The position numbers and the translations under genes are program-made. DNA of 63,963 nt, filler included, from Barthelona sp. PAP020 (taxonomy: Eukaryota): assembly GCA_040182905.1 (NCBI GenBank). It is 4 parts of 4 records of this genome, joined end to end, with 100 filler letters (N's around TTAATTAATTAA, not from the genome) between each part and the next. Parts side by side here need not be neighbours in the genome. Positions count along the whole stretch, not along the records: positions 1 to 18,170 come from JARQWU010000229.1; positions 18,271 to 36,338 come from JARQWU010000231.1; positions 36,439 to 54,487 come from JARQWU010000232.1; positions 54,588 to 63,963 come from JARQWU010000427.1. One strand, given 5' to 3'. Below are positions 1 through 63,963 of this stretch, in pieces. Each line of letters starts with the position of its first letter. Within the stretch, counting starts at the first letter, position 1. Under the pieces are notes generated by a model, which saw only the letters and a program-made list of their open reading frames with translations, searched no databases and had not been told where the DNA came from.

Positions 1-1014
1 ATCGAAAAATTGTTGGACCATGGTGCTGATGTCAATATATGTCCTGACAATAAGTTTAATCCATTATGTATTAGTTGCCAGTGTTGCCATTTTGATATCA
101 TTCATCTCTTATTAAGATATGGTGCTGATGTGAACGTATGTGATGCAAAAGGTATTTCTCCATTTTGTTGGTGTATTTCAAAACATTCAATCGATATGGC
201 AGCCTTTTTGTTGAAAAATTATGATATAGATCTCAATTTGGGAAAATCTCCCTTCTTTGTTTGTTGTCGAGAAAACAATCTTGATTTTGTCAAAACACTT
301 CTAGAAATGGGTGCAGATGTCAATTCATGCAACATTAATGGTGCTTCTTCATTGTATATTGCTTGCGAATTGGGGCATTTTGAAATTGTCAAATATCTTT
401 TGATTCATGGTGCTGATGTCAACTTGTGCTTCACAGGTTATTCTCCTTTGTACATCAGTGCCTATCATGGCCATCTTGATATCATCAAAATGTTGTTGGA
501 CCATGGTGCTGATGTTAATAAGCGTGGTTCTAAGAGGCATTCTCCATTTTCTATCAGTGCCTATCATGGCCATTTGGATATTGCTGTGATGCTTTTAAAT
601 CGACCAGAAATTAATGTTAATGGATTCGACATGTATATATTTTTCAACAGATATTATATGCCCTCTGATTTGTGGGATGCGCACAAAGAATCTGCTGAAA
701 AATTATACATTAACGTGGCAAATTTTGGAGAGCCATCAACCGAAGGAGATGTTGATGTGACATTTTATCACGTTTCTCAATCTCAAGTGATTGAATTAGT
801 CAAGAATCAAGGATATCTCATTTCAACACTTGTTTTAGTGAAGGCAAACAGTTCTTTAATACGACAATTTGTTAGTTCCGGCGTATATATGAATCAAATG
901 GACTTTGACTTAGCTATTAATACATGTTGGGATTTGGTCGACATCAATGAAAGGAATGGTGGTAATATGCATCAATACATTGATGAAAATGCTGATGAAA
1001 GTGATGATGATTAA
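1..1014 (+). CDS. Ankyrin-repeat protein with conserved unknown C-terminal module and acidic tail (5'-truncated)
   Basis: About 6 ANK repeats (SPLYISAYHGHLDIIKMLLDHGADVN). The frame is open from position 1. C-terminal IELVKNQGY...CWDLVDINERNGGNM is shared with the ORFs at 52292 and 55535. Confidence 0.9.
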   Translation: MEKLLDHGADVNICPDNKFNPLCISCQCCHFDIIHLLLRYGADVNVCDAKGISPFCWCISKHSIDMAAFLLKNYDIDLNLGKSPFFVCCRENNLDFVKTLLEMGADVNSCNINGASSLYIACELGHFEIVKYLLIHGADVNLCFTGYSPLYISAYHGHLDIIKMLLDHGADVNKRGSKRHSPFSISAYHGHLDIAVMLLNRPEINVNGFDMYIFFNRYYMPSDLWDAHKESAEKLYINVANFGEPSTEGDVDVTFYHVSQSQVIELVKNQGYLISTLVLVKANSSLIRQFVSSGVYMNQMDFDLAINTCWDLVDINERNGGNMHQYIDENADESDDD

Positions 1015-1393
1015 GTTTAACCGGTAAATTTTTGAGGAACACGTTTCTTTTTGGTTATTTATTATATTAAATTCTGAACAGTTTATATCCAATTCTTAGA
1101 TGTAGGGGTTGTGGCTGAGAAGTTGGCAGCTTGATCTTTCTTTCACACTGGCATATAAAAAAATATAATTCTGAAAAATGGACCAGTACTGCAACAAATA
1201 AACGATTATCAATCAAAAATTTTGAAAGTTTGGAGAAATTCTTCTTTCTAAACTGGCAAATATCCCTTCCACATTGATGGAGTTTTAGTGTAAACTATCG
1301 TCTTCTTTTCGTACGAGTTATAAAATACTTTTGAGTTGGACATGTTCAGATGTTCAGATATTGGAAATTTCGATGTTTCAACTCAAAAATCAG

Positions 1394-1795
1394 TAAAGAC
1401 CTTTATTATTATTGTTCTCGGTTAGAGTTTGGGGGTATTTGCAACCGAGTCGTTTTATGTGGATAGTTTAGAACATCTTAAAAACAAAAACAAAATACTT
1501 TATGCCTGGATGGGGCCAATATTTGAACAAAAATGTAACATACTTCTTCCTTCTTTCTAATAAATTTTTAGTTGTTCTTCTGTGGGTTTCCTTAATGAAA
1601 CCTTGTTATTCCTTCATAACCTATTGTATACACTTGTATTGTATCCTTCTAATTTTGAATTCGTATAATTCTGTGTTATTGCTCGAGTTTTTCAATTTTG
1701 ATACCCATCAATATCAGAAATTGCAACAAGAAACCTTAAAAATTTTTATACGGCTCTTTGCATGAAATCCGTCCGCTTTCCTACCAACATAAAGA
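1394..1795. repeat. Dispersed repeat family A copy (module 1 reversed at ~1394-1550, module 2 at ~1670-1795)
   Basis: ttgttctcggttagagtttgggggtatttgcaaccgagtcgtttt is the reverse complement of the 50750 and 58050 copies. ttttcaattttgatacccatcaatatcagaaattgcaa matches 39372 and 54994. Boundaries approximate. Confidence 0.85.
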
Positions 1796-2097
1796 AATTA
1801 TTCCATCTATTGATGATTCTATAAAAGAAACACTGTGGTCAACAACAGAAAATGATTTCCAAGACAAAGTAATTACAAAGTAACAAAGCTGAAAAGTAGT
1901 ACTTTCCAAAGACTAAACATTCTAAATCATGCTTTCGTTGGGAACTTTTTCTCATTCAACTAGAAAACTTTGTTGATAAGACAGATCAGTTAAACGTTTC
2001 TTTCAAAAAAGAAAAACCATAATTAACAAATCAAACAAATTTTATGTATGCCATAAAGAAAACCAACAAAAATAAAACAAAATGACTTCCTTTTTTA

Positions 2098-3906
2098 TTA
2101 CATGTCATTCGTGTTATCTTTCAATTGTTGAAACCAGGAGTACTTGGATAAAGGACTCATGTCAATCTTATTATTTTTGTTTTCTTCCAAATTCAAAGCT
2201 GCGGCAACTTTTTGTCTGAAAGAAGTGGTGTGCTCCATTGTTTCCTCTTCAAAACTGTCAAAGTCTTCCTTTTCAGTATTCCCTATTGTGAAATGAGCAT
2301 CAACATCAATTTGAAAAATGTCATTCATGGTTAATTGCGTGTCATTGTTGTTCCCATTTTGAGTTTTAAATTCTTTAGTCACAAAAGTATTGGCTGAAGG
2401 ATGTTTTGATACGTTTTTTCTACTTGCAACTGAATTATCATTCCTCACGTTAGCTTTCACATTTAAGTTACCATAGACATCTTCATTGATTGAGTTATGC
2501 TTGAATTTTGGTGAACTCTGTATTTTTCGTGAAACATTATTTATATTAGGGGTAAAAGAAAGCACAGCATACTCATCTTCTTGCTTTTGCATCCTCATAT
2601 TCTTTTTTTTTTGTTCTTGTTCTTTTGTCCAAACATTTTGCCGTTTATTAAAATCAGCCGAAGATCTCCCAAACCTATTTACAAGTATCTCTTGGGAATT
2701 TTTGTTTGTGTGACATTCATTGGCCTTTTTTTGTGCATTGGTCTCAATATCTTTTGATTTCTTCTCAATTTTTTTCTTTCGCTCCAAATCACGACGTTTC
2801 CCCAACTCATATAAATAATTAGAGCGTTCAATTGGTGTTTGAGGCATTCCCATTTGAATATCATATTGTCGACTATTTTGATCAATTCTAGGGGTTGTTT
2901 GACTGACTTGATTAAAATTAGCACTCATGTCAAAAAAATCGTTAATGGCCTTTTTTTTCAAATTCGGTGACTTCTTTTTAGACAATTCATACAACCTATC
3001 AGAAACACTTGTGTTGTTCAAATCTTTACCCAACAATTTTTCTGATTTGTACAATACTTTTGAACTTTCACTCAATTGCTTTGATCTTTCTTTTGCCAAC
3101 ATTTCTCTCTTTTTTTGTTTTTCAACTCTTCGTTTACCATCATTAAATAGTCTATCATAAGCCTCTTCTTTTTTGTATCCAATTTTTTTTTCGTTGACAG
3201 CAGTCACCCGATATGCAATATTTTCATCTGTAATATTTCTTTGAGATTTATTCAAGCCTCGCATGTACAATTCTTGGGAATGATTAATTGCCTTTTGTCT
3301 TCTCTCATTGTCAATTTCATCTTTGGTTTGTTGTTGATGAGATGCATCATTTGATTCCCATTTTGGTCGCTTGAACTTTTTCTCCGTTAATCTGTCAATA
3401 ACATCTTTGGAAATAGATCTTTCTGTCAATTTTCGAGAATGTTCATTTATTTGTGGTTGATGACATTTGCAAATTATTCTTTGTTCGTATTCCTCTTCCA
3501 TTCTTTTCTTTTCAGCCAAAGCTAATTGTCTTTGATTTTTCCAATATGTTACATCCATAATGGAATGTTTCTGAATATCTTTTGACATTGGATTTATTGT
3601 TGGCTGAAAAGGGTATGATTCTTGATTCGCTTCAACATCTCTTTTTAATTTCTCTAAATTTTGTTTTTTTGATTGAATAAATTGGTCTTGTCGCTTAAGA
3701 AAATTTTCATATGTTGGATTTGGACTTTCAGAAACAAATAATTCAGTATTGTTTGTATTTAATCTGTTAAATATTGTACTATCAAGCTTTTCAAAAGCTT
3801 CGTTTTCTGATAAAATGGAAGAAACTTCAGATGCACAATCAACACTAATTGATTCATCTTTCATGTTTTCAAACTTGCTATAATCATGTTTCTCAAATTC
3901 ATTCAT
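2098..3906 (-). CDS. Charged coiled-coil protein with repeated FxPxIN motifs (hypothetical, possibly cytoskeletal)
   Basis: 602-aa ORF with PFQPTIN, HQPQIN and SFTPNIN motifs plus DRLY/DRLF motifs; K/E/R-rich helices. Confidence 0.7.
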   Translation of the reverse strand: MNEFEKHDYSKFENMKDESISVDCASEVSSILSENEAFEKLDSTIFNRLNTNNTELFVSESPNPTYENFLKRQDQFIQSKKQNLEKLKRDVEANQESYPFQPTINPMSKDIQKHSIMDVTYWKNQRQLALAEKKRMEEEYEQRIICKCHQPQINEHSRKLTERSISKDVIDRLTEKKFKRPKWESNDASHQQQTKDEIDNERRQKAINHSQELYMRGLNKSQRNITDENIAYRVTAVNEKKIGYKKEEAYDRLFNDGKRRVEKQKKREMLAKERSKQLSESSKVLYKSEKLLGKDLNNTSVSDRLYELSKKKSPNLKKKAINDFFDMSANFNQVSQTTPRIDQNSRQYDIQMGMPQTPIERSNYLYELGKRRDLERKKKIEKKSKDIETNAQKKANECHTNKNSQEILVNRFGRSSADFNKRQNVWTKEQEQKKKNMRMQKQEDEYAVLSFTPNINNVSRKIQSSPKFKHNSINEDVYGNLNVKANVRNDNSVASRKNVSKHPSANTFVTKEFKTQNGNNNDTQLTMNDIFQIDVDAHFTIGNTEKEDFDSFEEETMEHTTSFRQKVAAALNLEENKNNKIDMSPLSKYSWFQQLKDNTNDM

Positions 3907-4227
3907 TAATTAACTCATTCAAAATTATTAGAACATAGTAAATGGGCAAAAAAGACTTTGATTTTCTTTCAAACTTTGTTGTTGCTTTTTACCCCTTAAA
4001 ATCATTTTTTTTACTGTCTATTTTTTATTCTTATGTTGCTTGTGTTATGAAAAATTGAAATAGAATAAATTCACAGCTGAAAATTTTTATTGTATGTTTC
4101 AGTTTACTTTGTTTGAATCATTCATTTCTAAGAAAATAAAATAATGACTCAAGTGAATTGTTTTAAATGATTTAAATGGGGAATCTTTAATTTTCAATTT
4201 ACAGATTTTTTTTGATTCTGCAATGCG

Positions 4228-7200
4228 ATGATAAAAGCATTTGCGATCAGTGGATTATTATCTTCTTTGAATACACATGCGTTTCATTATGGATCGAATA
4301 ATTTGATTGCTTATGGGGCACATTCTTTGTTGGCTGTTTTTGATCCAGTTACAGGATCATATTTAAAGGTATTTGATTATCATACAACGACTATTACTTT
4401 AGTTAGATGGGCACCACATGCACTAACAGAAAGATTAGAAGGTGAAAATTGTCCTTTTGTTTCAACGGCAAAGTCAAATTTTCCGCTATTAGCTTCATTG
4501 GATATACAAGGGAATTTATTTGTTTTTGACATTTGTACTGGAAATGTCACTTATAATTATTCAATGAGTACGAAGGAAAGACAACAAGTGGCTTTAGATA
4601 TATCCAATAAGATTGGTCAAAAAAGTAGTGAATATTTCGAACAAAAAAATTATTCTTTCATTTCTGCATTTGATTGGGTAACTTTTGGTGGTTCTACTTT
4701 TAGCAATTCATACATATTGACTATATGTGAATTCCCGGCCAAAATAATGCTTCATGATGTTGTTAACCATCAAATTTTATGGAATTGTTCGTTAGAAAAT
4801 GTACCCCAATGTTTGGTGACAGCTCCTTTACAACTTCAACCTTCATACCCCTTCTTTATCATAAGTAGAAATGGAGTTGTTAGTTCGTTGAGATTTAATG
4901 ATTTTGAACCACTTGTGGAAAAGAGTTTCACCCTTTCAAGTAAGGTGATACACCCGAAAGATCAATCTGAACTTGGAAAAGCAAAAGAGGCTCTATTAGG
5001 ACCCCAAGTCGATATTGTTGATGCTTGTTATTTAGATGCTTGTCCTTCTTTCATACTTTTTTTGGAGTCTCGTTGTTTATTTTTGGCTGATCCGTTGACT
5101 AAAACTAAATTTTGGGAAACTTCTTGTAGACTTGCTCCTTTTCAAAGGCTCATGATTCCCATGGGTGGAGGGTTACTTTTCGATTCTTTGCTACCAATTT
5201 CTCATGTTGATGGTATGGTTAGTTTTTGGCAATTTTCTTCTTTAAGTGAAGCACCAGTGTTATTGACGTCTTTTGATTCAAAACGTGCAAATGAAACAGG
5301 ACAATTTGGTGGGTGGAAACACAATCAAATGGTGTGCTTTGGTATATCCCCTTGGTGTGGTTTAAATTTGTCACCCCGTCTTGCAAATTGCTTTGCTCCA
5401 CGTATGGTTTCTATTTCGTTAAAAGGTCATGTTTCTGCTTGGAAAATTGATTCTGACATTTTACAATCAGATTTGCGTAATTGTCGTGGTCTTACACATT
5501 CTAGATGGTTGTATTCAACAGTTCAATTGGCAACAGTAATAGCTGTTCAACCTCTTCAATTTGGTAGTGATGATGGAACCCTTGCTGTCATTGGGAATCA
5601 ATCTGGTTTAGTTTTCATGATGAATCTACAAACCCGCCATTTGTTCAGAGCTTTTAAAGTGCATAATGGATCACCTGTTCGAGCTTTGGAATGGATTTCG
5701 CAAGATATAATCTTGAGTTTTTCATTTGTGGAAAATAATGATGGAAAGGTATTCAATGAGCTCATTCTATTAAATGTTCTGACTGGACAACAAGTGAATT
5801 TGCGAAAACGTGTTCGTAATTCACGTTTTTCAACTCTATCCGGTAATCCAAATCTTGGAGATGATTACAAATGTTCCATGATAGCTGTTTCGCCTGATCG
5901 TCGACTTTTAGCCGTTGTTGATTTTGCTCGTATTATTGAGATATGGGATATTGATGCTGTAGCAAATAACCCTGCATTTGATGGAGTAATCACCGTTGTG
6001 AAAGTTATTGTTCATCAACAAGATGTTACATCTGCATGTTGGGTTACTGGAGGAAATGTTGGGGGAATGGAAAACATTCTTTGCTTTTCAACTGTTGAAT
6101 CTACGATATGTAGGTACCGTTTTTTGTTGCAAGATGAATGGAATGTCGAAAGATTGGCCATTCAACCAATTACTCATGGTGTTTTCTTGATAAACTCGAT
6201 CGCTCAGATTACCGATTGTCTTTTAACTTTAGATATTGGTTTACGTGTTATAATCACCGATTTACACACCAATTCTACCCATAAACTTCAAATCAAAATA
6301 AATGAAGGTTCGACACGACCTGTTGGACGAATTATTCCCTCTCTCCTTGACCCCACTGTTTTTGCCATTTTAACATCTGATGGTACGGTGAGAGTAATTA
6401 GAATTTTACCTAAAGTTGAGCTCATACTTAACACCCCACCACATTGGCGTGCTGTATCGATAGATTGGGTAACTGGACGAGAGTTAGCTATTGTTTCAAA
6501 AGAAGGGTCTATTCGGGTTGTTTCTTTTGATGATGCTATTTTTACCGAACTAAAGAGTTCCAAACCTTTAGTTGTACCTCTAATGAAACGTAAAAGTATT
6601 TATTCTTTGCACATGTTAATAAAATGTGGTTTTGGTATTTTGAAAGAACCTCTCTCTACACAACCTAATAAGCTCAAATTCAGAGAAAGAAGTGTTTCTA
6701 ATTATTCTTCAAATCTATTTCCTTGGAAGTTTATGACATTGGCTGATGTTATTGGTGAGAATATTGTTTCTAATGATTGTTATGAAGATTTTAGGCATAT
6801 TTCAGCAGATCTATTGAGAAATACTCATGATATGAATCGATTTGAAAGAGAACTTTATTTTTTGATGTTAGTTGGTGATCTACCAAGAGTTTTATTGTTG
6901 TTATGTTTTGAACAAAGTATTTTATTATATTTGGATCAACAAACTTTAACAAAACAAAGGATAGATATAAAAAATGAATTATTTAAGGGTTCTGAAAGTT
7001 TGGAAAGTTTGGAAAGTTTTGAAGGTTTCAATGAAAATTTGTTAAATAGATTTTTAACACCTTTGAATAGACCACATATATCTGAAATATATGAAAAGAT
7101 TCCATTATTTGTTAAATATTTGATTGATCCGATATCATTGTTACATATTGAAGATGATGTAGCTAAATATCATTTGAATAGTGTGTTTGAATCAGCAGAT

Positions 7201-8253
7201 AATAAGGTTAGCACTGAAATTGTGGACTTAACCTTGACAAAATTGATATTGTCTGGGAATATTAAAAAGAGTCTTGATTTACTATGTTTGACTCCAATAA
7301 CAGCGAATAATTTTTTGTCCAATTGTTTCTTAGCAATTTTGATATGTAGTACTAGGATTTCTGATGAAGAGATTAAAAAAGAAAAAATTTTAAATGTTTG
7401 CAAACGAATGTTTTATGCAGCAAATGAAATGAATAAAAACTTGGAATCCCCTTCAAATAAATATCTTTTTGAAATAATTCAGATCCTAATTCTAACAGAT
7501 AATATGGATTTTGCCATACATTTCTTGATCAATGATAAAAATTGGAAATTAGCAAGTCAAATTGCTTTATTTGCTGATAAATATTACGAAAATCAAATTG
7601 TTGAATCTTTAAAAAAGTTAATCATTTCAAACGATACTTCTTCTACCACTGATTCTACTAATTCTATCAACGATATTAAAAATGAACATGAAATAATATC
7701 AACAACCACAACATCATCCTTATTTTCACCAAGTGATCAAGTTTTGTATGAAACAGTTGAAAGAAATAATTTTGAAATACTTACAGATTGCTTTGATATA
7801 GAGGAAAACGAATTTTTGTTGAAAGTTAAGGTCAATCAAGCAAAACATCTCTTAGATGCGGGAAACATATTTGGATCAATAGTTACACTTCTTGCAGCAA
7901 GAAAATTTGAAGCTATTGTTGTCTTACTAAAACAATATGGTCAAAGCTTGCTGGCCGAAACATTTTTGAGACGTTTAGTCCTTTTGGACATGGTTGATGA
8001 CGATACCATTTTCTGTTTACCTTGGAAATTGGATGATTCATTAACTTTTGAACAAATAAAGGAAGAATTACTCACAACTACAGCAGCTATTATACATCAT
8101 TCTGGAATAAGTGTGCTCTCCAAAATTTATTTAGAAGAAGTTGGTTTCACTGAAGATGATATCCCTCCTTCGATTATGGATCAGTTTAGTAAAGTGACTT
8201 TAGCAGAAGAATTAAAAAGAGCCATGTCTCCATCACCACTAAATCATGAATAA
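4228..8253 (+). CDS. WDR11: WDR11-like WD40 repeat protein
   Basis: 1341 aa. N-terminal LIAYGAHSLLAVFDP...ITLVRWAP...LLASLD resembles the WDR11 start; two propeller regions followed by a helical C-terminus. Confidence 0.7.
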   Translation: MIKAFAISGLLSSLNTHAFHYGSNNLIAYGAHSLLAVFDPVTGSYLKVFDYHTTTITLVRWAPHALTERLEGENCPFVSTAKSNFPLLASLDIQGNLFVFDICTGNVTYNYSMSTKERQQVALDISNKIGQKSSEYFEQKNYSFISAFDWVTFGGSTFSNSYILTICEFPAKIMLHDVVNHQILWNCSLENVPQCLVTAPLQLQPSYPFFIISRNGVVSSLRFNDFEPLVEKSFTLSSKVIHPKDQSELGKAKEALLGPQVDIVDACYLDACPSFILFLESRCLFLADPLTKTKFWETSCRLAPFQRLMIPMGGGLLFDSLLPISHVDGMVSFWQFSSLSEAPVLLTSFDSKRANETGQFGGWKHNQMVCFGISPWCGLNLSPRLANCFAPRMVSISLKGHVSAWKIDSDILQSDLRNCRGLTHSRWLYSTVQLATVIAVQPLQFGSDDGTLAVIGNQSGLVFMMNLQTRHLFRAFKVHNGSPVRALEWISQDIILSFSFVENNDGKVFNELILLNVLTGQQVNLRKRVRNSRFSTLSGNPNLGDDYKCSMIAVSPDRRLLAVVDFARIIEIWDIDAVANNPAFDGVITVVKVIVHQQDVTSACWVTGGNVGGMENILCFSTVESTICRYRFLLQDEWNVERLAIQPITHGVFLINSIAQITDCLLTLDIGLRVIITDLHTNSTHKLQIKINEGSTRPVGRIIPSLLDPTVFAILTSDGTVRVIRILPKVELILNTPPHWRAVSIDWVTGRELAIVSKEGSIRVVSFDDAIFTELKSSKPLVVPLMKRKSIYSLHMLIKCGFGILKEPLSTQPNKLKFRERSVSNYSSNLFPWKFMTLADVIGENIVSNDCYEDFRHISADLLRNTHDMNRFERELYFLMLVGDLPRVLLLLCFEQSILLYLDQQTLTKQRIDIKNELFKGSESLESLESFEGFNENLLNRFLTPLNRPHISEIYEKIPLFVKYLIDPISLLHIEDDVAKYHLNSVFESADNKVSTEIVDLTLTKLILSGNIKKSLDLLCLTPITANNFLSNCFLAILICSTRISDEEIKKEKILNVCKRMFYAANEMNKNLESPSNKYLFEIIQILILTDNMDFAIHFLINDKNWKLASQIALFADKYYENQIVESLKKLIISNDTSSTTDSTNSINDIKNEHEIISTTTTSSLFSPSDQVLYETVERNNFEILTDCFDIEENEFLLKVKVNQAKHLLDAGNIFGSIVTLLAARKFEAIVVLLKQYGQSLLAETFLRRLVLLDMVDDDTIFCLPWKLDDSLTFEQIKEELLTTTAAIIHHSGISVLSKIYLEEVGFTEDDIPPSIMDQFSKVTLAEELKRAMSPSPLNHE

Positions 8254-8694
8254 ATTGTGTATATTGTTTTTTCTCAAGGCTTTGTTGTCATGAATCTCTC
8301 ATTTTTAGAGTATTAAACAGAAAAATTGGTAAGGATTGGGGTTAACTTACCTTTTGTTTGTATTTTAACAAAGTAAAAATGGAAACTCAATATAAATTTT
8401 TTTTATGGGATCAAAAACTAATAAATAACGTGATGATAATGTAATAACCCTTTTACATTAAATAAGAAAAACAAATAGGGGAAAGAATTAGAATTCAACA
8501 AAGAAGTTTGCATTTTTCTTTCAACATATTCAGTTCATTTTCCCCAAAGTTTTTGTTAGATTTATACAATAAAATAGACACACAACATAAGAAAAAGGAA
8601 GGATTATTTAATGAGAAAAAAAGAAAGGCGACAGTTGATTCCAATTTTTTTTTAATTGATTTTTTGATTTCAATTTGATGAAAAATAAGGAAAT

Positions 8695-11600
8695 ATGAGT
8701 TTACAACAAAACAAACCGGAATTATATCATGTATTAGAATCATCTTCAAATTATCAAGACAATACAGACGAAATTGTTGCCACAAAATCTGAGCGTTTTG
8801 TTCTAGAACATGGAAAAGAATTAAGACAAAGATTTGATCATTCTGATTCAAACGCTGTTGACCAAATTTCAAAAGAAATAAGAGAATACAAACAATTAAT
8901 GAATCAATTTCAATGTAGAGATTACCCTCAATTAGGTCATGATACCCCATTTAATATTGAAGGAGGTGTAAATTTTTTTCAATTTTTATGTAGAGGTACA
9001 CCTCCTGCTCCTAATGGTTCTTGGAGGGAAATAACATCTGGGGGTCAAAAGCTAAGATTATTAATCCCTGATACCATAGTTTATGGGATGCGAGACGCTG
9101 AAAATGGTTCGTATGGTGTTTGGTTGGCATCTTCTGGGTCTGGAGTTGTTTATCGAAGAGATATTTTTTCTCCACAAGACGTAGTTGCTGCATTGGGTGA
9201 TCCAAAGACTCCAGATAGCAAAGTTGTTGCTGTGTTAAAGAGAAAGAGATTTGATCCTCCACATTCAACAGAAACAACTTTATTAGACACAAGGGAATTG
9301 AGATCTACCACTGTTGTTTCATCTACAGCATCTTCTGATGATGTACAAGTTGTTCAACGATTCATAAAGCCTAGATCTCATCGTGCTTTCATTTGTCGAT
9401 GCACATGGAGTCCAGATAAACCTGCTTTTGCTCATATGGCCACGAATCATCGTGCCATGAATGATGAGTCAGAGAGAAACATTTCCAACAGGTTTTTGCT
9501 AAATACGGAGAATCACAGCGGATGTACCATATTCAAAATGTCTTCTTCTGCTGTTGGTGAATTAGCAAGTATCACACGACAAATAGCTAAACATGTTGAA
9601 AGAGTCACACCTGGTGTACGTTTTGAAACATTGGTAACTGATTTCACAAGAGATGATCAAAACAGATGGTGGTTATTGCAAATAAAGACATTTAAATTAA
9701 AAGCAAAGATCCCCAAACCGACTAGCTTTCGTCAAAAAAGAGACACTTCAACATATCACAAAATGTCAGCATGTGGAGCCTGTAAGGCAGCATTTAAGGC
9801 TACTGAATTAACTCATTTGTTGAATTTAGGACAAATAAAGAAAATGGTCCATCATTTGCATCAAAGGGGGATCAAATTGGCGTGGATGGAACGAACTGAT
9901 CTTCATTTACCGACCAACCCTCGACTTTCAAAAGCTGCAAGCGGTGTTCAAGTTTATCGACGCAGTTATGTGTGTAAACCTTGTTATGAGTTATACATGA
10001 ATGAAATGAAATTGATTGAAACTGAAAAGACGTATTTGAGAGCGATTGGGACAAAGATTGAAGATACTGATGATGGATTTGTCTTTCCTGGTGCACCTTT
10101 GGGGGTGAGAAGTGCTTCTTCAATAGCAGAAGATTTAATCTTACATCCGTTGAATTTTGAGTTAACAAAGAACGAAATAATGACCAAACCAATTCCCAAA
10201 GATGCTTCCAGACTGTTTAAAATGTATAAATTTTTTTTTGTGTTTCATGGGGTTATTGGCTTTGAACCTTTCTTCGACAAGTATCCAATTACAAATAGAT
10301 ATGCCTTACAAACAAATATATTCGGTCAAAGTATTATTTTACCACTTTTAGTGCCTCAAGCGGATTTGTACACACGAAATACCTTTTCTTTTATCAACAA
10401 GACATTTTTAAAATATATTCTATCATCAGAGGAAGCTTTGTATGTGTTTTTTGCTTCCAAAACGATTGTATTTCATTTATTGGGACCTGATTGTGAGATT
10501 TTGGGCAAATTTTATTTAGATTTGGGAAAGGCAATTGGTACACCTTTGTCTAAACATGAACTCACATGTATGATTGTTAGTGATATATTACCACGTTGCA
10601 GATTTAGAGTTTCGTTTGGGTTTGATGAAGTTAAGGCGTGTGACCTTCGTTTGGTTGAAGTACTGAAATCAGATTTTAAAGGAATATACATTCCAGCACC
10701 ATCTTTTTATGCTCCTGAACCAATAAGCACAGAATGGTTGAACATGATTGAATCCAAGGACGAGGATGAATTACTTTTGGCGGAAGATTGGTTACCGCCA
10801 TCCAAAACATTGAATGTTGATGAGATTTTGAATACGAAAGTCAGCTTCTTTACCATATCTATCTATGTTTCAGAATTAATCTTAAATGAAGGATTTTCTT
10901 TTGAATCGACTGATAAGTTGAGATTTGAGGTGGATTATGTGAACTTTATAAAGTACTCCGATAACATTGATTATAGGATAACAACAGAAGGAGATATTTG
11001 CAGTTGCGAGTTCAAATTGTTCTTTAATTTGAGTTTTGAGGCCACTCAAGTTAATTTTTTCAATTTTTTAGCAAAATCATCAATCGTTTCTATGGATATT
11101 TTTAAGAATGATATATTATTCGGTAATGTACATATTCCTCTTGAAACTTTAATTCAAGACAGACGTACAGTTGAGAATATGTACATTTTTGAAGATGATA
11201 TGTATAAAGGAAAACTTAAAGTCTCTTTATTGAGAAAAGAAGGGTTGGCTTCAACAGTTTCTCCTCATGAATTATACGAGACAAGTGATGAAGACGATGG
11301 TGTTAAGCTTGCTTGGTCTTATTTCAGCAAAACAATGGATTTGAGACCTACCAGTAGTTTGAGACCAGCCCGTATGGAATCCCCTATTCTAGAATTGAAA
11401 AGAAATGTTGAAGCTGAAGAAAGAGCAAAGGAAGAAAAAAAGAGATCTACCCAGGCCATTAGAACACCTCATAATTTACCACTGGGACAAAAGAAGGAAG
11501 TTTCAATTTCACAAGAAGACATTGAAGTCAAATCAGATTTTGAACAAGAAGATAATGAGAAAAGCTTCTATGAACGTGTTATTGATGCTGTTGATGATTT

Positions 11601-11886
11601 GATTGAGAGTGACTCCGAGGTAAATTCTGAGACAAAAAGTGAAGTCAATGTGGATCGTCAAGCAGGCAAAAATCCTCTTTCAGTAAGTCCAAATAACAGC
11701 GAAGATGAAAATAAAGTTAATCAATCAAACAAAGATAGCATGGAGGACTTTGATGACTTTGATGATTTTGATGGTGAGTCTCCTGTGGTTGAAACTTCTA
11801 AACAACCTAAAGTGTCTCCTTTGCCATTAAATGATGATATAAATACAAAGGATGAATTTGCCGATAATTTTATGTTATCTCCCTAG
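8695..11886 (+). CDS. Hypothetical protein: ATP-grasp-like region, CxxC...CxxC pair, possible C2-like domains, acidic tail
   Basis: 1063-aa ORF with VVQRFIK and DFTRDDQNRWWLLQI (ATP-grasp-like pattern), plus CGAC and CKPC. Product uncertain. Confidence 0.55.
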   Translation: MSLQQNKPELYHVLESSSNYQDNTDEIVATKSERFVLEHGKELRQRFDHSDSNAVDQISKEIREYKQLMNQFQCRDYPQLGHDTPFNIEGGVNFFQFLCRGTPPAPNGSWREITSGGQKLRLLIPDTIVYGMRDAENGSYGVWLASSGSGVVYRRDIFSPQDVVAALGDPKTPDSKVVAVLKRKRFDPPHSTETTLLDTRELRSTTVVSSTASSDDVQVVQRFIKPRSHRAFICRCTWSPDKPAFAHMATNHRAMNDESERNISNRFLLNTENHSGCTIFKMSSSAVGELASITRQIAKHVERVTPGVRFETLVTDFTRDDQNRWWLLQIKTFKLKAKIPKPTSFRQKRDTSTYHKMSACGACKAAFKATELTHLLNLGQIKKMVHHLHQRGIKLAWMERTDLHLPTNPRLSKAASGVQVYRRSYVCKPCYELYMNEMKLIETEKTYLRAIGTKIEDTDDGFVFPGAPLGVRSASSIAEDLILHPLNFELTKNEIMTKPIPKDASRLFKMYKFFFVFHGVIGFEPFFDKYPITNRYALQTNIFGQSIILPLLVPQADLYTRNTFSFINKTFLKYILSSEEALYVFFASKTIVFHLLGPDCEILGKFYLDLGKAIGTPLSKHELTCMIVSDILPRCRFRVSFGFDEVKACDLRLVEVLKSDFKGIYIPAPSFYAPEPISTEWLNMIESKDEDELLLAEDWLPPSKTLNVDEILNTKVSFFTISIYVSELILNEGFSFESTDKLRFEVDYVNFIKYSDNIDYRITTEGDICSCEFKLFFNLSFEATQVNFFNFLAKSSIVSMDIFKNDILFGNVHIPLETLIQDRRTVENMYIFEDDMYKGKLKVSLLRKEGLASTVSPHELYETSDEDDGVKLAWSYFSKTMDLRPTSSLRPARMESPILELKRNVEAEERAKEEKKRSTQAIRTPHNLPLGQKKEVSISQEDIEVKSDFEQEDNEKSFYERVIDAVDDLIESDSEVNSETKSEVNVDRQAGKNPLSVSPNNSEDENKVNQSNKDSMEDFDDFDDFDGESPVVETSKQPKVSPLPLNDDINTKDEFADNFMLSP

Positions 11887-12140
11887 TTTGTAGTTTGTAG
11901 TCTTGTTTTTTTCTTTTATAAATTATTTGATAAATATTTAAATAAATTTTTTAATAGTTTCAAGAGATTTGAAATATAGTTTGTATTGAAATTTTTTTTT
12001 TTTAAAAAAAAAAACTACAATTCTTTATTTTCTCTTTTATATACCCAAGGCAAATATTTCTTTGATAGAACAAAAATAATAACAATAATAAATATTAAAG
12101 AAAGGAATGCAAATAAAATCAAAGATTTTTTTATATCTAA

Positions 12141-14627
12141 ATGGAGTTGAATAGAGTTCATCCTTTATTACAATTAGGATATTTAGGATCTTTTGGACAA
12201 ATTATACGAGAAATATCGAAAGAAATAGATGGAGATAATAATATTAAAACAGAACAAGATATTATAGAATTATTTACTTCACATATTGAAGAATTAACGG
12301 ATGATATTCTGTTAAAAATGTTATTAAGTTGTTTATATTTAAAGAATAATCAATTATCTTCATCAATTATAATCGATATATTTCCAGAATTTTTAGTTTT
12401 TGAAGGATATAATTGTTATGATTTTAATTTTAATGATCGTGATATAATACCAATTGTATCATGTGAAAATAAAATGAATAATAATATGGAGACAAATTGT
12501 TTATTGAATCAAACATTTTTAAACAAAAATACTGTTTTAAAAGTGTTATTAAATACATATACATATGGTAAAAACGAAAAGAATTATCTGATTGAATCTT
12601 GTTTGATGGTAATAAGATCCTTATTAATGAATGAAGAATATCAAAATGAGATGGTAAAATTGTTGTATGATACTGTTGAAATTGCACCATTTCATGTTGG
12701 TTTTACTCTATTAAATTATCATCTAATAATTCCTCATCTATTTTCACCTTTAGCAAATATTAGATTGTATGCTTATCAAATAATTGGGGCTATTGTATTG
12801 AATCCTTTAGATTTCGGATTTACAGTATTTCCAAACTTTGTATCTGAATGTTTTCATATTCCTGGATTGAAGATGAATGTTGTTACTGATGAAGAAGCCT
12901 ATTATCATTTATTCTCCAATGAAAATGAAAATGAAGATGATAATGATGAAAAAGAACAATTGTTATTAACCAATCCTTATGTTAAAGAATTAAAAGATAT
13001 GGAAATATCATTGAATTTGGAATCAATAGAGAAGATCAAAAGTGATTTGGATTTTGACTTTCAATTTGATAGTATTGAATATTTAAAGAAGGAAATTCTC
13101 TTTGAAGATTCAAAGAGAAAAGAATTTGAAGAGTATATATTAGCAAATTTTCATTTTTTTCCTTCATGGTTTATACTGTACATTGAATATGATCAATTTT
13201 TTTGTGAACAAAATATTGATAAGATATTGAGTCAATTTATTGGTATTAATTGGTCTATTGAATCTATATATATATTGGTAAAGATATTGGAGACGATTAA
13301 AGATAGTTTATGTGTATCAAATCTTCATTTTGAATTTATGAATGATTTATTAGTGTTTTATGATGATTTATTGGTGAATCAAGATTTTTTGAAACAAATG
13401 AATTTGAAACATTATAATGTATTAATTTCTTGTCAATTATTGTTTTGTAAAGTTTCGTTAAAACATGATTTTGGTCAAATATTATTGGAAAAAGTTGAAA
13501 AGATACTTCATCAAGATTTAGAAGATTTAGAAGATTTAGAAGATAAGAATAATATTGAATTAATACATTGTTGTCTAGCAAATTATATAGCATTATGTTT
13601 TTTAATTTCTAGACCAATAAAATCTGATCTTTTGATCAAATTTTATAATGAAATGAATCAAAATTGTGTAAAAGAAAAACAAGAAGAATATCTTTTAATG
13701 TTAGCAAGTAATCTCATTGATTCTAATTCAAATCATGCTGATTCTATTAACATTAAACAATTGATAGAAATAATCTTTATAAATCTTATAAATCATATGA
13801 CAATTACCAATTTTAATGATAACATTCATTTTAGCTCAATTTTAAACATCATCAATAATTATATTCAAAAAGATGGGAATATTTTGAAAACTTTGGAAAA
13901 CTTTGAAAGCTTTGACAATTTATTCAGCACATTTTTATATTGTTTAAATGTTTATAAAGTTAAAGACAGAAAATATTCTGAATTAGATATTTTTGAAGAA
14001 GTAATTATCTATAGACTTTTATTCTTTTTTGAACAACTTTTGAAATATTTTTCAGATATTATTGGTGGCAAATTATATAATTTTGAGAAATATTTTGATA
14101 TTGTTGATATATTATTTGCTTCACTTAACTTGGAATATAATGATAATTTTGCCAATTTATTGTTGACATTTTCTAATTACTACAATGAAGTTTTCAACAA
14201 TGAACTAATTGAGGATTTGATCTGTTCAAATTTATTCTTGATCAAGAAGAATATTTTCCTCACTAAATTAACCAAATCAAAACTCTTTAATTTCATGTTG
14301 ATTAACAACTTATTGTTATCAAAACATACTAGGATTGATTCTTTAATTTTGAGACACAAAGTAATCGATATCTTGATTGATACTTTAACTCAAGAGAAAT
14401 TTGATAAGCCTTTGAATTGTTTAAATCTGAATTTGCTAAGTGTATGTTTAGGTAGTGGTTTACCTTGTTATTTTAATTTCAATTTTATCAGTTCAATGAT
14501 TGAAAATATTTCAAAAAATTCAAAAAATTCATTAGTTATCAAAAGTTTTCATAACTTCATGGAAGTGTTAAAAGTTATGAATGAACCAGTTTATGATTCA
14601 ATTGATAGAGAAGTTGGTAAGTTGTAA
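12141..14627 (+). CDS. Hypothetical I/L/N/F-rich helical protein
   Basis: 828-aa uninterrupted ORF in very AT-rich DNA; no motif recognised. Confidence 0.65.
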   Translation: MELNRVHPLLQLGYLGSFGQIIREISKEIDGDNNIKTEQDIIELFTSHIEELTDDILLKMLLSCLYLKNNQLSSSIIIDIFPEFLVFEGYNCYDFNFNDRDIIPIVSCENKMNNNMETNCLLNQTFLNKNTVLKVLLNTYTYGKNEKNYLIESCLMVIRSLLMNEEYQNEMVKLLYDTVEIAPFHVGFTLLNYHLIIPHLFSPLANIRLYAYQIIGAIVLNPLDFGFTVFPNFVSECFHIPGLKMNVVTDEEAYYHLFSNENENEDDNDEKEQLLLTNPYVKELKDMEISLNLESIEKIKSDLDFDFQFDSIEYLKKEILFEDSKRKEFEEYILANFHFFPSWFILYIEYDQFFCEQNIDKILSQFIGINWSIESIYILVKILETIKDSLCVSNLHFEFMNDLLVFYDDLLVNQDFLKQMNLKHYNVLISCQLLFCKVSLKHDFGQILLEKVEKILHQDLEDLEDLEDKNNIELIHCCLANYIALCFLISRPIKSDLLIKFYNEMNQNCVKEKQEEYLLMLASNLIDSNSNHADSINIKQLIEIIFINLINHMTITNFNDNIHFSSILNIINNYIQKDGNILKTLENFESFDNLFSTFLYCLNVYKVKDRKYSELDIFEEVIIYRLLFFFEQLLKYFSDIIGGKLYNFEKYFDIVDILFASLNLEYNDNFANLLLTFSNYYNEVFNNELIEDLICSNLFLIKKNIFLTKLTKSKLFNFMLINNLLLSKHTRIDSLILRHKVIDILIDTLTQEKFDKPLNCLNLNLLSVCLGSGLPCYFNFNFISSMIENISKNSKNSLVIKSFHNFMEVLKVMNEPVYDSIDREVGKL

Positions 14628-14816
14628 ACAATAATTTTTTTTCATTTATGATTTTTTTTCAAAAGCCAAGAAACATTGTGGATGAGGCTTTAAAGGCCTG
14701 ATTGATCTGTTTATTTATTGAGTCTTTAAAAGTTGACTTTTACCAGATAAAACCTTTGAGGAAGCAAAATTTTACTTCTCTACAAAGGAAGAAAAAATAA
14801 AAACAATAAACACAAA

Positions 14817-15110
14817 CTATTTATTACTTTTGTCTAACATGGCATTATGAACCAATAAAAAATATTCAAGTTGATCCTTTTGTTCTTCAATAATTTTTAC
14901 ATTTTCCTCAACAGCATTAAGATAAACTTCATCTTTTAATTCAGGATCTTCTTCTAATATTATTTGATTTGAATATTCAAGATGATCAATATTCTTTTGT
15001 AATTTTTCAATCATTATTTGACGAATTTCTGGATCATAATCAGAAAACTTATCAGCATTTCTATAATCTGTTACATATATACCATCTGATATTTTCAATT
15101 CATTATTCAT
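14817..15110 (-). CDS. Small protein resembling the Tma17/Adc17 family
   Basis: LQKNIDHLEYSN...VYLNAVEENVKII resembles, from memory, yeast Tma17 IENSINHLQRSN...LYKDSVRENEIVL. Confidence 0.5.
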   Translation of the reverse strand: MNNELKISDGIYVTDYRNADKFSDYDPEIRQIMIEKLQKNIDHLEYSNQIILEEDPELKDEVYLNAVEENVKIIEEQKDQLEYFLLVHNAMLDKSNK

Positions 15111-15199
15111 AATGATATAAAGAATATAAAAAAAATATATCGAATGGGGAATTTTTTTGGAGTTTTTTCATGTAATTAAATCATCCAATCAAATATTAC

Positions 15200-17824
15200 A
15201 TGAGTATACAATATATTGATTACAAAAAGTTAATTAAATTCATTATTTCTGATTGTTTAGATCGACCTTACGATTTTTTATATAGTATTAAAAAAAATGA
15301 ATTTGAAAATATTTTTGACAAATTAATTTGTTTAGGAGGACAAACGTATGAATTTTTTATATTTTTAAAAGAAGAAAATTTTGAATTTATTGAAGGACAG
15401 TGCATTTGTTCATTTTTAATTGGTAGAATCTTGAATGTTTTGGGATATATAGAAGAAATATTAAATGATGATCCTACTATTATAGGGGAAAATTCATTTT
15501 CTGTGTTACATGAAGAGATATGTGAATTAATTTTTAGTTTGATGGATATTTTGACAAATTTTTTAACTGAAGATCGTTTTTCCATTTGGTTTAGAAATGA
15601 TATACATCATAAAGAAGAATTTTTGAAGTTATTAGAAAGTGTTGGAGATTTAGAAGAAGAATTGAATATTGATGAAGGACAAATGAAACGTATTGATGAT
15701 TATTCTGAGAATGGGTTTAATGTTGATAAATTTTTCGATGAATTTTTGATGAAAGATTTTCTTGGATATATTGAAGATGTTTCTATTGATACCTGCTTAA
15801 ATTATTCTGTTGAAAAGCGTATTGAAATGAATCAAGCATATTTACATCTAATTGAACAAAAGAATGATATTTCAAAGCGTTTTGATACTTGTTTGCCTAA
15901 TTTGAATGGAGAAATTGATAATCTTAAAAGTAAATATTTAGACGATGATGTAATTATAAAAACTCCAGATTGCTTATCTAGAACTTTAGTATTAAGGTCT
16001 GCTGCTGTTGTATTTGGGTTACAAAATAGAAATATTTGTCAGATTTTTGGATATGTTTCAAACAACGATATTGATTCTTTTGTTCCTTCATTAGTTATTG
16101 AACCTGTCATTGGGAACTTGATTGATTTTTTGGGTAAAATTTCTTTGGGGATCAAGTTACGCATTTTGAAGGAGCTTGCTGAATGTTTGGATTACTGTCA
16201 TTGCAATGGAATAAACCATGGTTATTTATCACCTCAAAGTATTTTATTGACTTCGGATTTACATGCTAAGATATGGGAGTTTAACATTCAATCGAGTGAT
16301 GAAGCTATGAAGGGCTTTTTTTACGATTGTCTTAATTCTTCAGTAAAAGATGAATTTGTTGCTTCATCCATCGATAAAGATTTATTTTCATTTGGTTTGA
16401 TTTATATTTATGTAATGACTGGAATCTTACCAAAGTTACCCAATTGCTTTTTCCCAGAGGACAATTTTAATAAATTATTCTTTGAACATCTATTTGCAGA
16501 CTCTTTTTCAAACGATTTCACAAAGAAAATTATCGGTTTTGACACTATTGTTCGCAAATGCTTTGAAAAGAATTCTGTCACTTTCAAAGAAATTGCTGAA
16601 TATTTGTCTCATATCTTTGATGCCTTTAACAACCATTATCAACAAGATCAAACAGTTCAGATCAATGGAAATTACCAACAAGATATTTTAGATGTCACTT
16701 ACAGTGTTTATTTGGGTAATTTTCCAAAATCTGCTACAATAGATGAGTTGTTGGAATTCTTTGAGACTGTTGTAGACGACGAAGATTTTGTTGACTCACT
16801 TGATATCGTTTTTGTCAACAACAGTGGATTTTCTCAAATTTCAACACAATTTGAAAACGTTTTCAAGACTCTTTTACAATTGAATATGTGTCCTTTTCAA
16901 AATCAGTATTTGATGGTCTTTCCAATTGAAAAGTCTTTAAAGAAGTTGTTAAAACCCACTAGATGCATCTTGGTTACAGTTGATGATTCAGAATCAACAA
17001 TATTGGACATTTATCAGCAATATCAGCATATTGGCCATATTTTACAAATCAAAAAGAGAAAGCAAAGCAGTTTTCTTCTCAAATTTGCTGAGTTGAATGA
17101 AAAAGAACTTGATGCAAAACTGGCTGCCTACCAACAGTTCATTTTTCCAAATGATTCTTTGTTCCCTCTCTCAATCTTTGACGTTGGCTGGATTCAAATG
17201 AAGCTAACGTATGTTACAGCTGTTGATGACAAGGCATTTCGTAACAAAATTGTCACAAAAGTTCAGAAAAGTTTTGAAAGTTTTGAAATTTTGCATGAAA
17301 CATTCACGTTTTCAAACACAGGAGTTAAATGCGTTTTATTATTGGATGATGCGACTATGGCATTAAAAAAAAGTTCAAAATTTGCGGTTGATGGATGTTC
17401 TGTTGAAATAATGCGCTTTAAGCATCCTTTTAACAAATTGATCAAGTATCGAAAAAAAGTTAAGGAAAGTTTGGTCCCTGAAAATTTCAAACATTTTGAA
17501 ACATTCCGTGAAAACTTGCAAACTTTTGTAAATAGTGTATATTTTGATGTTCTTGATAATATTTTGTCAAGTTATCCAAAGAAAGTTTTAGACGAATCCT
17601 TAAAGGATTTTGACACTTTTAGGGAATTGATTTTATCTGGTTTTAGTTTATACATACATCATTTATATGCAAAAAGAGAGAGTTTGGTTTTTATTTCATG
17701 TACAAACGATCCGAAGCTTCTTGAAAATCCTAAATATGTGGCAAATGATTCACATAGGACCAGTTTTCCAGAATTAGTAATGAGTAGTCGTGGTAGTGTG
17801 TTCGGTAACACTACAAATAGGTGA
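15200..17824 (+). CDS. N-terminal helical bundle + pseudokinase + RRM-like domains (MLKL-like layout)
   Basis: Kinase fold with VIIK, HGYLSPQSILL (catalytic Asp lost), KIWEF (DFG lost) and DLFSFGLI. RNP2-like VYLGNFP at about aa 503. Confidence 0.75.
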   Translation: MSIQYIDYKKLIKFIISDCLDRPYDFLYSIKKNEFENIFDKLICLGGQTYEFFIFLKEENFEFIEGQCICSFLIGRILNVLGYIEEILNDDPTIIGENSFSVLHEEICELIFSLMDILTNFLTEDRFSIWFRNDIHHKEEFLKLLESVGDLEEELNIDEGQMKRIDDYSENGFNVDKFFDEFLMKDFLGYIEDVSIDTCLNYSVEKRIEMNQAYLHLIEQKNDISKRFDTCLPNLNGEIDNLKSKYLDDDVIIKTPDCLSRTLVLRSAAVVFGLQNRNICQIFGYVSNNDIDSFVPSLVIEPVIGNLIDFLGKISLGIKLRILKELAECLDYCHCNGINHGYLSPQSILLTSDLHAKIWEFNIQSSDEAMKGFFYDCLNSSVKDEFVASSIDKDLFSFGLIYIYVMTGILPKLPNCFFPEDNFNKLFFEHLFADSFSNDFTKKIIGFDTIVRKCFEKNSVTFKEIAEYLSHIFDAFNNHYQQDQTVQINGNYQQDILDVTYSVYLGNFPKSATIDELLEFFETVVDDEDFVDSLDIVFVNNSGFSQISTQFENVFKTLLQLNMCPFQNQYLMVFPIEKSLKKLLKPTRCILVTVDDSESTILDIYQQYQHIGHILQIKKRKQSSFLLKFAELNEKELDAKLAAYQQFIFPNDSLFPLSIFDVGWIQMKLTYVTAVDDKAFRNKIVTKVQKSFESFEILHETFTFSNTGVKCVLLLDDATMALKKSSKFAVDGCSVEIMRFKHPFNKLIKYRKKVKESLVPENFKHFETFRENLQTFVNSVYFDVLDNILSSYPKKVLDESLKDFDTFRELILSGFSLYIHHLYAKRESLVFISCTNDPKLLENPKYVANDSHRTSFPELVMSSRGSVFGNTTNR

Positions 17825-18170
17825 AAAATAAATGAATAGTTTTATTTTGTTTATATTTTTTTCTTTCTTTTTTACAATTTAAAATTAGCATTTTTGACAG
17901 TGAAAAGACTTTTCATTAGATAAAATGAAATAACCTTTTTGTGCAATTGGATGAAGTTTTGCAGATCACTCTCTATTTAAAAAGAGCAACAAAGATAATA
18001 TTAATGAATCAAATATTGTTATTTGAACAGTAAAAGGAAAAGTTTGAAAAAGGAAATGAAAACTTTGAGTCTTTTCCGTTGTTAAATTTTTTTATTTTAT
18101 TTATGACTTCATTAAACCATCCGTGGGGGTGGGGGAATTGAGGGATTTTATATGCGAACGCTCGTCTGAT

Positions 18171-18270
18171 NNNNNNNNNNNNNNNNNNNNNNNNNNNNNN
18201 NNNNNNNNNNNNNNTTAATTAATTAANNNNNNNNNNNNNNNNNNNNNNNNNNNNNNNNNNNNNNNNNNNN
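18171..18270. other. Artificial contig spacer
   Basis: N44-TTAATTAATTAA-N44, with stops in all six frames. Confidence 0.98.
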
Positions 18271-18731
18271 CGCCCAAAACCAGACCTAACACCATTCACA
18301 AATTTTCCATCATATGTTTCATAATAAGGCAATTGTTTTGGATGAACTTCAAGATAGCCAGCGCCATTCTTATCATCATTTGAAAAAATACCTCTATAAA
18401 TCATTTTTGAATCATTATTTTTAAAATCGCACATCTCATGCCCATAGCCTTTTCTTGTATCTTCTTCAAAATATCCTTCATATACATATTCACCTTCAGA
18501 AATTGACATTATTCCAAATCCTTCTCTTATTCCTTCTTTCCAATCACCATAATATATCATATCATTGTTTGGATTCAACCAAAATCCCACTCCATCTCGA
18601 TATCCATCAACAATTCTTCCAAAATAAATTGAACCATCTTCATATACAATAAAATCCTTCGAAACAAATTTAGATTTAAGAAGATTCTCCAAATTTTCAC
18701 CTGGTTCTTCCTTTGGTAACATCAATTCCAT
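18271..18731 (-). CDS. MORN-repeat protein (3'-truncated at contig end)
   Basis: Repeats such as YYGDWKEGIREGFG, YEGYFEEDTRKGYG and YDGKFVNGVRSGFG. Confidence 0.9.
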
Positions 18732-18898
18732 CTCAAAAAAAAAATATAGATGTTTAAATTTTTTTTTATTTCTATCGCTTTAATTCATCCGATAAATTTT
18801 CTTAATTTTACATTGCAAAACTTCAGATGTGTAAAAAGAGTCTTTTACAAAAAAAAATACTTATCCTTTTTTTACATAATTTTATCCAATCTTAACCA

Positions 18899-21319
18899 AT
18901 GGGACGACACGTTAAAATAGGAAAACATCGTCGTGATAAGTATTATTTCATGGCGAAAGAGCAAGGGTATGCATCTCGTGCTGCCTTTAAGTTACAACAA
19001 TTGAATGACAAATTTCATTTTTTGGAGAAATCCCGAGTTATTGTTGATTTATGTGCAGCTCCAGGAGGTTGGTCTCAAGTTGCACATAAATATGCACCAA
19101 TTCCTTCGCATATTGTTGCAGTTGATCTTGCTCCAATGAAGCCAATACGTGGAGTTATTAGTTTGCAAGAAGATATTACAACTGAATCATGTCGTCGTGC
19201 TTTAAAAAGAGAATTAAATGGTATGGAAGTTGATGTTGTTATGAATGATGGTGCTCCAAACGTAGGTGCTGATTGGAATAAAGATGCCTATGTTCAAAAT
19301 ATTTTAGTCCTTGAATCTGCACGTTTTGCTGCAGATACTTTAACGAAGGGTGGTACTTTTATCACTAAAGTTTTTAGATCTCGAAACTATAACAATATTT
19401 TATTTGTTTTGAATGAATTGTTCCAAAAAGTTGAGAGTACAAAACCCCCTTCTTCAAGAAATGAATCATCTGAAATGTTCATTTGTTGTTTTGGTTATAA
19501 GAAGCCCAGAGTTGTTGATCCTAAATTGTTTGATCCTGATTGTGTTTTTGCACAAGAAGTGGTTGATGTGGCTACTCGTAATAAGGAAGCCCTTGTTAAG
19601 TATTTACGTACTGGTAAAACATCAACACGTGCCAATAGACAAGGTTACGGTGGATCTTTGGATGAAGTTTTCCAAAGGATTCCTGCAATTACATTTGTTC
19701 AAGCGGATAAACCTTTGGATGTTTTGGCAATTTGTCGAACTCTGGAATTTGAGGATGAACATTCAAAAGAATTGACAACCTTACCTGAAACAAAGCAAGA
19801 GATTATTGATATGTGTGAAGACACAAAATTGTTGAACAGAAATGATTTAAGTTCTTTGTTGAAATGGCGTATACAACTCAGAGAACGTCATGCTGATGTT
19901 GTTTTTGGACCAGAATATGCTGAATCTGATAATGAAGAAATATCAGAAAATGAAGAAGAAATGGAAAGTGATGATGAAGCTGAAGAAGAAGAAGAAGTTG
20001 ATATTGATGCACAACTTGATGATTTAGAGGATTCAGAAACAAAAAGGATAAGAAAACTTAGGAAAAAACGAGCAAAGCGTTTAGCAAAAGAACGTCTTCG
20101 TCGAAAGTTACAAGGCGAAGCAGAGGTTGATGTTGCTGCTGAAATGACTTCACAAGATCCAGTTTTAGGATTTTCTAAAGATATATTTGAAGGACCAAGC
20201 AAATTGGAAAAATGGTCAAAAGAACAAGAAGAAAACAGTTCAGCTTCCGATGATTCCTTGGATGAAGCTGATGAAATAAATTCAGATGATGAAGCAACAG
20301 GTTTGAAAGCAATTGAAGCTGAACTTAACGCTTATCATGAAGCGAAGAATAAAAACAAAAAAGCTAAAATGGATATCAATGATCCCATGGTTGAAATGGA
20401 AGTTAAGAAGAAGTTGGAAGAAAGAAGACAAGCGGAAAGAGCAAGTGATTTTTTCTCAAGACCTATTTTTGGTTCTTTAAAAGAATTTTCTCCTTCTGAT
20501 GCTTTGCAAAACGATATTTCTATTGGTGTAACAACAGATCATTCAAAACCAGTGGAAAACAGAGAACGTTTTGCTCAAGAAAGTTTGGATAATTTGATCA
20601 AAAAACCTCCTCAACATGAAGAAGAGGAAATGTTATTGTCTGAAAGTGAATCAGAAGATGAATCAGATAGTGAATACGAATCAGATTCAGAGTCTGAAGA
20701 TGAATCAGATGTTGATATTGATATTATTGCTGAACGTTTAGCATTGGGTAAAAAACTGCTGACAAAGAAAGGCCGAAGAGAAATGGAAGAAAGTCTTTTC
20801 AACAGATATGCTTTCAATGATCCGGAAGGATCTTTACCAGATTGGTTTATTGAAGATGAAGCAACCAGAAATAAGCCAATGTTGCCAATTACAAGAGATG
20901 AAATTGAACGCATAAAGGAAGATTTGAAGGCAATTGATTCTAGGCCAATTAAGAAAGTTGCTGAAGCCACAGCTAGAAAGAAAATGCGTGCTCAAAAGAA
21001 ATTAGATGCTGTTAAGAATAAAGCATATAATGTTGCACAATCCAGTGATTTATCATCTGAAGAGAAAATCCGACAGATCAGCAAGTTATACAGATCTGCC
21101 AAATTAACGAACAAGAGAGAACAAACATATTTACCAACCAAACGTTTTGAAACCAATGATGCCAGTAGAGTTACCAAATCAAAAAGCGGTAGAAAAATTA
21201 AATTTGTTGATAAAAGAATGAAAGCAGATCAAAAGAAGAAGAACTTGAATGTTAATTATTCAGTTCGAGTTAGAAAATATAAAAAGAAACAAAGAAAATA
21301 TAAAAACAGAAGAAAATGA
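18899..21319 (+). CDS. SPB1: AdoMet-dependent pre-rRNA 2'-O-methyltransferase Spb1/FTSJ3
   Basis: RRDKYYFMAKEQGYASRAAFKL, DLCAAPGGW, DGAPNVG, TKVFRS; Spb1 C-terminal LPDWFIEDE...RPIKKVAEA. Confidence 0.97.
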   Translation: MGRHVKIGKHRRDKYYFMAKEQGYASRAAFKLQQLNDKFHFLEKSRVIVDLCAAPGGWSQVAHKYAPIPSHIVAVDLAPMKPIRGVISLQEDITTESCRRALKRELNGMEVDVVMNDGAPNVGADWNKDAYVQNILVLESARFAADTLTKGGTFITKVFRSRNYNNILFVLNELFQKVESTKPPSSRNESSEMFICCFGYKKPRVVDPKLFDPDCVFAQEVVDVATRNKEALVKYLRTGKTSTRANRQGYGGSLDEVFQRIPAITFVQADKPLDVLAICRTLEFEDEHSKELTTLPETKQEIIDMCEDTKLLNRNDLSSLLKWRIQLRERHADVVFGPEYAESDNEEISENEEEMESDDEAEEEEEVDIDAQLDDLEDSETKRIRKLRKKRAKRLAKERLRRKLQGEAEVDVAAEMTSQDPVLGFSKDIFEGPSKLEKWSKEQEENSSASDDSLDEADEINSDDEATGLKAIEAELNAYHEAKNKNKKAKMDINDPMVEMEVKKKLEERRQAERASDFFSRPIFGSLKEFSPSDALQNDISIGVTTDHSKPVENRERFAQESLDNLIKKPPQHEEEEMLLSESESEDESDSEYESDSESEDESDVDIDIIAERLALGKKLLTKKGRREMEESLFNRYAFNDPEGSLPDWFIEDEATRNKPMLPITRDEIERIKEDLKAIDSRPIKKVAEATARKKMRAQKKLDAVKNKAYNVAQSSDLSSEEKIRQISKLYRSAKLTNKREQTYLPTKRFETNDASRVTKSKSGRKIKFVDKRMKADQKKKNLNVNYSVRVRKYKKKQRKYKNRRK

Positions 21320-21608
21320 ATTAAATAATTTAGTCCTTAAAAGTTTGTGTTGAAATAACAATCAAACTTTTTAATTTCATAAACAAAATACGTTTGCGGT
21401 TGTTTGTATTGATAAAATACAGTTATTTTCATTTTTTTTTTCCGAATTTAAAGTTCCACATCCACCTAAGAAAGTCAGGAATAAAGAAAGTGCAGCAAGT
21501 TAAAAAGACAAATCATTTAAAAAAAAAAAAGTAAGCAAAAAACAAGTCATTTACAAAGTGCAATTTCTTTAAACTACACAAAAAATAAAAACAAAAAAAA
21601 ATGGCTCA

Positions 21609-23477
21609 TCACAATCTATTTTGAAGATTAATGATCTCTTCTTCCAATTCACAGGGTAAATATTCCCCAGCGTTGTGTAAGAAATTTGTAATCTCCTCCA
21701 ATTCTCCTTTCAATTCATTTGAATCAACCTTTAATAGCTTTCTCATTTGTTCATCATCAATGTTGATATCATTGACATCTAAAGCATCAATTGAAGGAAC
21801 ATTGCCAAGAGCAGTGTGTGTGATATTATCCTCCCTTTCAGGATTTTCACATCTTTCTGTAATCCACTTGAAAACACGTACATTGTCACCAAAACCAGGC
21901 CATAGGAACTTGTTGTTTTCATCTTTTCCAAACCAATTAACATGGAAAATCTTAGGTGCATCATTTCCCAATCTCAGTCCCATTTCTAACCAATGTTTCC
22001 AATAATCTCCCACATTATAACCAATAAATGGCAACATAGCCATAGGATCTCTTCTTAAAACACCTTGTTTTCCTTCAGCAGCAGCTGTCATTTCCGAGGC
22101 CAAAGTTGCACCAACAAAGACACCATGTTGCCAGTTATAACTTTGATAGACAAGTGGCATAAGTTTAGTTCTTCTTCCTCCAAAAACAATAGCATCAATT
22201 GCAACACCAGGATCTTCATTAAAAGCAACATCAGTTTCAACAGCAATTGGACACAAATGATAATTAGCAGTGTATCTGGCATTTTTATGAGCAGCAGTTC
22301 TGCCACAATCAGGAGTCCAATCATTTCCTTGCCAATCAATTAAATGAGCAGGTGCTTCAGACATATCTTCCCACCAAACATCACCATCATCGGTAAGGGC
22401 AACATTGGTAAATATGCAGTCTCTTTCACATGCTCTCATTGCATTGTGATTTGAAGAATATGATGTTCCAGGTGCCACTCCAAAGAATCCAGCTTCAGGG
22501 TTAATGGCATGCAATTTATTATCCTTTCCAACAAACATCCAAGAAATATCATCACCAATACATTCAGCAGACCAATCCTTTAAAGTAGGTTCTAACATGG
22601 CAGCATTTGTTTTTCCACATGCACTTGGGAAAGCTCCTGCAATGTGGAATTGTTTTCCCTCAGGATTTGTCAATCTCAATAATAACATATGTTCAGCCAT
22701 CCAACCTTGGCGTTTTCCTTGATCAGAAGCAACTCTGAGTGCCAAACATTTCTTTCCTAATAAAGCATTTCCACCATATCCTGATCCTAAAGAAACAATC
22801 ATAGGATGTTCTCCTTGGAAATGAGTAATATATTTATTGTCAGGATTGCAAGGCCATGCAACATCTTTCTTACCATTTGGTAAAGGAGCACAGACCGAGT
22901 GAATACAAGGTACAAAATCAACACCATCATTTAAATATTTGACAACTTCATTTCCAACTCTAGCCATAATTCTCATATTAATTACAACATACTCAGAATC
23001 AGTAATTTCAATACCATACATTGTTGGAATAGCTCCAGGAGGTCCCATAGAAAAAGGAATAACATACAAAGTTCTACCAACCATACAATTCTTTGATAAG
23101 TCAGTTAAAACGCCCATCATTTCTTTGGGATCTCTCCAATTATTAGTAAATCCAGCATCTTCAAATTTTTCACAATTAATATAGGTTGCCCCTTCAACTC
23201 TAGCAACATCTTTAGGATCAGATCTAACCAGGATAGAATTTGGACGTTTTTCAGGGTTTAATCTGATAAAAGAACCACGTTCAACTCCAATATCAATCAA
23301 ACGTTGATATTCTTCTTCACTTCCATCAACAAAATGAACTTTTTCAGGTGAAAAATGATCAGCAATCTTTTGAACAAATTCATTGATAGAATCAACAGTG
23401 TAAGGAGTATTTTGAACATAATTAATACCACTTTCTTCTACAGTAATATCATTTAATAAAGAAATTCCAAGTCCCAT
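21609..23477 (-). CDS. pckG: Phosphoenolpyruvate carboxykinase (GTP)
   Basis: DVARVE, GSGYGGNALLGKKCLALR, WMAEHM, AFPSACGKTN, GDDI, DPMAMLPF, WPGFGDN. Confidence 0.97.
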   Translation of the reverse strand: MGLGISLLNDITVEESGINYVQNTPYTVDSINEFVQKIADHFSPEKVHFVDGSEEEYQRLIDIGVERGSFIRLNPEKRPNSILVRSDPKDVARVEGATYINCEKFEDAGFTNNWRDPKEMMGVLTDLSKNCMVGRTLYVIPFSMGPPGAIPTMYGIEITDSEYVVINMRIMARVGNEVVKYLNDGVDFVPCIHSVCAPLPNGKKDVAWPCNPDNKYITHFQGEHPMIVSLGSGYGGNALLGKKCLALRVASDQGKRQGWMAEHMLLLRLTNPEGKQFHIAGAFPSACGKTNAAMLEPTLKDWSAECIGDDISWMFVGKDNKLHAINPEAGFFGVAPGTSYSSNHNAMRACERDCIFTNVALTDDGDVWWEDMSEAPAHLIDWQGNDWTPDCGRTAAHKNARYTANYHLCPIAVETDVAFNEDPGVAIDAIVFGGRRTKLMPLVYQSYNWQHGVFVGATLASEMTAAAEGKQGVLRRDPMAMLPFIGYNVGDYWKHWLEMGLRLGNDAPKIFHVNWFGKDENNKFLWPGFGDNVRVFKWITERCENPEREDNITHTALGNVPSIDALDVNDINIDDEQMRKLLKVDSNELKGELEEITNFLHNAGEYLPCELEEEIINLQNRL

Positions 23478-23876
23478 TTCAATAACGTGCTATTATAAAA
23501 AATAATATGTTTATGATGGCTCGATTTGGTCAACAAAAAGTTGATGCAATTCAATTGATTTGAGTTGAAATTTTAATATGCTAATATTGATGATAATTCA
23601 AAAAAAATTTCAACATATAAATCATCAAAAGCAATTACAACCAATAAAACAGTGGATTTGTGGTAAAGGAAAGGGTAATTATTCTTAATTTTTGAATCTC
23701 AACGCGAAATCTTCAGACTTTGATTGATTGAATGAATTCCAAAGACTTTTAGATTTCTTCATTATTTCAGTAATCTATAACAAATCGTCAAACAGATGGA
23801 AAGAAATGTCCACTTTGTAAAATCGCATGAAAAAAATTAAAAATTGTGAAAAAAAAATCAACACACAATTTTTTAC

Positions 23877-25028
23877 ATGTCAGCTTCAATTACTCACAAA
23901 GTAACAATTCATGAACATGAAGAAGCAACATTTGCTGTTAGGTATTCACCAGATAGTTCATTTTTAGCTGCTAGTCAAGCTGATGGATATATTAATATTT
24001 ATCGAGGAACCAATGGACGTGAACTTTATTCTTTATATACAAATGCTGATTTACCTGTTGTTGCATTGAGGTGGAGACCAAACTTAAATGAAACAACAAG
24101 CAAAGCACCAAATTTACTGTTGTCGTCAAGTGCGAGTGGTGATGTTTCACTTTGGCACGTATCTTCAAAACAGACGTTATTCAATTTTGCTGATGAAAAC
24201 AATCAAGTTTTTTGCATGGATTATTCGAATGATGCATCTCGATTTGCAACCGCTGGTAAAGATTACAAGATACGTGTTTATGATGAACGCTCTAAACAAT
24301 TGGAACAAACCCTTTGCAAAGGCATTATTGATTCTCTTTCTGTGGGACATTCAAACCGTATCTTTTCTTTAAAATTCCATCCACAAGATCCAAATATCCT
24401 TGTTTCTGGTGGTTGGGATGATGTTGTATACGTTTGGGACTTACGTGTTGAAGAAAGTGTTGGAAGTGTTTTTGGCCCTCACATTTGTGGAGATTCAATT
24501 GATATTTCTGGTAATACAATGCTAACTGGTTCTTGGACTCACAGAAATCAAATTCAATTGTGGGATTTGAGAAATTTTTCTGAAATAAACAAATTTACTG
24601 TAGATGGTAACGAATATAAGGCTTGTAATGTTTACGCGGCTCAATTTTCAAAGGATCCAGCACAATCTTTGATTGCTGCTGGAGGTTCTGGTTATAATGG
24701 CATTAGGGTGTTTAACCGTCGTAATAAATTGGAGGAAATAGCTGATTTTCAATATGATAGTGGTGTGTATTCTTTAGATTTTTCTCCAGACGGGAGATCT
24801 CTAGCTGTTGGTACGTCTGATGGTTCAATTCATATGTACTCCATTCAAGGATTATTTAACAAGATGAACCAAACAGAAAATACAGTTTCAAATATAACTG
24901 GACCAACTATTTCGAAAACTAGACCTTCTTCTGCCAAATCTTCTTCTAGAAGGGGACCCCCAACAGAACATTTTGCTATAAATGAACCTAAGAGTCCAGG
25001 TGGTATGAAATGGAATGGTATTTTGTGA
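23877..25028 (+). CDS. WD40-repeat protein
   Basis: GHSNRIFSLKFHP...VSGGWDDVVYVWD; about 7 blades followed by an S/T-rich tail. Confidence 0.9.
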   Translation: MSASITHKVTIHEHEEATFAVRYSPDSSFLAASQADGYINIYRGTNGRELYSLYTNADLPVVALRWRPNLNETTSKAPNLLLSSSASGDVSLWHVSSKQTLFNFADENNQVFCMDYSNDASRFATAGKDYKIRVYDERSKQLEQTLCKGIIDSLSVGHSNRIFSLKFHPQDPNILVSGGWDDVVYVWDLRVEESVGSVFGPHICGDSIDISGNTMLTGSWTHRNQIQLWDLRNFSEINKFTVDGNEYKACNVYAAQFSKDPAQSLIAAGGSGYNGIRVFNRRNKLEEIADFQYDSGVYSLDFSPDGRSLAVGTSDGSIHMYSIQGLFNKMNQTENTVSNITGPTISKTRPSSAKSSSRRGPPTEHFAINEPKSPGGMKWNGIL

Positions 25029-25187
25029 ATTCCACTTCTTTATTAACTTTTAATATGTATAAAAACAAGTGACAATGTGAATTTTTTTTTTTCAAAAATT
25101 TTTTGTCAATGTTTTGTGACTACTTTTACTGAAGTTCACAAGATAACCATCAAAAGATATTTTGAATTAACTTTGTTTGAAAAAAAA

Positions 25188-25604
25188 AAATGAAGGTTGT
25201 TCAGAGGTCTATTGTTTTCGCCGAATTGGAAATTTCTGATTCTTCTTTTTTTCTAATGAGGAACTTTTCATAACATGCCTCCCTTATTCACCCCCTTACT
25301 TCCAAATTTTTGAGATCTAACACTGTAAACACACAAATACTTGCTTTATTTGATAAAATTCAAGGGCGAATCTGAGGTTAGGGCTCTTTCTGGCAATTAA
25401 TGGTCCAATTTTGCACATCGCACACCAGTAATTGCTCTCCTATAACAGCCTATGAAAGAGTAGGGCTCATAAAAGAATAAATCCTCTCAAAACCCACTCA
25501 TTGAAAAGAAAAAATATTGTGATTTGTTATTTATTAATCCAGAAGATCTCCAGTCTCAAATTCTAAAAGTTCCAAAAAAGGTTTACATGAAAAGAAAAAA
25601 AAAA
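25188..25604 (+). repeat. Dispersed repeat family B copy (~410 bp, A-rich end)
   Basis: Colinear with 39496-39899; shared core gctctcctannnnagcctatgaaagagtagg. Confidence 0.8.
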
Positions 25605-25629
25605 CACATTATCTACATAATTGTTCAAT

Positions 25630-26199
25630 TCAAAAATCATCTAATTCTTCTTTCAGATCACGATTACCTTGCTTCTTTTTATTCACACTTTTCTTTTGAA
25701 ACATTTGATACAATCTGTTGTTGCTTTGACTAATTTTTCCAACATCTTTAGTTAAAGGACTTGAAAAATAATTTGAATTCAAACTATGTTGATTCTCTTC
25801 ATCTAATGTAGATTTTCTTTTTTTGGGACTATTAAATTGAAAAACATTTTCTTTTCCAACAAAATTTTCAAGATATCTAACACTTGATAATTTCGCAAAA
25901 GGATCTTTCAAATTTGTTTTATTATTATTGATTTTTTCCGATTTTTGTTGTGTAGACGTTGAAATAAATTCAAACAATGCTTTTCCTTTCAATTCTTCAA
26001 CTTTTTTGTTCGTTTGTTTGTTTCTTTTGTATTGTTTTCGTGGTTTCGCTTCCCCATACAAAATTTTACTTGCTTGAGATGGGGAAATTCCGTTTTGCAA
26101 CAATGTTTCAAAAGCTCTTTCTGGTTCCACTTTTTGAATCATTGACCATAAATCATTTTTTGAAATATTCGTATCCTTATTCAAAGTTGCTTTGTTCAT
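25630..26199 (-). CDS. Hypothetical basic protein
   Basis: About 189-aa K-rich ORF, ATG at 26199, with NLS-like SPKKRK. Confidence 0.6.
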   Translation of the reverse strand: MNKATLNKDTNISKNDLWSMIQKVEPERAFETLLQNGISPSQASKILYGEAKPRKQYKRNKQTNKKVEELKGKALFEFISTSTQQKSEKINNNKTNLKDPFAKLSSVRYLENFVGKENVFQFNSPKKRKSTLDEENQHSLNSNYFSSPLTKDVGKISQSNNRLYQMFQKKSVNKKKQGNRDLKEELDDF

Positions 26200-26504
26200 C
26201 AAAAGTAAAATAAAGAAATTTGAACATCCAAAAAAAAAGCGGCAAATTCATCTTTTTTATTGCAAATTATAAAGCTCGTTTTTCTCAAAGTATAAACAAA
26301 CAAAATCTTTTGATAAGAATAGAAAAAGAAGATAAAAATAACAAAGTGTTCAAATCAATAAACAAATATGAACCAGTCTCCATCTAAAAAAAAGAAATTA
26401 AATCAGATTTACTTCAACTTTTCAAAAATAGCATTCATCGATTGATTTGAAAATTTTGATAAAAGAATGAGAAATCAAATTGAAGTGCAAAATGCAAATA
26501 TGAT

Positions 26505-28829
26505 TTATTGATTCTCACACATCCCTTTATTTGGACAATCATCAACAATATATTCATGAATAAATGAAGATTTAAATGAATTGCCTCCGCACAACAAACG
26601 AGTTCCATCAACGTACAAAGCCATAACACAAATTTCAAATGAAACATATACTTTTTGCAATATTTCACCAGTTTCCTTCTTTGTCACAGCGAAAAATTTA
26701 TCTCGGGAGCAAGAATAAATCAATGAACCATCATGTGAAAAAACAATGGAAAAGATTCCATCTTCATGAACAGAATATCTGCCCAATAGCCTTTTATTTT
26801 CAACACTGAAAATTCTAATCACACCAAAACTATCACCAGTTGCCCAATCAGCACCATCAGGTGAAAAATTACCAGAAAGCACCCCACAATTATCATGACT
26901 CCACTGATGAAGTTGTTCATATGTCTGCATTGAAAACAGCTTTGAATAACCATCATTGCTTACTGAAACAAAATGCTTCATATCAGGGCTAATTCGAACA
27001 GACCGTACATATGCTGAATGAGCTCGTGATTCGTACAACTTCTGGCCTTCGACAGTATATATGGCAACATAACCATCCCACATGCCAAAAGAAAGCAATT
27101 TTCCGTCCGGTGAGAACCACACACGTTTAACATCCTTGGCTATATCCTTGATTACTCTTACTGTTCTCCAAGTATCAACCTCAATGATATGAATTGCTGG
27201 ACCATCACCACCAACCACCAACAATTTGGAATTTGGACTAAAATTGAGACCCATTGCCTTTAAATACCTCTTTTCATGAATAATTTCATGTGTTTCAGTG
27301 TTATAAACTCTTAACAATTGGTTATTATATCCAGCAACTGCAAAAAACCGTCCATCCGAACTGTAATCTAATGTGTAAACAACAAAACCTTGCAAAGAAC
27401 ATGAAAAATGTGGTGTTTCGGCAAATGTTTCAATGACTTCAAAGATTTTATTAGCTTCAATAATTTGAGTTTCTTCATAACCATTCATAGATTCACCAAA
27501 TAAAGAGCTTGGCTCTTGATTTTCATCCATACGAAAATTTTTAGCTTCAAGAAGATCATCTAATCTGTCTTCAAGCTCCATTTTTTCATTTTCTAAATTT
27601 TTAAACCGCTTTTTTAACATTATTTCACTGTCTTTTAACCTTTTAATTTCTTCCAATAATTTTTCTTTTTCATTCAAAAAATGCTCACTAGGCAATTTTT
27701 TCAATTGTTGAGTTGAAAGACCAAGTTGTTCTTTTGTCTCTTTCAATTCTTCTTTCAAATTTTTAATGATTTCTTCGTAAATCTCAAATTTTTTTTGAGA
27801 ATCTTCAGTAAATTGTTTCATTTCTTCTTCTAATTCATTGATTTTTCTTATCAACCGCTTATCATCAAATCCCAAACCTTCAAAACGCTCAATCAGCATC
27901 TGCAAATACTCAGTGATCTCACCAAACGTTGGCCTACATTCTGCCTCAACAGTCAAACACCTCTTGATGATTCCAAACCCAGGTATTGTATCCAACAATT
28001 CCTTGCTATACGGAAGTTGTCCCTTACCCAATTTAAAAATTACTTTCAACTCACTCAACCCTTCAAAAGGAACAAAACCAGACACTACCTGAGCCAACAT
28101 GACACCAAAGGACCAAGCATCAACAGCAGTTCCTATTATGTTCTCCTCTTCATTGGCCAACTCAGGAGCAGCATATCTTGCCGCACCCATCATAGAATTG
28201 GCCGAACTCCTGCTTGCATCACGAACAAGCCCAAAATCAGCAATTGCAGGTGTATACAACCCATCTACTCCACGTCTCAACAACACATTGTTTGGCTTAA
28301 GATCCCTATGCATAATGCCTTTCTCATGGCAAAACTCAAGGGCAGACGAAACTTGCATCATGATAACCAACTTCTCCTTCAAAGACAATTCTGGTATCAT
28401 ATCTTCAAGAACAGCATCACAATACTCCATCACAACACCCTTTTTATACTCAATCTCGGTCACTCCAAAGACTTGTCGAATGAATGGGTGATCTAAAACC
28501 ATTGGAAAACATTCTCTAGTAAGCTCATTAGGATCAATTTTGTCAACAAAAACTTTAACAACAACCATCTTTCCATGTCTTTTGGCAATATGTAAAAGCC
28601 CAAATCCACCTATTTTGAAATCTCTTTCAACAATTTCAATTTCATTTCCAGGAATATTAATGCTATTCGATTTCACAAATTTTTCCAATGTTTCAAAACA
28701 ACTCTCGTGCAATTCTTCTTCTTCAACAACCGTTGTAATCTTATTAAAATTAAGATAGAATTCACGTGAACCTTGGATTTCTCTGAAGGAAAACATGAAA
28801 GAAACACAACTGAAAACAAAGATTTTCAA
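26505..28829 (-). CDS. TKL-like Ser/Thr kinase + coiled coil + WD40 propeller
   Basis: IGGFG, VVVK, HRDLKPNN, DFG and APE present, then a heptad region and WD40 repeats. Start uncertain because the ORF track begins at TTG. Confidence 0.9.
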   Translation of the reverse strand: MKIFVFSCVSFMFSFREIQGSREFYLNFNKITTVVEEEELHESCFETLEKFVKSNSINIPGNEIEIVERDFKIGGFGLLHIAKRHGKMVVVKVFVDKIDPNELTRECFPMVLDHPFIRQVFGVTEIEYKKGVVMEYCDAVLEDMIPELSLKEKLVIMMQVSSALEFCHEKGIMHRDLKPNNVLLRRGVDGLYTPAIADFGLVRDASRSSANSMMGAARYAAPELANEEENIIGTAVDAWSFGVMLAQVVSGFVPFEGLSELKVIFKLGKGQLPYSKELLDTIPGFGIIKRCLTVEAECRPTFGEITEYLQMLIERFEGLGFDDKRLIRKINELEEEMKQFTEDSQKKFEIYEEIIKNLKEELKETKEQLGLSTQQLKKLPSEHFLNEKEKLLEEIKRLKDSEIMLKKRFKNLENEKMELEDRLDDLLEAKNFRMDENQEPSSLFGESMNGYEETQIIEANKIFEVIETFAETPHFSCSLQGFVVYTLDYSSDGRFFAVAGYNNQLLRVYNTETHEIIHEKRYLKAMGLNFSPNSKLLVVGGDGPAIHIIEVDTWRTVRVIKDIAKDVKRVWFSPDGKLLSFGMWDGYVAIYTVEGQKLYESRAHSAYVRSVRISPDMKHFVSVSNDGYSKLFSMQTYEQLHQWSHDNCGVLSGNFSPDGADWATGDSFGVIRIFSVENKRLLGRYSVHEDGIFSIVFSHDGSLIYSCSRDKFFAVTKKETGEILQKVYVSFEICVMALYVDGTRLLCGGNSFKSSFIHEYIVDDCPNKGMCENQ

Positions 28830-29328
28830 TTTCTTTTTTAGCTTTTCACCATTCCTATTAAAAAGTTTCGCACCATAAATTTAGACCACTTTTAATCTTT
28901 TACAATCTGTTTCAAGCATATTAAGTGCATTTATTGGTGCTTAAAGATATTTGACAGTTTTTCAACTGTAAGCAATTCTCAAATTGATAAAGAAAATATA
29001 CCGCCAATAGATTTTATCAAGTAAAAAAAGGTAACTTTACTTTATTCATTTCCTGAACAAACCATTTTTGATGACATTCCTGAATTAAGTAAAATGCAGG
29101 ATACTTAATGATAAATCAAAAATAGTAAAACATGAATTTAATGATAGTTATTTGATGGGAGCTACTGTTCCTCCAAATCCAAATTCATTGACTTATGGAA
29201 AAATAGAAAAGGTTTAGAACATTTTTACCATTTAACTATTGATCAGTAAATCAATATGTGAAAAGTTACCTTTTTTCAATATGATGAAAAGAACAAATTC
29301 AGTTCTGACTTCTCAAACAAAAATGAGC

Positions 29329-32300
29329 CTAATTTTTTACACAAGGAGTACTAAACTCAAGGATATTACCAATAGATAATTTGGAAGTGTTTGAACCTGT
29401 ATAACTAGTCTTTTGATGATTGACTGGAGTATTAAAAAAGGGACTTCGTTTTACAATGGCATCATCAAGAATTTGCATTGATTTTCTTTGTAATTGTTCA
29501 TTCTCTTTTTGGAGAATTTGAAAATTATTGTTAACATTTGTCAGTTCAACATTTTTTTCTTGAATTATAAATTTTTGTTGTTTGTAGCCCTTTTTCAGCT
29601 TATCATACTTGATTTTTAGCATTTCAAAATCGTTTTGCTGGTTTAAATACTTATTTGTTGTTTCTTTCAATTCATCTTCCATTTTAACATGTTTTACTTG
29701 ATCCAGATCATTCTTTTCAATAATTTCTTCAATCTTTCTTTCATAATCCCTGTGTAACTGTTTGTCCTTTGAATTTTCTTCCTCCAAATTGTTCAACATA
29801 TCTTTCATTCTAATTAAATCTTTCTTTTTATCATTCAAACTACCATTCAATTGTTCAATATGGTGGTTTAAATCATCATTACTCAATTGTTTTGCCATAA
29901 TATCTTCTTCATACATTTGAATCTGATAATTCAACAGTTCAACTCTTTGACTCAAAGTTTGAATTTCCATATCTTTTTTGAACGAAAGCATATCAGTGTC
30001 TTTTAACTTATTCATAGCGCTTTCCAATTCTTTTTGTGAAGATTGCTTTTTAGTTTCTACAATCTTTAAAAGTCTAGTGATTTCTCGATTTTCAGCTTGA
30101 TTCAATGATAATTGTCTTTGTACATTTGATAACTCGTTAAATATTTCATTGTATTCTTCTTTTTTTCTACTAATTTGTTGATTCAAAGCATTAACTTTTT
30201 CCTGTGCAATCATTTGCTCAAAAGAATGTCTTCTTCTTTCAATCTCAATTTCCTTTTCTTTTTGAGCATAAATTTTTGAAATGTCATGTGCATTCAACTT
30301 TTCCAAATACAAATCCTTCTCCAATACATCATTTTTTGATATTTCAGTTTCAAATTCATTCGATAAAAAAACTACCTGTGATTCAGCCATTCTTGAACGG
30401 GTTTCTGCAATTTTGTTCAAATATATTTGTTGGTCAAGTTCATTAGCGAGAAAACCAATCTGTGCTTCAGTCTGTTTCTTTAAAAAATCATATTTCTGCC
30501 TATCTTCATTGATTCCACTGTCAAATTGTTCCTTTACCATCTTATTCTTGATTTTTTCATCATTCAATTGACCTTCCAAATCATTGACATTATTGTTATG
30601 CCTCAATTGTTCGTTCATTAATCTGTTCGATAGATTTTCAATCTCATTCTTATGATAGTCTTGGAATTTGAGATGTGTTTCAATTTCTTCATCTAATTCT
30701 TGATCTAAGAAACGGTTTTGAGAAGTCAAACGTTCATTGTTTTCAATTTCTCTTTCAACTTCATTAGATAGGAAATTCATTTGAGCATCAGTTTGTTTCT
30801 TTAATTTATCAAACTTGGTTCTTGCTAAATCTAACTTGTTGTTGAGATTTTCAGCTTCTTGCTCATGTCTGTATCTTTCATCATTCAATTGACCTTCTAA
30901 ATCATTGACATTATTGTTATGCCTCAATTGTTCGTTCATTAATCTGTTCGATAGATTTTCAATCTCATTCTTATGATAGTCTTGGAATTTGAGATGTGTT
31001 TCAATTTCTTCATCTAATTCTTGATCTAAGAAACGGTTTTGAGAAGTCAAACGTTCATTGTTTTCAATTTCTCTTTCAACTTCATTAGATAGGAAATTCA
31101 TTTGAGCATCAGTTTGTTTCTTTAATTTATCAAACTTGGTTCTTGCTAAATCTAACTTGTTGTTGAGATTTTCAGCTTCTTGCTCATGTCTGTATCTTTC
31201 ATCATTCAATTGACCTTCTAAATCATTGACATTATTGTTATGCCTCAATTGTTCGTTCATTAATCTGTTCGATAGATTTTCAATCTCATTCTTATGATAG
31301 TCTCGTAAATTCATCAATTCTACTTTTAGTTCTTCTATTTGAGCATCTTTGGCATCCAATTGCCTCTTTAGTTGGTTGTTTTCATTCTGTATTTCTAATT
31401 TACTAGCTTTCATTTCATTTACTTCATCATCCATCGAAATCAACTGATTTTGGGCGGCCATTAGGTCTTTCCTATAAGAATTGACACTGCTCTTTAAAGA
31501 CAACTCAATAGCTTCCAACTGATCAAACTCATGATTTTTAACTCTTAAAGCATGACTAAGCTCTTCATTTCTTCTTGATAATTCTAAAAACTTTCGGTCA
31601 AAATCTTCCCCGTCACTAAGCAATCTCAATTCAATCTTCTCAATGGTTTGCAATCTATCTTCTGCCAAATGCTTTGATTGTTCATACAATTTCTGAAAAT
31701 GTTCTTTGCCCTTTTTGTATCTGAACAGGTCACTCCGCAGTTTTGTCATCAAATCACTTTCATCAACAACCTCATTCATAACTACCTTATTACTTACTCT
31801 TGATGCTTTCAATCCAAATCTCATGGTAGACACAGTTTCTTCAATAAATTTCCCAGAAGGAGTAACACAACAAATGATAACAGTATTTGAATTGCCTCCC
31901 AATGCATTTTGCAAAATTCGAGTCAATTTAGAATTACGATAACTAACGTGCTTTTGATAATTCCCATTTTCTTCTCTTTTCACCAATTCTTGTATTACAT
32001 TTCCAAGATATAATAAAGAACGGTTAATACTAGAACCTTCAAGCAGTCGTACACCCTCTGCTTTTGTTTGTGCAATACGTTCAGAACCAGCTAAATCAAC
32101 AAGATTCAAATTTGCCTCTCTAACAAGTTCAAATTGTTCATCTCCCTCACCACAAACTTCTTTAGAAGAAATATGAATGGTAAATATGGTATGGGATCTG
32201 GATGACTCATCATTAATTCCAGTAGCATGAGTTTGTCTCTGAAGCTGTCCTAAATTCAAAATTTCAATCACATCTGCAGGATTTTCAACCTTAACACTCT

Positions 32301-32811
32301 TGATACCCTCTAAAAATACACCAATTCCCACTTTTTCTCTAATAATCGGAATATTACTTGGATCTAACAAGTCAGTTAATTTCTCCATATATATTTCCAA
32401 ATATGACACTTCACAATGAAATTCTCTTTGTGGATACTTTTCCATTAAATTGAATAAGTGATGAATAGATAATGGCAAAATACCTTTGTCCTCTTCAATT
32501 CCACTCATTGTATATGTTTTACCACTAGATGTTTGTCCATATGCAAAAATCGTCCCATGATATCCTTCAACTGCTTGATCTATAATTGGCGATGCAACAT
32601 TATGATAAATTTCTGTATTTGTTGTATCTGGACCAAACACATAATCAAAAATAAATTCTCTGTCATTAGTTAAATGAGCTGGTTGATTCTTTGAAAGATT
32701 ATTTAAATTAATAACATTTTCATGAAGAGTTAAAGCAAAATCATGGTTTTGATTCACTTCAAAAGTCGATAACGGTCGTACTCTTACTGCAACATTAATT
32801 TTTGGACACAT
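29329..32811 (-). CDS. N-terminal-motor kinesin (kinesin-7/CENP-E-like) with long coiled coil
   Basis: VAVRVRP, FAYGQTSSGKT, SSRSH, LVDLAGSE, HVSYRNSKLTRILQ; ATG at 32811. Confidence 0.93.
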   Translation of the reverse strand: MCPKINVAVRVRPLSTFEVNQNHDFALTLHENVINLNNLSKNQPAHLTNDREFIFDYVFGPDTTNTEIYHNVASPIIDQAVEGYHGTIFAYGQTSSGKTYTMSGIEEDKGILPLSIHHLFNLMEKYPQREFHCEVSYLEIYMEKLTDLLDPSNIPIIREKVGIGVFLEGIKSVKVENPADVIEILNLGQLQRQTHATGINDESSRSHTIFTIHISSKEVCGEGDEQFELVREANLNLVDLAGSERIAQTKAEGVRLLEGSSINRSLLYLGNVIQELVKREENGNYQKHVSYRNSKLTRILQNALGGNSNTVIICCVTPSGKFIEETVSTMRFGLKASRVSNKVVMNEVVDESDLMTKLRSDLFRYKKGKEHFQKLYEQSKHLAEDRLQTIEKIELRLLSDGEDFDRKFLELSRRNEELSHALRVKNHEFDQLEAIELSLKSSVNSYRKDLMAAQNQLISMDDEVNEMKASKLEIQNENNQLKRQLDAKDAQIEELKVELMNLRDYHKNEIENLSNRLMNEQLRHNNNVNDLEGQLNDERYRHEQEAENLNNKLDLARTKFDKLKKQTDAQMNFLSNEVEREIENNERLTSQNRFLDQELDEEIETHLKFQDYHKNEIENLSNRLMNEQLRHNNNVNDLEGQLNDERYRHEQEAENLNNKLDLARTKFDKLKKQTDAQMNFLSNEVEREIENNERLTSQNRFLDQELDEEIETHLKFQDYHKNEIENLSNRLMNEQLRHNNNVNDLEGQLNDEKIKNKMVKEQFDSGINEDRQKYDFLKKQTEAQIGFLANELDQQIYLNKIAETRSRMAESQVVFLSNEFETEISKNDVLEKDLYLEKLNAHDISKIYAQKEKEIEIERRRHSFEQMIAQEKVNALNQQISRKKEEYNEIFNELSNVQRQLSLNQAENREITRLLKIVETKKQSSQKELESAMNKLKDTDMLSFKKDMEIQTLSQRVELLNYQIQMYEEDIMAKQLSNDDLNHHIEQLNGSLNDKKKDLIRMKDMLNNLEEENSKDKQLHRDYERKIEEIIEKNDLDQVKHVKMEDELKETTNKYLNQQNDFEMLKIKYDKLKKGYKQQKFIIQEKNVELTNVNNNFQILQKENEQLQRKSMQILDDAIVKRSPFFNTPVNHQKTSYTGSNTSKLSIGNILEFSTPCVKN
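30556..31302. repeat. 321-bp in-frame tandem repeat (~2.3 copies) in the kinesin stalk
   Basis: tatgatagtc ends at 30660, 30981 and 31302; the two full copies look identical. Confidence 0.95.
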
Positions 32812-33062
32812 TGAAGCAAAAAAAAGTTCGATTGACGCCAAATTTTTTTTGCTTTTTTATGAAATGATAATTTCTTAAGTTGTCTATATAAAACATTTCG
32901 AATAATTTCATATATTTATTGTTTTAAAAATGCAGGTAAAAAAAAAATTCCAAAAAAAATGAAAGTAATAAATTTTTCTTTCCAAACAAAAACAAAATGA
33001 ATGACACTCATTATTTATAAAATTACTTGTTTCTTTCTGTATGCAGTAATTTGTTTACAATT

Positions 33063-35933
33063 TTACAAGAAATGAAGTTTAGAAGCAAGATCATTGTGAA
33101 CTAAATCTCTTGGAGATTGTAAATCAGATTCCATCAAGGTTTCACCAACAAATTTAGAATATTTAAGAGCGTTTTGCATTGGTGCAGGATATTTGAGAGA
33201 TCCAGGTTTTGTGAAATAAAGATGAGTTAACAAAAATGTAAGATGAATAAATTGATCTCTTAAGAAAGCATTATCATTGAAAATAACAATATAATGAACA
33301 GGTTTAGCCATAGAATTTCTTGAAATAGGCTTACAACTGTGTAAATAAAAATCAAAAACTTCACCAGAACTGACATTGCTGCCTAATAAGATATCATCTG
33401 TACTTCTACAAATATCACCCAATGCAAAAGTACCTGTGGGAGGGTTGAAATAGTTACCATCATGTGGCCAAAACATTCTTAAAGGTGTTTGGTTGTGAAC
33501 AACACAATAAGTCAAACTGGTGTTAATACCGCTGTTTAAGAATGATTCTTTCAAAGTGGTACAATCTTGAATAACGATATCTTCGTAAGCTACAGTGGGT
33601 ATTCCACCTCTATAAACAATGACTGAAGCAGGTGATTTACCTTGACCTCTAAAGTAATTCATACAATCGATTGATAATTCAGAAAATTCAGAAGAACAAT
33701 CTGTTTTATCAACTAATCTAAAATCAGACCAAAACTCCAAATTATGTTCTCCTTCACCAACATACATTGCAGAAACAACAAATATTGATCTAGTTGTTGT
33801 TAAAGAATTGTAAATGTCTGATCCAATCACAAGGAAAGGTGTTGAAACACGAGATAAATTATTTCTCAATTCAGTAGCCCAATTGATATCCCAAATGGAA
33901 GCACCCATCTTGACTTGCAATTGTGCAATCAAATTAGAGCATACAACCTTCAAATTACGATGCTTTTCAGCATTAACATATTGCGATACAATATTATTAA
34001 CAGAACAAAAGCGTTTAAGCACTCTATAAGGTTCAGCATCACCATTCTCTGCAATTACCAAAATGCAATCAAAGTTAACGCATTCATTTTCCAAAAATGC
34101 ACCTAAATTAGCAGCATTTATTTCACGAGTGACTGGTCTAGCCATCATATGTCCAACATATAACTTAGCAATAGAATCAAAATTCCTTAAAATTTCCATT
34201 GTTTTTGCTTCGCCTTCGTTTGAGGAACAAATTCGAATTACTATCCAATTGTTCATGGTTCTAGGATTCTTGTAATGGATTCTCTGTAATTCTTTTCCCC
34301 AATCATCAGAACCAGCCACAGCTTTTGCTTCAGCACCAATTTTTAAATAAATCGAAGGTAAAACTTTTGTATCTGGTTGACGAATACGTCTACAATTGCT
34401 AATATGAGGTTCTAATGCAATTCCCCAAGATTGAATAATCTCAATTGGTGAATTATCAAAAGCTTTTCCATTTCGACGAGTAGATATTTCAGTTATCAAT
34501 TTTAAAAATGCTTCCACCTTATTCATAAATTCAATCGGATGTAATTGAGTCATTTTTGTGATTCTATGTCTCATCGATTCAGGAGTATTGGTCAAATAAC
34601 AAACACTAAGGGGATAATAAGTAAATTTAGGATTACCTTCTCTGTCTTTACCCTTCACAAAAAGCAACCCTTCATTAGGATCAATCGTCATGTTATACTT
34701 GATATTGTAATACTCACATATCGAAGTCATCTTTCCATTGTAATCAAACTGCTCATGTCCAGCTGTTTTTTCCATGTCTCGGTCATGAATTAGCACAGTT
34801 TTATTTAAGTGAGGAATTAAAACCTCCAAATTACGGAAGTTACTAATGTCACCATAATTTGCAAGGGCGCCAAGATGATCGCGAGGAATAATTTTAGGTT
34901 GAGGAACAATAAATAAGGAATAACCAGTTTTTAATTTGCAAACTTGAGTCTTGTATTGAGTGTGAATAAAAAATTCGTCCCTTTCTTCCTTTCTACTTGT
35001 GACATATGATTTGCCAATCTTAACCAAATCTGTGCTCTGTAAAGCTTTATTAATGATCAAATTCAAAATTTGCTCATGAATAACTTGATCTTCAACGGAA
35101 TCAACTTCATTAATCATCGATTTAAAAGCAATTTTTGGACGCAAAACTTGTCCCTTAATAAATGGAATTTCACAAGTATAATCATTTAAATAGCTGCAAT
35201 CTTCACCTTTAATGAAAAATGAGTTTCCATCTATGAGAATTAACTTAAAATCGGGCTCTTTTGAATAACTTCCAAAAGCCTCTCTAATTGTTCTTACTAC
35301 AATTCGTTCCATTTTTTTCCTTGAAACACTTTCCAAATTTTGTATGACATAATGTTGAACTTGCAAATTTCCAACATGTAAATCAATGGAATTAATGGCC
35401 AATTCAGAATTCTTTTGAAACATATGTCTTTCTGGTTCTCTTGGAAAAGAAAAACTTCTTCCTCCACGATCTCCTCTAAAGGCACCACGATTTCCTCTAA
35501 ATCCTCCTCTAGTCCCTCGAAAACTACCACGAGGTGCTCTAAATCCACCACGATCACTTCCTCGGAAACCTCCACGACCTCCACGACCTCTATATGGTCT
35601 TCTATCTTGATATTCACGACGTTGATAATTATCCTGCCTGGGATCATCATAATATCCATATGGTGGTGCTCCCGGTGGTCCTTGTGGCATAAATTGAGGA
35701 GGTGGTCCTTGAGGTCCATCATACATAGGAGCATAACCAGATTGTGGATAATTACCTGCACCATAATTGGAAGGTCCTCGAGATGGTGGAGGTCCAGAAT
35801 GATATCCACCAGGAGGACCTGATTGATAACCTTGAGGTTGTCCTTGATAACCAGAATTTGGATCTTGATAATATCTATTAGGAGGTTGAGAACTCATATT
35901 TCTCCCATAATTGTTACCATAAGAATTATTCAT
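33063..35933 (-). CDS. PIWI-clade Argonaute with RG-rich N-terminus; slicer residues degenerate
   Basis: RGG/GRG repeats; PAZ (SICEYYNIKY); MID (YRVLKR, SQYV, QLQVKMG); PIWI (VIGSD, IVYRGG, THLYF...PAP). Likely ATG at 35933. Confidence 0.92.
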   Translation of the reverse strand: MNNSYGNNYGRNMSSQPPNRYYQDPNSGYQGQPQGYQSGPPGGYHSGPPPSRGPSNYGAGNYPQSGYAPMYDGPQGPPPQFMPQGPPGAPPYGYYDDPRQDNYQRREYQDRRPYRGRGGRGGFRGSDRGGFRAPRGSFRGTRGGFRGNRGAFRGDRGGRSFSFPREPERHMFQKNSELAINSIDLHVGNLQVQHYVIQNLESVSRKKMERIVVRTIREAFGSYSKEPDFKLILIDGNSFFIKGEDCSYLNDYTCEIPFIKGQVLRPKIAFKSMINEVDSVEDQVIHEQILNLIINKALQSTDLVKIGKSYVTSRKEERDEFFIHTQYKTQVCKLKTGYSLFIVPQPKIIPRDHLGALANYGDISNFRNLEVLIPHLNKTVLIHDRDMEKTAGHEQFDYNGKMTSICEYYNIKYNMTIDPNEGLLFVKGKDREGNPKFTYYPLSVCYLTNTPESMRHRITKMTQLHPIEFMNKVEAFLKLITEISTRRNGKAFDNSPIEIIQSWGIALEPHISNCRRIRQPDTKVLPSIYLKIGAEAKAVAGSDDWGKELQRIHYKNPRTMNNWIVIRICSSNEGEAKTMEILRNFDSIAKLYVGHMMARPVTREINAANLGAFLENECVNFDCILVIAENGDAEPYRVLKRFCSVNNIVSQYVNAEKHRNLKVVCSNLIAQLQVKMGASIWDINWATELRNNLSRVSTPFLVIGSDIYNSLTTTRSIFVVSAMYVGEGEHNLEFWSDFRLVDKTDCSSEFSELSIDCMNYFRGQGKSPASVIVYRGGIPTVAYEDIVIQDCTTLKESFLNSGINTSLTYCVVHNQTPLRMFWPHDGNYFNPPTGTFALGDICRSTDDILLGSNVSSGEVFDFYLHSCKPISRNSMAKPVHYIVIFNDNAFLRDQFIHLTFLLTHLYFTKPGSLKYPAPMQNALKYSKFVGETLMESDLQSPRDLVHNDLASKLHFL

Positions 35934-36338
35934 ACGGAAAAAATTGAGAAAAAATAAACTTACACTTTTTCTTCTGCCTTTTTTTTTCATTGCCAATTTA
36001 CCACCTTATTATTCCAACAATTAAAAATAAAATAAAAATATAAAGACTAAAGGAAAACAAATAAAAAAAACCCTGTTAAATTCTTGTAAATTTCCTTTTT
36101 TTTTTGTTTTTTTTTTTTGCATCTTACAATCAATTCATTTTACGAACGACCAAAAATTATATTACATTATCGCATAAAGAAAAGAATCTAAAAATATTTA
36201 TTTTGAGAAGAAATTTGTATTTTTTTTTTTTTGAAAAATGTCTGACCAAGAGGAAAACATTAAGAAATTTCAAATTAAAAGATTAATTCAATCTTTAAGA
36301 GGATACAGAGGGTATAATTTTTTTAATATTCATGATAT

Positions 36339-36438
36339 NNNNNNNNNNNNNNNNNNNNNNNNNNNNNNNNNNNNNNNNNNNNTTAATTAATTAANNNNNN
36401 NNNNNNNNNNNNNNNNNNNNNNNNNNNNNNNNNNNNNN
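36339..36438. other. Artificial contig spacer
   Basis: N44-TTAATTAATTAA-N44. Confidence 0.98.
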
Positions 36439-36439
36439 C

Positions 36440-38440
36440 GAAATTAATCGAAAGGCAGTGGATGTTTGGGCGTTTGCTGTGATGATGATTTATGTAATGA
36501 CAGGTATTCGTCCTTTTGAGGGCATTGATGATCGTAGAATGTTTAGAAATTTGGAAAATGGGAAATTGCCATATTCTGACGAGATGATTGATTCGGTTCC
36601 TGGTCATGGCATTGTAAAGTTGTGTTTGGATAAAGATCCTGCTAATCGTCCATCATTCGAGTTGATTACTGATTATCTAAAGATGCTTGTTGACACAATA
36701 CATAGTGTCATTGGCCCTTATGTTAAACATGATATGGATCAAGTTGTTGTTCCAAATGGGTTCTATGTGTATAGGGGTTTATCCGAGATTTATCAGGCCA
36801 CAATGTATGGTAACCTGAAAGTTGTCAAGCATTGTATCAAATCTGGTTTTTATGTGAACAAACAGGGTAAGGCAGGAAGGACATCGTTGTATGAGGCTGC
36901 TTTTTATGGGCGTATTAAGGTTGTTGAGTTTTTGTTGGATTTTAGGGCTGATGTTAGTTTGTGTACGAATGATGGGTGGTCTCCATTGTACATCAGTTGT
37001 CAAATGGGTCATCTTGATGTTGCCAAAATGCTCTTGGATTATGGCGCTGATGTTAATATATGCAAGAATGATGGGAGGTCTCCATTGTATGGCAGTTGTG
37101 AACATGCACATCTTGATGTCGCCGAAATGCTCTTGGATCATGGCGCTGATATTAATTTGTGTATGAATGATGGGTGGTCTCCATTGGTAATTAGTTGTCA
37201 CAATGGTGATTTTGATATTGCCAAAATGCTCTTGAATCATGGCGCTGATGTTAATTTGTGTGATAATTATGGCACTTCTTCATTGGTAATTAGTTGTCAC
37301 AATGGTGATTTTGATATTGCCAAAATGCTCTTGAATCATGGCGCTGATGTTAATTTGTGTGATAATGATGGCAGTTTTCCATTGACCATCAGTTGTGAAA
37401 ATGGTCATCTTGATGTTGCTAAAATGCTCTTGGATCATGAAGCTGATATTAATTTGTGTGATAATTATGGGTGGTCTCCATTGACCATCAGTTGTGAAAA
37501 TGGTCATCTTGATGTTGCTAAAATGCTCTTGGATCATGGCGCTGACGTTAATTTGTGTAATAATGATGGTAGTTTTCCATTGACCATCAGTTGTCAAAAT
37601 AGTCATCTTGATGTTGCTAAAATGCTCTTGGATCATGGGGCTGATATTAATTTGTGTGATAATTATGGCACTTCTTCATTGTTCATCAGTTGTCAAAATG
37701 GTTATCTTGATGTTGCCAAAATGCTCTTGGATCATGGCGCTGATATTAATTTGTGTAATAATAATGGTGTTTCTCCATTGTTCATCAGTTGTCAAGAAGG
37801 TCATCTTGATGTTGCCAAAATGCTCTTGGATCATGGCGCTGATGTCAAATTATGTATGAACAATGGTGAGTGGTCTCCATTGACCATCAGTTGTGAAAAT
37901 GGTCATCTTGATGTTGCTAAAATGCTCTTGGATCATGGCGCTGACGTTAATTTATGTAATAATGATGGGTGGTCTCCATTCACCATCAGTTGTGAAAATG
38001 GTCATCTTGAGGTTGCTAAAATGCTCTTGGATCATGGAGCTGATGTTAATTTGTGTGATAATAATGGTAGTTTTCCATTGTTCATCAGTTGTCAAGAAGG
38101 TCATCTTGATGTTGCCAAAATGCTCTTGGATCATAAAGCCAATGTCAAATTATGTATGAACAATGGTGAGTCGCCATTATTTGTTAGTTGCGAATTTGGT
38201 CATGTTAATATCGCTAAAATGCTCTTGGATCTTGGGGAGGACATTGATTTGTGTAGAGATGATGGCACTTCTCCATTGTTCATTAGTTGTCAAAATGGTC
38301 ATCTCAACATCGTCAAAATGCTCTTGGATCATGGCGTTGATGTTAACCTCAAAACTGATCAAGGATTGACCCCAATAGATATTGCTCGAACCAATGGTCA
38401 TACCCAAATTGTAGAGCTTCTGCAATCCTTCTACAATTGA
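36440..38440 (+). CDS. Protein kinase C-lobe (5'-truncated) fused to ~17 ankyrin repeats
   Basis: DVWAFAVMM...PFEG...CLDKDPANRPSF followed by 33-aa ANK units; frame open to the contig edge. Confidence 0.92.
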   Translation, partial: EINRKAVDVWAFAVMMIYVMTGIRPFEGIDDRRMFRNLENGKLPYSDEMIDSVPGHGIVKLCLDKDPANRPSFELITDYLKMLVDTIHSVIGPYVKHDMDQVVVPNGFYVYRGLSEIYQATMYGNLKVVKHCIKSGFYVNKQGKAGRTSLYEAAFYGRIKVVEFLLDFRADVSLCTNDGWSPLYISCQMGHLDVAKMLLDYGADVNICKNDGRSPLYGSCEHAHLDVAEMLLDHGADINLCMNDGWSPLVISCHNGDFDIAKMLLNHGADVNLCDNYGTSSLVISCHNGDFDIAKMLLNHGADVNLCDNDGSFPLTISCENGHLDVAKMLLDHEADINLCDNYGWSPLTISCENGHLDVAKMLLDHGADVNLCNNDGSFPLTISCQNSHLDVAKMLLDHGADINLCDNYGTSSLFISCQNGYLDVAKMLLDHGADINLCNNNGVSPLFISCQEGHLDVAKMLLDHGADVKLCMNNGEWSPLTISCENGHLDVAKMLLDHGADVNLCNNDGWSPFTISCENGHLEVAKMLLDHGADVNLCDNNGSFPLFISCQEGHLDVAKMLLDHKANVKLCMNNGESPLFVSCEFGHVNIAKMLLDLGEDIDLCRDDGTSPLFISCQNGHLNIVKMLLDHGVDVNLKTDQGLTPIDIARTNGHTQIVELLQSFYN

Positions 38441-39301
38441 TCCAGTGCTTTCCTTTTAGCAACACTCACTGTCTTTCATTAAACATCTCACGATAGAGAT
38501 GATTTCAACATGTTATTGTTCGTGTTCAGTGTGTTTGTGTTCCAAGTTTTATTTATTAGAGACGTGATAAATGTTCTGTGTTTGTTTCGTTTAGGTATCT
38601 GTTTTATAACTGTACTTTTGTAAAGCTCTATAATTTATTTTGTTGTTTATGTCAAATTGAGAGCTTTAAAGCCAACTTTGGGTACATTTCTTCAGATGAA
38701 AGATCCCTGATACGTTTGCCAACTCTTGTTGTGTTTGAACTCTGATCCACAATGGGTATTTCTGCAGAGAATTATCAGCAGGAGCACAAATCTTTTTCGT
38801 TTTGTTGAACATTACTTTTGCCAGAAGAACTGAGCTACTGAAAGGAGAAAGAACACTATCATGTTGGTTTTTGACTTTTCAGCCTCATTTAAAGGAAAAC
38901 TGACGAAACCGAATCAATTTCCACTGATAACATTTATTTCCAGTTGCTTGATGTTTATAACAAGTAAATAAGCAAATTGGTTAAGTTTTGTGCTCTTTAA
39001 ACCAAAATTATTTCATAACTGGAGCAGTCTATTTCAAAGTCAAGAAATTAAAGTATGAATGATACAAAACAAATGTATTAATGATGTGTTAATGTTTGTG
39101 AGAATATTCAAACATTTCTGTTTCATCAAATTTTGAATGAACCTAATATTCTTTCTGCCTGTCACATGTAAAATTATCGTGCAACAAAAGATAAAGCCCG
39201 GTTCCAATTAATAGAAGGTGGGACAAAATGAACATCTTTCAAGGAGGAACTCTTCTTTTTTGATAAATCTAACCTTCCTTCAATAGTTGCCTTATACCTC
39301 A

Positions 39302-39478
39302 ATAATTCACAGGACAATAAGAATAAATGCTTAAAGACCTCTTTTATTCGTTTTTGGTGTTTATTGCTTGAATTTTTCAATTTTGACACCCATTAATTTC
39401 AGAAATTGTAAGATGAAACCTTAAACACATTCATATTATTTTTTGCATGAAATGTTTCCCTTTTGCTACGAACAAAAA
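39302..39478. repeat. Dispersed repeat family A copy (internally deleted)
   Basis: aattcacaggacaataagaataaatg matches the reverse complement of ~58107-58135. ttttcaattttgacacccatt...ttgctacgaaca matches 1688 and 54994. Confidence 0.8.
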
Positions 39479-39495
39479 AAAAGATTAGAAGAAGA

Positions 39496-39899
39496 AATGA
39501 GGGTTGTTTACAAGCATATAATTTTTTGGCCAATCAAAATTTTCCAATTCTTCCTTTTTCCCTCGAGTTACGGAACTTTTCCTTAACCTACCCCCACATT
39601 TTTGACCTTACCACGGTGAATGCACGAAACCTTGCACAATTAGGATAAATTTTTAAATATCGGAGCTCTAAGCTCTTTTGAGCAATTAGTAATGCAGTAT
39701 TTCACACCCCGCGTAGGGCGTAGCTCTCCTACGAAAGCCTATGAAAGAGTAGGTCTCTAGAAAGTGAGGTTCCTTTCAGGAACACTGGAGCCCCCGAAAA
39801 GAGTAAAGATTTAGGTTTATTATTTATTAGTCAACTGAGATTCCCAGTCTCTAATTTGGGAAAGTTCTGGAAAAGGTTCGTACAAGAAAAAAAAAAAAA
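39496..39899 (+). repeat. Dispersed repeat family B copy (GC-richer, with hairpins and an A-tail)
   Basis: Colinear with 25188-25604; ends in aagaaaaaaaaaaaaa. Confidence 0.8.
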
Positions 39900-39927
39900 T
39901 AAAAATATTGACAAATTTATAATTAAT

Positions 39928-42900
39928 TTACTGAATGAACAACTCATCTTCGACAAAACCATTAGGATCATCAACAATATCAAAAACTTCAGATTCATTG
40001 TTCAAGATTGGAATAACAGACATTTGTTTTTCCTCATACATATCATCAGATTTTACTCTTGATTTAACATAAAAAAACACAACCAAAACAAATGACACAA
40101 AAACAACAACTATCCAACCCCAACCATCAAACAAATAGTCAATAATTGATTTTACGGAAGGGGGAGTTGTTTGATATATGCAACAGTTGTAAGTCTTATC
40201 AATCTTACATACTGGCAGATTATTAGCGTTTTTAAAATAGTAATGGGTTTCTGCATCCAAAATAAGATCATCATTGATATTGCCTAATTTCTGAATGAAG
40301 GAATCGCATGCAAAACAATTGATATTTAGAGAGTATTTTGAAATGCCGTTGTTAGTCATTGGTGGAAACAAATAATAAAATTTTTTGCTTTTTGAACCCT
40401 GTAAATTAATGGATGAAACATATGTCACATAATCTATTGTTAGTGAAATGGAAAGGTTTTTTCCTTCACGAACCACCACATTTAGCAAAAGAAAATCGGT
40501 TGAATATTCCATAATATCGATCTCAAGCCGATCAGGAATGGGCAATATTAATGAATTATCTTGAGTAATATTGCCCCCATCTGCTGTCAAAAATGAGGTA
40601 TAAAATTGGTGTTTCAAAGAAGAAGTGAAGAATATGTAAGAACTACTGTTCAAAATGGTAAAAGATGCCAATTTTTTAAAAATATTGTTACAATTAGGTG
40701 AAACTACAAAGAAAAAAGTATCTTTCAAAGTGATATAAGTCGTTATATTTGAATATACAACCAAATTTTGATCAAAATTATCGTAATTTGTGTTAAAATA
40801 CTGTTTTGTTTCATTTTCGTAAGGTTTAATCAAAAAATTAACACTTTCATGCTTTCTTTTTCCAAGGGTCAATAAACTATCTTTCATCATAACATAATGA
40901 TGTGATGATGAAAAGTACAGCTCAAACAACGCATAATTATTAAAAATCTCAAACTCAAAATCATCAATTCCGTTAGATAAATAAATGAGTTCATACAAAG
41001 GCTGATCAAAATCAACAATGACACTTACTTCAAAAAAACTATGTTCTTTGATTAGTTTCATACAAAACAAAGACTCTTTATCAAATGTCAACGAAGTATT
41101 AACACCAAAACACTCATCAATAATATCCACATTTGAAACATTCTTCGCACTAATGAAAAGAGCACTGTTGGAAGTATGCTTCAAATCTATAATTTTAAGC
41201 TTGGAATAATTGTCCGAAAACATGTACATCATATGATGGAATATAGAAATGAAAGGATACCTTCCGTATTCATTCACATTCGTTGTTAGAATCAAAGTTG
41301 GTTCTAATATGTCAGCATGATTTTGAGTAAACAAGCTAAAATCAACAAGTACCAATTTAGACACGTTCTTAAAAGAAAAAGTCAAGTCAACATCAACTCC
41401 TTCAAAGATCCATAACGAATTATACCTTAAAGAACCGTACAAATCAATAGTTTTCTTCATGATTCTTCGTTGAAAGTACAAATACAAACGTTGGTCTTCT
41501 TGATTTTCCGAAAAAACAAGGCGAAATATTATATACGTAGAATTAACAACAAAAATGCTCTGTGACCTAGTGTAAAAATAATTTTTGCTATCTTCTTCAG
41601 AAATAATAATGGTTGAAATATGATCGCTGGATAAAAGACTCAAATCAAACGATATATCCCAAAAAACACTTTGGCCAAAATCAGTCTTTATTTTGTAGTA
41701 GCAATACGAGGTATCATCGTAAGATTTGATCTTTGTGCCAATAGTATCACCCCCATTATCAATACCACAGTCATTCAAAGAGAATTGTAACATGGAATAA
41801 TCAGAGAAAGCAATCATTTTGTGATCAATCTCATCATCAAAATAATTTGAACTGAAGAAGTGTTCTCTGGTGATATTTGAGCATGCATCGAAGAATTCAG
41901 AATCACACAGAAAAATAAAGCCAAAAGATGAGATTTTAGTTTCATATAAACTAAAAATTCCGTTGGATTGAAACAAACTGCCAGTTGTTATTTGTGCTTT
42001 CCTACCAATATATCGAACAGTTTTTATTGAACTATATCCCGGAATTTCAATGTGAGTTGGTATCTTTTTGTAATTAAAGTTAAACCTTAAATAGGTAACA
42101 CCGTTGATATAATAACGAACAGAGCTTTTATCCTTGTAATATACATCAATAAAAGTGTTCTCATGATAGAAATCAGCCACTACATTTAAAACTAAAAGAA
42201 AGACTGCAACTTGAGCATTGTCAAACTTTATTCTGTGGATATATCGTTCATCTAAATACAAAACTTCAAATCCCGAGCTATTGACGTCAAAGGAATATTC
42301 AAGAATCTCGTTTTTCTCTTCAGTGATTTTGACACATCTTGATAACGCCAAACAATTAATTGGCGCATAAACATAATCAACTTTGTAACAACCATCATCA
42401 ACAACTATGTTACCAGGACATACTAAATCAGCATCAATGTCAAACACAACCGTTTGTTTTAATATCACTTTATCAAAGTTTCCCTTCACTTCTAGCAAAG
42501 TAAATCTGTAGCTACCAGATGCTAGGAACAAAACATGCAATAAATCTCTCTCATTATCAGAATATTGTTTGATTTTTTCGGTGTAGCCTTCAATCTCTGA
42601 CGTAACATAGACAGTTTCATAATGCATCTTGTCTGCCATCAATTTTTCAATCAAAAAATGACTTGTTTGCTCCGTAACAATATGTTTGATATAAACATAT
42701 GAAGGACTACTCAAATCAAAAGTGAGGACAACATCTTGGGGTATTCCTTGAATGATAACGGGGTCAAAATCATTCAAAAGAATGTGAGGTCCTTTACTTT
42801 CAAGAGATCTAACCATGTTTTGAAAATTAAGTTTGTCATCATGAATAGGGATTATTTGTATGTTAGAATGATGTCCCAATGCATAGATACAACCAAAAAT

Positions 42901-45819
42901 TGGATTTATGCGATAAAATGCATTGGTTTTACTCTTATAATGGGAATTAGTTGTATCCAAAGAACTATCACTGATGAATAACTTGGAATTCTGTGTATCA
43001 CTCATAAAACTGATAAGAACATCCGTATAGTACCAATAGCTGTTTGCAGAACCAAATTTCTTCACAAACAATTTATGCATCTCATCAGAAGTGAACAATT
43101 TCATTGGTTTTGCATCAAGATTATTAATCATGAAATGAAATCTTCTAAAGTTTCCTAAAGGAAACTCTTCAACTGATTTGTCATCTGACCAATATTTACT
43201 TAAAAAATAGGTGAAAGGGGTGAATACTTCATCGTCTTTGAGTGAAATTGGAATATAATTGAAGAATAAAAATGATTGATCAAAGAAACTTCCACTCAAT
43301 AGAGCAGTTACTTGTGTTGGATGTTCCAATTGATATGAAGCTTGAAAATTATTGTTTGAAGAAGGATTTATACTCAATAATTCCCAATCACAAGCATCAT
43401 TGTTTTCGTATTTCATATATACATGTTGCATATACATTACAGGAATAGTAAACGTAAGATTTAAAAAAGAATAATCGTGAGCATTAGATATTAAAGAGAG
43501 ATTTAATTTTAAATTGTGTTTCTCAGATGAAGAGAAATCATAAGCCACGTTTGGTTTCAAATCGATGATTTTTTCGTTTTCTGAAGAAGAAACATTTATT
43601 GTTTTTGCTAAAACAATGTTCAAAAAAATAACTCTAGAATTGAAAGCTTTAATTGTCGGATCAATTGAAAAATTAATGATACTCGGTGTAACAATATTAT
43701 GCTTACTTTGATAGGTTTTTTGTTCAGTGAACTCGATTTGATCTTGAAAATGGCCTAAAGTATTGATGATTTCATACTTCAAATTAAATTTTAAAGGTTC
43801 AAATATGTGTGTTAATTCTTGTTGGAATATCAAACTATAATTTTCATTCCTATCACCCAGCAAAATCAATGAAAAATTCTCAACGTTCGTTTGATAATTA
43901 TAATGGGTCAAATCAATCTTCAAATACAAATTCTCATATAACATATAGTTATTTTCAAAAGAAACATTTTCAAGCTTATGATTAGGTACTTCATGAAGTG
44001 AATAACCAGACAATATTTCTGAACTAGGAAATACCCATGGTTTAAATGTTTCTTCTTGTACTAACTTTAGAATATCCACATATTTTATATCTTCATTGTT
44101 CAATAAAGAAAAATTGGTTTTTTGAATCAACAGGCAAAATTTTCCAAAAATTTTCATGGACCTCACATGAAATTCTTTTTCAGTTGTTTTTCCATTAATG
44201 CTAAAATTTATCACTTTTTGATTCATTGTTGTTTTGGCAGATTTACAAAAAACACTCAACAATTGTCCAACTTCATTGTAAAATTCAAAACATCCAGAAA
44301 ATATGTGATCAAAATTGGGAAAAATAGAAATGTCATAACCAACATCATAATCAACTTTATTCCCATTATTAATCTCAAAAGTGAGATTAATCTTGTTATT
44401 TTCAACTTCTATCTCATAAAAACAAGAACTATTAATGTTCAAATATTCAGGTACAGCTAAATCTGTTATTACACTAGAGGAAAAATCAATAAAATGTTCA
44501 TCTTCAATAAAGAATCCTTGATTATCCTCAGCATTGAAAACCATGACCTCTTTTGGTGAATTTATTTCCTGTATCCATATCTTTGACGCAACATCTTCAT
44601 CAATTGCTTCAATCCACATCGAAAAATTAAAACAGAAACTCATAGCAGAAGGATTAAAAATACTTACATATTCGTCAACATTTTCTTCAGTCCAAAAACG
44701 TATTTCATTGATGTTATCAGGCTTTATCAAATATACCATCAATAATTTCCCTATTTCATTATCAATACGCACTATCTCATTACTTTCTAGCAAAAAGGGC
44801 GCATAATTCTTATTATTGAAAAATTTATATATACCTGTGTCCTTAAACAAAATGTTAGAACAAAAACGACTATCGAACATGATAGGAGCCATGTAATTTT
44901 GAGTAACTATCGGTGGATAATCAGTCAAAATCAACTCATCTAGACATATGGTCTCAAAATAAGATACTCGAAATTCCCCTTGTAAAAGGAACATCCTCAC
45001 CAACACTTTCGTATCCACATCCAACTTCAAAATGAACGATTTACGCATCACATCCAAGGAAAGATACTCGATAGTATCTTTCTGTAACTCTTCAGTCAAT
45101 AGACTATCAACTTTAACCACAAATATACAATGCTTAGACTCAGTCGAATCTAAATAGAAGGAATATATTGTGTCAATCTCTATAAACGAAATTAAAGTAT
45201 GTGTTTTTGCAAAACTGTCAACCATATAATTTGTTAAATTAGTGGTATTCAAACAGAAACAATTTGAAAACACAGTAGCTATGCTGCGCTTTAATTCAAG
45301 ATGTATCTTGGTATCTAAATAATGATCACCAGGTTTTCCAAACCCACCAGATAAAAAAGGCACAAAACCATAATCATCATTGGCTATAGTTAAATATTCA
45401 TCGACAATAACATCACTTTGGGTTATTTCAAGCAAAAGAATATTGAATGAAAAAGTAGCATTTGGTTTAAACAACAGGATGAAAGAATCAACACTCACAT
45501 TAATGTTAAACGTGTAATTGCTCCAATTCACACCTAATGTTCCTTGATCAGAAATAGTATACACATCAAATAACTCTTCTACATAATTATCACCATTTAA
45601 TTCCAAATATCCAAAAGTAATGTGTGAAAAAGATGGATTTTTGGTAGCAGGAAGTTCAAACTCAACAGATTTCAATGTATTTCCTCGAAACACAGTAATA
45701 TTATATAAAGTTAAAGGTTCATAAATAATATTATCTCTGGAAACAGGTTGTATATCAATAATATTATAACATATTATTATATCAAATAATACAACCAAAC
45801 AATATATTATTAAATTCAT
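39928..45819 (-). CDS. Large type-I membrane/surface protein, hypothetical
   Basis: About 1963 aa: hydrophobic N-terminal signal, single TM (WGWIVVVFVSFVLVVFFYV), short acidic cytosolic tail. Confidence 0.8.
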   Translation of the reverse strand: MNLIIYCLVVLFDIIICYNIIDIQPVSRDNIIYEPLTLYNITVFRGNTLKSVEFELPATKNPSFSHITFGYLELNGDNYVEELFDVYTISDQGTLGVNWSNYTFNINVSVDSFILLFKPNATFSFNILLLEITQSDVIVDEYLTIANDDYGFVPFLSGGFGKPGDHYLDTKIHLELKRSIATVFSNCFCLNTTNLTNYMVDSFAKTHTLISFIEIDTIYSFYLDSTESKHCIFVVKVDSLLTEELQKDTIEYLSLDVMRKSFILKLDVDTKVLVRMFLLQGEFRVSYFETICLDELILTDYPPIVTQNYMAPIMFDSRFCSNILFKDTGIYKFFNNKNYAPFLLESNEIVRIDNEIGKLLMVYLIKPDNINEIRFWTEENVDEYVSIFNPSAMSFCFNFSMWIEAIDEDVASKIWIQEINSPKEVMVFNAEDNQGFFIEDEHFIDFSSSVITDLAVPEYLNINSSCFYEIEVENNKINLTFEINNGNKVDYDVGYDISIFPNFDHIFSGCFEFYNEVGQLLSVFCKSAKTTMNQKVINFSINGKTTEKEFHVRSMKIFGKFCLLIQKTNFSLLNNEDIKYVDILKLVQEETFKPWVFPSSEILSGYSLHEVPNHKLENVSFENNYMLYENLYLKIDLTHYNYQTNVENFSLILLGDRNENYSLIFQQELTHIFEPLKFNLKYEIINTLGHFQDQIEFTEQKTYQSKHNIVTPSIINFSIDPTIKAFNSRVIFLNIVLAKTINVSSSENEKIIDLKPNVAYDFSSSEKHNLKLNLSLISNAHDYSFLNLTFTIPVMYMQHVYMKYENNDACDWELLSINPSSNNNFQASYQLEHPTQVTALLSGSFFDQSFLFFNYIPISLKDDEVFTPFTYFLSKYWSDDKSVEEFPLGNFRRFHFMINNLDAKPMKLFTSDEMHKLFVKKFGSANSYWYYTDVLISFMSDTQNSKLFISDSSLDTTNSHYKSKTNAFYRINPIFGCIYALGHHSNIQIIPIHDDKLNFQNMVRSLESKGPHILLNDFDPVIIQGIPQDVVLTFDLSSPSYVYIKHIVTEQTSHFLIEKLMADKMHYETVYVTSEIEGYTEKIKQYSDNERDLLHVLFLASGSYRFTLLEVKGNFDKVILKQTVVFDIDADLVCPGNIVVDDGCYKVDYVYAPINCLALSRCVKITEEKNEILEYSFDVNSSGFEVLYLDERYIHRIKFDNAQVAVFLLVLNVVADFYHENTFIDVYYKDKSSVRYYINGVTYLRFNFNYKKIPTHIEIPGYSSIKTVRYIGRKAQITTGSLFQSNGIFSLYETKISSFGFIFLCDSEFFDACSNITREHFFSSNYFDDEIDHKMIAFSDYSMLQFSLNDCGIDNGGDTIGTKIKSYDDTSYCYYKIKTDFGQSVFWDISFDLSLLSSDHISTIIISEEDSKNYFYTRSQSIFVVNSTYIIFRLVFSENQEDQRLYLYFQRRIMKKTIDLYGSLRYNSLWIFEGVDVDLTFSFKNVSKLVLVDFSLFTQNHADILEPTLILTTNVNEYGRYPFISIFHHMMYMFSDNYSKLKIIDLKHTSNSALFISAKNVSNVDIIDECFGVNTSLTFDKESLFCMKLIKEHSFFEVSVIVDFDQPLYELIYLSNGIDDFEFEIFNNYALFELYFSSSHHYVMMKDSLLTLGKRKHESVNFLIKPYENETKQYFNTNYDNFDQNLVVYSNITTYITLKDTFFFVVSPNCNNIFKKLASFTILNSSSYIFFTSSLKHQFYTSFLTADGGNITQDNSLILPIPDRLEIDIMEYSTDFLLLNVVVREGKNLSISLTIDYVTYVSSINLQGSKSKKFYYLFPPMTNNGISKYSLNINCFACDSFIQKLGNINDDLILDAETHYYFKNANNLPVCKIDKTYNCCIYQTTPPSVKSIIDYLFDGWGWIVVVFVSFVLVVFFYVKSRVKSDDMYEEKQMSVIPILNNESEVFDIVDDPNGFVEDELFIQ

Positions 45820-46100
45820 CAAAAGTATATTATTTGCATAAATGCATGAATATCAACAAACAATTCCAACGAAAAAAAAATAAATCAAAATTCCCAACTT
45901 CCAACATATTTTATGAAAGCAATCAAATAAAATTTATCATTCATTTATTTATTTAAAATCTAAATTTAAAGAATTAAAGGAGATTATCTCAAAATTATCA
46001 AGTATCTTTCTCAAAACACATAAGTCTTCTTAATTGACACAAATATTCAGACAAACAATAAAAAATAAAAGAAAAACCACATATTTACAAAGATAAACCA

Positions 46101-46847
46101 TCAAATATCACCATCATCATCAGAAGTGCAATCTTCAATGTTGTTAGGTAATAACCCAAGAGAATAATGACCAGCTGAAAATTTATTGTAAAAAAAAGAA
46201 AAAATACTCCCAAAATCACGTACAATTTCATGTTCCATCACAATACCTCCACCATATTGAACACATTCATGGAGTAACGAACATTCGATCGAATAAGTAA
46301 TTTCTTGACAAATGGATTTCCCCGCAGTATCATTTTGAAAACATAGAGGAGGCATGTATACTCTGATTGCTTGATGAGCAAAATTGAAATCAACTGGTAA
46401 AATTTGTTGCAATAAATTCTCTCGAAGGAAAATAGAAACACCATATGAAATATTTGACCTTGTTTGTTGCTTTGTTGTACCATCAGAAAAATGTCCATAA
46501 TAAACATGTGATATACAATTGATCGGAAATCTTTTAAAATGTGAAATTTGAAAATTTTTGAAATCAAACTTCACATGATACAAATGTGTGTTTGTAATTA
46601 ATAATAATCTTTCCTGTTCGCAATTATTGTGATTAATGTAAGTTAACACGTAACCTTTAACAAATAATTCATCATCAGGAATCATGCTCTTTCTACAAAA
46701 ATGAATGACATGATATTGAACTTTTGTAGGAGTAAAAGCAGACGATGGACTGTTAATGATAGCTTTAATTTTATGAAAATCACCTGTTCTAACTGCTTCT
46801 CTGATTGCAGTTTGTTCTTGCGTTGTAAATCCTAATCTATTTGACAT
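46101..46847 (-). CDS. hSac2-domain (TPRG1-like) protein
   Basis: GYVLTYINHNNCEQERLLLITNTHLYHVKFDF resembles the hSac2/TPRG1 motif. ATG at 46847; the upstream poly-Ile is an (ATT)n tract. Confidence 0.7.
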   Translation of the reverse strand: MSNRLGFTTQEQTAIREAVRTGDFHKIKAIINSPSSAFTPTKVQYHVIHFCRKSMIPDDELFVKGYVLTYINHNNCEQERLLLITNTHLYHVKFDFKNFQISHFKRFPINCISHVYYGHFSDGTTKQQTRSNISYGVSIFLRENLLQQILPVDFNFAHQAIRVYMPPLCFQNDTAGKSICQEITYSIECSLLHECVQYGGGIVMEHEIVRDFGSIFSFFYNKFSAGHYSLGLLPNNIEDCTSDDDGDI

Positions 46848-46854
46848 TAATATT

Positions 46855-46888
<34 letters not shown>

Positions 46889-47097
46889 ACAAATTAACTA
46901 GTATAATTATATGTTATATGTATTTCATTCGAAAAATAAACAATGGAAAAATATCAAATTGACAAATCACCAAAAAAAAATTCACAAAAAAATTTACAAC
47001 AAGAAATCAACAATTTTTTTTAAAAAAATAGAAAATAAAAAATATCAAGAAGGAATGATACAATTAAAACAAAAACAAATCAATCATTGTCCTTTAA

Positions 47098-49086
47098 TCA
47101 TGTTGAAATGATTTCAGCCAAAGTTTTCAAGTTTGTCACTAATTTTTGGGAAGCTAATTGATGTGCAAATAATTTCAATAAATTAACAAATATCTTCCCA
47201 AAACCTTTTAAAACTTTGAATTTTTTCTTGTCGTTTTCATAAATTCTCAAATGTCGAATCAAACATTCAACAGCAAAGGAAATATTCATATTTTCATTGA
47301 CAATAAAAGGAAAGAAATCAAGTTTGTCTTTATTAAACATTAACAACTTAACTACAGCATTGACAAATGAACTTTCCAACATTTCTTTTTGTTCTTCAGA
47401 AATTTGCTCAAAAACATGCTCTCGAATGAGGTCAAACATTTCAAAACGTTTGGATACATCATCAAACAGTAAAAGAAACGATTCTTGCAATTCTAAAACA
47501 ATTGAATGTTCATACACATCAAATTCACAATTAATTTCCACGATAAACAAATCGAATAAATTCATTGTAAAGCTGCCGGGAAACACACTTAGAATTTTCA
47601 ACTTCTCTAATAACGCCAAATCAATCTGATCAATAACCCGTTTGAAAACAACATTCAGCAAGTGTAAACCTTTGGCCAGAGAATCTTCGAAGACAGCAAG
47701 AATTTCATCTCCTTTCAGATTCTTTCGATGTTCAATGATTTGACCCATAATCTTAATTGCCTGTGGATATCCACCAGTTAAATTTGATAAATGAAGTGCT
47801 GAACTTTGTGAAATGCGAGTACAATGAGACAATGCCAATAATGCACCTGCATGCTTCGACAAAGGTTTGAGCCCAACAGATAAGAAATCAGCGTTATTTA
47901 CTGCAACTCCAACAGGACTGCGACTTGTGACAATGACTATTGCTCTACCATGTGTTGGTATTAACTGTTCAAGGATGTACGGATCTGAGCAGTTCTCAAC
48001 CAACATTAGTCTATGTGTCTCAAATAGGCGGTCATATAATTCGTCTATTGATTTCCCGGATGAGTTAAATAAAAGATCTTTTTCTTCACTTGTCTTTCCG
48101 TCTATTTTCAGTGCTAATATTCTACAAATTACTTTTTTTGCAGAAACGACATCTATATGGCCTGTCATTGCTTGCATGTCAACATAAACACTAATATAGT
48201 TCTCAGAAAGAGTTTCAACCAGTTTTGCAGCAAGACAACTCTTGCCAACACCTGCACTTCCCCAAATAACCACTACTTGTGAGCTGTTATAAGAGTTGAA
48301 CAAGAACTGCTCAATTTCTGCTAATTCACTATTTCGTCCATAAAAGCTATTCATAATCAAATCCTGATATCGATCTGTTGACCGAAAAACACGTTCATCT
48401 ATCAAATTTTGGTTCATCTTTTTAATTCCCCCATCTCTTCTAATGTAAGCAGATGAGTTATTGTTAAAATACAATGGTTGATTTCCTTTTTTTACAACAA
48501 CAGATAACATGTAATAATTGGGTATTATACCCTCATTTGCATCATATAAAGGAATGAACTTAACAGTATACAATTCTATATCAACTTTGGGTCGAAATAA
48601 ACCAATAATAGTGTTGATATTGACAGTCAATCTTTTAACATCATCTGTGGAGAAATTCATTCCAATGATTTCCCCATCGTCTTCCACTCCAATCCACAAC
48701 TTTCCTCCATCTGTGTTTAAAAATGCACACACATATTGAGCAACATATTTGTTCAAACAATTAATAAAATTTTCATCTTGAACAATCACCTTGAACTCAT
48801 TATGCTTTTCTTCTTCAATAATTATCCGATTATGTTTTATATACATTCCTAAAGTATCCATCGATATGTCTAAACTATCGTCAGAGATTATCTCAATGTC
48901 ATTTTCATCAATAATTTCCTCGTTTAGCTCATCAACATTAAGAATAGATGCATTTGAGCTTGAAAAACTACGGACCCCCAATAAAACATCTAAACGAGTA
49001 TTCGAAGATGTTATAAAACTTTCTTCATCTTGAAAATTTGTATTTAACATCGTTTCATTCAATAAATATTGTTTTTCAAAATACAT
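47098..49086 (-). CDS. Schlafen/AlbA_2 nuclease domain + STAND (NB-ARC-like) NTPase + winged helix
   Basis: EEKHNEFK, YVCAFLNTDGGKLWIGVEDDG and YIRRDG; FYGRNSE, GSAGVGKS, LMLVEN, IVTSR, GGYPQAI, LSVFPGSF, MFDLIR. Confidence 0.9.
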   Translation of the reverse strand: MYFEKQYLLNETMLNTNFQDEESFITSSNTRLDVLLGVRSFSSSNASILNVDELNEEIIDENDIEIISDDSLDISMDTLGMYIKHNRIIIEEEKHNEFKVIVQDENFINCLNKYVAQYVCAFLNTDGGKLWIGVEDDGEIIGMNFSTDDVKRLTVNINTIIGLFRPKVDIELYTVKFIPLYDANEGIIPNYYMLSVVVKKGNQPLYFNNNSSAYIRRDGGIKKMNQNLIDERVFRSTDRYQDLIMNSFYGRNSELAEIEQFLFNSYNSSQVVVIWGSAGVGKSCLAAKLVETLSENYISVYVDMQAMTGHIDVVSAKKVICRILALKIDGKTSEEKDLLFNSSGKSIDELYDRLFETHRLMLVENCSDPYILEQLIPTHGRAIVIVTSRSPVGVAVNNADFLSVGLKPLSKHAGALLALSHCTRISQSSALHLSNLTGGYPQAIKIMGQIIEHRKNLKGDEILAVFEDSLAKGLHLLNVVFKRVIDQIDLALLEKLKILSVFPGSFTMNLFDLFIVEINCEFDVYEHSIVLELQESFLLLFDDVSKRFEMFDLIREHVFEQISEEQKEMLESSFVNAVVKLLMFNKDKLDFFPFIVNENMNISFAVECLIRHLRIYENDKKKFKVLKGFGKIFVNLLKLFAHQLASQKLVTNLKTLAEIIST

Positions 49087-49231
49087 TCAAAATGATTTTT
49101 TTTATTGAATAATTCATTTCTTTTCAAATATAAAGCACAAATCGAAAGAAAAAAACAACAATCTTCAAAAGAAAAGAATGAATGGCTTACATGAATTTTT
49201 TTTTTATATCAAATAGAATCATATCTTTATA

Positions 49232-50392
49232 ATGCCGACACAGGATGTTTATGATTTTTTTGAAAAGAAGAGTTTACTGGGACTTGGAACGTATGGTATG
49301 GTATTTTTAGGTTATGAAAAGAAAACTGGCAGAGAAGTTGCATTAAAAGTTTACAAACATGATAGGGAAACTAATGTTAGACAATTACGTGAGATAGATT
49401 TCTGTCGTAGAATGAAACATGAGAATATTGCTGATTATTTAGGTGTTTTCACATCATATGAACCTAAAAATACTTATGATGATCAAGTAAAGAATCCTTA
49501 TATACCAGATAGAGCTAATACACCTTGTATTCATAATCAAACAAACAATTCAACTCGTAGATTTGTTTGGAGCGTTTATTTGTATGAAAACCATACTTTA
49601 TCAACACTTTTGAGACGATTACCTTCTCAATCTAGATACAACATAGCATTTAGAATTCAATTTGCTAAGCATGTTATACAAGGCCTATTGAGAGCCTTAG
49701 ATTATTTGCACAAACATGGTGTCATCCATCGTGATATTAAAACGGCTAACATTTTGATTAACCGTGATTCTAGTGTTAAATTAACAGATTTTGGTCTTGC
49801 TAGACAGTTTGTTGATGATACTGGAAGAATCAGATACAACGTTCATATGACTAATAGAGTAATTACATCAAATTATCGTCCTCCTGAGTTATTTTATGGT
49901 GCCATTACTTATGGACCCGAGGTTGATATTTGGTCTGCTGGTATAGTCCTAGCGGAATTGTTAGCGCCAGGATTTTTAGAAAATACGAATAATACCGAAG
50001 AATTCTCGTGGGGTGGATGGTTCCATAAATTGGTCGGTTTTCCTGATGTTTCCAAGCAAGAAAATGCTGCTTTAGAGGAGTTACCGTTTTTCCATATTTT
50101 TGTACCGAAAAATCCGAATCCTTCCAATATTGATAATCAAGAAATGTTAAAGAAGAGGATTCGTCAATGTTCTGGTGAAATAAGTGAAGAAAATATGGCA
50201 TTATGTTTGCAAATGTTAAAAGTTCATCCTGGTGAAAGGCCCTCTGCTGAAGAATGTTTGACTCATCCTTGGTTTTCAAGTGATCCCAAGCCTGGGCCAG
50301 TTGATCTCAGTGAAATCGGTGACTCTCATCCAAAGCCCAAAAGTAATCCCAATGATTTAAAAAGACAACCCTTAGATTCATCGAGATTTTAG
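49232..50392 (+). CDS. Cyclin-dependent kinase, CDK9/CDK12-like (divergent)
   Basis: [43 protein letters not shown]...YGPEVDIWS. Confidence 0.88.
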
Positions 50393-50659
50393 AATTGATT
50401 ATGAAATTCAAAAAAAAAAAAAATGTGAAATTGCAGGCAAAACAAAAATATTTCAATTTGAACTTTTATCCAACATATAAATTGTTTAACTCTCTTTTTT
50501 TTTTGTCAACTTTAAGAAATATATTAAAAATTAGTCAAACCAAATTAACAATAATTTAGAACTCCAGTTAAAATCTTTTGCAAGAAATTCAAAAAGAAAT
50601 CAGACGAGTTTTACGAGGAAAACATTAGTGGAGACATTTAATGTGAATCAAGGGGCTAA

Positions 50660-50835
50660 AGGAAAGTATTACATTTTTCCCTAAATACCTGCTCCAAATA
50701 AAAAGGAAGCATTTGTTTTCCTTTTTTTTAAGAATTTTCTGAACCATCCACGCAAAACGACTCAGTTGCAAGTACCCCCAAACTCTAACCGAGAAGAATA
50801 AAGATCTTTATAAACATTTATTATTTTGTCAAGTG
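50660..50835. repeat. Dispersed repeat family A copy downstream of tRNA-Val
   Basis: ctgaaccatccacgcaaaacgactcagttgcaagtacccccaaactctaaccgagaa is nearly identical to 58035-58091. Confidence 0.88.
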
Positions 50836-50863
50836 AAACAACTGTTGAAATTCAATTGCTAAA

Positions 50864-50872
50864 GACTCGATC
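50864..50872 (-). promoter_or_regulatory. Extra B-box-like motif GATCGAGTC downstream of tRNA-Val
   Basis: Fits GWTCRANNC; the same 9-mer occurs at an equivalent offset after tRNA-Gly. Confidence 0.55.
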
Positions 50873-50899
50873 TTCAACCTGTTTAAAATCATTTTAAAA

Positions 50900-50972
50900 T
50901 GATCTTGCCGGGTTTCGATCCCGGGACCACCTGCGTGTTAGGCAGGCACTCTCCCAACTGAGCTACAAGATC
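50900..50972 (-). tRNA. trnV: tRNA-Val(AAC)
   Basis: Cloverleaf GATCTTG...CCTGC-CTAACAC-GCAGG...CCGGG-ATCGAAA-CCCGG-CAAGATC-A, followed by TTTT. Confidence 0.95.
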
Positions 50973-51360
50973 TTGTTTACAACAAGAATCTCAATTAATA
51001 AATCAAATGGTAAATTTAAAAAGTTTTAAGGTTCTATTAATGTGTTGGAGTCAAAATTTTCAAAACAATAATTATTCATCAAAATACTTAACTTTATTAA
51101 ATTTGTAAAATGAATGTTTCATAATTTATTTTTGAAAATATCAATTAATAATAATTTTTATTTATTAGATATTTATGAGGTATGTGTTGTTCAGTGAACA
51201 ACGAAATGAGTTAGCTTAAGGTTTGGGGAAAACTCACGTGAATTCAGATGCCCAAGTAACTTAAAGAATTGGACCTAAGAAATAATAAATAAAGGAAGTG
51301 ATATTTGATGACCTTTTTATATCTCCAATAAATTCCAATCATTGAGCATGAACTTCCACA

Positions 51361-51694
51361 TTATTTCTAAACTAAGAAACGTTTTGCATATAAGTGAATA
51401 AAAGAGAATAGTGTTGGTCAAGTTGTGAAACAACTATATTTATTTACAAAGAAAAAGTAATCAGAAAAAACTCATTTAATTAAATCTCAGCCACAGAAAA
51501 TGAGTGGCTGCAGTTGTATCTTAATCATTCCTGTTTTTTTGTATTTTTACAAAAACAAAATATTAAAGTTTAAACTTTCCCCCAGAAAATCTAAAGTTTT
51601 CAACAGATCAATCGGGCCTCGAAAGCCATTAAACAAATGAGCACTATTCTTCTGTATTCACTCATATACACAGTGCTTCTTGGCTTCGAAATAA
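51361..51694. mobile_element. Degenerate MITE-like element or long inverted repeat
   Basis: 51361-51415 versus the reverse complement of 51640-51694: 42/55 ungapped identity by manual alignment; no ORF. Confidence 0.55.
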
Positions 51695-52291
51695 TTGCAA
51701 TAAAATTAATTCAAAATACTCACTTTAATGAATTTTAGTCAAAACCAAAGCGAAGAATTAAAGGACTGAAATGTGACTTCGACGATCAAGCAGGAAAATT
51801 TGGCGCAATTTTCTTGTCCCTGTTCTTTGTATGGAACAAAAGCAAAATTTTTAAGTTCTGACTTACTTCTTTTGAAAATTAAAAATTGAAGAAGTTAACA
51901 TAGAAATATTAGTTTTGATCACTCCAAAAGAGATTTGTAGCACATCACATTTGTTATTAAAAGGCACAACGAAAATTTCATGAACTCTTTGACAGTTACA
52001 ACACAATACAATACAGCAATTGCTCTTTTGCTTTTAAAAAGAATTGTCCAACAAGGAATTTTTTGTTTTTTAGACACAGAATCTGAGTTTTGTAGTGAAT
52101 GAAAGAGGAAATTGGATGTGAAGTTAAAGTTGCTCAAATGAAACATTTCAAGCCCTCTTCAAATCACTCAGTTAGTAACAAACCTTTCTCAGAGATTATA
52201 TCAAGAAAAGAATAAACTATGATTTATATGTGAAGAAAAAATATCCACAAAACATGAATGGAATAAACATATAACTACACAAAAGACCTTT

Positions 52292-54487
52292 CTAATCATC
52301 ATTGTCATCACTGTTATCACTATCATCATCTTCTATCTCTTCATCAATATGCTGACGCATATTGCCACCATTCCTTTCATTGATGTCAATCAAATCCCAA
52401 CATAAGTTGATTGACATATCAAAATCTCTTTGATTCATGTAAACTCCAGCACTGACAAATTCTCGGATGATGACACTGTCTACCTTCATTGCAACAAGTG
52501 TTGATAAAAGATAGCCCTCATTCTTTACCAATTCAATCAACTCGGATTTGGACAAATGTTCAAATTTCAAATCAACAGGCTCGCCACTCTTCAATTTTTG
52601 TTTTAAATTGGGACAGCTCAAAATGCTGTATTTGTTCTTTTTCCATTGTTCATCACTTGTATACAATCTGTTGAAAAATAGCAGCATATCTTCACCATAT
52701 AGGTTTATTTCGGGACAATCTAGAAGCATCTTGGCAATATCAAGATAACCATAATAACAACTGACATACAATGGAGAATATCCCCCGTGCCTACACAAAT
52801 TAACATCAGCTCCATAATCCAAGAGCATTCTGGCAACATCAAGGTGACCATTTTGACAACTGACGTACAATGGAGAACTACCATCATTAGGAAACAAATT
52901 AACATCAGCGCCATGATCCAAGAGCATTTTGGCAACATCAAGATGACCATTTTGACAACTAATGTACAATGGAGAAGTGCCATTGTTTTTACACAAATTA
53001 AAATCAGCGTCATGATCCAAAAGCATTTTGGCAACATCAAGATGACCATTTTGACAACTAATGTACAATGGAGAAGTGCCATTGTTTTTACACAAATTAA
53101 AATCAGCGTCATGATCCAAGAGCATTTTGGCAACATCAAGATGACCATTTTGACAACTGACGTACAATGGAGAACTACCATCATTTGGAAACAAATTAAC
53201 ATCAGCGTCATGATCCAAGAGCATTTTGGCAACATCAAGATGACCTTGTTCACAACTGATGTACAATGAAGAAGCACCATTATTCTTACACAAATTAACA
53301 TCAGCGCCATGATCCAAAACCATTCTGGCAATATCAAGATGGCCATTTTGACAACTAATGTACAATGGAGAAGCACCGTCATTCATACACAAATTAACAT
53401 CAGCGCCATGATCCAAAACCATTCTAGCAACATCAAGATGACCATTTTGACAACTGATGTACAATGAACAAGCACCATTATTCTTACACAAATTAACATC
53501 AGCGCCATGATCCAAAACCATTCTGGCAACATTAAGATGGCCATTTTGACAACTAATGTACAATGAAGAAGCACCATTATTATTGCACAAATTAATATCA
53601 GCTCCATGATCTAAGAGCATTCTGGCAACATCAAAATGACCTTCTTTACAACTGACATACAATGGAGAAAATCCACCATCCCTACACAAATTAACATCAG
53701 CCCCATGATCCAAGAGCATTTCGGCAACATCAAGATGACCATTTTGACAACTGATGCACAATGGAGAAAATCCACCATCCCTACACAAATTTACATCTGC
53801 TCCATGATCCAAGAGCATTTTGGCGACATCAAAATGACCTTGTTGACAACTGATGTACAATGGAGAAGCACCATCATTCTTACACGAATTAACATCAGCG
53901 CCATGATTCAAAAGCATTCTGGCAACATCAAGATGGCCTTTTTGACAACTGATGTACAATGGAGAAAAACCATCATTATCACACAAATTAACATCAGCTC
54001 TATGATCCAAGAGCATTTTGGCGACATCAAGATGATCTTGATGACAACTGATGTACAATGGAGAAACACCATCGTTTACACACAAATTAACATCAGCTCC
54101 ATGATCCAAGAGCATTCTGGCAACATCAAGATGACCATTATAACAACTGATGTATAATGGAGAAGCATTATCATACATACTCAAATGAACATCAGCGCCA
54201 AAATCCAACAAAAACTCAACAACTTCTAATTGCCCATAAAAAGCAGCTCCAAACAATGTTGTTCTTCCTTCCTTACCCTGTTTGTTCACATCAACGCCAG
54301 CTTTGATACACTGCTTGATAAGCTCAAGATTACCATAAAAAGCTGCATAATATATCTTCTTTGGACGACCATTATCTTCAAATCCATCCACATCGAACCC
54401 ATCTGGAACAACAACTTGATCCATATTATACTTAACATAAGGATCAGTTTCCTCAACTGCAGTGTTAACAATCATTGTCGGCAAAAA
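52292..54487 (-). CDS. ~17 ankyrin repeats + conserved unknown C-terminal module (probably 5'-truncated; kinase may lie upstream)
   Basis: Near-identical 99-bp ANK units. PYVKYNMDQVVVPDGF linker is shared with the kinase-ANK gene; tail is shared with the ORFs at 1 and 55535. Confidence 0.92.
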   Translation of the reverse strand, partial: FLPTMIVNTAVEETDPYVKYNMDQVVVPDGFDVDGFEDNGRPKKIYYAAFYGNLELIKQCIKAGVDVNKQGKEGRTTLFGAAFYGQLEVVEFLLDFGADVHLSMYDNASPLYISCYNGHLDVARMLLDHGADVNLCVNDGVSPLYISCHQDHLDVAKMLLDHRADVNLCDNDGFSPLYISCQKGHLDVARMLLNHGADVNSCKNDGASPLYISCQQGHFDVAKMLLDHGADVNLCRDGGFSPLCISCQNGHLDVAEMLLDHGADVNLCRDGGFSPLYVSCKEGHFDVARMLLDHGADINLCNNNGASSLYISCQNGHLNVARMVLDHGADVNLCKNNGACSLYISCQNGHLDVARMVLDHGADVNLCMNDGASPLYISCQNGHLDIARMVLDHGADVNLCKNNGASSLYISCEQGHLDVAKMLLDHDADVNLFPNDGSSPLYVSCQNGHLDVAKMLLDHDADFNLCKNNGTSPLYISCQNGHLDVAKMLLDHDADFNLCKNNGTSPLYISCQNGHLDVAKMLLDHGADVNLFPNDGSSPLYVSCQNGHLDVARMLLDYGADVNLCRHGGYSPLYVSCYYGYLDIAKMLLDCPEINLYGEDMLLFFNRLYTSDEQWKKNKYSILSCPNLKQKLKSGEPVDLKFEHLSKSELIELVKNEGYLLSTLVAMKVDSVIIREFVSAGVYMNQRDFDMSINLCWDLIDINERNGGNMRQHIDEEIEDDDSDNSDDNDD

Positions 54488-54587
54488 NNNNNNNNNNNNN
54501 NNNNNNNNNNNNNNNNNNNNNNNNNNNNNNNTTAATTAATTAANNNNNNNNNNNNNNNNNNNNNNNNNNNNNNNNNNNNNNNNNNNN
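54488..54587. other. Artificial contig spacer
   Basis: N44-TTAATTAATTAA-N44. Confidence 0.98.
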
Positions 54588-54887
54588 TAATGTAAAGGAA
54601 TCTGGTTTATTTTATTAACTAACGAATCAAATAATCCTGAGTACCAGCATCTCGGAATTTAAGGAATAACAAAAGGGGAAAAGTTCCCTCGGAAAAATAA
54701 AACTCACGATTGCTAAGAGGTGCGGTCCTTTAGAAAACAAAATTCTTATTGTTTTGATCTCCTCTTTTTCAGTTTTAGAATTTTCATTCTTTTGGGATTA
54801 CTAGCTTTAGATGCAGGAGTATCTTGGGTTAGTTCTTCCTTTGCGTCCTCTTTCGGTCAAATTTTTGTTGTTGCCTGATTAATTGAT

Positions 54888-55098
54888 AACAAATGCTTAT
54901 AAAGACCTTTATTGTTCGCGGTCAGAGTTTGGGGTACTTGCAACTGTATCCTTTGTATCATGAATCATTTGATTCTTTGCTGTCATTTCACTTTCAATTT
55001 TGATATCTATTAATATCAGAAATTGCAAAAAAAAACTTTAAACACATTTGTATTATCTTTCACGTGAAATTTGTTGGCTTTGCTACGAACACAAAATA
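54888..55098. repeat. Dispersed repeat family A copy
   Basis: aaatgcttataaagacctttattgttcgcggtcagagtttggggtacttgcaact, then module 2 ending ctttgctacgaacacaaa. Confidence 0.85.
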
Positions 55099-55534
55099 AC
55101 TCTTTGACAAAGAATGTAACTGACAACCAGAAGGATCTAAATGCAAAATAAACGTGTTGTAAATGTAAAAAACAATATTCTACTTTATTTTAAACAATTT
55201 TTTTCAAAGAATTGGTGTTCTTTCTACTTGTATTATGTGATTTCGTAGCTTTAGTACCCATTAAAATGTAAAGTTAAAAACAAACAATTGAAAGTGTATG
55301 TGGTGTCTTTGTATGAAATTCATTTCTAGCCGTACACGCATCTTTTCTTCTATCGTCTTCAAATGGTTTCTTTTTTCAATTTTTTTCGAAAATTTGCCAA
55401 AAAAAAAAAGAAAAATCCTCTTTAATTTTCATAAATATTAATGAAAGAAGTGATATTTTCTTTTTTTGCTGAACACTGGATTTTAAAAAATTAAATATGC
55501 GGTTTCCTACAATTCACACAATAAAAATCTCCAC

Positions 55535-56752
55535 TCAAGCATCCTCTTCATCACCATCACTGTCACTGTCAGAAATATGTTCTCCCATAAATTCAAATAG
55601 GTTACCTCCATTTGTATTGTTTAAGTCAACCAAATCCCAGCATTTATCAACCACTATGCTGCATTCTTCCTTGTTTATGTGGATTCCAGCTGCTACCAAT
55701 TGTCTAATAGTTTGGGTATCCATGTTCAGACCAGCTACAAGATTCAATAACACATAGCCACCATTCTTTGACAATTCAATGAGTTCGGACTGATGTGAAG
55801 GATCATACAAATGCATAATTGAATAAATTTTTACTGTATTATCGGTGCATCTTCCACATACGAATTGTTTCTTATCTGGAGACAGAGTGCTGGAGAAGAA
55901 ACAATCGTCACAACCACAAAACACCTTTTGAATCTCCTGAAAACTATCAACATTGTATAGAGTAATGAAGCCATCACCAGACATAATAAGTAGAATATTT
56001 GAAGTAAGAAAATGAAGAGACCATACTTCACCATCCATATAAAATGTGTGAATAAGTGATCCGTCATCCATGTTCCAAAGTTTGACTTTCTCTGATACAT
56101 CGCCAACAGCAATAATTTGTTGAGTTGGGTGGAAATCAACAGCATGCCCAACTCCATCTTGGTCAAATGAACGAATAACCGAGAAATTTTCACAGTCAAC
56201 TAATTTAGCAGTGTAATCTTGACTAGTAGTCAACAAATAATTTCCATTAAATGAAAGTTTAAATCTCCAAACAATATCTGAGTGAATTTTTGATTCACAA
56301 ACAACTATTCCTTTCTTTATGTCCCATTTTTTTAAATTCATACCGCTATTAAAATAAAGATAACAACAACAACGAGAAAAACAGACTGTCTGAGTATCAA
56401 TATTATTTTGAATGATGGTTAAAATTGAAAAGTTTTGAAGACTGTAGAGAACAATAGAAATTGGACAAGCGACAGCTAGCATTTTTCCATCATGAGAAAA
56501 GGAAATGTCTGAATTATCATATTCCTGAAAAGGTTCCAAAATTGTTTTTAATTTTCGGATTTCCATATCAACTATAAATAGTTTATCATAAACACAAAGA
56601 ACCAAATATTTACTATCAATAGAATATTTACAACAATACAGATCCTCTGAAATAACTCCTCGAATTTCTTTCACATTATCTTCATTTATTTTTAAAGGAA
56701 ATAAATCACCAATATTTTTTGCTATCGATTTTTCATTTGATTCAACAGACAT
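55535..56752 (-). CDS. WD40 propeller + the same conserved C-terminal module as the ankyrin proteins
   Basis: WD40 blades (LKKWD, VKLWN); C-terminal SELIELSKNGGY...CWDLVDLNNTNGGNL plus acidic tail. Confidence 0.9.
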   Translation of the reverse strand: MSVESNEKSIAKNIGDLFPLKINEDNVKEIRGVISEDLYCCKYSIDSKYLVLCVYDKLFIVDMEIRKLKTILEPFQEYDNSDISFSHDGKMLAVACPISIVLYSLQNFSILTIIQNNIDTQTVCFSRCCCYLYFNSGMNLKKWDIKKGIVVCESKIHSDIVWRFKLSFNGNYLLTTSQDYTAKLVDCENFSVIRSFDQDGVGHAVDFHPTQQIIAVGDVSEKVKLWNMDDGSLIHTFYMDGEVWSLHFLTSNILLIMSGDGFITLYNVDSFQEIQKVFCGCDDCFFSSTLSPDKKQFVCGRCTDNTVKIYSIMHLYDPSHQSELIELSKNGGYVLLNLVAGLNMDTQTIRQLVAAGIHINKEECSIVVDKCWDLVDLNNTNGGNLFEFMGEHISDSDSDGDEEDA

Positions 56753-57451
56753 ACAAAAGGATTTCCAAAAATAAAAAAAGACATTTATTCAAGAAATGCA
56801 TTAATGGCGAAAGAAAGCCTCTAGCTTACAATAAATATTTTGTCACACTGCAAATTTATCATAATTAATGTTTTTTAAAATGTGTTTTGAATTTTTAAGT
56901 AATTTTCTCCTATTCAAAAGCAAATTTTTTGGATTACAAATATATTTGTTCATCCATCATTATTTTGACAAAAGAACGTATTTTTACACTATTTAGTTAT
57001 TGTGAAGCCTTGTTTTAAGATAAAATGAATGAATGGTTCATTTTTATTTCTTGCATTTACTAAAACTTTCTTTTCACTATCTTTTCGAACTCAATTTTTG
57101 AAATTAGTAAATTTTACTGCATCCTTTTATTTACTTTTAACAAAACCAGCAAGAGTCAATAATCCTTCAATTCTCTTATTTAATCATTCATATGCAAGCA
57201 TTTTCAACTTTTGAATAATGTAAAAGTAAAAATTTTTTAGGTTTAACAAAAATATATTTTGGCTGTTTGAAATATCTAAAAACATTTCACACACTGCTCT
57301 CTTTAGAATTTATTGGAATAGATGAAGTTAATAGCAATCACAGAAACGACATGATTGAACGTGAGCATAAGGATATTTCGAGTTTCAAGTATACACAAAG
57401 AAGCCTTGATTTGACAGATATGAGCAATTATTTTAAGCAAAAAAACAATAT

Positions 57452-57548
57452 AAATGGGTTTAAAGTTTCTTGTTGTAATTTCTGATATTAATGAATACTA
57501 AGTGAAATGAAAGCAAAGAATCAAATTATTCATGATACAAAGGATACA
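57452..57548. repeat. Family A fragment, inverted relative to 54945-55049
   Basis: Reverse complement tgtatcctttgtatcatgaataatttgattctttgctttcatttcactt matches 54945-54993 with 2 mismatches. Confidence 0.85.
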
Positions 57549-58014
57549 AGTGGACATAGTATGTTAGCAAAGAATTACAAGGCTTCATCAAGGAAACCCA
57601 TAGAAGAACAATCAAAATTTTATTGGCAAGAAGGGAAAAGATTTTAAAACTTTTATTTGGATAATCGCCCCATCCACACCTAAAGTATTTCTTTTCATAA
57701 ATTTAAAAGACTTTTATTTTTATGTTAACCCATCACGTTGGGGTTTGGTATAGTTAGAAGTTTTCGATGACGAAGATTTTGGGATGTTCGACGCCTAAAA
57801 AAAAAGAATGCGACCTAAAGGATTAAATTCAGCATTCTTGAAGTAAAGAATTGTTCTTGTTGACGTTATCTCTATGTTTGGAGTCTTATCTGGAATTTCT
57901 TTGACTTTTGCCGAACTCTCCGAGTAAGAGTAATGCTTGTATCTTAACTACTGTCCTATATGTGGGTTGTACATGTCTTATTTATGAAAATGTTTGTAAA
58001 ATCTTTACATCTTA

Positions 58015-58137
58015 TTTTTTTTTTTAAGAGTGTTCTGAACCTTCCACACAAAACGACTCAGTTGCAAGTATCCCCAAACTCTACCGAGAACAATAAAAAT
58101 CTTTATAAACATTTATTATTATTGTCCTGTGAATTCT
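58015..58137. repeat. Dispersed repeat family A copy downstream of tRNA-Gly
   Basis: Matches 50722-50835. Confidence 0.88.
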
Positions 58138-58288
58138 TTTTATAAAGGGCATTTAGTTCACGAACTAAACTCAGATCAAGAATTGATAAACACTAACTAG
58201 CCAACCTTCTCATCCTATAATCCTTGTAAAAGCTTTTAATTTTGCCTTTTTGTCCAAAGTCTATTGAAAAGAAAATTACAATTCTAGA

Positions 58289-58297
58289 GACTCGATC
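58289..58297 (-). promoter_or_regulatory. Extra B-box-like motif GATCGAGTC downstream of tRNA-Gly
   Basis: Same 9-mer and offset (within 1 nt) as at tRNA-Val. Confidence 0.55.
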
Positions 58298-58325
58298 CTT
58301 ATCGTTTAAATAATTTTTCAAAATT

Positions 58326-58396
58326 TGCGGTATCCGGGAATCGAACCCGGTTCCCCAGCTTGGAAGGCTAGTATTCTACCAGTAGACCAATACCGC
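58326..58396 (-). tRNA. trnG: tRNA-Gly(TCC)
   Basis: GCGGTAT...CTAGC-CTTCCAA-GCTGG-GGAA-CCGGG-TTCGATT-CCCGG-ATACCGC-A, followed by a T-tract. Confidence 0.95.
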
Positions 58397-58579
58397 GACA
58401 TTTATCATATATTAATTAAAATGAATAATTACTAAAGTTTTGCAATCACATGCATTTCTTCAATCCAACATCAGCTTCTTGATTTTAAGACAACCAACAT
58501 TCAATATGAATAAAAATTTAAAGATAGAAACCGAAATTTGAAAATTTGTTAAAAGATAAAAAACAAAATCTGTTTGAAT

Positions 58580-60508
58580 TTACACATTTTTCACATCAAA
58601 ATATTCACACAAATCCACATAAGCCTTGTTACTTAACCTTATTTTGGGATTGTTTTCAACAAATTGCTTGATTTCTATCAGGTCTACTTCAACATCTATC
58701 AATCCTTGGTTGGAAATGTTTAACAATCCCAAAGTGACATTCGATAGTGTTTTATTTCCTCCTTTTTCCTGCAATTTCTTCAGCATATGGAATATTTCTT
58801 GCTGATGATCCAAATCCTGTTCAAAACAATCAACAATATTAGCAAATACTCTAGCTAATTGAAATCTCATCTTTTCATTGAATTTTGTTTGTGATTTTGG
58901 CAATTGATCAAGTTCAAAAATTTGCCTGCATAATTCAAACAAATTCTTTTTTAATGGATCTCTTGTTTCAAATGTTATTAAATAATCTCCAATACTTCTA
59001 ATCCAATCATATAAAGTGATAGGAAGTAATTTTGCATCTTTAAATAAAAAATGGAAATCTGTATTGAGGAAGGGATATCCATTCTTCCAAAGATGAGATA
59101 AACACAAACAAAAGGATAATTTTTGGTCCATTTCCAACGTTTTTGGTAATAACTGACATTGAATATAATCAAATTCCTTCATTATTGCTAAACAATTGAC
59201 AAAATAAGCCTGGATTGTATCTATGGTTTCGTAAAAACACTGTTTCTTTACCAATTGAATTAAAGATTCTTTTTCATCAACATTTTCAATAACAGAACTG
59301 ATTATTTTAGCACTGTTTAATCGGTTATTTTCATTTTCTATTTTGACATCTCTTAGATGTTTGATGATTATTGGAGTAAGAAATTCATATTTTGACAGTA
59401 GCAAAACCAATATATTTTCCGGAAATGTTGTAAGCAAAGATAGCAATTCGATTTCAAATTTCTGAAAATTTGCCAGAACATCTAAAAATTGTTCAAAAAT
59501 GGAAGACGAAAATACGGCATCTTTTAATTGAATATTTGTCAATGGAGTAGTTAAAAAGCTTTCCAAAGTGTACAACAGATATGATGTTAACGATTGAAGA
59601 TAAATAGAGTCAAAAGTTTTCAGCAAAAGCTTCATAATTTTCTCAACAATCTTCACATACAAACTTTCATGCATATCAAAGCATTCACCATTAATTTTCT
59701 TGTAATGAATGTTAGCAGATAACGTAACTAATCCAGATAATGCCTTATTACCCAAAAAATTGAAATCACTGTCAGGTAATGGTCGGGATAACACACGAAC
59801 AAAACATTGATGTACATACTGAATTGATATACCCAACTTGTATGAAAAGGATACATACGAATCTCCAATCGAAAGTGAAGCAGGAAATACAGTTTTACTT
59901 GACCGGGAAAAAACCCTTTTCAAAGCAGTCAGAGCAGAACTACGCACAGGAATATACTTATCATATAAAGCTAATGTCGCCAAATTGGGTCGAAGAGGCG
60001 TTTTGCTTATAGCAGGTTCTGTTGGTAATATAGTATATGAATCTCCAGTCAACCAAAATCTTTGAGTTCTGGAGGGATAATAACTTGAAATTATTCCCAA
60101 AAAATTTACACATGACTTTCGTAATTCCATACCCATAATTTCTTCATGATTATTTTCAAACTCTTCAGTTTCTAATAGTTCCCACCTCTTTTCCCATCTA
60201 GTGTCAAAAAATGAATATTCAAGCAAAATTTTGAAGATATACCGAAAATCTTCATTAGTAAAGGTAATACCTACCGTTTCATCTTCCTCTTCAAAGAATT
60301 CACGATACTTTTCAACCATATTTCGTTGAAAAAATCTCATCATTGATTCTGGTGTTTCTAAACATTTTATAAGCATATCTTTCCTTTTTATAGCTTCTGA
60401 TTCTTTATTTGAAAAAGATGTTTTGTTGAAAGAATTCTTTTTTGGTGCATTTTTTGTTTTCTGAGGCGTAAATTCTTTAAAATTATTATTCTTATGTTTC
60501 GAATTCAT
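58580..60508 (-). CDS. HEATR6/DUF4042-like HEAT-repeat protein
   Basis: LATLALYDKYIPVRSSALTAL...SFSYKLGISIQYVHQCF...LVTLSANIHY resembles DUF4042; ATG at 60508. Confidence 0.65.
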   Translation of the reverse strand: MNSKHKNNNFKEFTPQKTKNAPKKNSFNKTSFSNKESEAIKRKDMLIKCLETPESMMRFFQRNMVEKYREFFEEEDETVGITFTNEDFRYIFKILLEYSFFDTRWEKRWELLETEEFENNHEEIMGMELRKSCVNFLGIISSYYPSRTQRFWLTGDSYTILPTEPAISKTPLRPNLATLALYDKYIPVRSSALTALKRVFSRSSKTVFPASLSIGDSYVSFSYKLGISIQYVHQCFVRVLSRPLPDSDFNFLGNKALSGLVTLSANIHYKKINGECFDMHESLYVKIVEKIMKLLLKTFDSIYLQSLTSYLLYTLESFLTTPLTNIQLKDAVFSSSIFEQFLDVLANFQKFEIELLSLLTTFPENILVLLLSKYEFLTPIIIKHLRDVKIENENNRLNSAKIISSVIENVDEKESLIQLVKKQCFYETIDTIQAYFVNCLAIMKEFDYIQCQLLPKTLEMDQKLSFCLCLSHLWKNGYPFLNTDFHFLFKDAKLLPITLYDWIRSIGDYLITFETRDPLKKNLFELCRQIFELDQLPKSQTKFNEKMRFQLARVFANIVDCFEQDLDHQQEIFHMLKKLQEKGGNKTLSNVTLGLLNISNQGLIDVEVDLIEIKQFVENNPKIRLSNKAYVDLCEYFDVKNV

Positions 60509-60622
60509 TATGTAAATTACATTACTATCAATCAATTATGAAAAATAAAAAAAATTGTTGATTTTTACATCTACAATCAATTCAACCTTTATCCAATTTT
60601 TATCATTTTCAACTTTAATTTA

Positions 60623-63600
60623 ATGAACTCTGATTTTTCCATTGAAGATCTATTATATAAGTTAATAATTGAAACTTTAAAAAGACGATCAATTGTCGAT
60701 ATACCAAATGAAGAAGAAAAACAAAAAATATTGGTTAAAAACGATTATAATCATATTTATCAAAATATTTATAACATTTTATCATTGCCTTTAGATTCAC
60801 ATAATATTGATTTTGATGTTTTGTTGGAAATAATTGGTAAAGATATTAATGAATCAGGTAATAACAATCAAAAATCCAATGAGTTTAAAAAAATATGTCA
60901 AATTTTGTTGAACAATAACAAAGACCTTTATAAAGATATAATATATATATTATGTTTGTTTAGGAATGTAACATCAATTGAAAAAGACAGACATGATGTA
61001 GAAGATCAAAGCAATGCCAAAAATACCATTGACAAAAATTCGTTGCTTTTTCCTGATTTACCTCTTCCTGTGACAAATAAAGATATTACAGATGACAATA
61101 GGAATTCAAAGACTCATCCTAGGTTGTTGTTTAACTATGGTTCTTTGTTTGATGTTGAAAAACCAATAATACAGCAAGGAGAGCGTGTTTGTTCTTCAAA
61201 TGATGCTTATGCATGTGATATTGCTGAAATTGAAATTGTTAAAGAAGTGATTGAGGCATTGAAAGGCTTGAACACATGGAGAATACAACGAAATCAAAAG
61301 AAGCCATTTGATTGGACAATTGATATTGCTCAGTTATCTGTTGGACAAAAAAAAATTGTTCTTGAGATGCTTAATGATTCAGACAAGATTCGTAGGATGA
61401 ATACGAATATTCACAAACATACTTCAATGGAAGGGCTTTATAATCAAGCATTTTACCTCAGTTTATGGAAAAATATTTGTGTAAATGATCTGGATATTGA
61501 GAACATTTTTCACAAAAAATCTAAAGAATTGAAAACCTTGCTTCAATTGAAGTCTTTCATGACGTGTGTAGTTGAAAAGTTTGACATTATAGAAAATATT
61601 GTAAATATTGTAAAAGATAGGAAAGTTTCAACAAACATGCTGTCGAGACTTTCAGAAACATTGAAAACAGGCAATTCTGTTCATTTTTCAATTTACAAAA
61701 CTATTTTTGAGAGTTGTATGGTGCCCTTTTTTGACTGGACGATCAATTTTTTGAAGTATGGAGAGTTTATTGACACTAATTTGGAATATTTTGTTCAGCA
61801 GAATTTGAAGGAAACAAGAGACATCTGGAATAACAGATTCAAAATGGTTGAAGGAAATGTCCCCATTTTTTTAGTGAAATCAGATATTTGTGAAAAGATA
61901 TTTTTGATGGGAAAGACTGTATTTTTGTTGCGGAATTGTGATGGACAAAACGACACTGAGTTTACAAATGAATTTGATGAAACATCATTAATAACTTTAT
62001 TCAAGACTTTTGTATTCAAACCTTCTTTGAAATCTTCGAATAGTTTGATCAAATTTTTGGTTGACATACAAAGGAAACTGGATAAACTGATGCACAATGA
62101 ACTGTTTGAGAAATGCAATTTCTTGTTTCATTTTCAAAACATCAAACTTTATTTGATGCTTGGTGATGGTAAATTTGGATTGGATCTTTTCAAACATTAT
62201 CAAACTATTAATGACGATATTTACGATGTTCTTGGAGATTATTTTGAGCAATGTTTTAGAAAATCCTTGGACCATCTTAGTGTTTCTCAGCAGAATGATA
62301 TTTTAGAATTTTTATCATTAAGATTAGCAGATAACAATGATTCTGCTTCTTTGGATACTATCATACTTCAATATTCTGTTCATAAAGCTCATATGATATC
62401 AACTGTATTTAATCATACTGTTCTTCAAAAATATTCTCAGATATTCAAGTTTCTTTTCGAATTGAACGGATTTCATCATAGTTTCAATCAAAAATGGTTT
62501 CAACAAAGAGAATTGGACTCATTTGTGTATCATGGCACAAGAAGATTTGAAGAAATGGAAATACTTTCGCTACAAGAATTACCTGGTTTTGAAGATGGTC
62601 TTTTAAAAATGCTTGCTTGGAAAGGAAGAAATATTCAAAAAGAAATCACACCAATCAGTAACTGTTTCCAGGAAATTTTTTCAAAGTTTCAAACGTTTTT
62701 TAAGATCATAATCCAATTTTATCAAACGTCAATAATTGATCCAGCATACAATAAATTTATTCAAAGGTTGTCGTCTTGTCCCAACTTTGATTTTATAATT
62801 TCAACTCATGAATCTTTTGTCAATGATCTAATGAAACAACTGAATCTCCCAACACAAGATATTATCTCAAAAAATAATAATAATAATTCAAGCACTTCCA
62901 ATCAGTCTTCATGTGAGGAGTTTCAAGATAATTTGCGTGAAATTATGAAATTTGCCAGATTATTTTTGGATGAAAGCGCTTGGTTTCTCGATCGTATTTT
63001 TAAGTCTTGGATAAATATTAAGAAGATGCTACGATTCATAAATGATGCATCAAACATGTCTTATAGTGACAATAATTCCTTTAAAAACATTTTATGGGAC
63101 GATTGTATTGTGTTACATGATAGAACAAAAGAACACTTTGATGAACTATTAACCAATTTGTTAGACAACAATTTTTTGGAAAGAATGATTTATCTCAATA
63201 AAAAGACTGAGATTGCTTTCATGAATTTTATTGAATATTTAAATAACAAACAAAAAGCGCAGAATAATTACACTTTTGATATTGGAAAAGCTTTACTTCT
63301 TCAAATGGATTTCAATGAGTTTTACGCTTCGAAGATTAAATTTTTGCCTGATTCAACAAAAACTAACTTATTTGATCAACATTTGAACAAAAATATTAGC
63401 ATGGAAGTTGAAACCGATCAAACTCCTCAATTTACACTACCTGAACCCATTGAACAGCCTAAATTACCTTCATCTTCCTCTTATGATTTTAATGGCTTAA
63501 ATATCAATATAAACAAAGAAAAAGATGACAGGAATGAAATTAGCAGTGCATATTCTGATGCATCCATTTCTTTAAAAGATTTAAAACGTAGAATTCAATT

Positions 63601-63625
63601 GTTAAGTACGAAGAATAAACAATGA
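60623..63625 (+). CDS. Gamma-tubulin complex component (Spc97/Spc98 family, GCP3-like)
   Basis: WTINFLKYGEFID...EYFV, VPIFL...KIFLMGK, IKLYLMLGDGKF, KYSQIFKFL, LLLQMDFNEFY. Confidence 0.85.
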   Translation: MNSDFSIEDLLYKLIIETLKRRSIVDIPNEEEKQKILVKNDYNHIYQNIYNILSLPLDSHNIDFDVLLEIIGKDINESGNNNQKSNEFKKICQILLNNNKDLYKDIIYILCLFRNVTSIEKDRHDVEDQSNAKNTIDKNSLLFPDLPLPVTNKDITDDNRNSKTHPRLLFNYGSLFDVEKPIIQQGERVCSSNDAYACDIAEIEIVKEVIEALKGLNTWRIQRNQKKPFDWTIDIAQLSVGQKKIVLEMLNDSDKIRRMNTNIHKHTSMEGLYNQAFYLSLWKNICVNDLDIENIFHKKSKELKTLLQLKSFMTCVVEKFDIIENIVNIVKDRKVSTNMLSRLSETLKTGNSVHFSIYKTIFESCMVPFFDWTINFLKYGEFIDTNLEYFVQQNLKETRDIWNNRFKMVEGNVPIFLVKSDICEKIFLMGKTVFLLRNCDGQNDTEFTNEFDETSLITLFKTFVFKPSLKSSNSLIKFLVDIQRKLDKLMHNELFEKCNFLFHFQNIKLYLMLGDGKFGLDLFKHYQTINDDIYDVLGDYFEQCFRKSLDHLSVSQQNDILEFLSLRLADNNDSASLDTIILQYSVHKAHMISTVFNHTVLQKYSQIFKFLFELNGFHHSFNQKWFQQRELDSFVYHGTRRFEEMEILSLQELPGFEDGLLKMLAWKGRNIQKEITPISNCFQEIFSKFQTFFKIIIQFYQTSIIDPAYNKFIQRLSSCPNFDFIISTHESFVNDLMKQLNLPTQDIISKNNNNNSSTSNQSSCEEFQDNLREIMKFARLFLDESAWFLDRIFKSWINIKKMLRFINDASNMSYSDNNSFKNILWDDCIVLHDRTKEHFDELLTNLLDNNFLERMIYLNKKTEIAFMNFIEYLNNKQKAQNNYTFDIGKALLLQMDFNEFYASKIKFLPDSTKTNLFDQHLNKNISMEVETDQTPQFTLPEPIEQPKLPSSSSYDFNGLNININKEKDDRNEISSAYSDASISLKDLKRRIQLLSTKNKQ

Positions 63626-63801
63626 ATCTTGGTAATATTGTACAAATTTGCTGTATCATCTTATGATAGCCCTACTCACTTGACAATGTATGAATGAATG
63701 AATGAATGAATTTATTTGTAAAAGAAAATAAACGAAATCATTAGATTTCAAGGGAAGGTGAAACGAAAACAGGACTTTATGACTATATAAAAAAACTCTT
63801 T

Positions 63802-63940
63802 AAACTCTAACCGAGAACAATAAACGTCTTTATAAGCATTTATTTGTGTTCGTAGCAAAGCGGACGGATTTCACCCAAAAGACAAAATAAACATGTTCTA
63901 GGTTCTATTCTTGCACTTCTGATTGTTAAATATGATCCAA
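63802..63940. repeat. Dispersed repeat family A copy with permuted module order
   Basis: aaactctaaccgagaacaataaa...tttataagcattt directly followed by gtgttcgtagcaaagcggacggatttca (module 2 reversed). Confidence 0.82.
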
Positions 63941-63963
63941 TACATATACAATAATTTATAATA

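What the first reader, a model, noticed from the sequence alone, without database searches (positions are those of the whole stretch)
775..55790. Unrecognised ~70-aa C-terminal module grafted onto both ankyrin arrays and a WD40 propeller
Seen: three ORFs on three different contigs (module at ~775-1014 +, ~52292-52547 -, ~55535-55790 -) end in the same sequence: S[EQ][LV]IEL[VS]KNxGY..LV...IRx[FL]VxxG[VI]x[MI]N...CWDL[VI]D[IL]NxxNGGN[ML], then a D/E/S-rich tail. Two carry ANK repeats and one carries WD40. Established: one short C-terminal box on either ANK or WD40 is the layout of SOCS-box substrate receptors (ASB/WSB) and resembles poxvirus ANK-PRANC. I see no canonical SOCS, F-box or PRANC consensus here. 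Inference: a lineage-specific adaptor module linking variable recognition domains to a common partner such as a cullin ligase or signalling hub.
Basis: partly seen in the sequence, partly recalled or inferred. Interest (0 to 1): 0.85.

Follow-up and report, generated by a model that had tools for sequence, protein, structure and literature searches.

The report
Unnamed docking box on protist proteins
More than fifty proteins of an anaerobic single-celled eukaryote carry different, variable binding domains but end in the same small unnamed domain, which likely plugs them all into one shared partner, most likely a protein-destroying ubiquitin ligase.

Summary
Confirmed. Three ORFs (two ankyrin, one WD40) end in one ~70-aa module plus an acidic tail (pairwise E 1e-16 to 1e-33). 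It is under purifying selection (dN/dS about 0.12).

Searches found it in 60 further proteins, all EukProt; 18 of 18 checked are labelled Barthelona sp. PAP020. With the window's three they form 53-57 clusters. It is always single and 7-30 residues from the C-terminus, on WD40, ankyrin, ARM-like and long unannotated proteins.

Its core (CWDLxDxNExNGGNM) is 70% identical between paralogues, the propellers 37%, and the propellers' predicted top-face binding positions are hypervariable. A 66%-identical ankyrin sibling in the window lacks it, so it is not a needed repeat cap. AlphaFold gives five helices (pLDDT 82).

No significant Pfam, NCBIfam or PDB-sequence match; the BC-box, cullin-box, F-box and DWD motif tests fail. 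Weak UBA, bromodomain and ankyrin echoes stay below threshold.

Best reading (inferred, 0.42): a lineage-specific substrate-receptor box docking on a shared ubiquitin ligase. A shared docking partner of some kind is about 0.75 likely. The partner, and whether Barthelona has cullins, are untested. The scan has not met this sequence elsewhere, but has noted analogous orphan boxes in other genomes.

The parts
775..1014 (+). Module copy A with acidic tail and stop; conserved core IR...NGGNM about 859-981
   Evidence: ORF A is 94% identical to EukProt protein P0001
1..621 (+). Ankyrin array of ORF A (5' end cut by the window edge), followed by a ~50-aa linker
   Evidence: Pfam Ank E 5.6e-39; linker
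52292..52552 (-). Module copy B with acidic tail and stop; core about 52346-52468
52690..54352 (-). Ankyrin array of ORF B (17 Pfam Ank stretches; 15 copies of a 99-bp unit at 86% matches); 5' end cut by the spacer
55535..55792 (-). Module copy C with acidic tail and stop; core about 55586-55708
55820..56644 (-). WD40 propeller of ORF C (405 aa, ATG at 56752), about seven blades; closest database paralogue 52% identical
36439..38440 (+). Control gene: kinase C-lobe plus ankyrin array, 66% identical to ORF B over 586 aa. It ends in an ordinary last ankyrin repeat with no module

Best explanation
The module is a small helical domain at the end of more than fifty WD40, ankyrin, ARM-like and other proteins of a Barthelona-type metamonad, and it likely acts as the constant docking box of a library of substrate receptors for one shared ubiquitin ligase. 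Shown: the family, its C-terminal position, the invariant core, the variable propeller top face, and presence or absence on sister ankyrin genes. Predicted: a five-helix fold whose long fourth helix and NGGN turn carry the invariant residues (R35, G41, W57, L59, N63, G68, N69). Inferred: the variable repeat domain binds a client; the invariant box and acidic tail bind one scaffold or adaptor (a divergent cullin-adaptor pair or another E3); the client is ubiquitinated. The family grew mainly by whole-gene duplication of a WD40-box gene, with occasional grafts of the box onto other folds. About 0.75 that it docks on one shared partner; about 0.42 that the partner is a ubiquitin ligase.
For: 63 sequences carry the module, as 53-57 clusters at 70-90% identity; always one copy, 7-30 residues from the end, tail 44% D, 16% S, 11% E. 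In 43 full-length WD40 members mean identity is 0.70 in the CWDL...F box, 0.56 in the core and 0.37 in the propeller. Module identity exceeds propeller identity in 775 of 820 pairs. The 21 predicted top-face positions R1, R1-2 and D-1 (defined in PMC3419727, abstract and passages) average 3.20 bits against 1.98 for the other 255 columns and 2.24 for polar columns; 0 of 10,000 random sets were as variable. A conserved box with a variable substrate-binding domain is the pattern reported for nematode F-box families (PMC8120010, passages). A C-terminal helical box after a propeller or ankyrin array is the layout of KLHDC10, WSB1 and the ASBs (PMC10591846, PMC3355856, passages). Trypanosomes have lineage-specific cullins that use Kelch and LRR adaptors without F-box or BTB (PMC12816148, passages). 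The module's first helix reads LxxL[CSA][KR] in 34 of 63, the L and C/S/A spacing of a BC box.
Against: The strict BC box matches 1 of 63, at another site (2.9 expected from shuffles). Cul2 box 3 of 63 (3.0 expected), Cul5 LPxP 0, F-box LPxE 0, WDxR in 2 of 48 WD40 proteins. The BC-like helix is the less conserved half (identity 0.37), has Val at the Cys position in the ankyrin clade, and is missing or degenerate in P0042, P0043, P0057 and P0061. Giardia, in the sister lineage, has no Skp1 or Cullin1 (PMC7029713). A constant box with a variable surface fits any shared-partner system, not only ligases. Surface loops are variable in many families, the top-face anchors were placed by eye, and positive selection was not tested.
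Confidence: 0.42

Rival explanations
1. The box is a signalling adaptor (working like a death or TIR domain, without being one) that would couple variable WD40 or ankyrin sensors to a shared kinase or effector, possibly in defence against viruses or bacteria.
For: The window holds related kinases joined to ankyrin (36439-38440) and to WD40 (26505-28880), 45% identical over 83 aa. ORF B shares the post-kinase linker with the kinase-ankyrin gene, so B is probably kinase-ankyrin-module. The ankyrin arrays of B and its sibling are internally 82-86% alike in DNA, as in recombining sensor arrays (recalled comparison with fungal NLRs). A Schlafen AlbA_2 plus NB-ARC-like gene lies at 47098-49086.
Against: Most members (45 of 63) are a bare 400-aa propeller plus box with no signalling domain. 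No member matches a death, CARD or TIR family in Pfam. No NTPase-fused member was found among the 63.
Confidence: 0.22
2. The box is a shared targeting handle that would bring many propellers to one place or machine (cytoskeleton, chromatin, chaperone, membrane coat), with no role in ubiquitin transfer; the acidic tail would bind a basic surface.
For: Strict C-terminal position and a D/S/E-rich tail; invariant polar surface residues; no ligase-box motif.
Against: Such handles rarely sit on a 50-member family with hypervariable top faces (inference). The tail is very short or absent in P0028, P0048 and P0054.
Confidence: 0.16
3. The module is a diverged UBA-like domain that would bind ubiquitin, making the proteins shuttles or readers of ubiquitinated cargo.
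For: Pfam UBA_BIRC2-3 is the most recurrent weak hit: 6 of 53 members, best E 0.001, residues 19-60 on profile positions 8-49 of 53. Predicted helices 19-27, 31-39 and 46 onward have UBA-like spacing (UBA layout recalled).
Against: All six score below the cut-off (best 19.5 bits against 27.2). The would-be MGF loop is among the least conserved columns ([MLA]G[FYW] in 2 of 63, 4.0 expected). The invariant CWDL...NGGN box lies at and beyond the end of the match.
Confidence: 0.1
4. The module is only a structural cap or remnant (a decayed ankyrin repeat, or the A-B-C helices of a bromodomain) with no shared partner.
For: The first half aligns weakly with an ankyrin-1 repeat (E 0.84). Weak structural rows include ankyrin proteins (2aja Z 3.4, rmsd 4.1, 74 aligned; FEM1B Z 3.1, rmsd 3.1, 68 aligned). 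The three-sequence profile hits the BAZ2B bromodomain at E 0.21 over 48 positions, with the invariant Asn on the Asn of the B-C loop (role of that Asn recalled).
Against: The same module ends beta-propellers, ankyrin arrays and an ARM-like protein. It lies 66-69 aa after the last ankyrin helix, and a 66%-identical sibling does without it. Profile-profile comparison with 17 window ankyrin repeats gives E 0.45, 1 column. The bromodomain hit is gone with 11 and 53 sequences. Invariant polar residues across 53 paralogues argue for a binding surface.
Confidence: 0.1

Closest known systems
SOCS-box receptors WSB1/2 (WD40) and ASB (ankyrin) of Cul5-Elongin BC ligases
   Same: One short C-terminal helical box on either WD40 or ankyrin repeats; the first helix has L and C/S/A four residues apart.
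   Different: No strict BC box, no LPxP Cul5 box, no Pfam SOCS_box hit in 53 members. The box is about 70 aa, not about 40 (length recalled), and its conserved part is the C-terminal CWDL...NGGN, followed by an acidic tail.
VHL-box receptors KLHDC2/3/10 and FEM1 of Cul2 ligases
   Same: Propeller or ankyrin domain followed by a C-terminal helical box (KLHDC10: three helices, PMC10591846 passages).
   Different: Cul2 box no more frequent than in shuffles; proline in only 3 of 63 cores; five predicted helices.
Poxvirus ANK-PRANC and F-box proteins (Skp1-Cul1)
   Same: Expanded family with a constant box and variable repeat domains; C-terminal position as in PRANC (recalled).
   Different: No LPxE start, no Pfam F-box or PRANC hit; mostly on WD40; cellular genes of one protist lineage.
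Trypanosome lineage-specific cullin adaptors (TbCul-E Kelch, TbCul-G LRR; PMC12816148)
   Same: Precedent for a protist lineage using repeat-domain adaptors that lack F-box, BTB or DCAF signatures.
   Different: Those were isolated with cullins; here no partner is known. No sequence relationship was tested or seen.
UBA domain of BIRC2/3 (Pfam PF21290)
   Same: Sub-threshold match over 42 residues in 6 of 53 members.
   Different: MGF loop not conserved; extra first helix, long fourth helix and invariant NGGN turn.

Membership tests
SOCS box / VHL box (Elongin BC) | BC box (S,T,P)LXXX(C,S,A)XXX-hydrophobic (PMC3355856) | tested here: not met
   1 of 63, not at the shared helix; 2.9 expected from shuffles. 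Only the L and C/S/A positions fit (34 of 63 as LxxL[CSA][KR])
SOCS box | Cul5 box LP-hydrophobic-P | tested here: not met
   0 of 63
VHL box | Cul2 box hydrophobic-P-X-X-hydrophobic-X-X-X-hydrophobic, 8-23 aa after the BC box | tested here: not met
   3 of 63 at scattered sites, 3.0 expected
SOCS box / VHL box | C-terminal position after a repeat recognition domain | tested here: met
   63 of 63 within 7-30 residues of the end; one of these (P0051) is a 59-aa fragment with no N-terminal domain
SOCS box / VHL box | Binds Elongin B/C and a cullin | not testable with these tools
F-box / PRANC | LPxE start (recalled) and Pfam F-box or PRANC profile match | tested here: not met
   LPxE 0 of 63; no such family among 53 members scanned, but the filters drop most hits above E 0.1
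F-box / PRANC | Binds Skp1 | not testable with these tools
   No Skp1 of the organism available
DCAF / DWD (DDB1-Cul4) | WDxR motif in the propeller (recalled) | tested here: not met
   2 of 48 WD40 members; the H-box helix was not tested
UBA domain | Profile score above the Pfam cut-off and conserved MGF loop | tested here: not met
   Best 19.5 bits against 27.2; loop in 2 of 63
UBA, bromodomain, SOCS/F-box, death fold, EF-hand | Same three-dimensional fold | tested here: inconclusive
   Two models (pTM 0.66, 0.68); best VIA-align Z 3.9 (rmsd 2.9-4.0, 65-71 aligned), tied among unrelated helical proteins
Bromodomain | Profile match and full four-helix length of about 110 aa (recalled) | tested here: inconclusive
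   E 0.21-0.9 to BAZ2B only, with the 3-sequence profile or copy B; absent with 11 and 53 sequences; the module is about 70 aa
Ankyrin repeat | TPLH motif (recalled) and Pfam Ank match in the module | tested here: not met
   No Ank family in 53 members; hhalign E 0.45; one E 0.84 PDB hit
EF-hand | 12-residue loop with ligands at 1, 3, 5, 9, 12 (pattern recalled) | tested here: not met
   0 of 63; DxN lies inside the predicted helix

The most novel reading that the evidence does not exclude
Barthelona invented a new kind of ubiquitin-ligase receptor box, unrelated to F-box, SOCS/VHL, BTB or DCAF, that docks on a novel or heavily rebuilt scaffold and serves more than fifty WD40, ankyrin and ARM receptors. 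It would stand in for the SCF system that Giardia, in the sister fornicate lineage, has lost.
Probability: 0.2. Interest if true: 0.82.

Novelty: new variant of a known kind. Interest (0 to 1): 0.56.

Why it matters
Known substrate-receptor boxes belong to a few ancient families. A box confined to one deep-branching metamonad, on a library of more than fifty genes with hypervariable binding faces, would show a new adaptor arising and being grafted onto several folds within one lineage. Because the core is nearly invariant, one pull-down or one proteome-wide co-folding screen should name the partner. That would test how metamonads with reduced cell-cycle ligases control protein turnover or defence. 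If the partner is not a ligase, it is still an undescribed domain that annotates dozens of otherwise anonymous WD40 and ankyrin genes.

Tried and rejected
Whole genome: none is held for this window, so the copy number in the assembly and the presence of cullins, Skp1, Elongin or DDB1 were not examined.

Fold searches: Foldseek against PDB and BFVD gave nothing at E <= 0.001. VIA-align over 48,161 chains gave no Z >= 5 for either model (best 3.9), and the second looks gave best Z 3.1 and 2.3. No UBA, bromodomain, SOCS/F-box, death-fold or EF-hand domain was recognisable among the listed rows. This excludes none of them and does not show a new fold.

Homodimer prediction: no verdict (score 0.00, alignment not used, partner fold uncertain).

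ESM Atlas: no usable hit for copy B; only scores of 0.76 to hypothetical proteins for P0007 313-391. This shows neither novelty nor absence.

Contigs: viral contigs gave 0 loci. Metagenome contigs gave 3 loci matching only 18 residues at E 4e-4 within the candidates; I took them as chance and did not examine them. Prokaryotic genome contigs were not scanned.

Sequencing runs: none was listed.

Family libraries: NCBIfam gave only single-member weak hits. Single-sequence PDB searches gave only E > 0.2. P0059 is a repetitive protein without the module and was dropped; P0047 is the PEPCK look-up.

Number of grafts: the module tree (55 rows; 8 near-duplicates or fragments left out; 71 columns) is mostly unresolved. 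Holding all 9 non-WD40 rows together is not rejected (p-AU 0.172).

Literature: 'Barthelona' gave 24 papers, 19 listed, none on this by title or abstract start. PMC11316075 main text has 0 hits for ankyrin, WD40, ubiquitin or cullin, and none in the five readable supplements; one image PDF and one oversized PDF were not seen and may bear on gene-family content. Skoliomonas + ankyrin gave 0 papers; metamonad + WD40 + ankyrin + gene family expansion gave 0. The supplements of PMC12816148 do not name Barthelona or the other metamonads asked for. Earlier scan findings by sequence and by place: nothing.
Full report
Observation. The window is four AT-rich pieces with long unbroken ORFs, joined by spacers. 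ORF A (1-1014 +, ankyrin), ORF B (52292-54487 -, ankyrin) and ORF C (55535-56752 -, WD40) lie on three different pieces and end in the same ~70-aa module plus an acidic tail. Pairwise tblastn E-values are 7e-33, 5e-18 and 4e-16, and no fourth copy exists in the window. Between A and B the module has dN 0.166 and dS 1.36, and synonymous sites are saturated against C. It is an old protein domain under purifying selection, not repeated DNA.

Family. Three word-indexed searches and one exhaustive phmmer search of 1.84 billion representatives returned, with cluster members and one control look-up, 62 proteins. Sixty carry the module; P0059 is a repetitive false hit and P0047 the PEPCK control. All 60 are EukProt records with Trinity names, so they come from transcript assemblies. 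All 18 whose accession was shown are labelled Barthelona sp. PAP020. ORF A is 94% identical to P0001, and the window's PEPCK is in EukProt letter for letter, so the window is from this organism or a very close relative. Barthelona is a metamonad sister to Fornicata (PMC13087550, abstract start in the listing). With the 53-sequence profile, all 33 hits down to E 10 were again EukProt Trinity records, among 7,991 scored candidates. That search is word-limited, and I do not know whether other barthelonid proteomes are in the collection, so 'lineage-restricted' means within these databases. ORFs B and C have no database match closer than 53%, so the true family is probably larger than the 53-57 clusters counted.

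Anatomy. The 63 sequences are: 45 WD40 proteins of mostly ~400 aa, plus a WD40 fragment and two divergent ones; 8 ankyrin proteins of the A/B clade; one distant ankyrin protein with a kinase-like N-terminus by eye (P0042); one ARM-like protein (P0052, Pfam Arm E 0.0013, below cut-off); four ~900-1000-aa proteins with no Pfam family above cut-off (P0041, P0046, P0043, P0057); and a 59-aa fragment. The module is always single and ends 7-30 residues before the C-terminus. Invariant in 53 aligned members are R35, G41, W57, L59, N63, G68 and N69; C56, D58 and G67 are nearly so. Two AlphaFold models from different first sequences agree on five helices (about 3-14, 19-27, 31-39, 46-65, 71-77; pLDDT 79 and 82, pTM 0.66 and 0.68), most confident over residues 31-70.

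Not a cap. In the ankyrin clade the module starts 66-69 residues after the last ankyrin helix. The kinase-ankyrin gene at 36439-38440 is 66% identical to B over 586 aa yet ends without it. WD40, ankyrin and ARM are unrelated folds, so at least two grafts must have occurred. The A/B ankyrin modules form one clade (100/99), but the tree cannot count the grafts. Among WD40 members module and propeller distances correlate (Mantel rho 0.53, p 0.001, 41 proteins), so the family grew mostly by whole-gene duplication. One pair (P0026/P0029) has 97% module but 49% propeller identity; this is either a recent swap or an assembly chimera.

Constant box, variable face. In 43 full-length WD40 members mean identity is 0.37 in the propeller, 0.37 in the module's first two helices, 0.56 in its core and 0.70 in the CWDL...F box. 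The 21 positions that PMC3419727 (abstract, outline, passages) names as top-face hotspots average 3.20 bits of entropy against 1.98 elsewhere and 2.24 for polar columns, and many are aromatic (anchors placed by eye on P0007). This is the pattern of a receptor library: different clients on one face, one common partner on the box. The same contrast is reported for nematode F-box families (PMC8120010, passages). Positive selection itself was not tested.

Known domains. No member passes a Pfam cut-off (53 scanned), NCBIfam gives only single weak hits, and PDB sequence searches give E > 0.2. With consensus definitions from PMC3355856 (passages), the strict BC box, Cul2 box and Cul5 box occur no more often than in shuffles; recalled F-box, WDxR and EF-hand patterns fail too. 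Three weak echoes remain. UBA_BIRC2-3 hits 6 of 53 members (best E 0.001), but the MGF loop is unconserved. The BAZ2B bromodomain is hit only with shallow queries. The first half has an ankyrin-like look (E 0.84; hhalign E 0.45). The fold searches were inconclusive and are given under Tried and rejected.

Mechanism. I commit to a substrate-receptor box for a shared ubiquitin ligase at 0.42, within about 0.75 for some shared docking partner. In favour are the layout (WSB, ASB, KLHDC10), the conservation contrast, a BC-like first helix in 34 of 63, and the precedent of lineage-specific cullin adaptors without known boxes in trypanosomes (PMC12816148, passages). Carpediemonas has a BTB-Kelch fusion read as a likely Cullin 3 adaptor (10.1101/2021.03.14.435266, passages). 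Against are the failed motif tests, the weak conservation of the BC-like helix, and the lack of Skp1 and Cullin1 in Giardia (PMC7029713, passages). The main rival is a signalling adaptor that links sensors to kinases: related kinases sit on ankyrin and WD40 arrays in this window, and the ankyrin arrays are internally 82-86% alike. No partner was identified here.

Novelty. The architecture is a known kind; the domain has no name in the libraries searched, and the literature searches listed under Tried and rejected found no description. Earlier notes of this scan describe analogous orphan tail boxes in giant viruses, a bacterium and a probable jakobid, but nothing by sequence or place. They are unchecked, and suggest only that the layout recurs. 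Verdict: a real, undescribed, lineage-restricted docking domain; new variant of a known kind; interest 0.56.

Noticed in passing
window 47098-49086 (-): Schlafen AlbA_2 domain (E 1.5e-17) joined to an NB-ARC/STAND-like NTPase (E 8.6e-7): an NLR-like nuclease-NTPase in a metamonad.
   Followed up: no
window 26505-28880 (-), 36439-38440 (+), 15176-17824 (+): Related kinase or pseudokinase domains carry different C-terminal parts (WD40, ankyrin array, other); a second modular family, and ORF B probably belongs to it.
   Followed up: partly
window 33063-36005 (-): PAZ-Piwi Argonaute-family protein with a G/P/Y- and RG-rich N-terminal extension.
   Followed up: no
window 30555-31303: 321-bp unit repeated 2.3 times at 99% identity inside a kinesin-like ORF (label by eye; 29329-32856 -); a very recent duplication or an assembly artefact.
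   Followed up: no
window 36947-38346 and 52725-54208: Ankyrin arrays of 14-15 copies of a 99-bp unit at 82-86% matches, suggesting repeat homogenisation.
   Followed up: partly
window 39928-45852 (-), 8689-11886 (+), 12141-14627 (+), 2098-3909 (-): Large ORFs with no Pfam hit at E 0.001; the 1974-aa one looks like a single-pass surface protein by eye.
   Followed up: no
database proteins P0041/P0046, P0043, P0057: 900-1000-aa module carriers that look like double beta-propellers by eye; P0043 and P0057 share an N-terminal helical stretch (34% over 119 aa) that is not the module.
   Followed up: partly
window 4216-8253 (+), 60542-63625 (+), 21609-23489 (-), 18896-21319 (+): Housekeeping neighbours: WDR11-like propeller, gamma-tubulin complex component, PEPCK and an Spb1-like methyltransferase (the last two labelled by eye); no functional clustering with the module genes.
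   Followed up: no

Follow-up and report, generated by a model that had tools for sequence, protein, structure and literature searches.

A conserved C-terminal tail uniting modular repeat proteins of the metamonad Barthelona as a probable docking module

C-terminal boxes are carried by CRL2 receptors. The ASB and WSB SOCS-box receptors of CRL5 are likewise built with a short, conserved, helical C-terminal module behind variable ankyrin (ANK) or WD40 repeats, and they have many paralogues (PMC4403949, in excerpt). Fungal NLR-like proteins have combinatorial architectures, near-identical ANK or WD repeats, positively selected sites and variable repeat numbers, and just 0.4-1.2% of repeats overall reach an 85% identity threshold in plants, animals and dikarya (PMC4986451, in excerpt). 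In Giardia, a member of the sister group, about 200 NEK kinases and about 300 ankyrin proteins form overlapping domain networks with many dead kinases; these families show cytoskeletal localisation and have been linked to rearrangements (PMC7641422, in excerpt). Lineage-specific, novel client adaptors serve the cullins of trypanosomes, as excerpted from PMC12816148. Our literature searches found nothing on Barthelona with cullin, Skoliomonas with ankyrin or the SOCS box in protists, and for metamonad ankyrin with kinase they returned a Giardia muris paper alone. Barthelona itself is a free-living anaerobic metamonad from a deep-branching, barely studied lineage.

The window analysed here, 63,963 nucleotides of AT-rich eukaryotic DNA, consists of four Barthelona contigs separated by N linkers (1-18170, 18271-36338, 36439-54487 and 54588-63963). 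Among named proteins, its closest matches come from Barthelona sp. PAP020. A preliminary description had placed five family members in it, and reading frames and Pfam matches recovered all five with their positions and domains; all five frames are open. Gene A (1-1014, plus strand), whose 5' part lies beyond the window, encodes divergent ANK repeats, a neck, a tail (~760-996) and an acidic end. Gene B (26505-28796, minus strand) is complete and encodes a Ser/Thr kinase (~28634-27882), a predicted coiled coil judged by eye from the sequence, and a WD40 propeller (~27389-26547), with no tail. Its start had been put at 28829 and is moved to the ATG at 28796, because the paralogue P0031 aligns from that Met. 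Gene C (36440-38440, plus strand) is cut by the contig start and retains a kinase C-lobe (~36449-36703), a PYVK linker and 17 ANK repeats, with an ordinary C-terminus and again no tail. Gene D (52292-54487, minus strand) is cut by the contig end and contains a linker and 17 ANK repeats (~54370-52700), a last repeat, a neck, the tail (52567-52340) and an acidic end. Gene E (55535-56752, minus strand) is complete, with an N-terminal helix, a WD40 propeller (~56695-55811), a five-helix tail (55807-55577) and an acidic end.

Three members are thus cut as had been described, A by the window start and C and D by opposite ends of one contig. There are five members as claimed, though not all on unlinked contigs, as C and D share theirs. 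Each end of that contig falls within the 5' part of a family gene, and a kinase likely lies upstream of gene D, beyond the contig end. A Schlafen-STAND gene is found on the same contig. No sequencing run is listed for 52200-56900.

The tail common to genes A, D and E is a helical segment of about 75 residues with a CWDL..N..NGGN core followed by the acidic end. It is 40-50% identical among the three (E ~1e-15), is absent from B and C, and has no Pfam family. A tail-profile search of 1.84 billion representatives returned 45 matches at E <= 0.001, and in 42 the tail is C-terminal, which bears out the suggestion of a large family. All 19 tail proteins whose organism was looked up are from Barthelona, and no tail-bearing protein among those representatives was identified as non-Barthelona. 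A set of 63 sequences collapses to 54 clusters at 90%, and dozens of family members are transcribed (Trinity-derived entries). The non-redundant set of 52 tails shows no variation at L+3, N+7 or GGN; L and GGN had been part of the pattern by which these tails were selected. The C is found in 46 of the 52. The main text of PMC11316075 contains neither 'ankyrin', 'WD40' nor 'expansion', and its supplements may list these proteins.

Propeller genes make up 42 of the 52 non-redundant tail proteins. Most hosts are single WD40 propellers, others are ANK proteins, and the pseudokinase-ANK protein P0025 has the tail as well (kinase-profile score 11.6, against a top score of 3.1 in 500 shuffles). Further hosts are an importin-alpha-like armadillo protein (P0087, E 5.5e-8), three probable double propellers with weak Pfam matches (P0100, P0101 and P0106), and P0113, in which no Pfam repeat was found. 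Among 17 WD40-tail proteins, mean identity is lowest in the propeller (41%), higher in the tail as a whole (54%) and highest in its core (63%). Pattern matches in viral contigs (0/51) and metagenome contigs (0/10) yielded no tail relatives; the one GTDB match (L001) overlaps a housekeeping gene in a Leptospira bin, and we take it to be chance. The tail is an uncatalogued, strongly conserved module that unites at least 50 distinct proteins of this lineage.

Having a conserved C-terminal module behind ANK or WD40 repeats, the Barthelona proteins resemble the ASB and WSB receptors. Their dominant shared module is a C-terminal tail, which corresponds in layout to substrate receptors of ubiquitin ligases and not to NLRs. 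None of 20 tails matched the strict BC-box pattern, the LPxP cullin box or the F-box pattern, and none matched SOCS-box, VHL or F-box Pfam families at E <= 10. A hydrophobic-x3-C-x3-hydrophobic spacing does occur mid-helix in the tails, with Ile or Val replacing Leu, and two of the 20 gave a weak UBA-like Pfam match (best E 0.0045). The propellers are mostly not of the WDxR type, a loose WDxR pattern being found in 5 of 17. By motif the tail is not a SOCS box: it differs from the ASB/WSB module in having no BC box, LPxP or Pfam match, in its length of ~75 residues, GGN loop and acidic end, and in its additional presence on armadillo and kinase-ANK proteins.

Fold searches with the tail model gave no clear match, and a weak or missing match does not by itself show a new fold. 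The model of gene E has a pLDDT of 88, with ~80-90 over the tail, and the isolated tail model reaches 71. With the tail model, neither Foldseek against the PDB nor a viral structure library gave a match at E <= 0.001. The VIA fold search reached Z 4.3 at best (rmsd 4.0, 73 aligned), the tail profile matched no PDB sequence (best E 1.1), the Atlas gave no usable match for the tail of E, and searches with full-length models retrieved propellers alone. As to origin, the other three profile matches are ANK proteins, matched weakly within profile positions 13-66, and residues 60-253 of P0113 were grouped by the Atlas with degenerate ANK clusters (best 0.94), which is a lead only. On these two observations, an ANK end is a possible source of the tail. 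Against it, the tail went unrecognised by a profile built from the ANK units of the window (hhalign probability 0.3%, with scores inside the shuffle range).

We consider it probable that the tail serves all these proteins as some kind of docking module. Architecture alone is insufficient to name its partner; a ubiquitin ligase is a serious candidate at somewhat less than even odds. Our preferred reading, which we hold tentatively, is that Barthelona has a repertoire of modular binders in which the tail is a docking box for a single common partner, with a cullin-type ubiquitin ligase as the likeliest candidate. The variable WD40, ANK, armadillo and kinase-ANK domains would bind different targets, the tail would hand whatever they bind to the shared partner, and the near-invariant CWDL..N..NGGN motif would be the docking face.

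Genes B and C lack the tail and carry a kinase. The kinase motifs of gene B are intact. The C-lobe of gene C is 46% identical to that of B (E 1e-24) and 46% to that of P0031, compared with at most 32% over comparable lengths to the other 44 kinase matches listed (best E 3e-7). The two C-lobes are thus close paralogues, as the preliminary description had it, and one kinase subfamily precedes either a WD40 propeller or an ANK array. Under the docking-box reading, the tail-less kinase-WD40 and kinase-ANK proteins would be binders of the same kind whose output is phosphorylation.

The propellers of B and E were said to share a motif. The ESxxHS motif is indeed present in B, E and four tail-WD40s, where it is one ordinary WD repeat, but the two are not sister modules. 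Their identity of 22% (E 2.5e-6) is at background level: the WD40 of B is 25% identical to a housekeeping-type WD40 of the window at 23850 (E 3e-8), whereas E shares 28-53% identity with full-length tail-WD40s. The WD40 of B is therefore unrelated to the tail-WD40 family, which counts against the preliminary description by one of its own criteria.

The reading that had been proposed for these genes holds in part; its exchange of modules and its large family are both borne out. One kinase subfamily heads either WD40 or ANK, the tail occurs on at least four host-domain types and gene D is a mosaic (below); against this, the WD40 of B lies outside the tail-WD40 family. An AU test rejected single-propeller tails as one clade (p 0.02), and a single clade of the three ANK-bearing tails was not rejected in the 20-row tree (p 0.3). 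Within the WD40-tail family, the incongruence expected between separate module trees did not survive scrutiny. Raw AU tests of tail against propeller in 17 proteins gave p-AU values of 0.005 and 0.0003, and a difference that large arose in 89 of 100 random column sets and in 5 of 6 propeller blocks.

The ANK arrays provide the mosaic. Genes C and D, each with 17 repeats, share the linker that had been noted for them (17/29 residues, score 84; shuffled sequences reached at most 51), which is absent from A and B. The 5' part of gene D, with linker and ANK repeats, is C-like, and its 3' part, with the final repeat and neck, is A-like. The gene A product is 94% identical to the Barthelona transcript protein P0004, and A-type isoforms differ by one 33-aa repeat. 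The 99-bp ANK units of C and D have a DNA identity of 82-85% both within and between the genes and vary at a few sites. Internal amino acid identity over 99 residues is 87% in D and 84% in C, so that D lies above the 85% (over ~100 aa) that marks internally conserved NLR/STAND repeats and C is borderline. Comparison of models M2a and M1a on 26 repeats of C and D together gave p 2.5e-5 (D, p 0.048; C, p 0.00065), in an in-house implementation whose result recombination among repeats can inflate. Diversifying selection falls on repeat sites 2 and 6 (posterior >=0.99), which we take to be surface, binding-face positions of the repeat.

These properties recall the fungal NLR-like proteins of the HET-E type, which have combinatorial architectures, conserved ANK repeats, selected sites and repeat-number variation in common with the Barthelona family, and they invite another explanation. 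As the preliminary description proposed, the proteins would form a non-self sensor repertoire. Their ANK and WD40 domains, evolving fast, would detect ligands of bacterial or viral origin or from self-damage, and the signal would pass via the kinase or via assembly of tails with each other or with an adaptor, as in fungal NLR repeats minus the ATPase. The near-identical ANK units of C and D, their internal identities around the published 85% threshold (PMC4986451, in excerpt), the selected sites and the isoforms one repeat apart all fit, as do the higher conservation of the kinase than of the WD40 between B and P0031 (77% and 47% identity) and the Schlafen-STAND gene on the contig of C and D. 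The likeness to fungal NLRs that had been suggested thus holds for internal conservation and site-specific diversification of ANK repeats. It fails in that NACHT/NB-ARC is absent from the complete genes B and E (as from P0025 and P0031; A, C and D are 5'-truncated) and in the C-terminal position of the shared module. No internal repeat array was found in the WD40 genes B and E, propeller genes dominate the tail proteins, and the selection result may be inflated as noted. We regard a sensor repertoire as rather unlikely, and it would be compatible with the docking-box reading if its output were ubiquitination of foreign proteins.

The same selection bears on another alternative, in which the family serves as a scaffold for the cytoskeleton or for localisation, with the tail as a targeting signal. 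It would then correspond in barthelonids to the NEK-ankyrin and Protein 21.1/ARP expansions of Giardia. Barthelona does resemble Giardia, whose NEK and ankyrin expansions localise to the cytoskeleton (PMC7641422, in excerpt), in a metamonad expansion of kinase, ankyrin and coiled-coil proteins that includes dead kinases, and kinase-ANK, kinase-coiled coil and pseudokinase forms are all present. Diversifying selection in the repeats is unexpected for a structural scaffold, however, and the Barthelona kinase shows no NEK preference: of the 150 PDB matches to kinase B, the best 60 include no NEK, and the top one is MARK (E 2e-24), at a generic level. WD40 propellers dominate in Barthelona, and no match of the tail profile was identified as Giardia, nor any tail-bearing match as another non-Barthelona organism. 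A scaffold role is accordingly an unlikely explanation.

The spacers around the family genes harbour a degenerate, dispersed, non-coding repeat, to which no strand is assigned. It lies 3' of gene A (1385-1797), 3' of gene C (39301-39482), 3' of gene D (50712-50837, adjoining tRNA-Val at 50900-50972), 3' of gene E (54886-55099) and, in two pieces, 5' of gene E (57430-58138, near tRNA-Gly at 58326-58396). The repeat matches no Rfam family and does not resemble the family proteins. All five long spacers (947-1899 bp), which adjoin A, C, D and E, contain it, while the 11 short spacers listed (<=573 bp) have no copy; this association is confounded by length because long spacers offer more room for repeats. 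Together with the two ends of the contig of C and D, both inside 5' parts of family genes, and the ANK end as a possible tail source, this pattern fits a mostly neutral expansion, with the tail a stabilising cap or mobile exon-like cassette copied with the repeat in unstable regions. Such an origin is improbable given the near-invariant polar and aromatic tail residues across otherwise unrelated hosts, the five open frames and the dozens of transcribed members, and given the confounding by length. Under the docking-box reading, repeat-rich spacers and repeat arrays would drive duplication and exchange, and the tail would have arisen from the end of a degenerate ankyrin-like solenoid.

A bolder version of that reading, which we think doubtful, makes the tail a barthelonid adaptor box that is unrelated in sequence to the F-box, SOCS, VHL, BTB or DCAF types, comes from a degenerate ankyrin end and was grafted time and again on WD40, ANK, armadillo and kinase-ANK binders. 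These would then form a recombining, DARPin-like repertoire for surveillance, by which foreign or self proteins are marked for a single machine downstream. If the tail is a ligase-docking box, it would be an independent invention of the F-box and SOCS-box principle, and could be used as a single bait to identify the machine. With their high internal conservation and selected sites, the ANK arrays would show that the repeat-diversification regime known for NLRs of fungi also acts on proteins other than NLRs, in a free-living metamonad, and they make non-self recognition in a protist testable.

All five genes of the preliminary description were present, with their domains, when we examined reading frames and Pfam matches. 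Gene B (28796-26505, minus strand; start at 28796) encodes a kinase with intact catalytic motifs, a predicted coiled coil and WD40 repeats. The kinase C-lobe of gene C (36440-38440, plus strand) was 46% identical both to that of B and to P0031, a Barthelona kinase-WD40 paralogue of B, and at most 32% identical over comparable lengths to the other 44 matches listed. The kinases of B and C are therefore close paralogues, as proposed. Gene C and gene D (54487-52292, minus strand) each contain 17 ANK repeats and have the linker and first repeats in common. A WD40 module common to B and gene E (56752-55535, minus strand) had also been proposed, and this alone failed: their 22% identity is the level seen between B and an unrelated WD40 gene in the window. 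Gene E was instead 28-53% identical along its length to full-length WD40 proteins carrying the C-terminal tail.

This tail, a module of about 75 residues common to genes A (1-1014, plus strand), D and E (E-value ~1e-15), is our main finding. We found no Pfam family for it. A profile of four tails, searched against 3402 candidates, matched 24 proteins, all EukProt Trinity entries (18 WD40 proteins, four short ANK isoforms, one long ANK protein and one fragment). A second profile of 20 sequences, run on 1.84 billion representatives, matched 45 proteins at E ≤ 0.001, 42 of them with the tail at the C-terminus; the remaining three are plain ANK proteins aligning to only part of the profile. Combined, these gave 63 sequences, three from the window, in 54 clusters at 90% identity, counts that take in fragments and possible Trinity chimeras. 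Three further members carry a variant GGN. The large family that had been suggested is thus real, and bigger than first reported. All 19 tail proteins looked up were from Barthelona, and searches of viral, metagenome and prokaryote contigs yielded no tail. Within the literature searches made, the family is apparently undescribed.

Single WD40 propellers account for 42 of the 52 non-redundant tail sequences, counting the fragment P0007. The other hosts are ANK proteins, one pseudokinase-ANK protein, one importin-alpha-like armadillo protein, three probable double propellers, weakly supported by Pfam, one partial propeller and one protein without a Pfam repeat. In the gene E model the propeller is followed by five helices (pLDDT ~80-90) and a disordered acidic end. 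Conservation was 54% in the tail, 63% in its core and 41% in the propeller. The tail may have originated as a degenerate ankyrin end; a profile of the window's own ANK units did not recognise it. Seven divergent tail-bearing propellers (P0099, P0101, P0103, P0106, P0107, P0109 and P0110) have extra N-terminal helical segments, which together with the tail may make up a single solenoid into which the propeller is inserted. Compared in pairs, the seven are only weakly similar, except P0101 and P0106.

The suggested shuffling of modules held between host types, where it does occur, and not within the WD40-tail clade. One kinase subfamily precedes either WD40 or ANK repeats, and the tail is absent from both B and C. 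Gene D resembles C in its linker and first repeats and A in its neck and tail, with each match exceeding the maximum reached by shuffles. A tree of 53 tails (75 columns, bootstrap unconverged, 13 near-duplicates and fragments left out) required six changes for six host labels. A single clade of all 45 single-propeller tails was rejected (p-AU 0.02), in a modest test that shares the weaknesses of the tail tree model. Apparent tail-propeller incongruence within the WD40-tail clade was rejected, as 89 of 100 random column sets gave incongruence as large. The pattern is therefore one of occasional tail grafting with whole-gene duplication afterwards, and not of constant mixing. That the tail is a neutral cassette is improbable.

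All five long spacers flanking A, C, D and E contained a degenerate non-coding repeat, and none of 11 short spacers did. This association fits duplication through unstable regions, but is confounded by spacer length. This main dispersed repeat has two copies close to tRNA genes and one at the end of the window. Its two most similar copies (50712-50972 and 58018-58396; 91%) are each separated by 60-190 bp from a tRNA gene, in an identical arrangement, which we take to resemble that of tRNA-targeting mobile elements. A second dispersed non-coding repeat (25434-25602 and 39723-39899; 71% between copies) occupies the spacers downstream of B and C. The contig of C and D breaks within the 5' parts of both genes.

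All four contigs are AT-rich (~31% GC) and gene-dense, with long uninterrupted reading frames. Among named proteins, the closest are those that EukProt lists for the free-living metamonad Barthelona sp. PAP020, one of whose transcript proteins is 94% identical to gene A. EukProt also contains a letter-for-letter copy of one window protein, presumably PEPCK-like. We regard the source organism as a barthelonid. Because the Barthelona set offers no more than paralogues of B, D and E (best identities 51%, 52% and 53%), it shows the family incompletely. Transcripts of the A type vary by one repeat, a difference that may be genuine or due to assembly.

Among the other window genes, one on the contig of C and D (47098-49086, minus strand) is a true NLR-like candidate: it combines, in one fusion, a Schlafen/AlbA_2 domain (E 1.5e-17), an NB-ARC-like STAND ATPase (E 8.6e-7) and a helical end. 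A pseudokinase gene (15200-17824, plus strand; profile E 2e-15) has altered catalytic motifs, kinase as its sole Pfam name and 25-29% identity to the kinases of B and C; its N-terminal region is of no named type and its C-terminal region is RRM-fold-like by eye. An Argonaute/Piwi protein (33063-36005, minus strand) has PAZ and Piwi domains and an RGG-rich N-terminus. A kinesin-like gene (29329-32856, minus strand) has, within its coiled-coil stalk, an in-frame 321-bp tandem repeat at 30425-31340, whose copies are up to 99% identical (recent duplication or assembly effect). A 1974-residue protein (39928-45852, minus strand), which matches no Pfam family and carries hydrophobic segments at each end, is by its sequence likely a large surface protein.

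Genes C and D together have 34 repeats, of which we compared 26, omitting those at the ends and one inserted codon. Identity in DNA was 85% among repeats of D, 83% among those of C and 82% between the two genes. Variable positions were concentrated at unit positions 2, 4, 6, 10, 14, 15 (and 28), which we place largely on the binding face, in the hairpin and inner helix. Variable sites of DARPins lie on the concave face (PMC8229355). Our own implementation of the M1a/M2a codon models favoured a class under positive selection, with p 0.048 for D, 0.00065 for C and 2.5e-5 for the two together (omega ~3); recombination between repeats can inflate this result. Fungal NLR repeats (PMC4986451) show the same regime of conservation with diversification, and the arrays of C and D resemble them in this. 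The reading of the family as an immune-sensor repertoire draws on these arrays, but the complete members lack an NLR ATPase, and we consider it unlikely.

The tail is probably a docking box for a common partner. We favour this reading because the layout matches that of cullin-ligase receptors and because protists can have novel adaptors (PMC12816148). In the substrate receptors ASB and WSB a C-terminal box lies behind the binding domains (PMC4403949). The tail is similarly short, strongly conserved and C-terminal, and its many host binding folds are unrelated. Unlike SOCS-box and F-box proteins, 20 tails contained no BC-box, LPxP or F-box pattern (0/20 each), which rules out membership of those families. 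A cytoskeletal family like that of Giardia (PMC7641422) is unlikely. As a docking box, the tail would bring variable binding folds onto one common partner, with a cullin-type ligase as the candidate; by analogy, a ubiquitin ligase is possible, if somewhat doubtful. The family would be a new version of a known design, an uncatalogued module on interchangeable binders.

What the first reader, a model, noticed from the sequence alone, without database searches (positions are those of the whole stretch)
47098..49086. Schlafen nuclease fused to a STAND/NB-ARC NTPase: NLR-like protein with an RNase effector
Seen: AlbA_2/Schlafen core (~48390-48816) keeps ExxxxEFK and GVxDDG acidic residues. It is followed by a full STAND module: GR, Walker A GSAGVGKS, Walker B variant LMLVEN, VTSR, GxP and MHD-like MFD. 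Only ~100 helical residues follow, with no long sensor array. Established: Schlafen cores cleave tRNA/rRNA in antiviral defence; animal Schlafens carry an SF1 helicase instead; STAND-effector fusions are typical of NLR and bacterial Avs systems. Inference: an oligomerisation-activated translation shut-off effector in a protist, possibly using a separate sensor such as the ANK/WD40 family.
Basis: partly seen in the sequence, partly recalled or inferred. Interest (0 to 1): 0.78.

Follow-up and report, generated by a model that had tools for sequence, protein, structure and literature searches.

The report
Sensorless Schlafen-NB-ARC protein of protists
This protist gene joins a Schlafen-type domain with an intact RNA-cutting motif to an immune-receptor-type (NB-ARC) ATP switch that has no repeat sensor; relatives with the same layout occur in metamonads, amoebae and a single-celled relative of animals, and it likely shuts down translation by cutting tRNA when the switch clusters.

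Summary
An intronless 662-aa ORF in a barthelonid-type metamonad carries a full Schlafen/AlbA_2 domain with the Ex4ExK motif, then an AfsR-like NB-ARC STAND module, then only 100 residues. It is not a one-off. Of the 150 best hits in 1.84 billion proteins, 43 have both domains in this order. Named ones come from Metamonada, Amoebozoa and Ichthyosporea. Most lack a repeat sensor, and these short forms share a Walker B Asp-to-Glu change (39 of 40) and loss of the autoinhibitory MHD histidine (35 of 36 lack it). All 4 TPR-bearing relatives keep the histidine. The predicted structure best matches CED-4, also sensorless, and the SAMD9 tRNase domain. Best reading: a CED-4-like, ATP-primed scaffold that clusters an RNase to shut off translation in defence or stress, restrained by a partner. 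Nuclease activity, oligomerisation and immune role are all inferred. Nothing links it to the ANK/WD40 genes.

The parts
47098..49086 (-). Whole gene, 662 aa, single open frame
48853..49086 (-). Residues 1-78: acidic extension, predicted disordered
   Evidence: pLDDT under 50 for 1-78; 18 D/E against 4 K/R in residues 1-85
48412..48813 (-). Schlafen/AlbA_2 domain, residues 92-225 (fold spans about 79-236), one copy
   Evidence: Pfam E 1.5e-17; SAMD9 domain 7ksp Z 16.0, rmsd 3.6, 166 aligned
48790..48813 (-). E92-x4-E97-x-K99 catalytic motif
   Evidence: aligns to the SLFN12/SLFN14 motif; motif defined in PMC13056530
48673..48690 (-). GVEDDG; D136 is the likely further catalytic acid
   Evidence: D in 30 of 34 short-form rows; catalytic role inferred by analogy
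47677..48354 (-). NB-ARC nucleotide-binding domain and helical domain 1, residues about 245-470
   Evidence: Pfam NB-ARC; family profile best matches AfsR 8k60, E 2.7e-39
48238..48261 (-). Walker A GSAGVGKS, intact K282
   Evidence: K in 41 of 41 short-form rows
47992..48009 (-). Walker B variant LMLVEN (E364 where AfsR-like proteins have D)
   Evidence: E in 39 of 40 short-form rows, D in 8 of 8 AfsR-like rows
47920..47931 (-). VTSR with sensor-1 R389
   Evidence: R in 32 of 39 short-form rows
47401..47676 (-). Winged-helix domain, residues about 471-562, with MFD (47431-47439) at the MHD position; His replaced by F551
   Evidence: aligned to RFHDLIR of an AfsR-like protein; model
47101..47400 (-). 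100-residue helical tail (HD2-like), no TPR/LRR/WD40 array
   Evidence: model 238-608 superposes on CED-4 116-543

Best explanation
The gene encodes a Schlafen domain fused to a sensorless NB-ARC STAND module, and it likely works as a switchable RNase that cuts tRNA or rRNA to shut down translation during infection or severe stress. Shown: domain order, intact catalytic and Walker A motifs, no repeat sensor, and a conserved family with the same layout. Inferred steps: (1) the module binds ATP and hydrolyses it poorly (Walker B E-N); (2) without the MHD histidine it lacks the usual ADP latch and is primed for the open state, as CED-4 is; (3) it is therefore held off by something else, most likely a partner protein or contacts of the short tail; (4) release lets the STAND modules oligomerise and bring the single-copy Schlafen domains together into an active nuclease. 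The family likely descends from a Schlafen-NB-ARC-TPR ancestor built on a bacterial AfsR-type module, and lost the TPR sensor early.
For: Catalytic set E-x4-E-x-K plus D intact in the query and in 28 of 32 short-form rows that cover it; the Schlafen domain is the best conserved part (mean identity 0.40, against 0.30 and 0.23). 43 of the 150 best hits have both domains in this order; distances in the two domains correlate (Mantel rho 0.41, 0 of 2000 permutations reach it, 31 rows), as expected if they were inherited together. MHD His: 1 of 36 short forms, 4 of 4 TPR-bearing Schlafen forms, 8 of 8 AfsR-like proteins. The model (pLDDT 81.6) is closest to CED-4 (Z 23.2, rmsd 3.8, 328 aligned) and fits resistosome/apoptosome entries (rmsd about 5-7) better than ADP-bound Apaf-1 or resting NRC2 (16-19). 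Literature: CED-4 stays ATP-bound without hydrolysis (PMC7583971); loss of the equivalent His activates SAMD9 (PMC13600222); MHD mutants are usually autoactive (PMC6713354); characterised Schlafen fusions kill or arrest cells through this site (PMC12680541, PMC13056530).
Against: No activity, partner or trigger was shown. The His/TPR pattern may be one ancestral event, not many. The closest relative (P0008, Barthelona sp. PCE) keeps a His at this position, and 2 of 4 TPR-bearing forms already have Walker B E. N at the second Walker B place is ordinary in AfsR-like proteins (7 of 8), so only the D-to-E change is special. A predicted open conformation can be a modelling bias, and SAMD9 is ATP-bound yet closed. 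The nearest solved STAND is AfsR, a transcription regulator, so the module does not itself imply immunity. Neighbours are ordinary cell genes (kinase, hSac2-domain protein, kinesin, Spb1, PEPCK), and there is no second copy in the window. Wide retention without a variable sensor also fits a housekeeping job.
Confidence: 0.52

Rival explanations
1. A housekeeping or developmental RNA-processing nuclease. The STAND part has become a fixed ATP-bound scaffold, and the Schlafen domain trims or turns over a specific cellular RNA (small-RNA maturation, ribosome or tRNA turnover in starvation or encystment).
For: Kept in three distant supergroups with one layout and no sensor. One named hit each from Barthelona sp. 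PCE, TZLM1-RC and GEM-RC1 among the 10 looked up. Single Schlafen domains process piRNA precursors in the PUCH complex (PMC10567574). 30.4% of prokaryotic Schlafens lie outside defence islands (PMC13056530). The window also encodes a PAZ-PIWI protein, though 11 kb away.
Against: Long branches, nuclease-dead members (P0032, P0039) and TPR-bearing relatives look more like conflict systems. Copy number per genome was not measured. Every characterised Schlafen-STAND fusion I read about is defensive or toxic.
Confidence: 0.25
2. A self-contained sensor: the 100-residue tail (or the Schlafen-NBD surface) binds the trigger directly, as the short C-terminal domains of some bacterial NACHT proteins are proposed to, so no separate inhibitor or sensor is needed.
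For: Short tails act as candidate sensors in bNACHT01 (bioRxiv 2022.07.19.500537). The tail scores lowest against the family profile and is often not detected in relatives. A bacterial Schlafen-NB-ARC of 580 aa also has almost nothing after the module.
Against: The tail keeps a conserved Asn motif and aligns with the HD2 region of CED-4, a structural part. Loss of the MHD latch leaves unexplained what would keep it off.
Confidence: 0.15
3. A decaying or non-enzymatic remnant: the sensor was lost, the switch degenerated and this copy no longer acts as a regulated nuclease.
For: Walker B and MHD are non-canonical; the query is a long branch; 4 of 32 rows have lost part of the catalytic set.
Against: Open frame with host-like codon use; all catalytic residues, Walker A and sensor-1 intact; the same changes are conserved across distant lineages.
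Confidence: 0.06

Closest known systems
SAMD9/SAMD9L (animals) and Avs9 (bacteria)
   Same: N-terminal single AlbA_2 nuclease ahead of a STAND module; the Schlafen domain model matches the SAMD9 tRNase domain best (Z 16.0).
   Different: They have SIR2 between the two, and TPR and OB after; about 1,400-1,600 aa; non-canonical Walker A and retained WHD His in SAMD9. The query has none of these extra domains. The SAMD9/Avs9 structural search reported no hits in protozoa (PMC12680541).
Bacterial Schlafen-NB-ARC proteins (WP_178385451 in group pSlfn15 of PMC13056530; two ESM Atlas clusters of about 840 aa)
   Same: Same domain order and, for WP_178385451, similar size.
   Different: Only a 48-residue match at 33% identity; canonical Walker B DD; its Schlafen domain falls outside the family in the tree. 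Likely a separate fusion. Not tested experimentally in the section read.
bNACHT34 (Schlafen-NACHT)
   Same: Schlafen effector N-terminal to a STAND module (bioRxiv 2022.07.19.500537).
   Different: NACHT class; the query scores below the NACHT cut-off and its profile retrieves AP-ATPases.
CED-4 (C. elegans)
   Same: Effector + NB-ARC + short helical end with no repeat sensor; best structural match (Z 23.2); ATP-bound, non-hydrolysing.
   Different: CARD recruits a caspase and CED-9 restrains it (CARD and the absence of WD40 recalled; CED-9 complex from PDB titles). Only 13% identity; a works-like match, not kinship.
AfsR/SARP-type AP-ATPases of Actinomycetes
   Same: Closest STAND module by sequence (E 2.7e-39 to 8k60; 28% over 363 columns to P0001).
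   Different: DNA-binding head and long TPR tail; canonical Walker B D and MHD His; grouping the query with 9 such rows is rejected (p-AU 0.006).
Mammalian SLFN5/11/12/14
   Same: Homologous nuclease lobe and Ex4ExK motif.
   Different: Two-lobed N-terminal domain and a helicase in the long members; no STAND module.

Membership tests
Schlafen/AlbA_2 nuclease domain | PF04326 above curated cut-off, whole model | tested here: met
   64.7 bits against 25.3
Schlafen/AlbA_2 nuclease domain | Ex4(E/D)xK catalytic motif | tested here: met
   E92, E97, K99
Schlafen/AlbA_2 nuclease domain | RNase activity on tRNA/rRNA | not testable with these tools
   needs an assay
STAND, NB-ARC/AP-ATPase class | NBD + helical domain + winged helix, with GR, Walker A, sensor-1 R and GxP | tested here: met
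STAND, NB-ARC/AP-ATPase class | Canonical Walker B hhhhD(D/E) | tested here: not met
   LMLVEN; E is family-wide, 39 of 40; definition from PMC6713354. A variant within the class
STAND, NB-ARC/AP-ATPase class | MHD histidine | tested here: not met
   F551; His in 1 of 36 short-form rows
STAND, NB-ARC/AP-ATPase class | Nucleotide-dependent oligomerisation | not testable with these tools
Tripartite NLR / Avs receptor | N-terminal effector and central STAND | tested here: met
Tripartite NLR / Avs receptor | C-terminal repeat sensor (TPR, LRR, WD40, ANK) | tested here: not met
   100 residues after the winged helix, no repeat family, no downstream frame
SAMD9 / Avs9 | SIR2-like domain between AlbA_2 and the NTPase | tested here: not met
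   about 10-20 residues separate the two domains; architecture from PMC5445408 and PMC12680541
SAMD9 / Avs9 | TPR array and C-terminal OB fold | tested here: not met
bNACHT34-type Schlafen-NACHT | NACHT module | tested here: not met
   19.9 bits against 26.7, P-loop only; profile retrieves AfsR, NRC4, Roq1, Apaf-1
Mammalian SLFN family | Two-lobed core and, in long members, SF1 helicase | tested here: not met
   one AlbA_2 domain followed by NB-ARC
Protist short Schlafen-NB-ARC family (defined here) | Collinear homology over both domains and grouping with the other short forms | tested here: met
   E 1e-57 to P0008 over residues 53-580; short forms on one side of a branch, SH-aLRT 86; moderate support only

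The most novel reading that the evidence does not exclude
This is an ancient eukaryotic abortive-immunity module, present before metamonads, amoebozoans and opisthokonts split: a CED-4-like, latch-free STAND ring that arms a tRNase and is guarded by a separate inhibitor. It would be a third independent Schlafen-STAND invention beside SAMD9 and Avs9, and a protist translation-shutoff immune receptor.
Probability: 0.3. Interest if true: 0.85.

Novelty: new variant of a known kind. Interest (0 to 1): 0.62.

Why it matters
Cell-autonomous immunity in protists is poorly mapped, and a recent cross-kingdom search for SAMD9-like proteins reported none in protozoa (PMC12680541). A compact 660-aa Schlafen-STAND kept in metamonads, amoebozoans and an ichthyosporean gives a small, expressible model for how a STAND controls a Schlafen nuclease. 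TPR-bearing and sensorless relatives differ at the MHD latch, which makes the link between sensor loss and switch rewiring directly testable. If it proves to be housekeeping, it would be a STAND recruited away from conflict, which is also informative.

Tried and rejected
No whole genome is held, so paralogues and copy number could not be counted. No sequencing run was listed for 46000-50500; this says nothing on expression. The exact protein and six shorter start variants are not in the protein collection, nor are 6 of 9 neighbours tested, so this is uninformative. Word-seeded homologue searches missed the family: 1, 1 and 22 hits, none a two-domain member. Single-sequence folding failed (pLDDT 34). 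Complex prediction for two copies was not available; nothing was folded. PADLOC and NCBIfam gave only sub-threshold P-loop matches. Viral contigs gave no relative; phage records gave 4 weak Schlafen-only matches; prokaryote genomes gave 2 Schlafen-only loci. The origin of the TPR-bearing forms P0027/P0043 stayed unknown: two metagenome scans and 101 genomes of one phylum found nothing, so a bacterial donor is not shown. The careful tree did not finish; quick and FastTree trees were used. Rejected: frameshift or lost exon hiding a sensor; bacterial contamination (eukaryotic neighbours, host-like codon use, protist top hits); recent transfer from AfsR-like bacteria; ANK/WD40 genes as partners (no evidence either way). 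Burroughs and Aravind 2020 (PMC7685563) was not held.

Full report
Observation. The window is an AT-rich, gene-dense, intron-poor eukaryotic contig. The gene next to the finding (46101-46847) shares a 90% cluster with a named EukProt protein of Barthelona sp. PAP020, so the host is a barthelonid-type metamonad (Metamonada). The finding is one open frame of 662 codons with host-like composition. Pfam places SLFN_AlbA_2 at 92-225 and NB-ARC at 254-455, both above their cut-offs. After the winged helix come 100 residues, a stop and 250 bp of 15.6% GC DNA closed in all frames, so the lack of a sensor is real. A kinase gene starts head-to-head 145 bp upstream.

STAND class. The NTPase half aligns from the GR motif through the MHD position with AfsR/SARP-type and TPR-bearing AP-ATPases. 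A profile of 15 family sequences ranks AfsR first among solved structures (E 2.7e-39), then NRC4, Roq1 and Apaf-1. It is an NB-ARC/AP-ATPase, not a NACHT and not the Schlafen helicase.

A family. phmmer over 1.84 billion representatives gave 1272 hits at E up to 0.001, and listed the best 150. By profiles built from the query and 12 of these hits, 43 of the 150 have a Schlafen domain followed by this NB-ARC (circular for those 12). I could look up 10 of the 43; 8 carry names: Barthelona sp. PCE, Eukaryota sp. TZLM1-RC and GEM-RC1, Cavostelium, Arcella, Pelomyxa, Mastigamoeba and Creolimax. NCBI places Cavostelium and Pelomyxa in Amoebozoa and Creolimax in Ichthyosporea; GEM-RC is a skoliomonad (PMC11316075); the placement of Arcella, Mastigamoeba and TZLM1-RC is recalled. 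The other 33 are unnamed. All 43 were scanned with Pfam: 4 have TPR arrays (P0024, P0027, P0034, P0045), 1 has distant LRRs (P0031), 1 has a GCN2-like front (P0014), and several are fragments whose ends cannot be judged.

Shared changes in the switch. I labelled 41 rows as short forms after seeing sequences, Pfam and the first tree; they include the query and fragments, four of them without a Schlafen match. In these, Walker A Lys is kept in 41 of 41, the first Walker B acid is Glu in 39 of 40, sensor-1 Arg is kept in 32 of 39, and the MHD His is present in 1 of 36 (Asn in 19). The His is present in 4 of 4 TPR-bearing Schlafen forms and 8 of 8 AfsR-like proteins. The Schlafen catalytic set is intact in 28 of 32; P0032 and P0039 have lost it, and P0019 and P0038 have Asn for Asp136. 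Against over-reading: related rows are not independent, the closest relative P0008 is the one that keeps His, and 2 of 4 TPR forms have Walker B Glu.

Trees. In a quick NB-ARC tree of 69 rows, 40 rows including the query fall on one side (SH-aLRT 94); two long-branch rows without a Schlafen match (P0050, P0102) are among them. The TPR-bearing Schlafen forms branch between these and the bacterial AfsR-like rows. With 28 long-branch or redundant rows dropped, 22 short forms remain one side of a branch at 86. Forcing the query with 9 AfsR-like rows is rejected (p-AU 0.006; the group was chosen after seeing the tree). In the Schlafen tree (139 rows, FastTree) the short and TPR forms lie in one 54-row group (89) with 14 other rows; the query, P0008, P0012 and P0015 lie in a 16-row group at 97; known bacterial rows are far outside. 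The two domains' distances correlate. This fits one old fusion followed by TPR loss, but support is moderate, the trees are unrooted, and no donor is identified. Vertical descent and transfer between protists are both open.

Structure. With a 37-sequence alignment the model reaches pLDDT 81.6 with residues 1-78 disordered. VIA-align ranks CED-4 first (Z 23.2; model 238-608 on CED-4 116-543), tied within about 1 unit with other CED-4 entries and close to NRC4 and RPP1; the Schlafen part matches SAMD9 tRNase domains (Z 16.0, 15.8) and SLFN5 (14.4). Foldseek rmsd is about 5-7 to resistosome and apoptosome entries and 16-19 to ADP-bound Apaf-1 and resting NRC2. An open predicted state is suggestive only.

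Mechanism. See Best explanation. Shown: anatomy, motifs, family. Inferred: RNase activity (from the conserved motif and characterised homologues), ATP-primed state (from the lost His, by analogy with SAMD9 H985A and CED-4), oligomerisation, a restraining partner, and the defensive role. A housekeeping RNA-processing role is the main rival.

What is known. Schlafen + STAND is described for SAMD9/Avs9 (PMC12680541: abstract, passages, section 7; PMC5445408: passages; PMC13600222: passages), bNACHT34 (bioRxiv 2022.07.19.500537: passages; supplements closed), and one SLFN_AlbA_2.NB-ARC row in supplementary file 21 of PMC13056530 (passages, section 6, term searches of that file and of files 1-10 and 12; the other files not searched). 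ESM Atlas lists two mainly bacterial clusters with both domains. Also read as passages: PMC6713354, PMC7583971, PMC10567574, PMC12492265, PMC11316075 (no mention of Schlafen or NB-ARC in its main text). Eight searches (top listings only) showed no paper on a protist Schlafen-NB-ARC family. The library lacks most subscription papers, PMC7685563 was not held, and unseen supplements or deposited trees (the EukProt AlbA_2 tree of PMC12680541) may include these proteins. Two earlier AI notes of this scan report members in other metamonads; they are leads, not support.

Verdict. Real; a new variant of a known kind: an apparently undescribed, sensorless Schlafen-NB-ARC family spanning three eukaryotic supergroups, function untested. 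Interest 0.62.

Noticed in passing
P0024, P0034, P0045 (one search hits): Long Schlafen-NB-ARC-TPR proteins (1448-1574 aa); P0024 and P0034 end in a hydrophobic stretch followed by basic residues, like a membrane tail anchor. Unnamed; possibly the full-sensor ancestral form.
   Followed up: partly
P0014: 2478-aa protein with RWD, kinase and HisRS-like domains (GCN2 layout) followed by a complete Schlafen-NB-ARC. A tRNA-stress kinase joined to a candidate tRNase would be striking, but a merged gene model is as likely.
   Followed up: no
P0031: Schlafen-NB-ARC with LRR_6 repeats several hundred residues downstream; may be a merged gene model.
   Followed up: no
P0022: 2337-aa protein with 19 AlbA_2 stretches.
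   Followed up: no
P0020, P0032, P0039: Closely grouped family members, one with an intact and two with a lost Schlafen catalytic motif; possible active/dead pairs.
   Followed up: partly
one search hits: Related Schlafen domains fused to cold-shock, UBA, N6/N4 DNA methylase, PemK and NACHT domains.
   Followed up: no
BFVD A0A481YSG6 and A0A1V0SAW2: Top viral fold matches are a Marseillevirus 'ankyrin repeat protein' (349 columns, rmsd 5.8) and a Catovirus 'Divergent AAA domain' protein; giant viruses may carry STAND-like and Schlafen-like domains.
   Followed up: no
window 33063-35996 (-): PAZ-PIWI (Argonaute-family) gene, 977 aa.
   Followed up: no
window 10-1014, 36458-38440, 52292-54484: Ankyrin-repeat ORFs; the latter two abut assembly gaps (N runs at 36339-36438 and 54488-54587), have the most deviant codon use of 20 ORFs, and 36458 begins with a kinase C-terminal piece: an expanded kinase-ANK family, incompletely assembled.
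   Followed up: partly
window 50900-50972 (-) and 58326-58396 (-): tRNA-Val(AAC) and tRNA-Gly(TCC) genes.
   Followed up: yes
window 49087-49231: Only 145 bp separate the gene's start from a divergent protein kinase gene; probably a shared promoter region.
   Followed up: no
L005 3279-8001: The Rhizobium Schlafen-NB-ARC gene lies beside a Vsr endonuclease, a cytosine methyltransferase and a RES-domain gene, a defence-like context.
   Followed up: no
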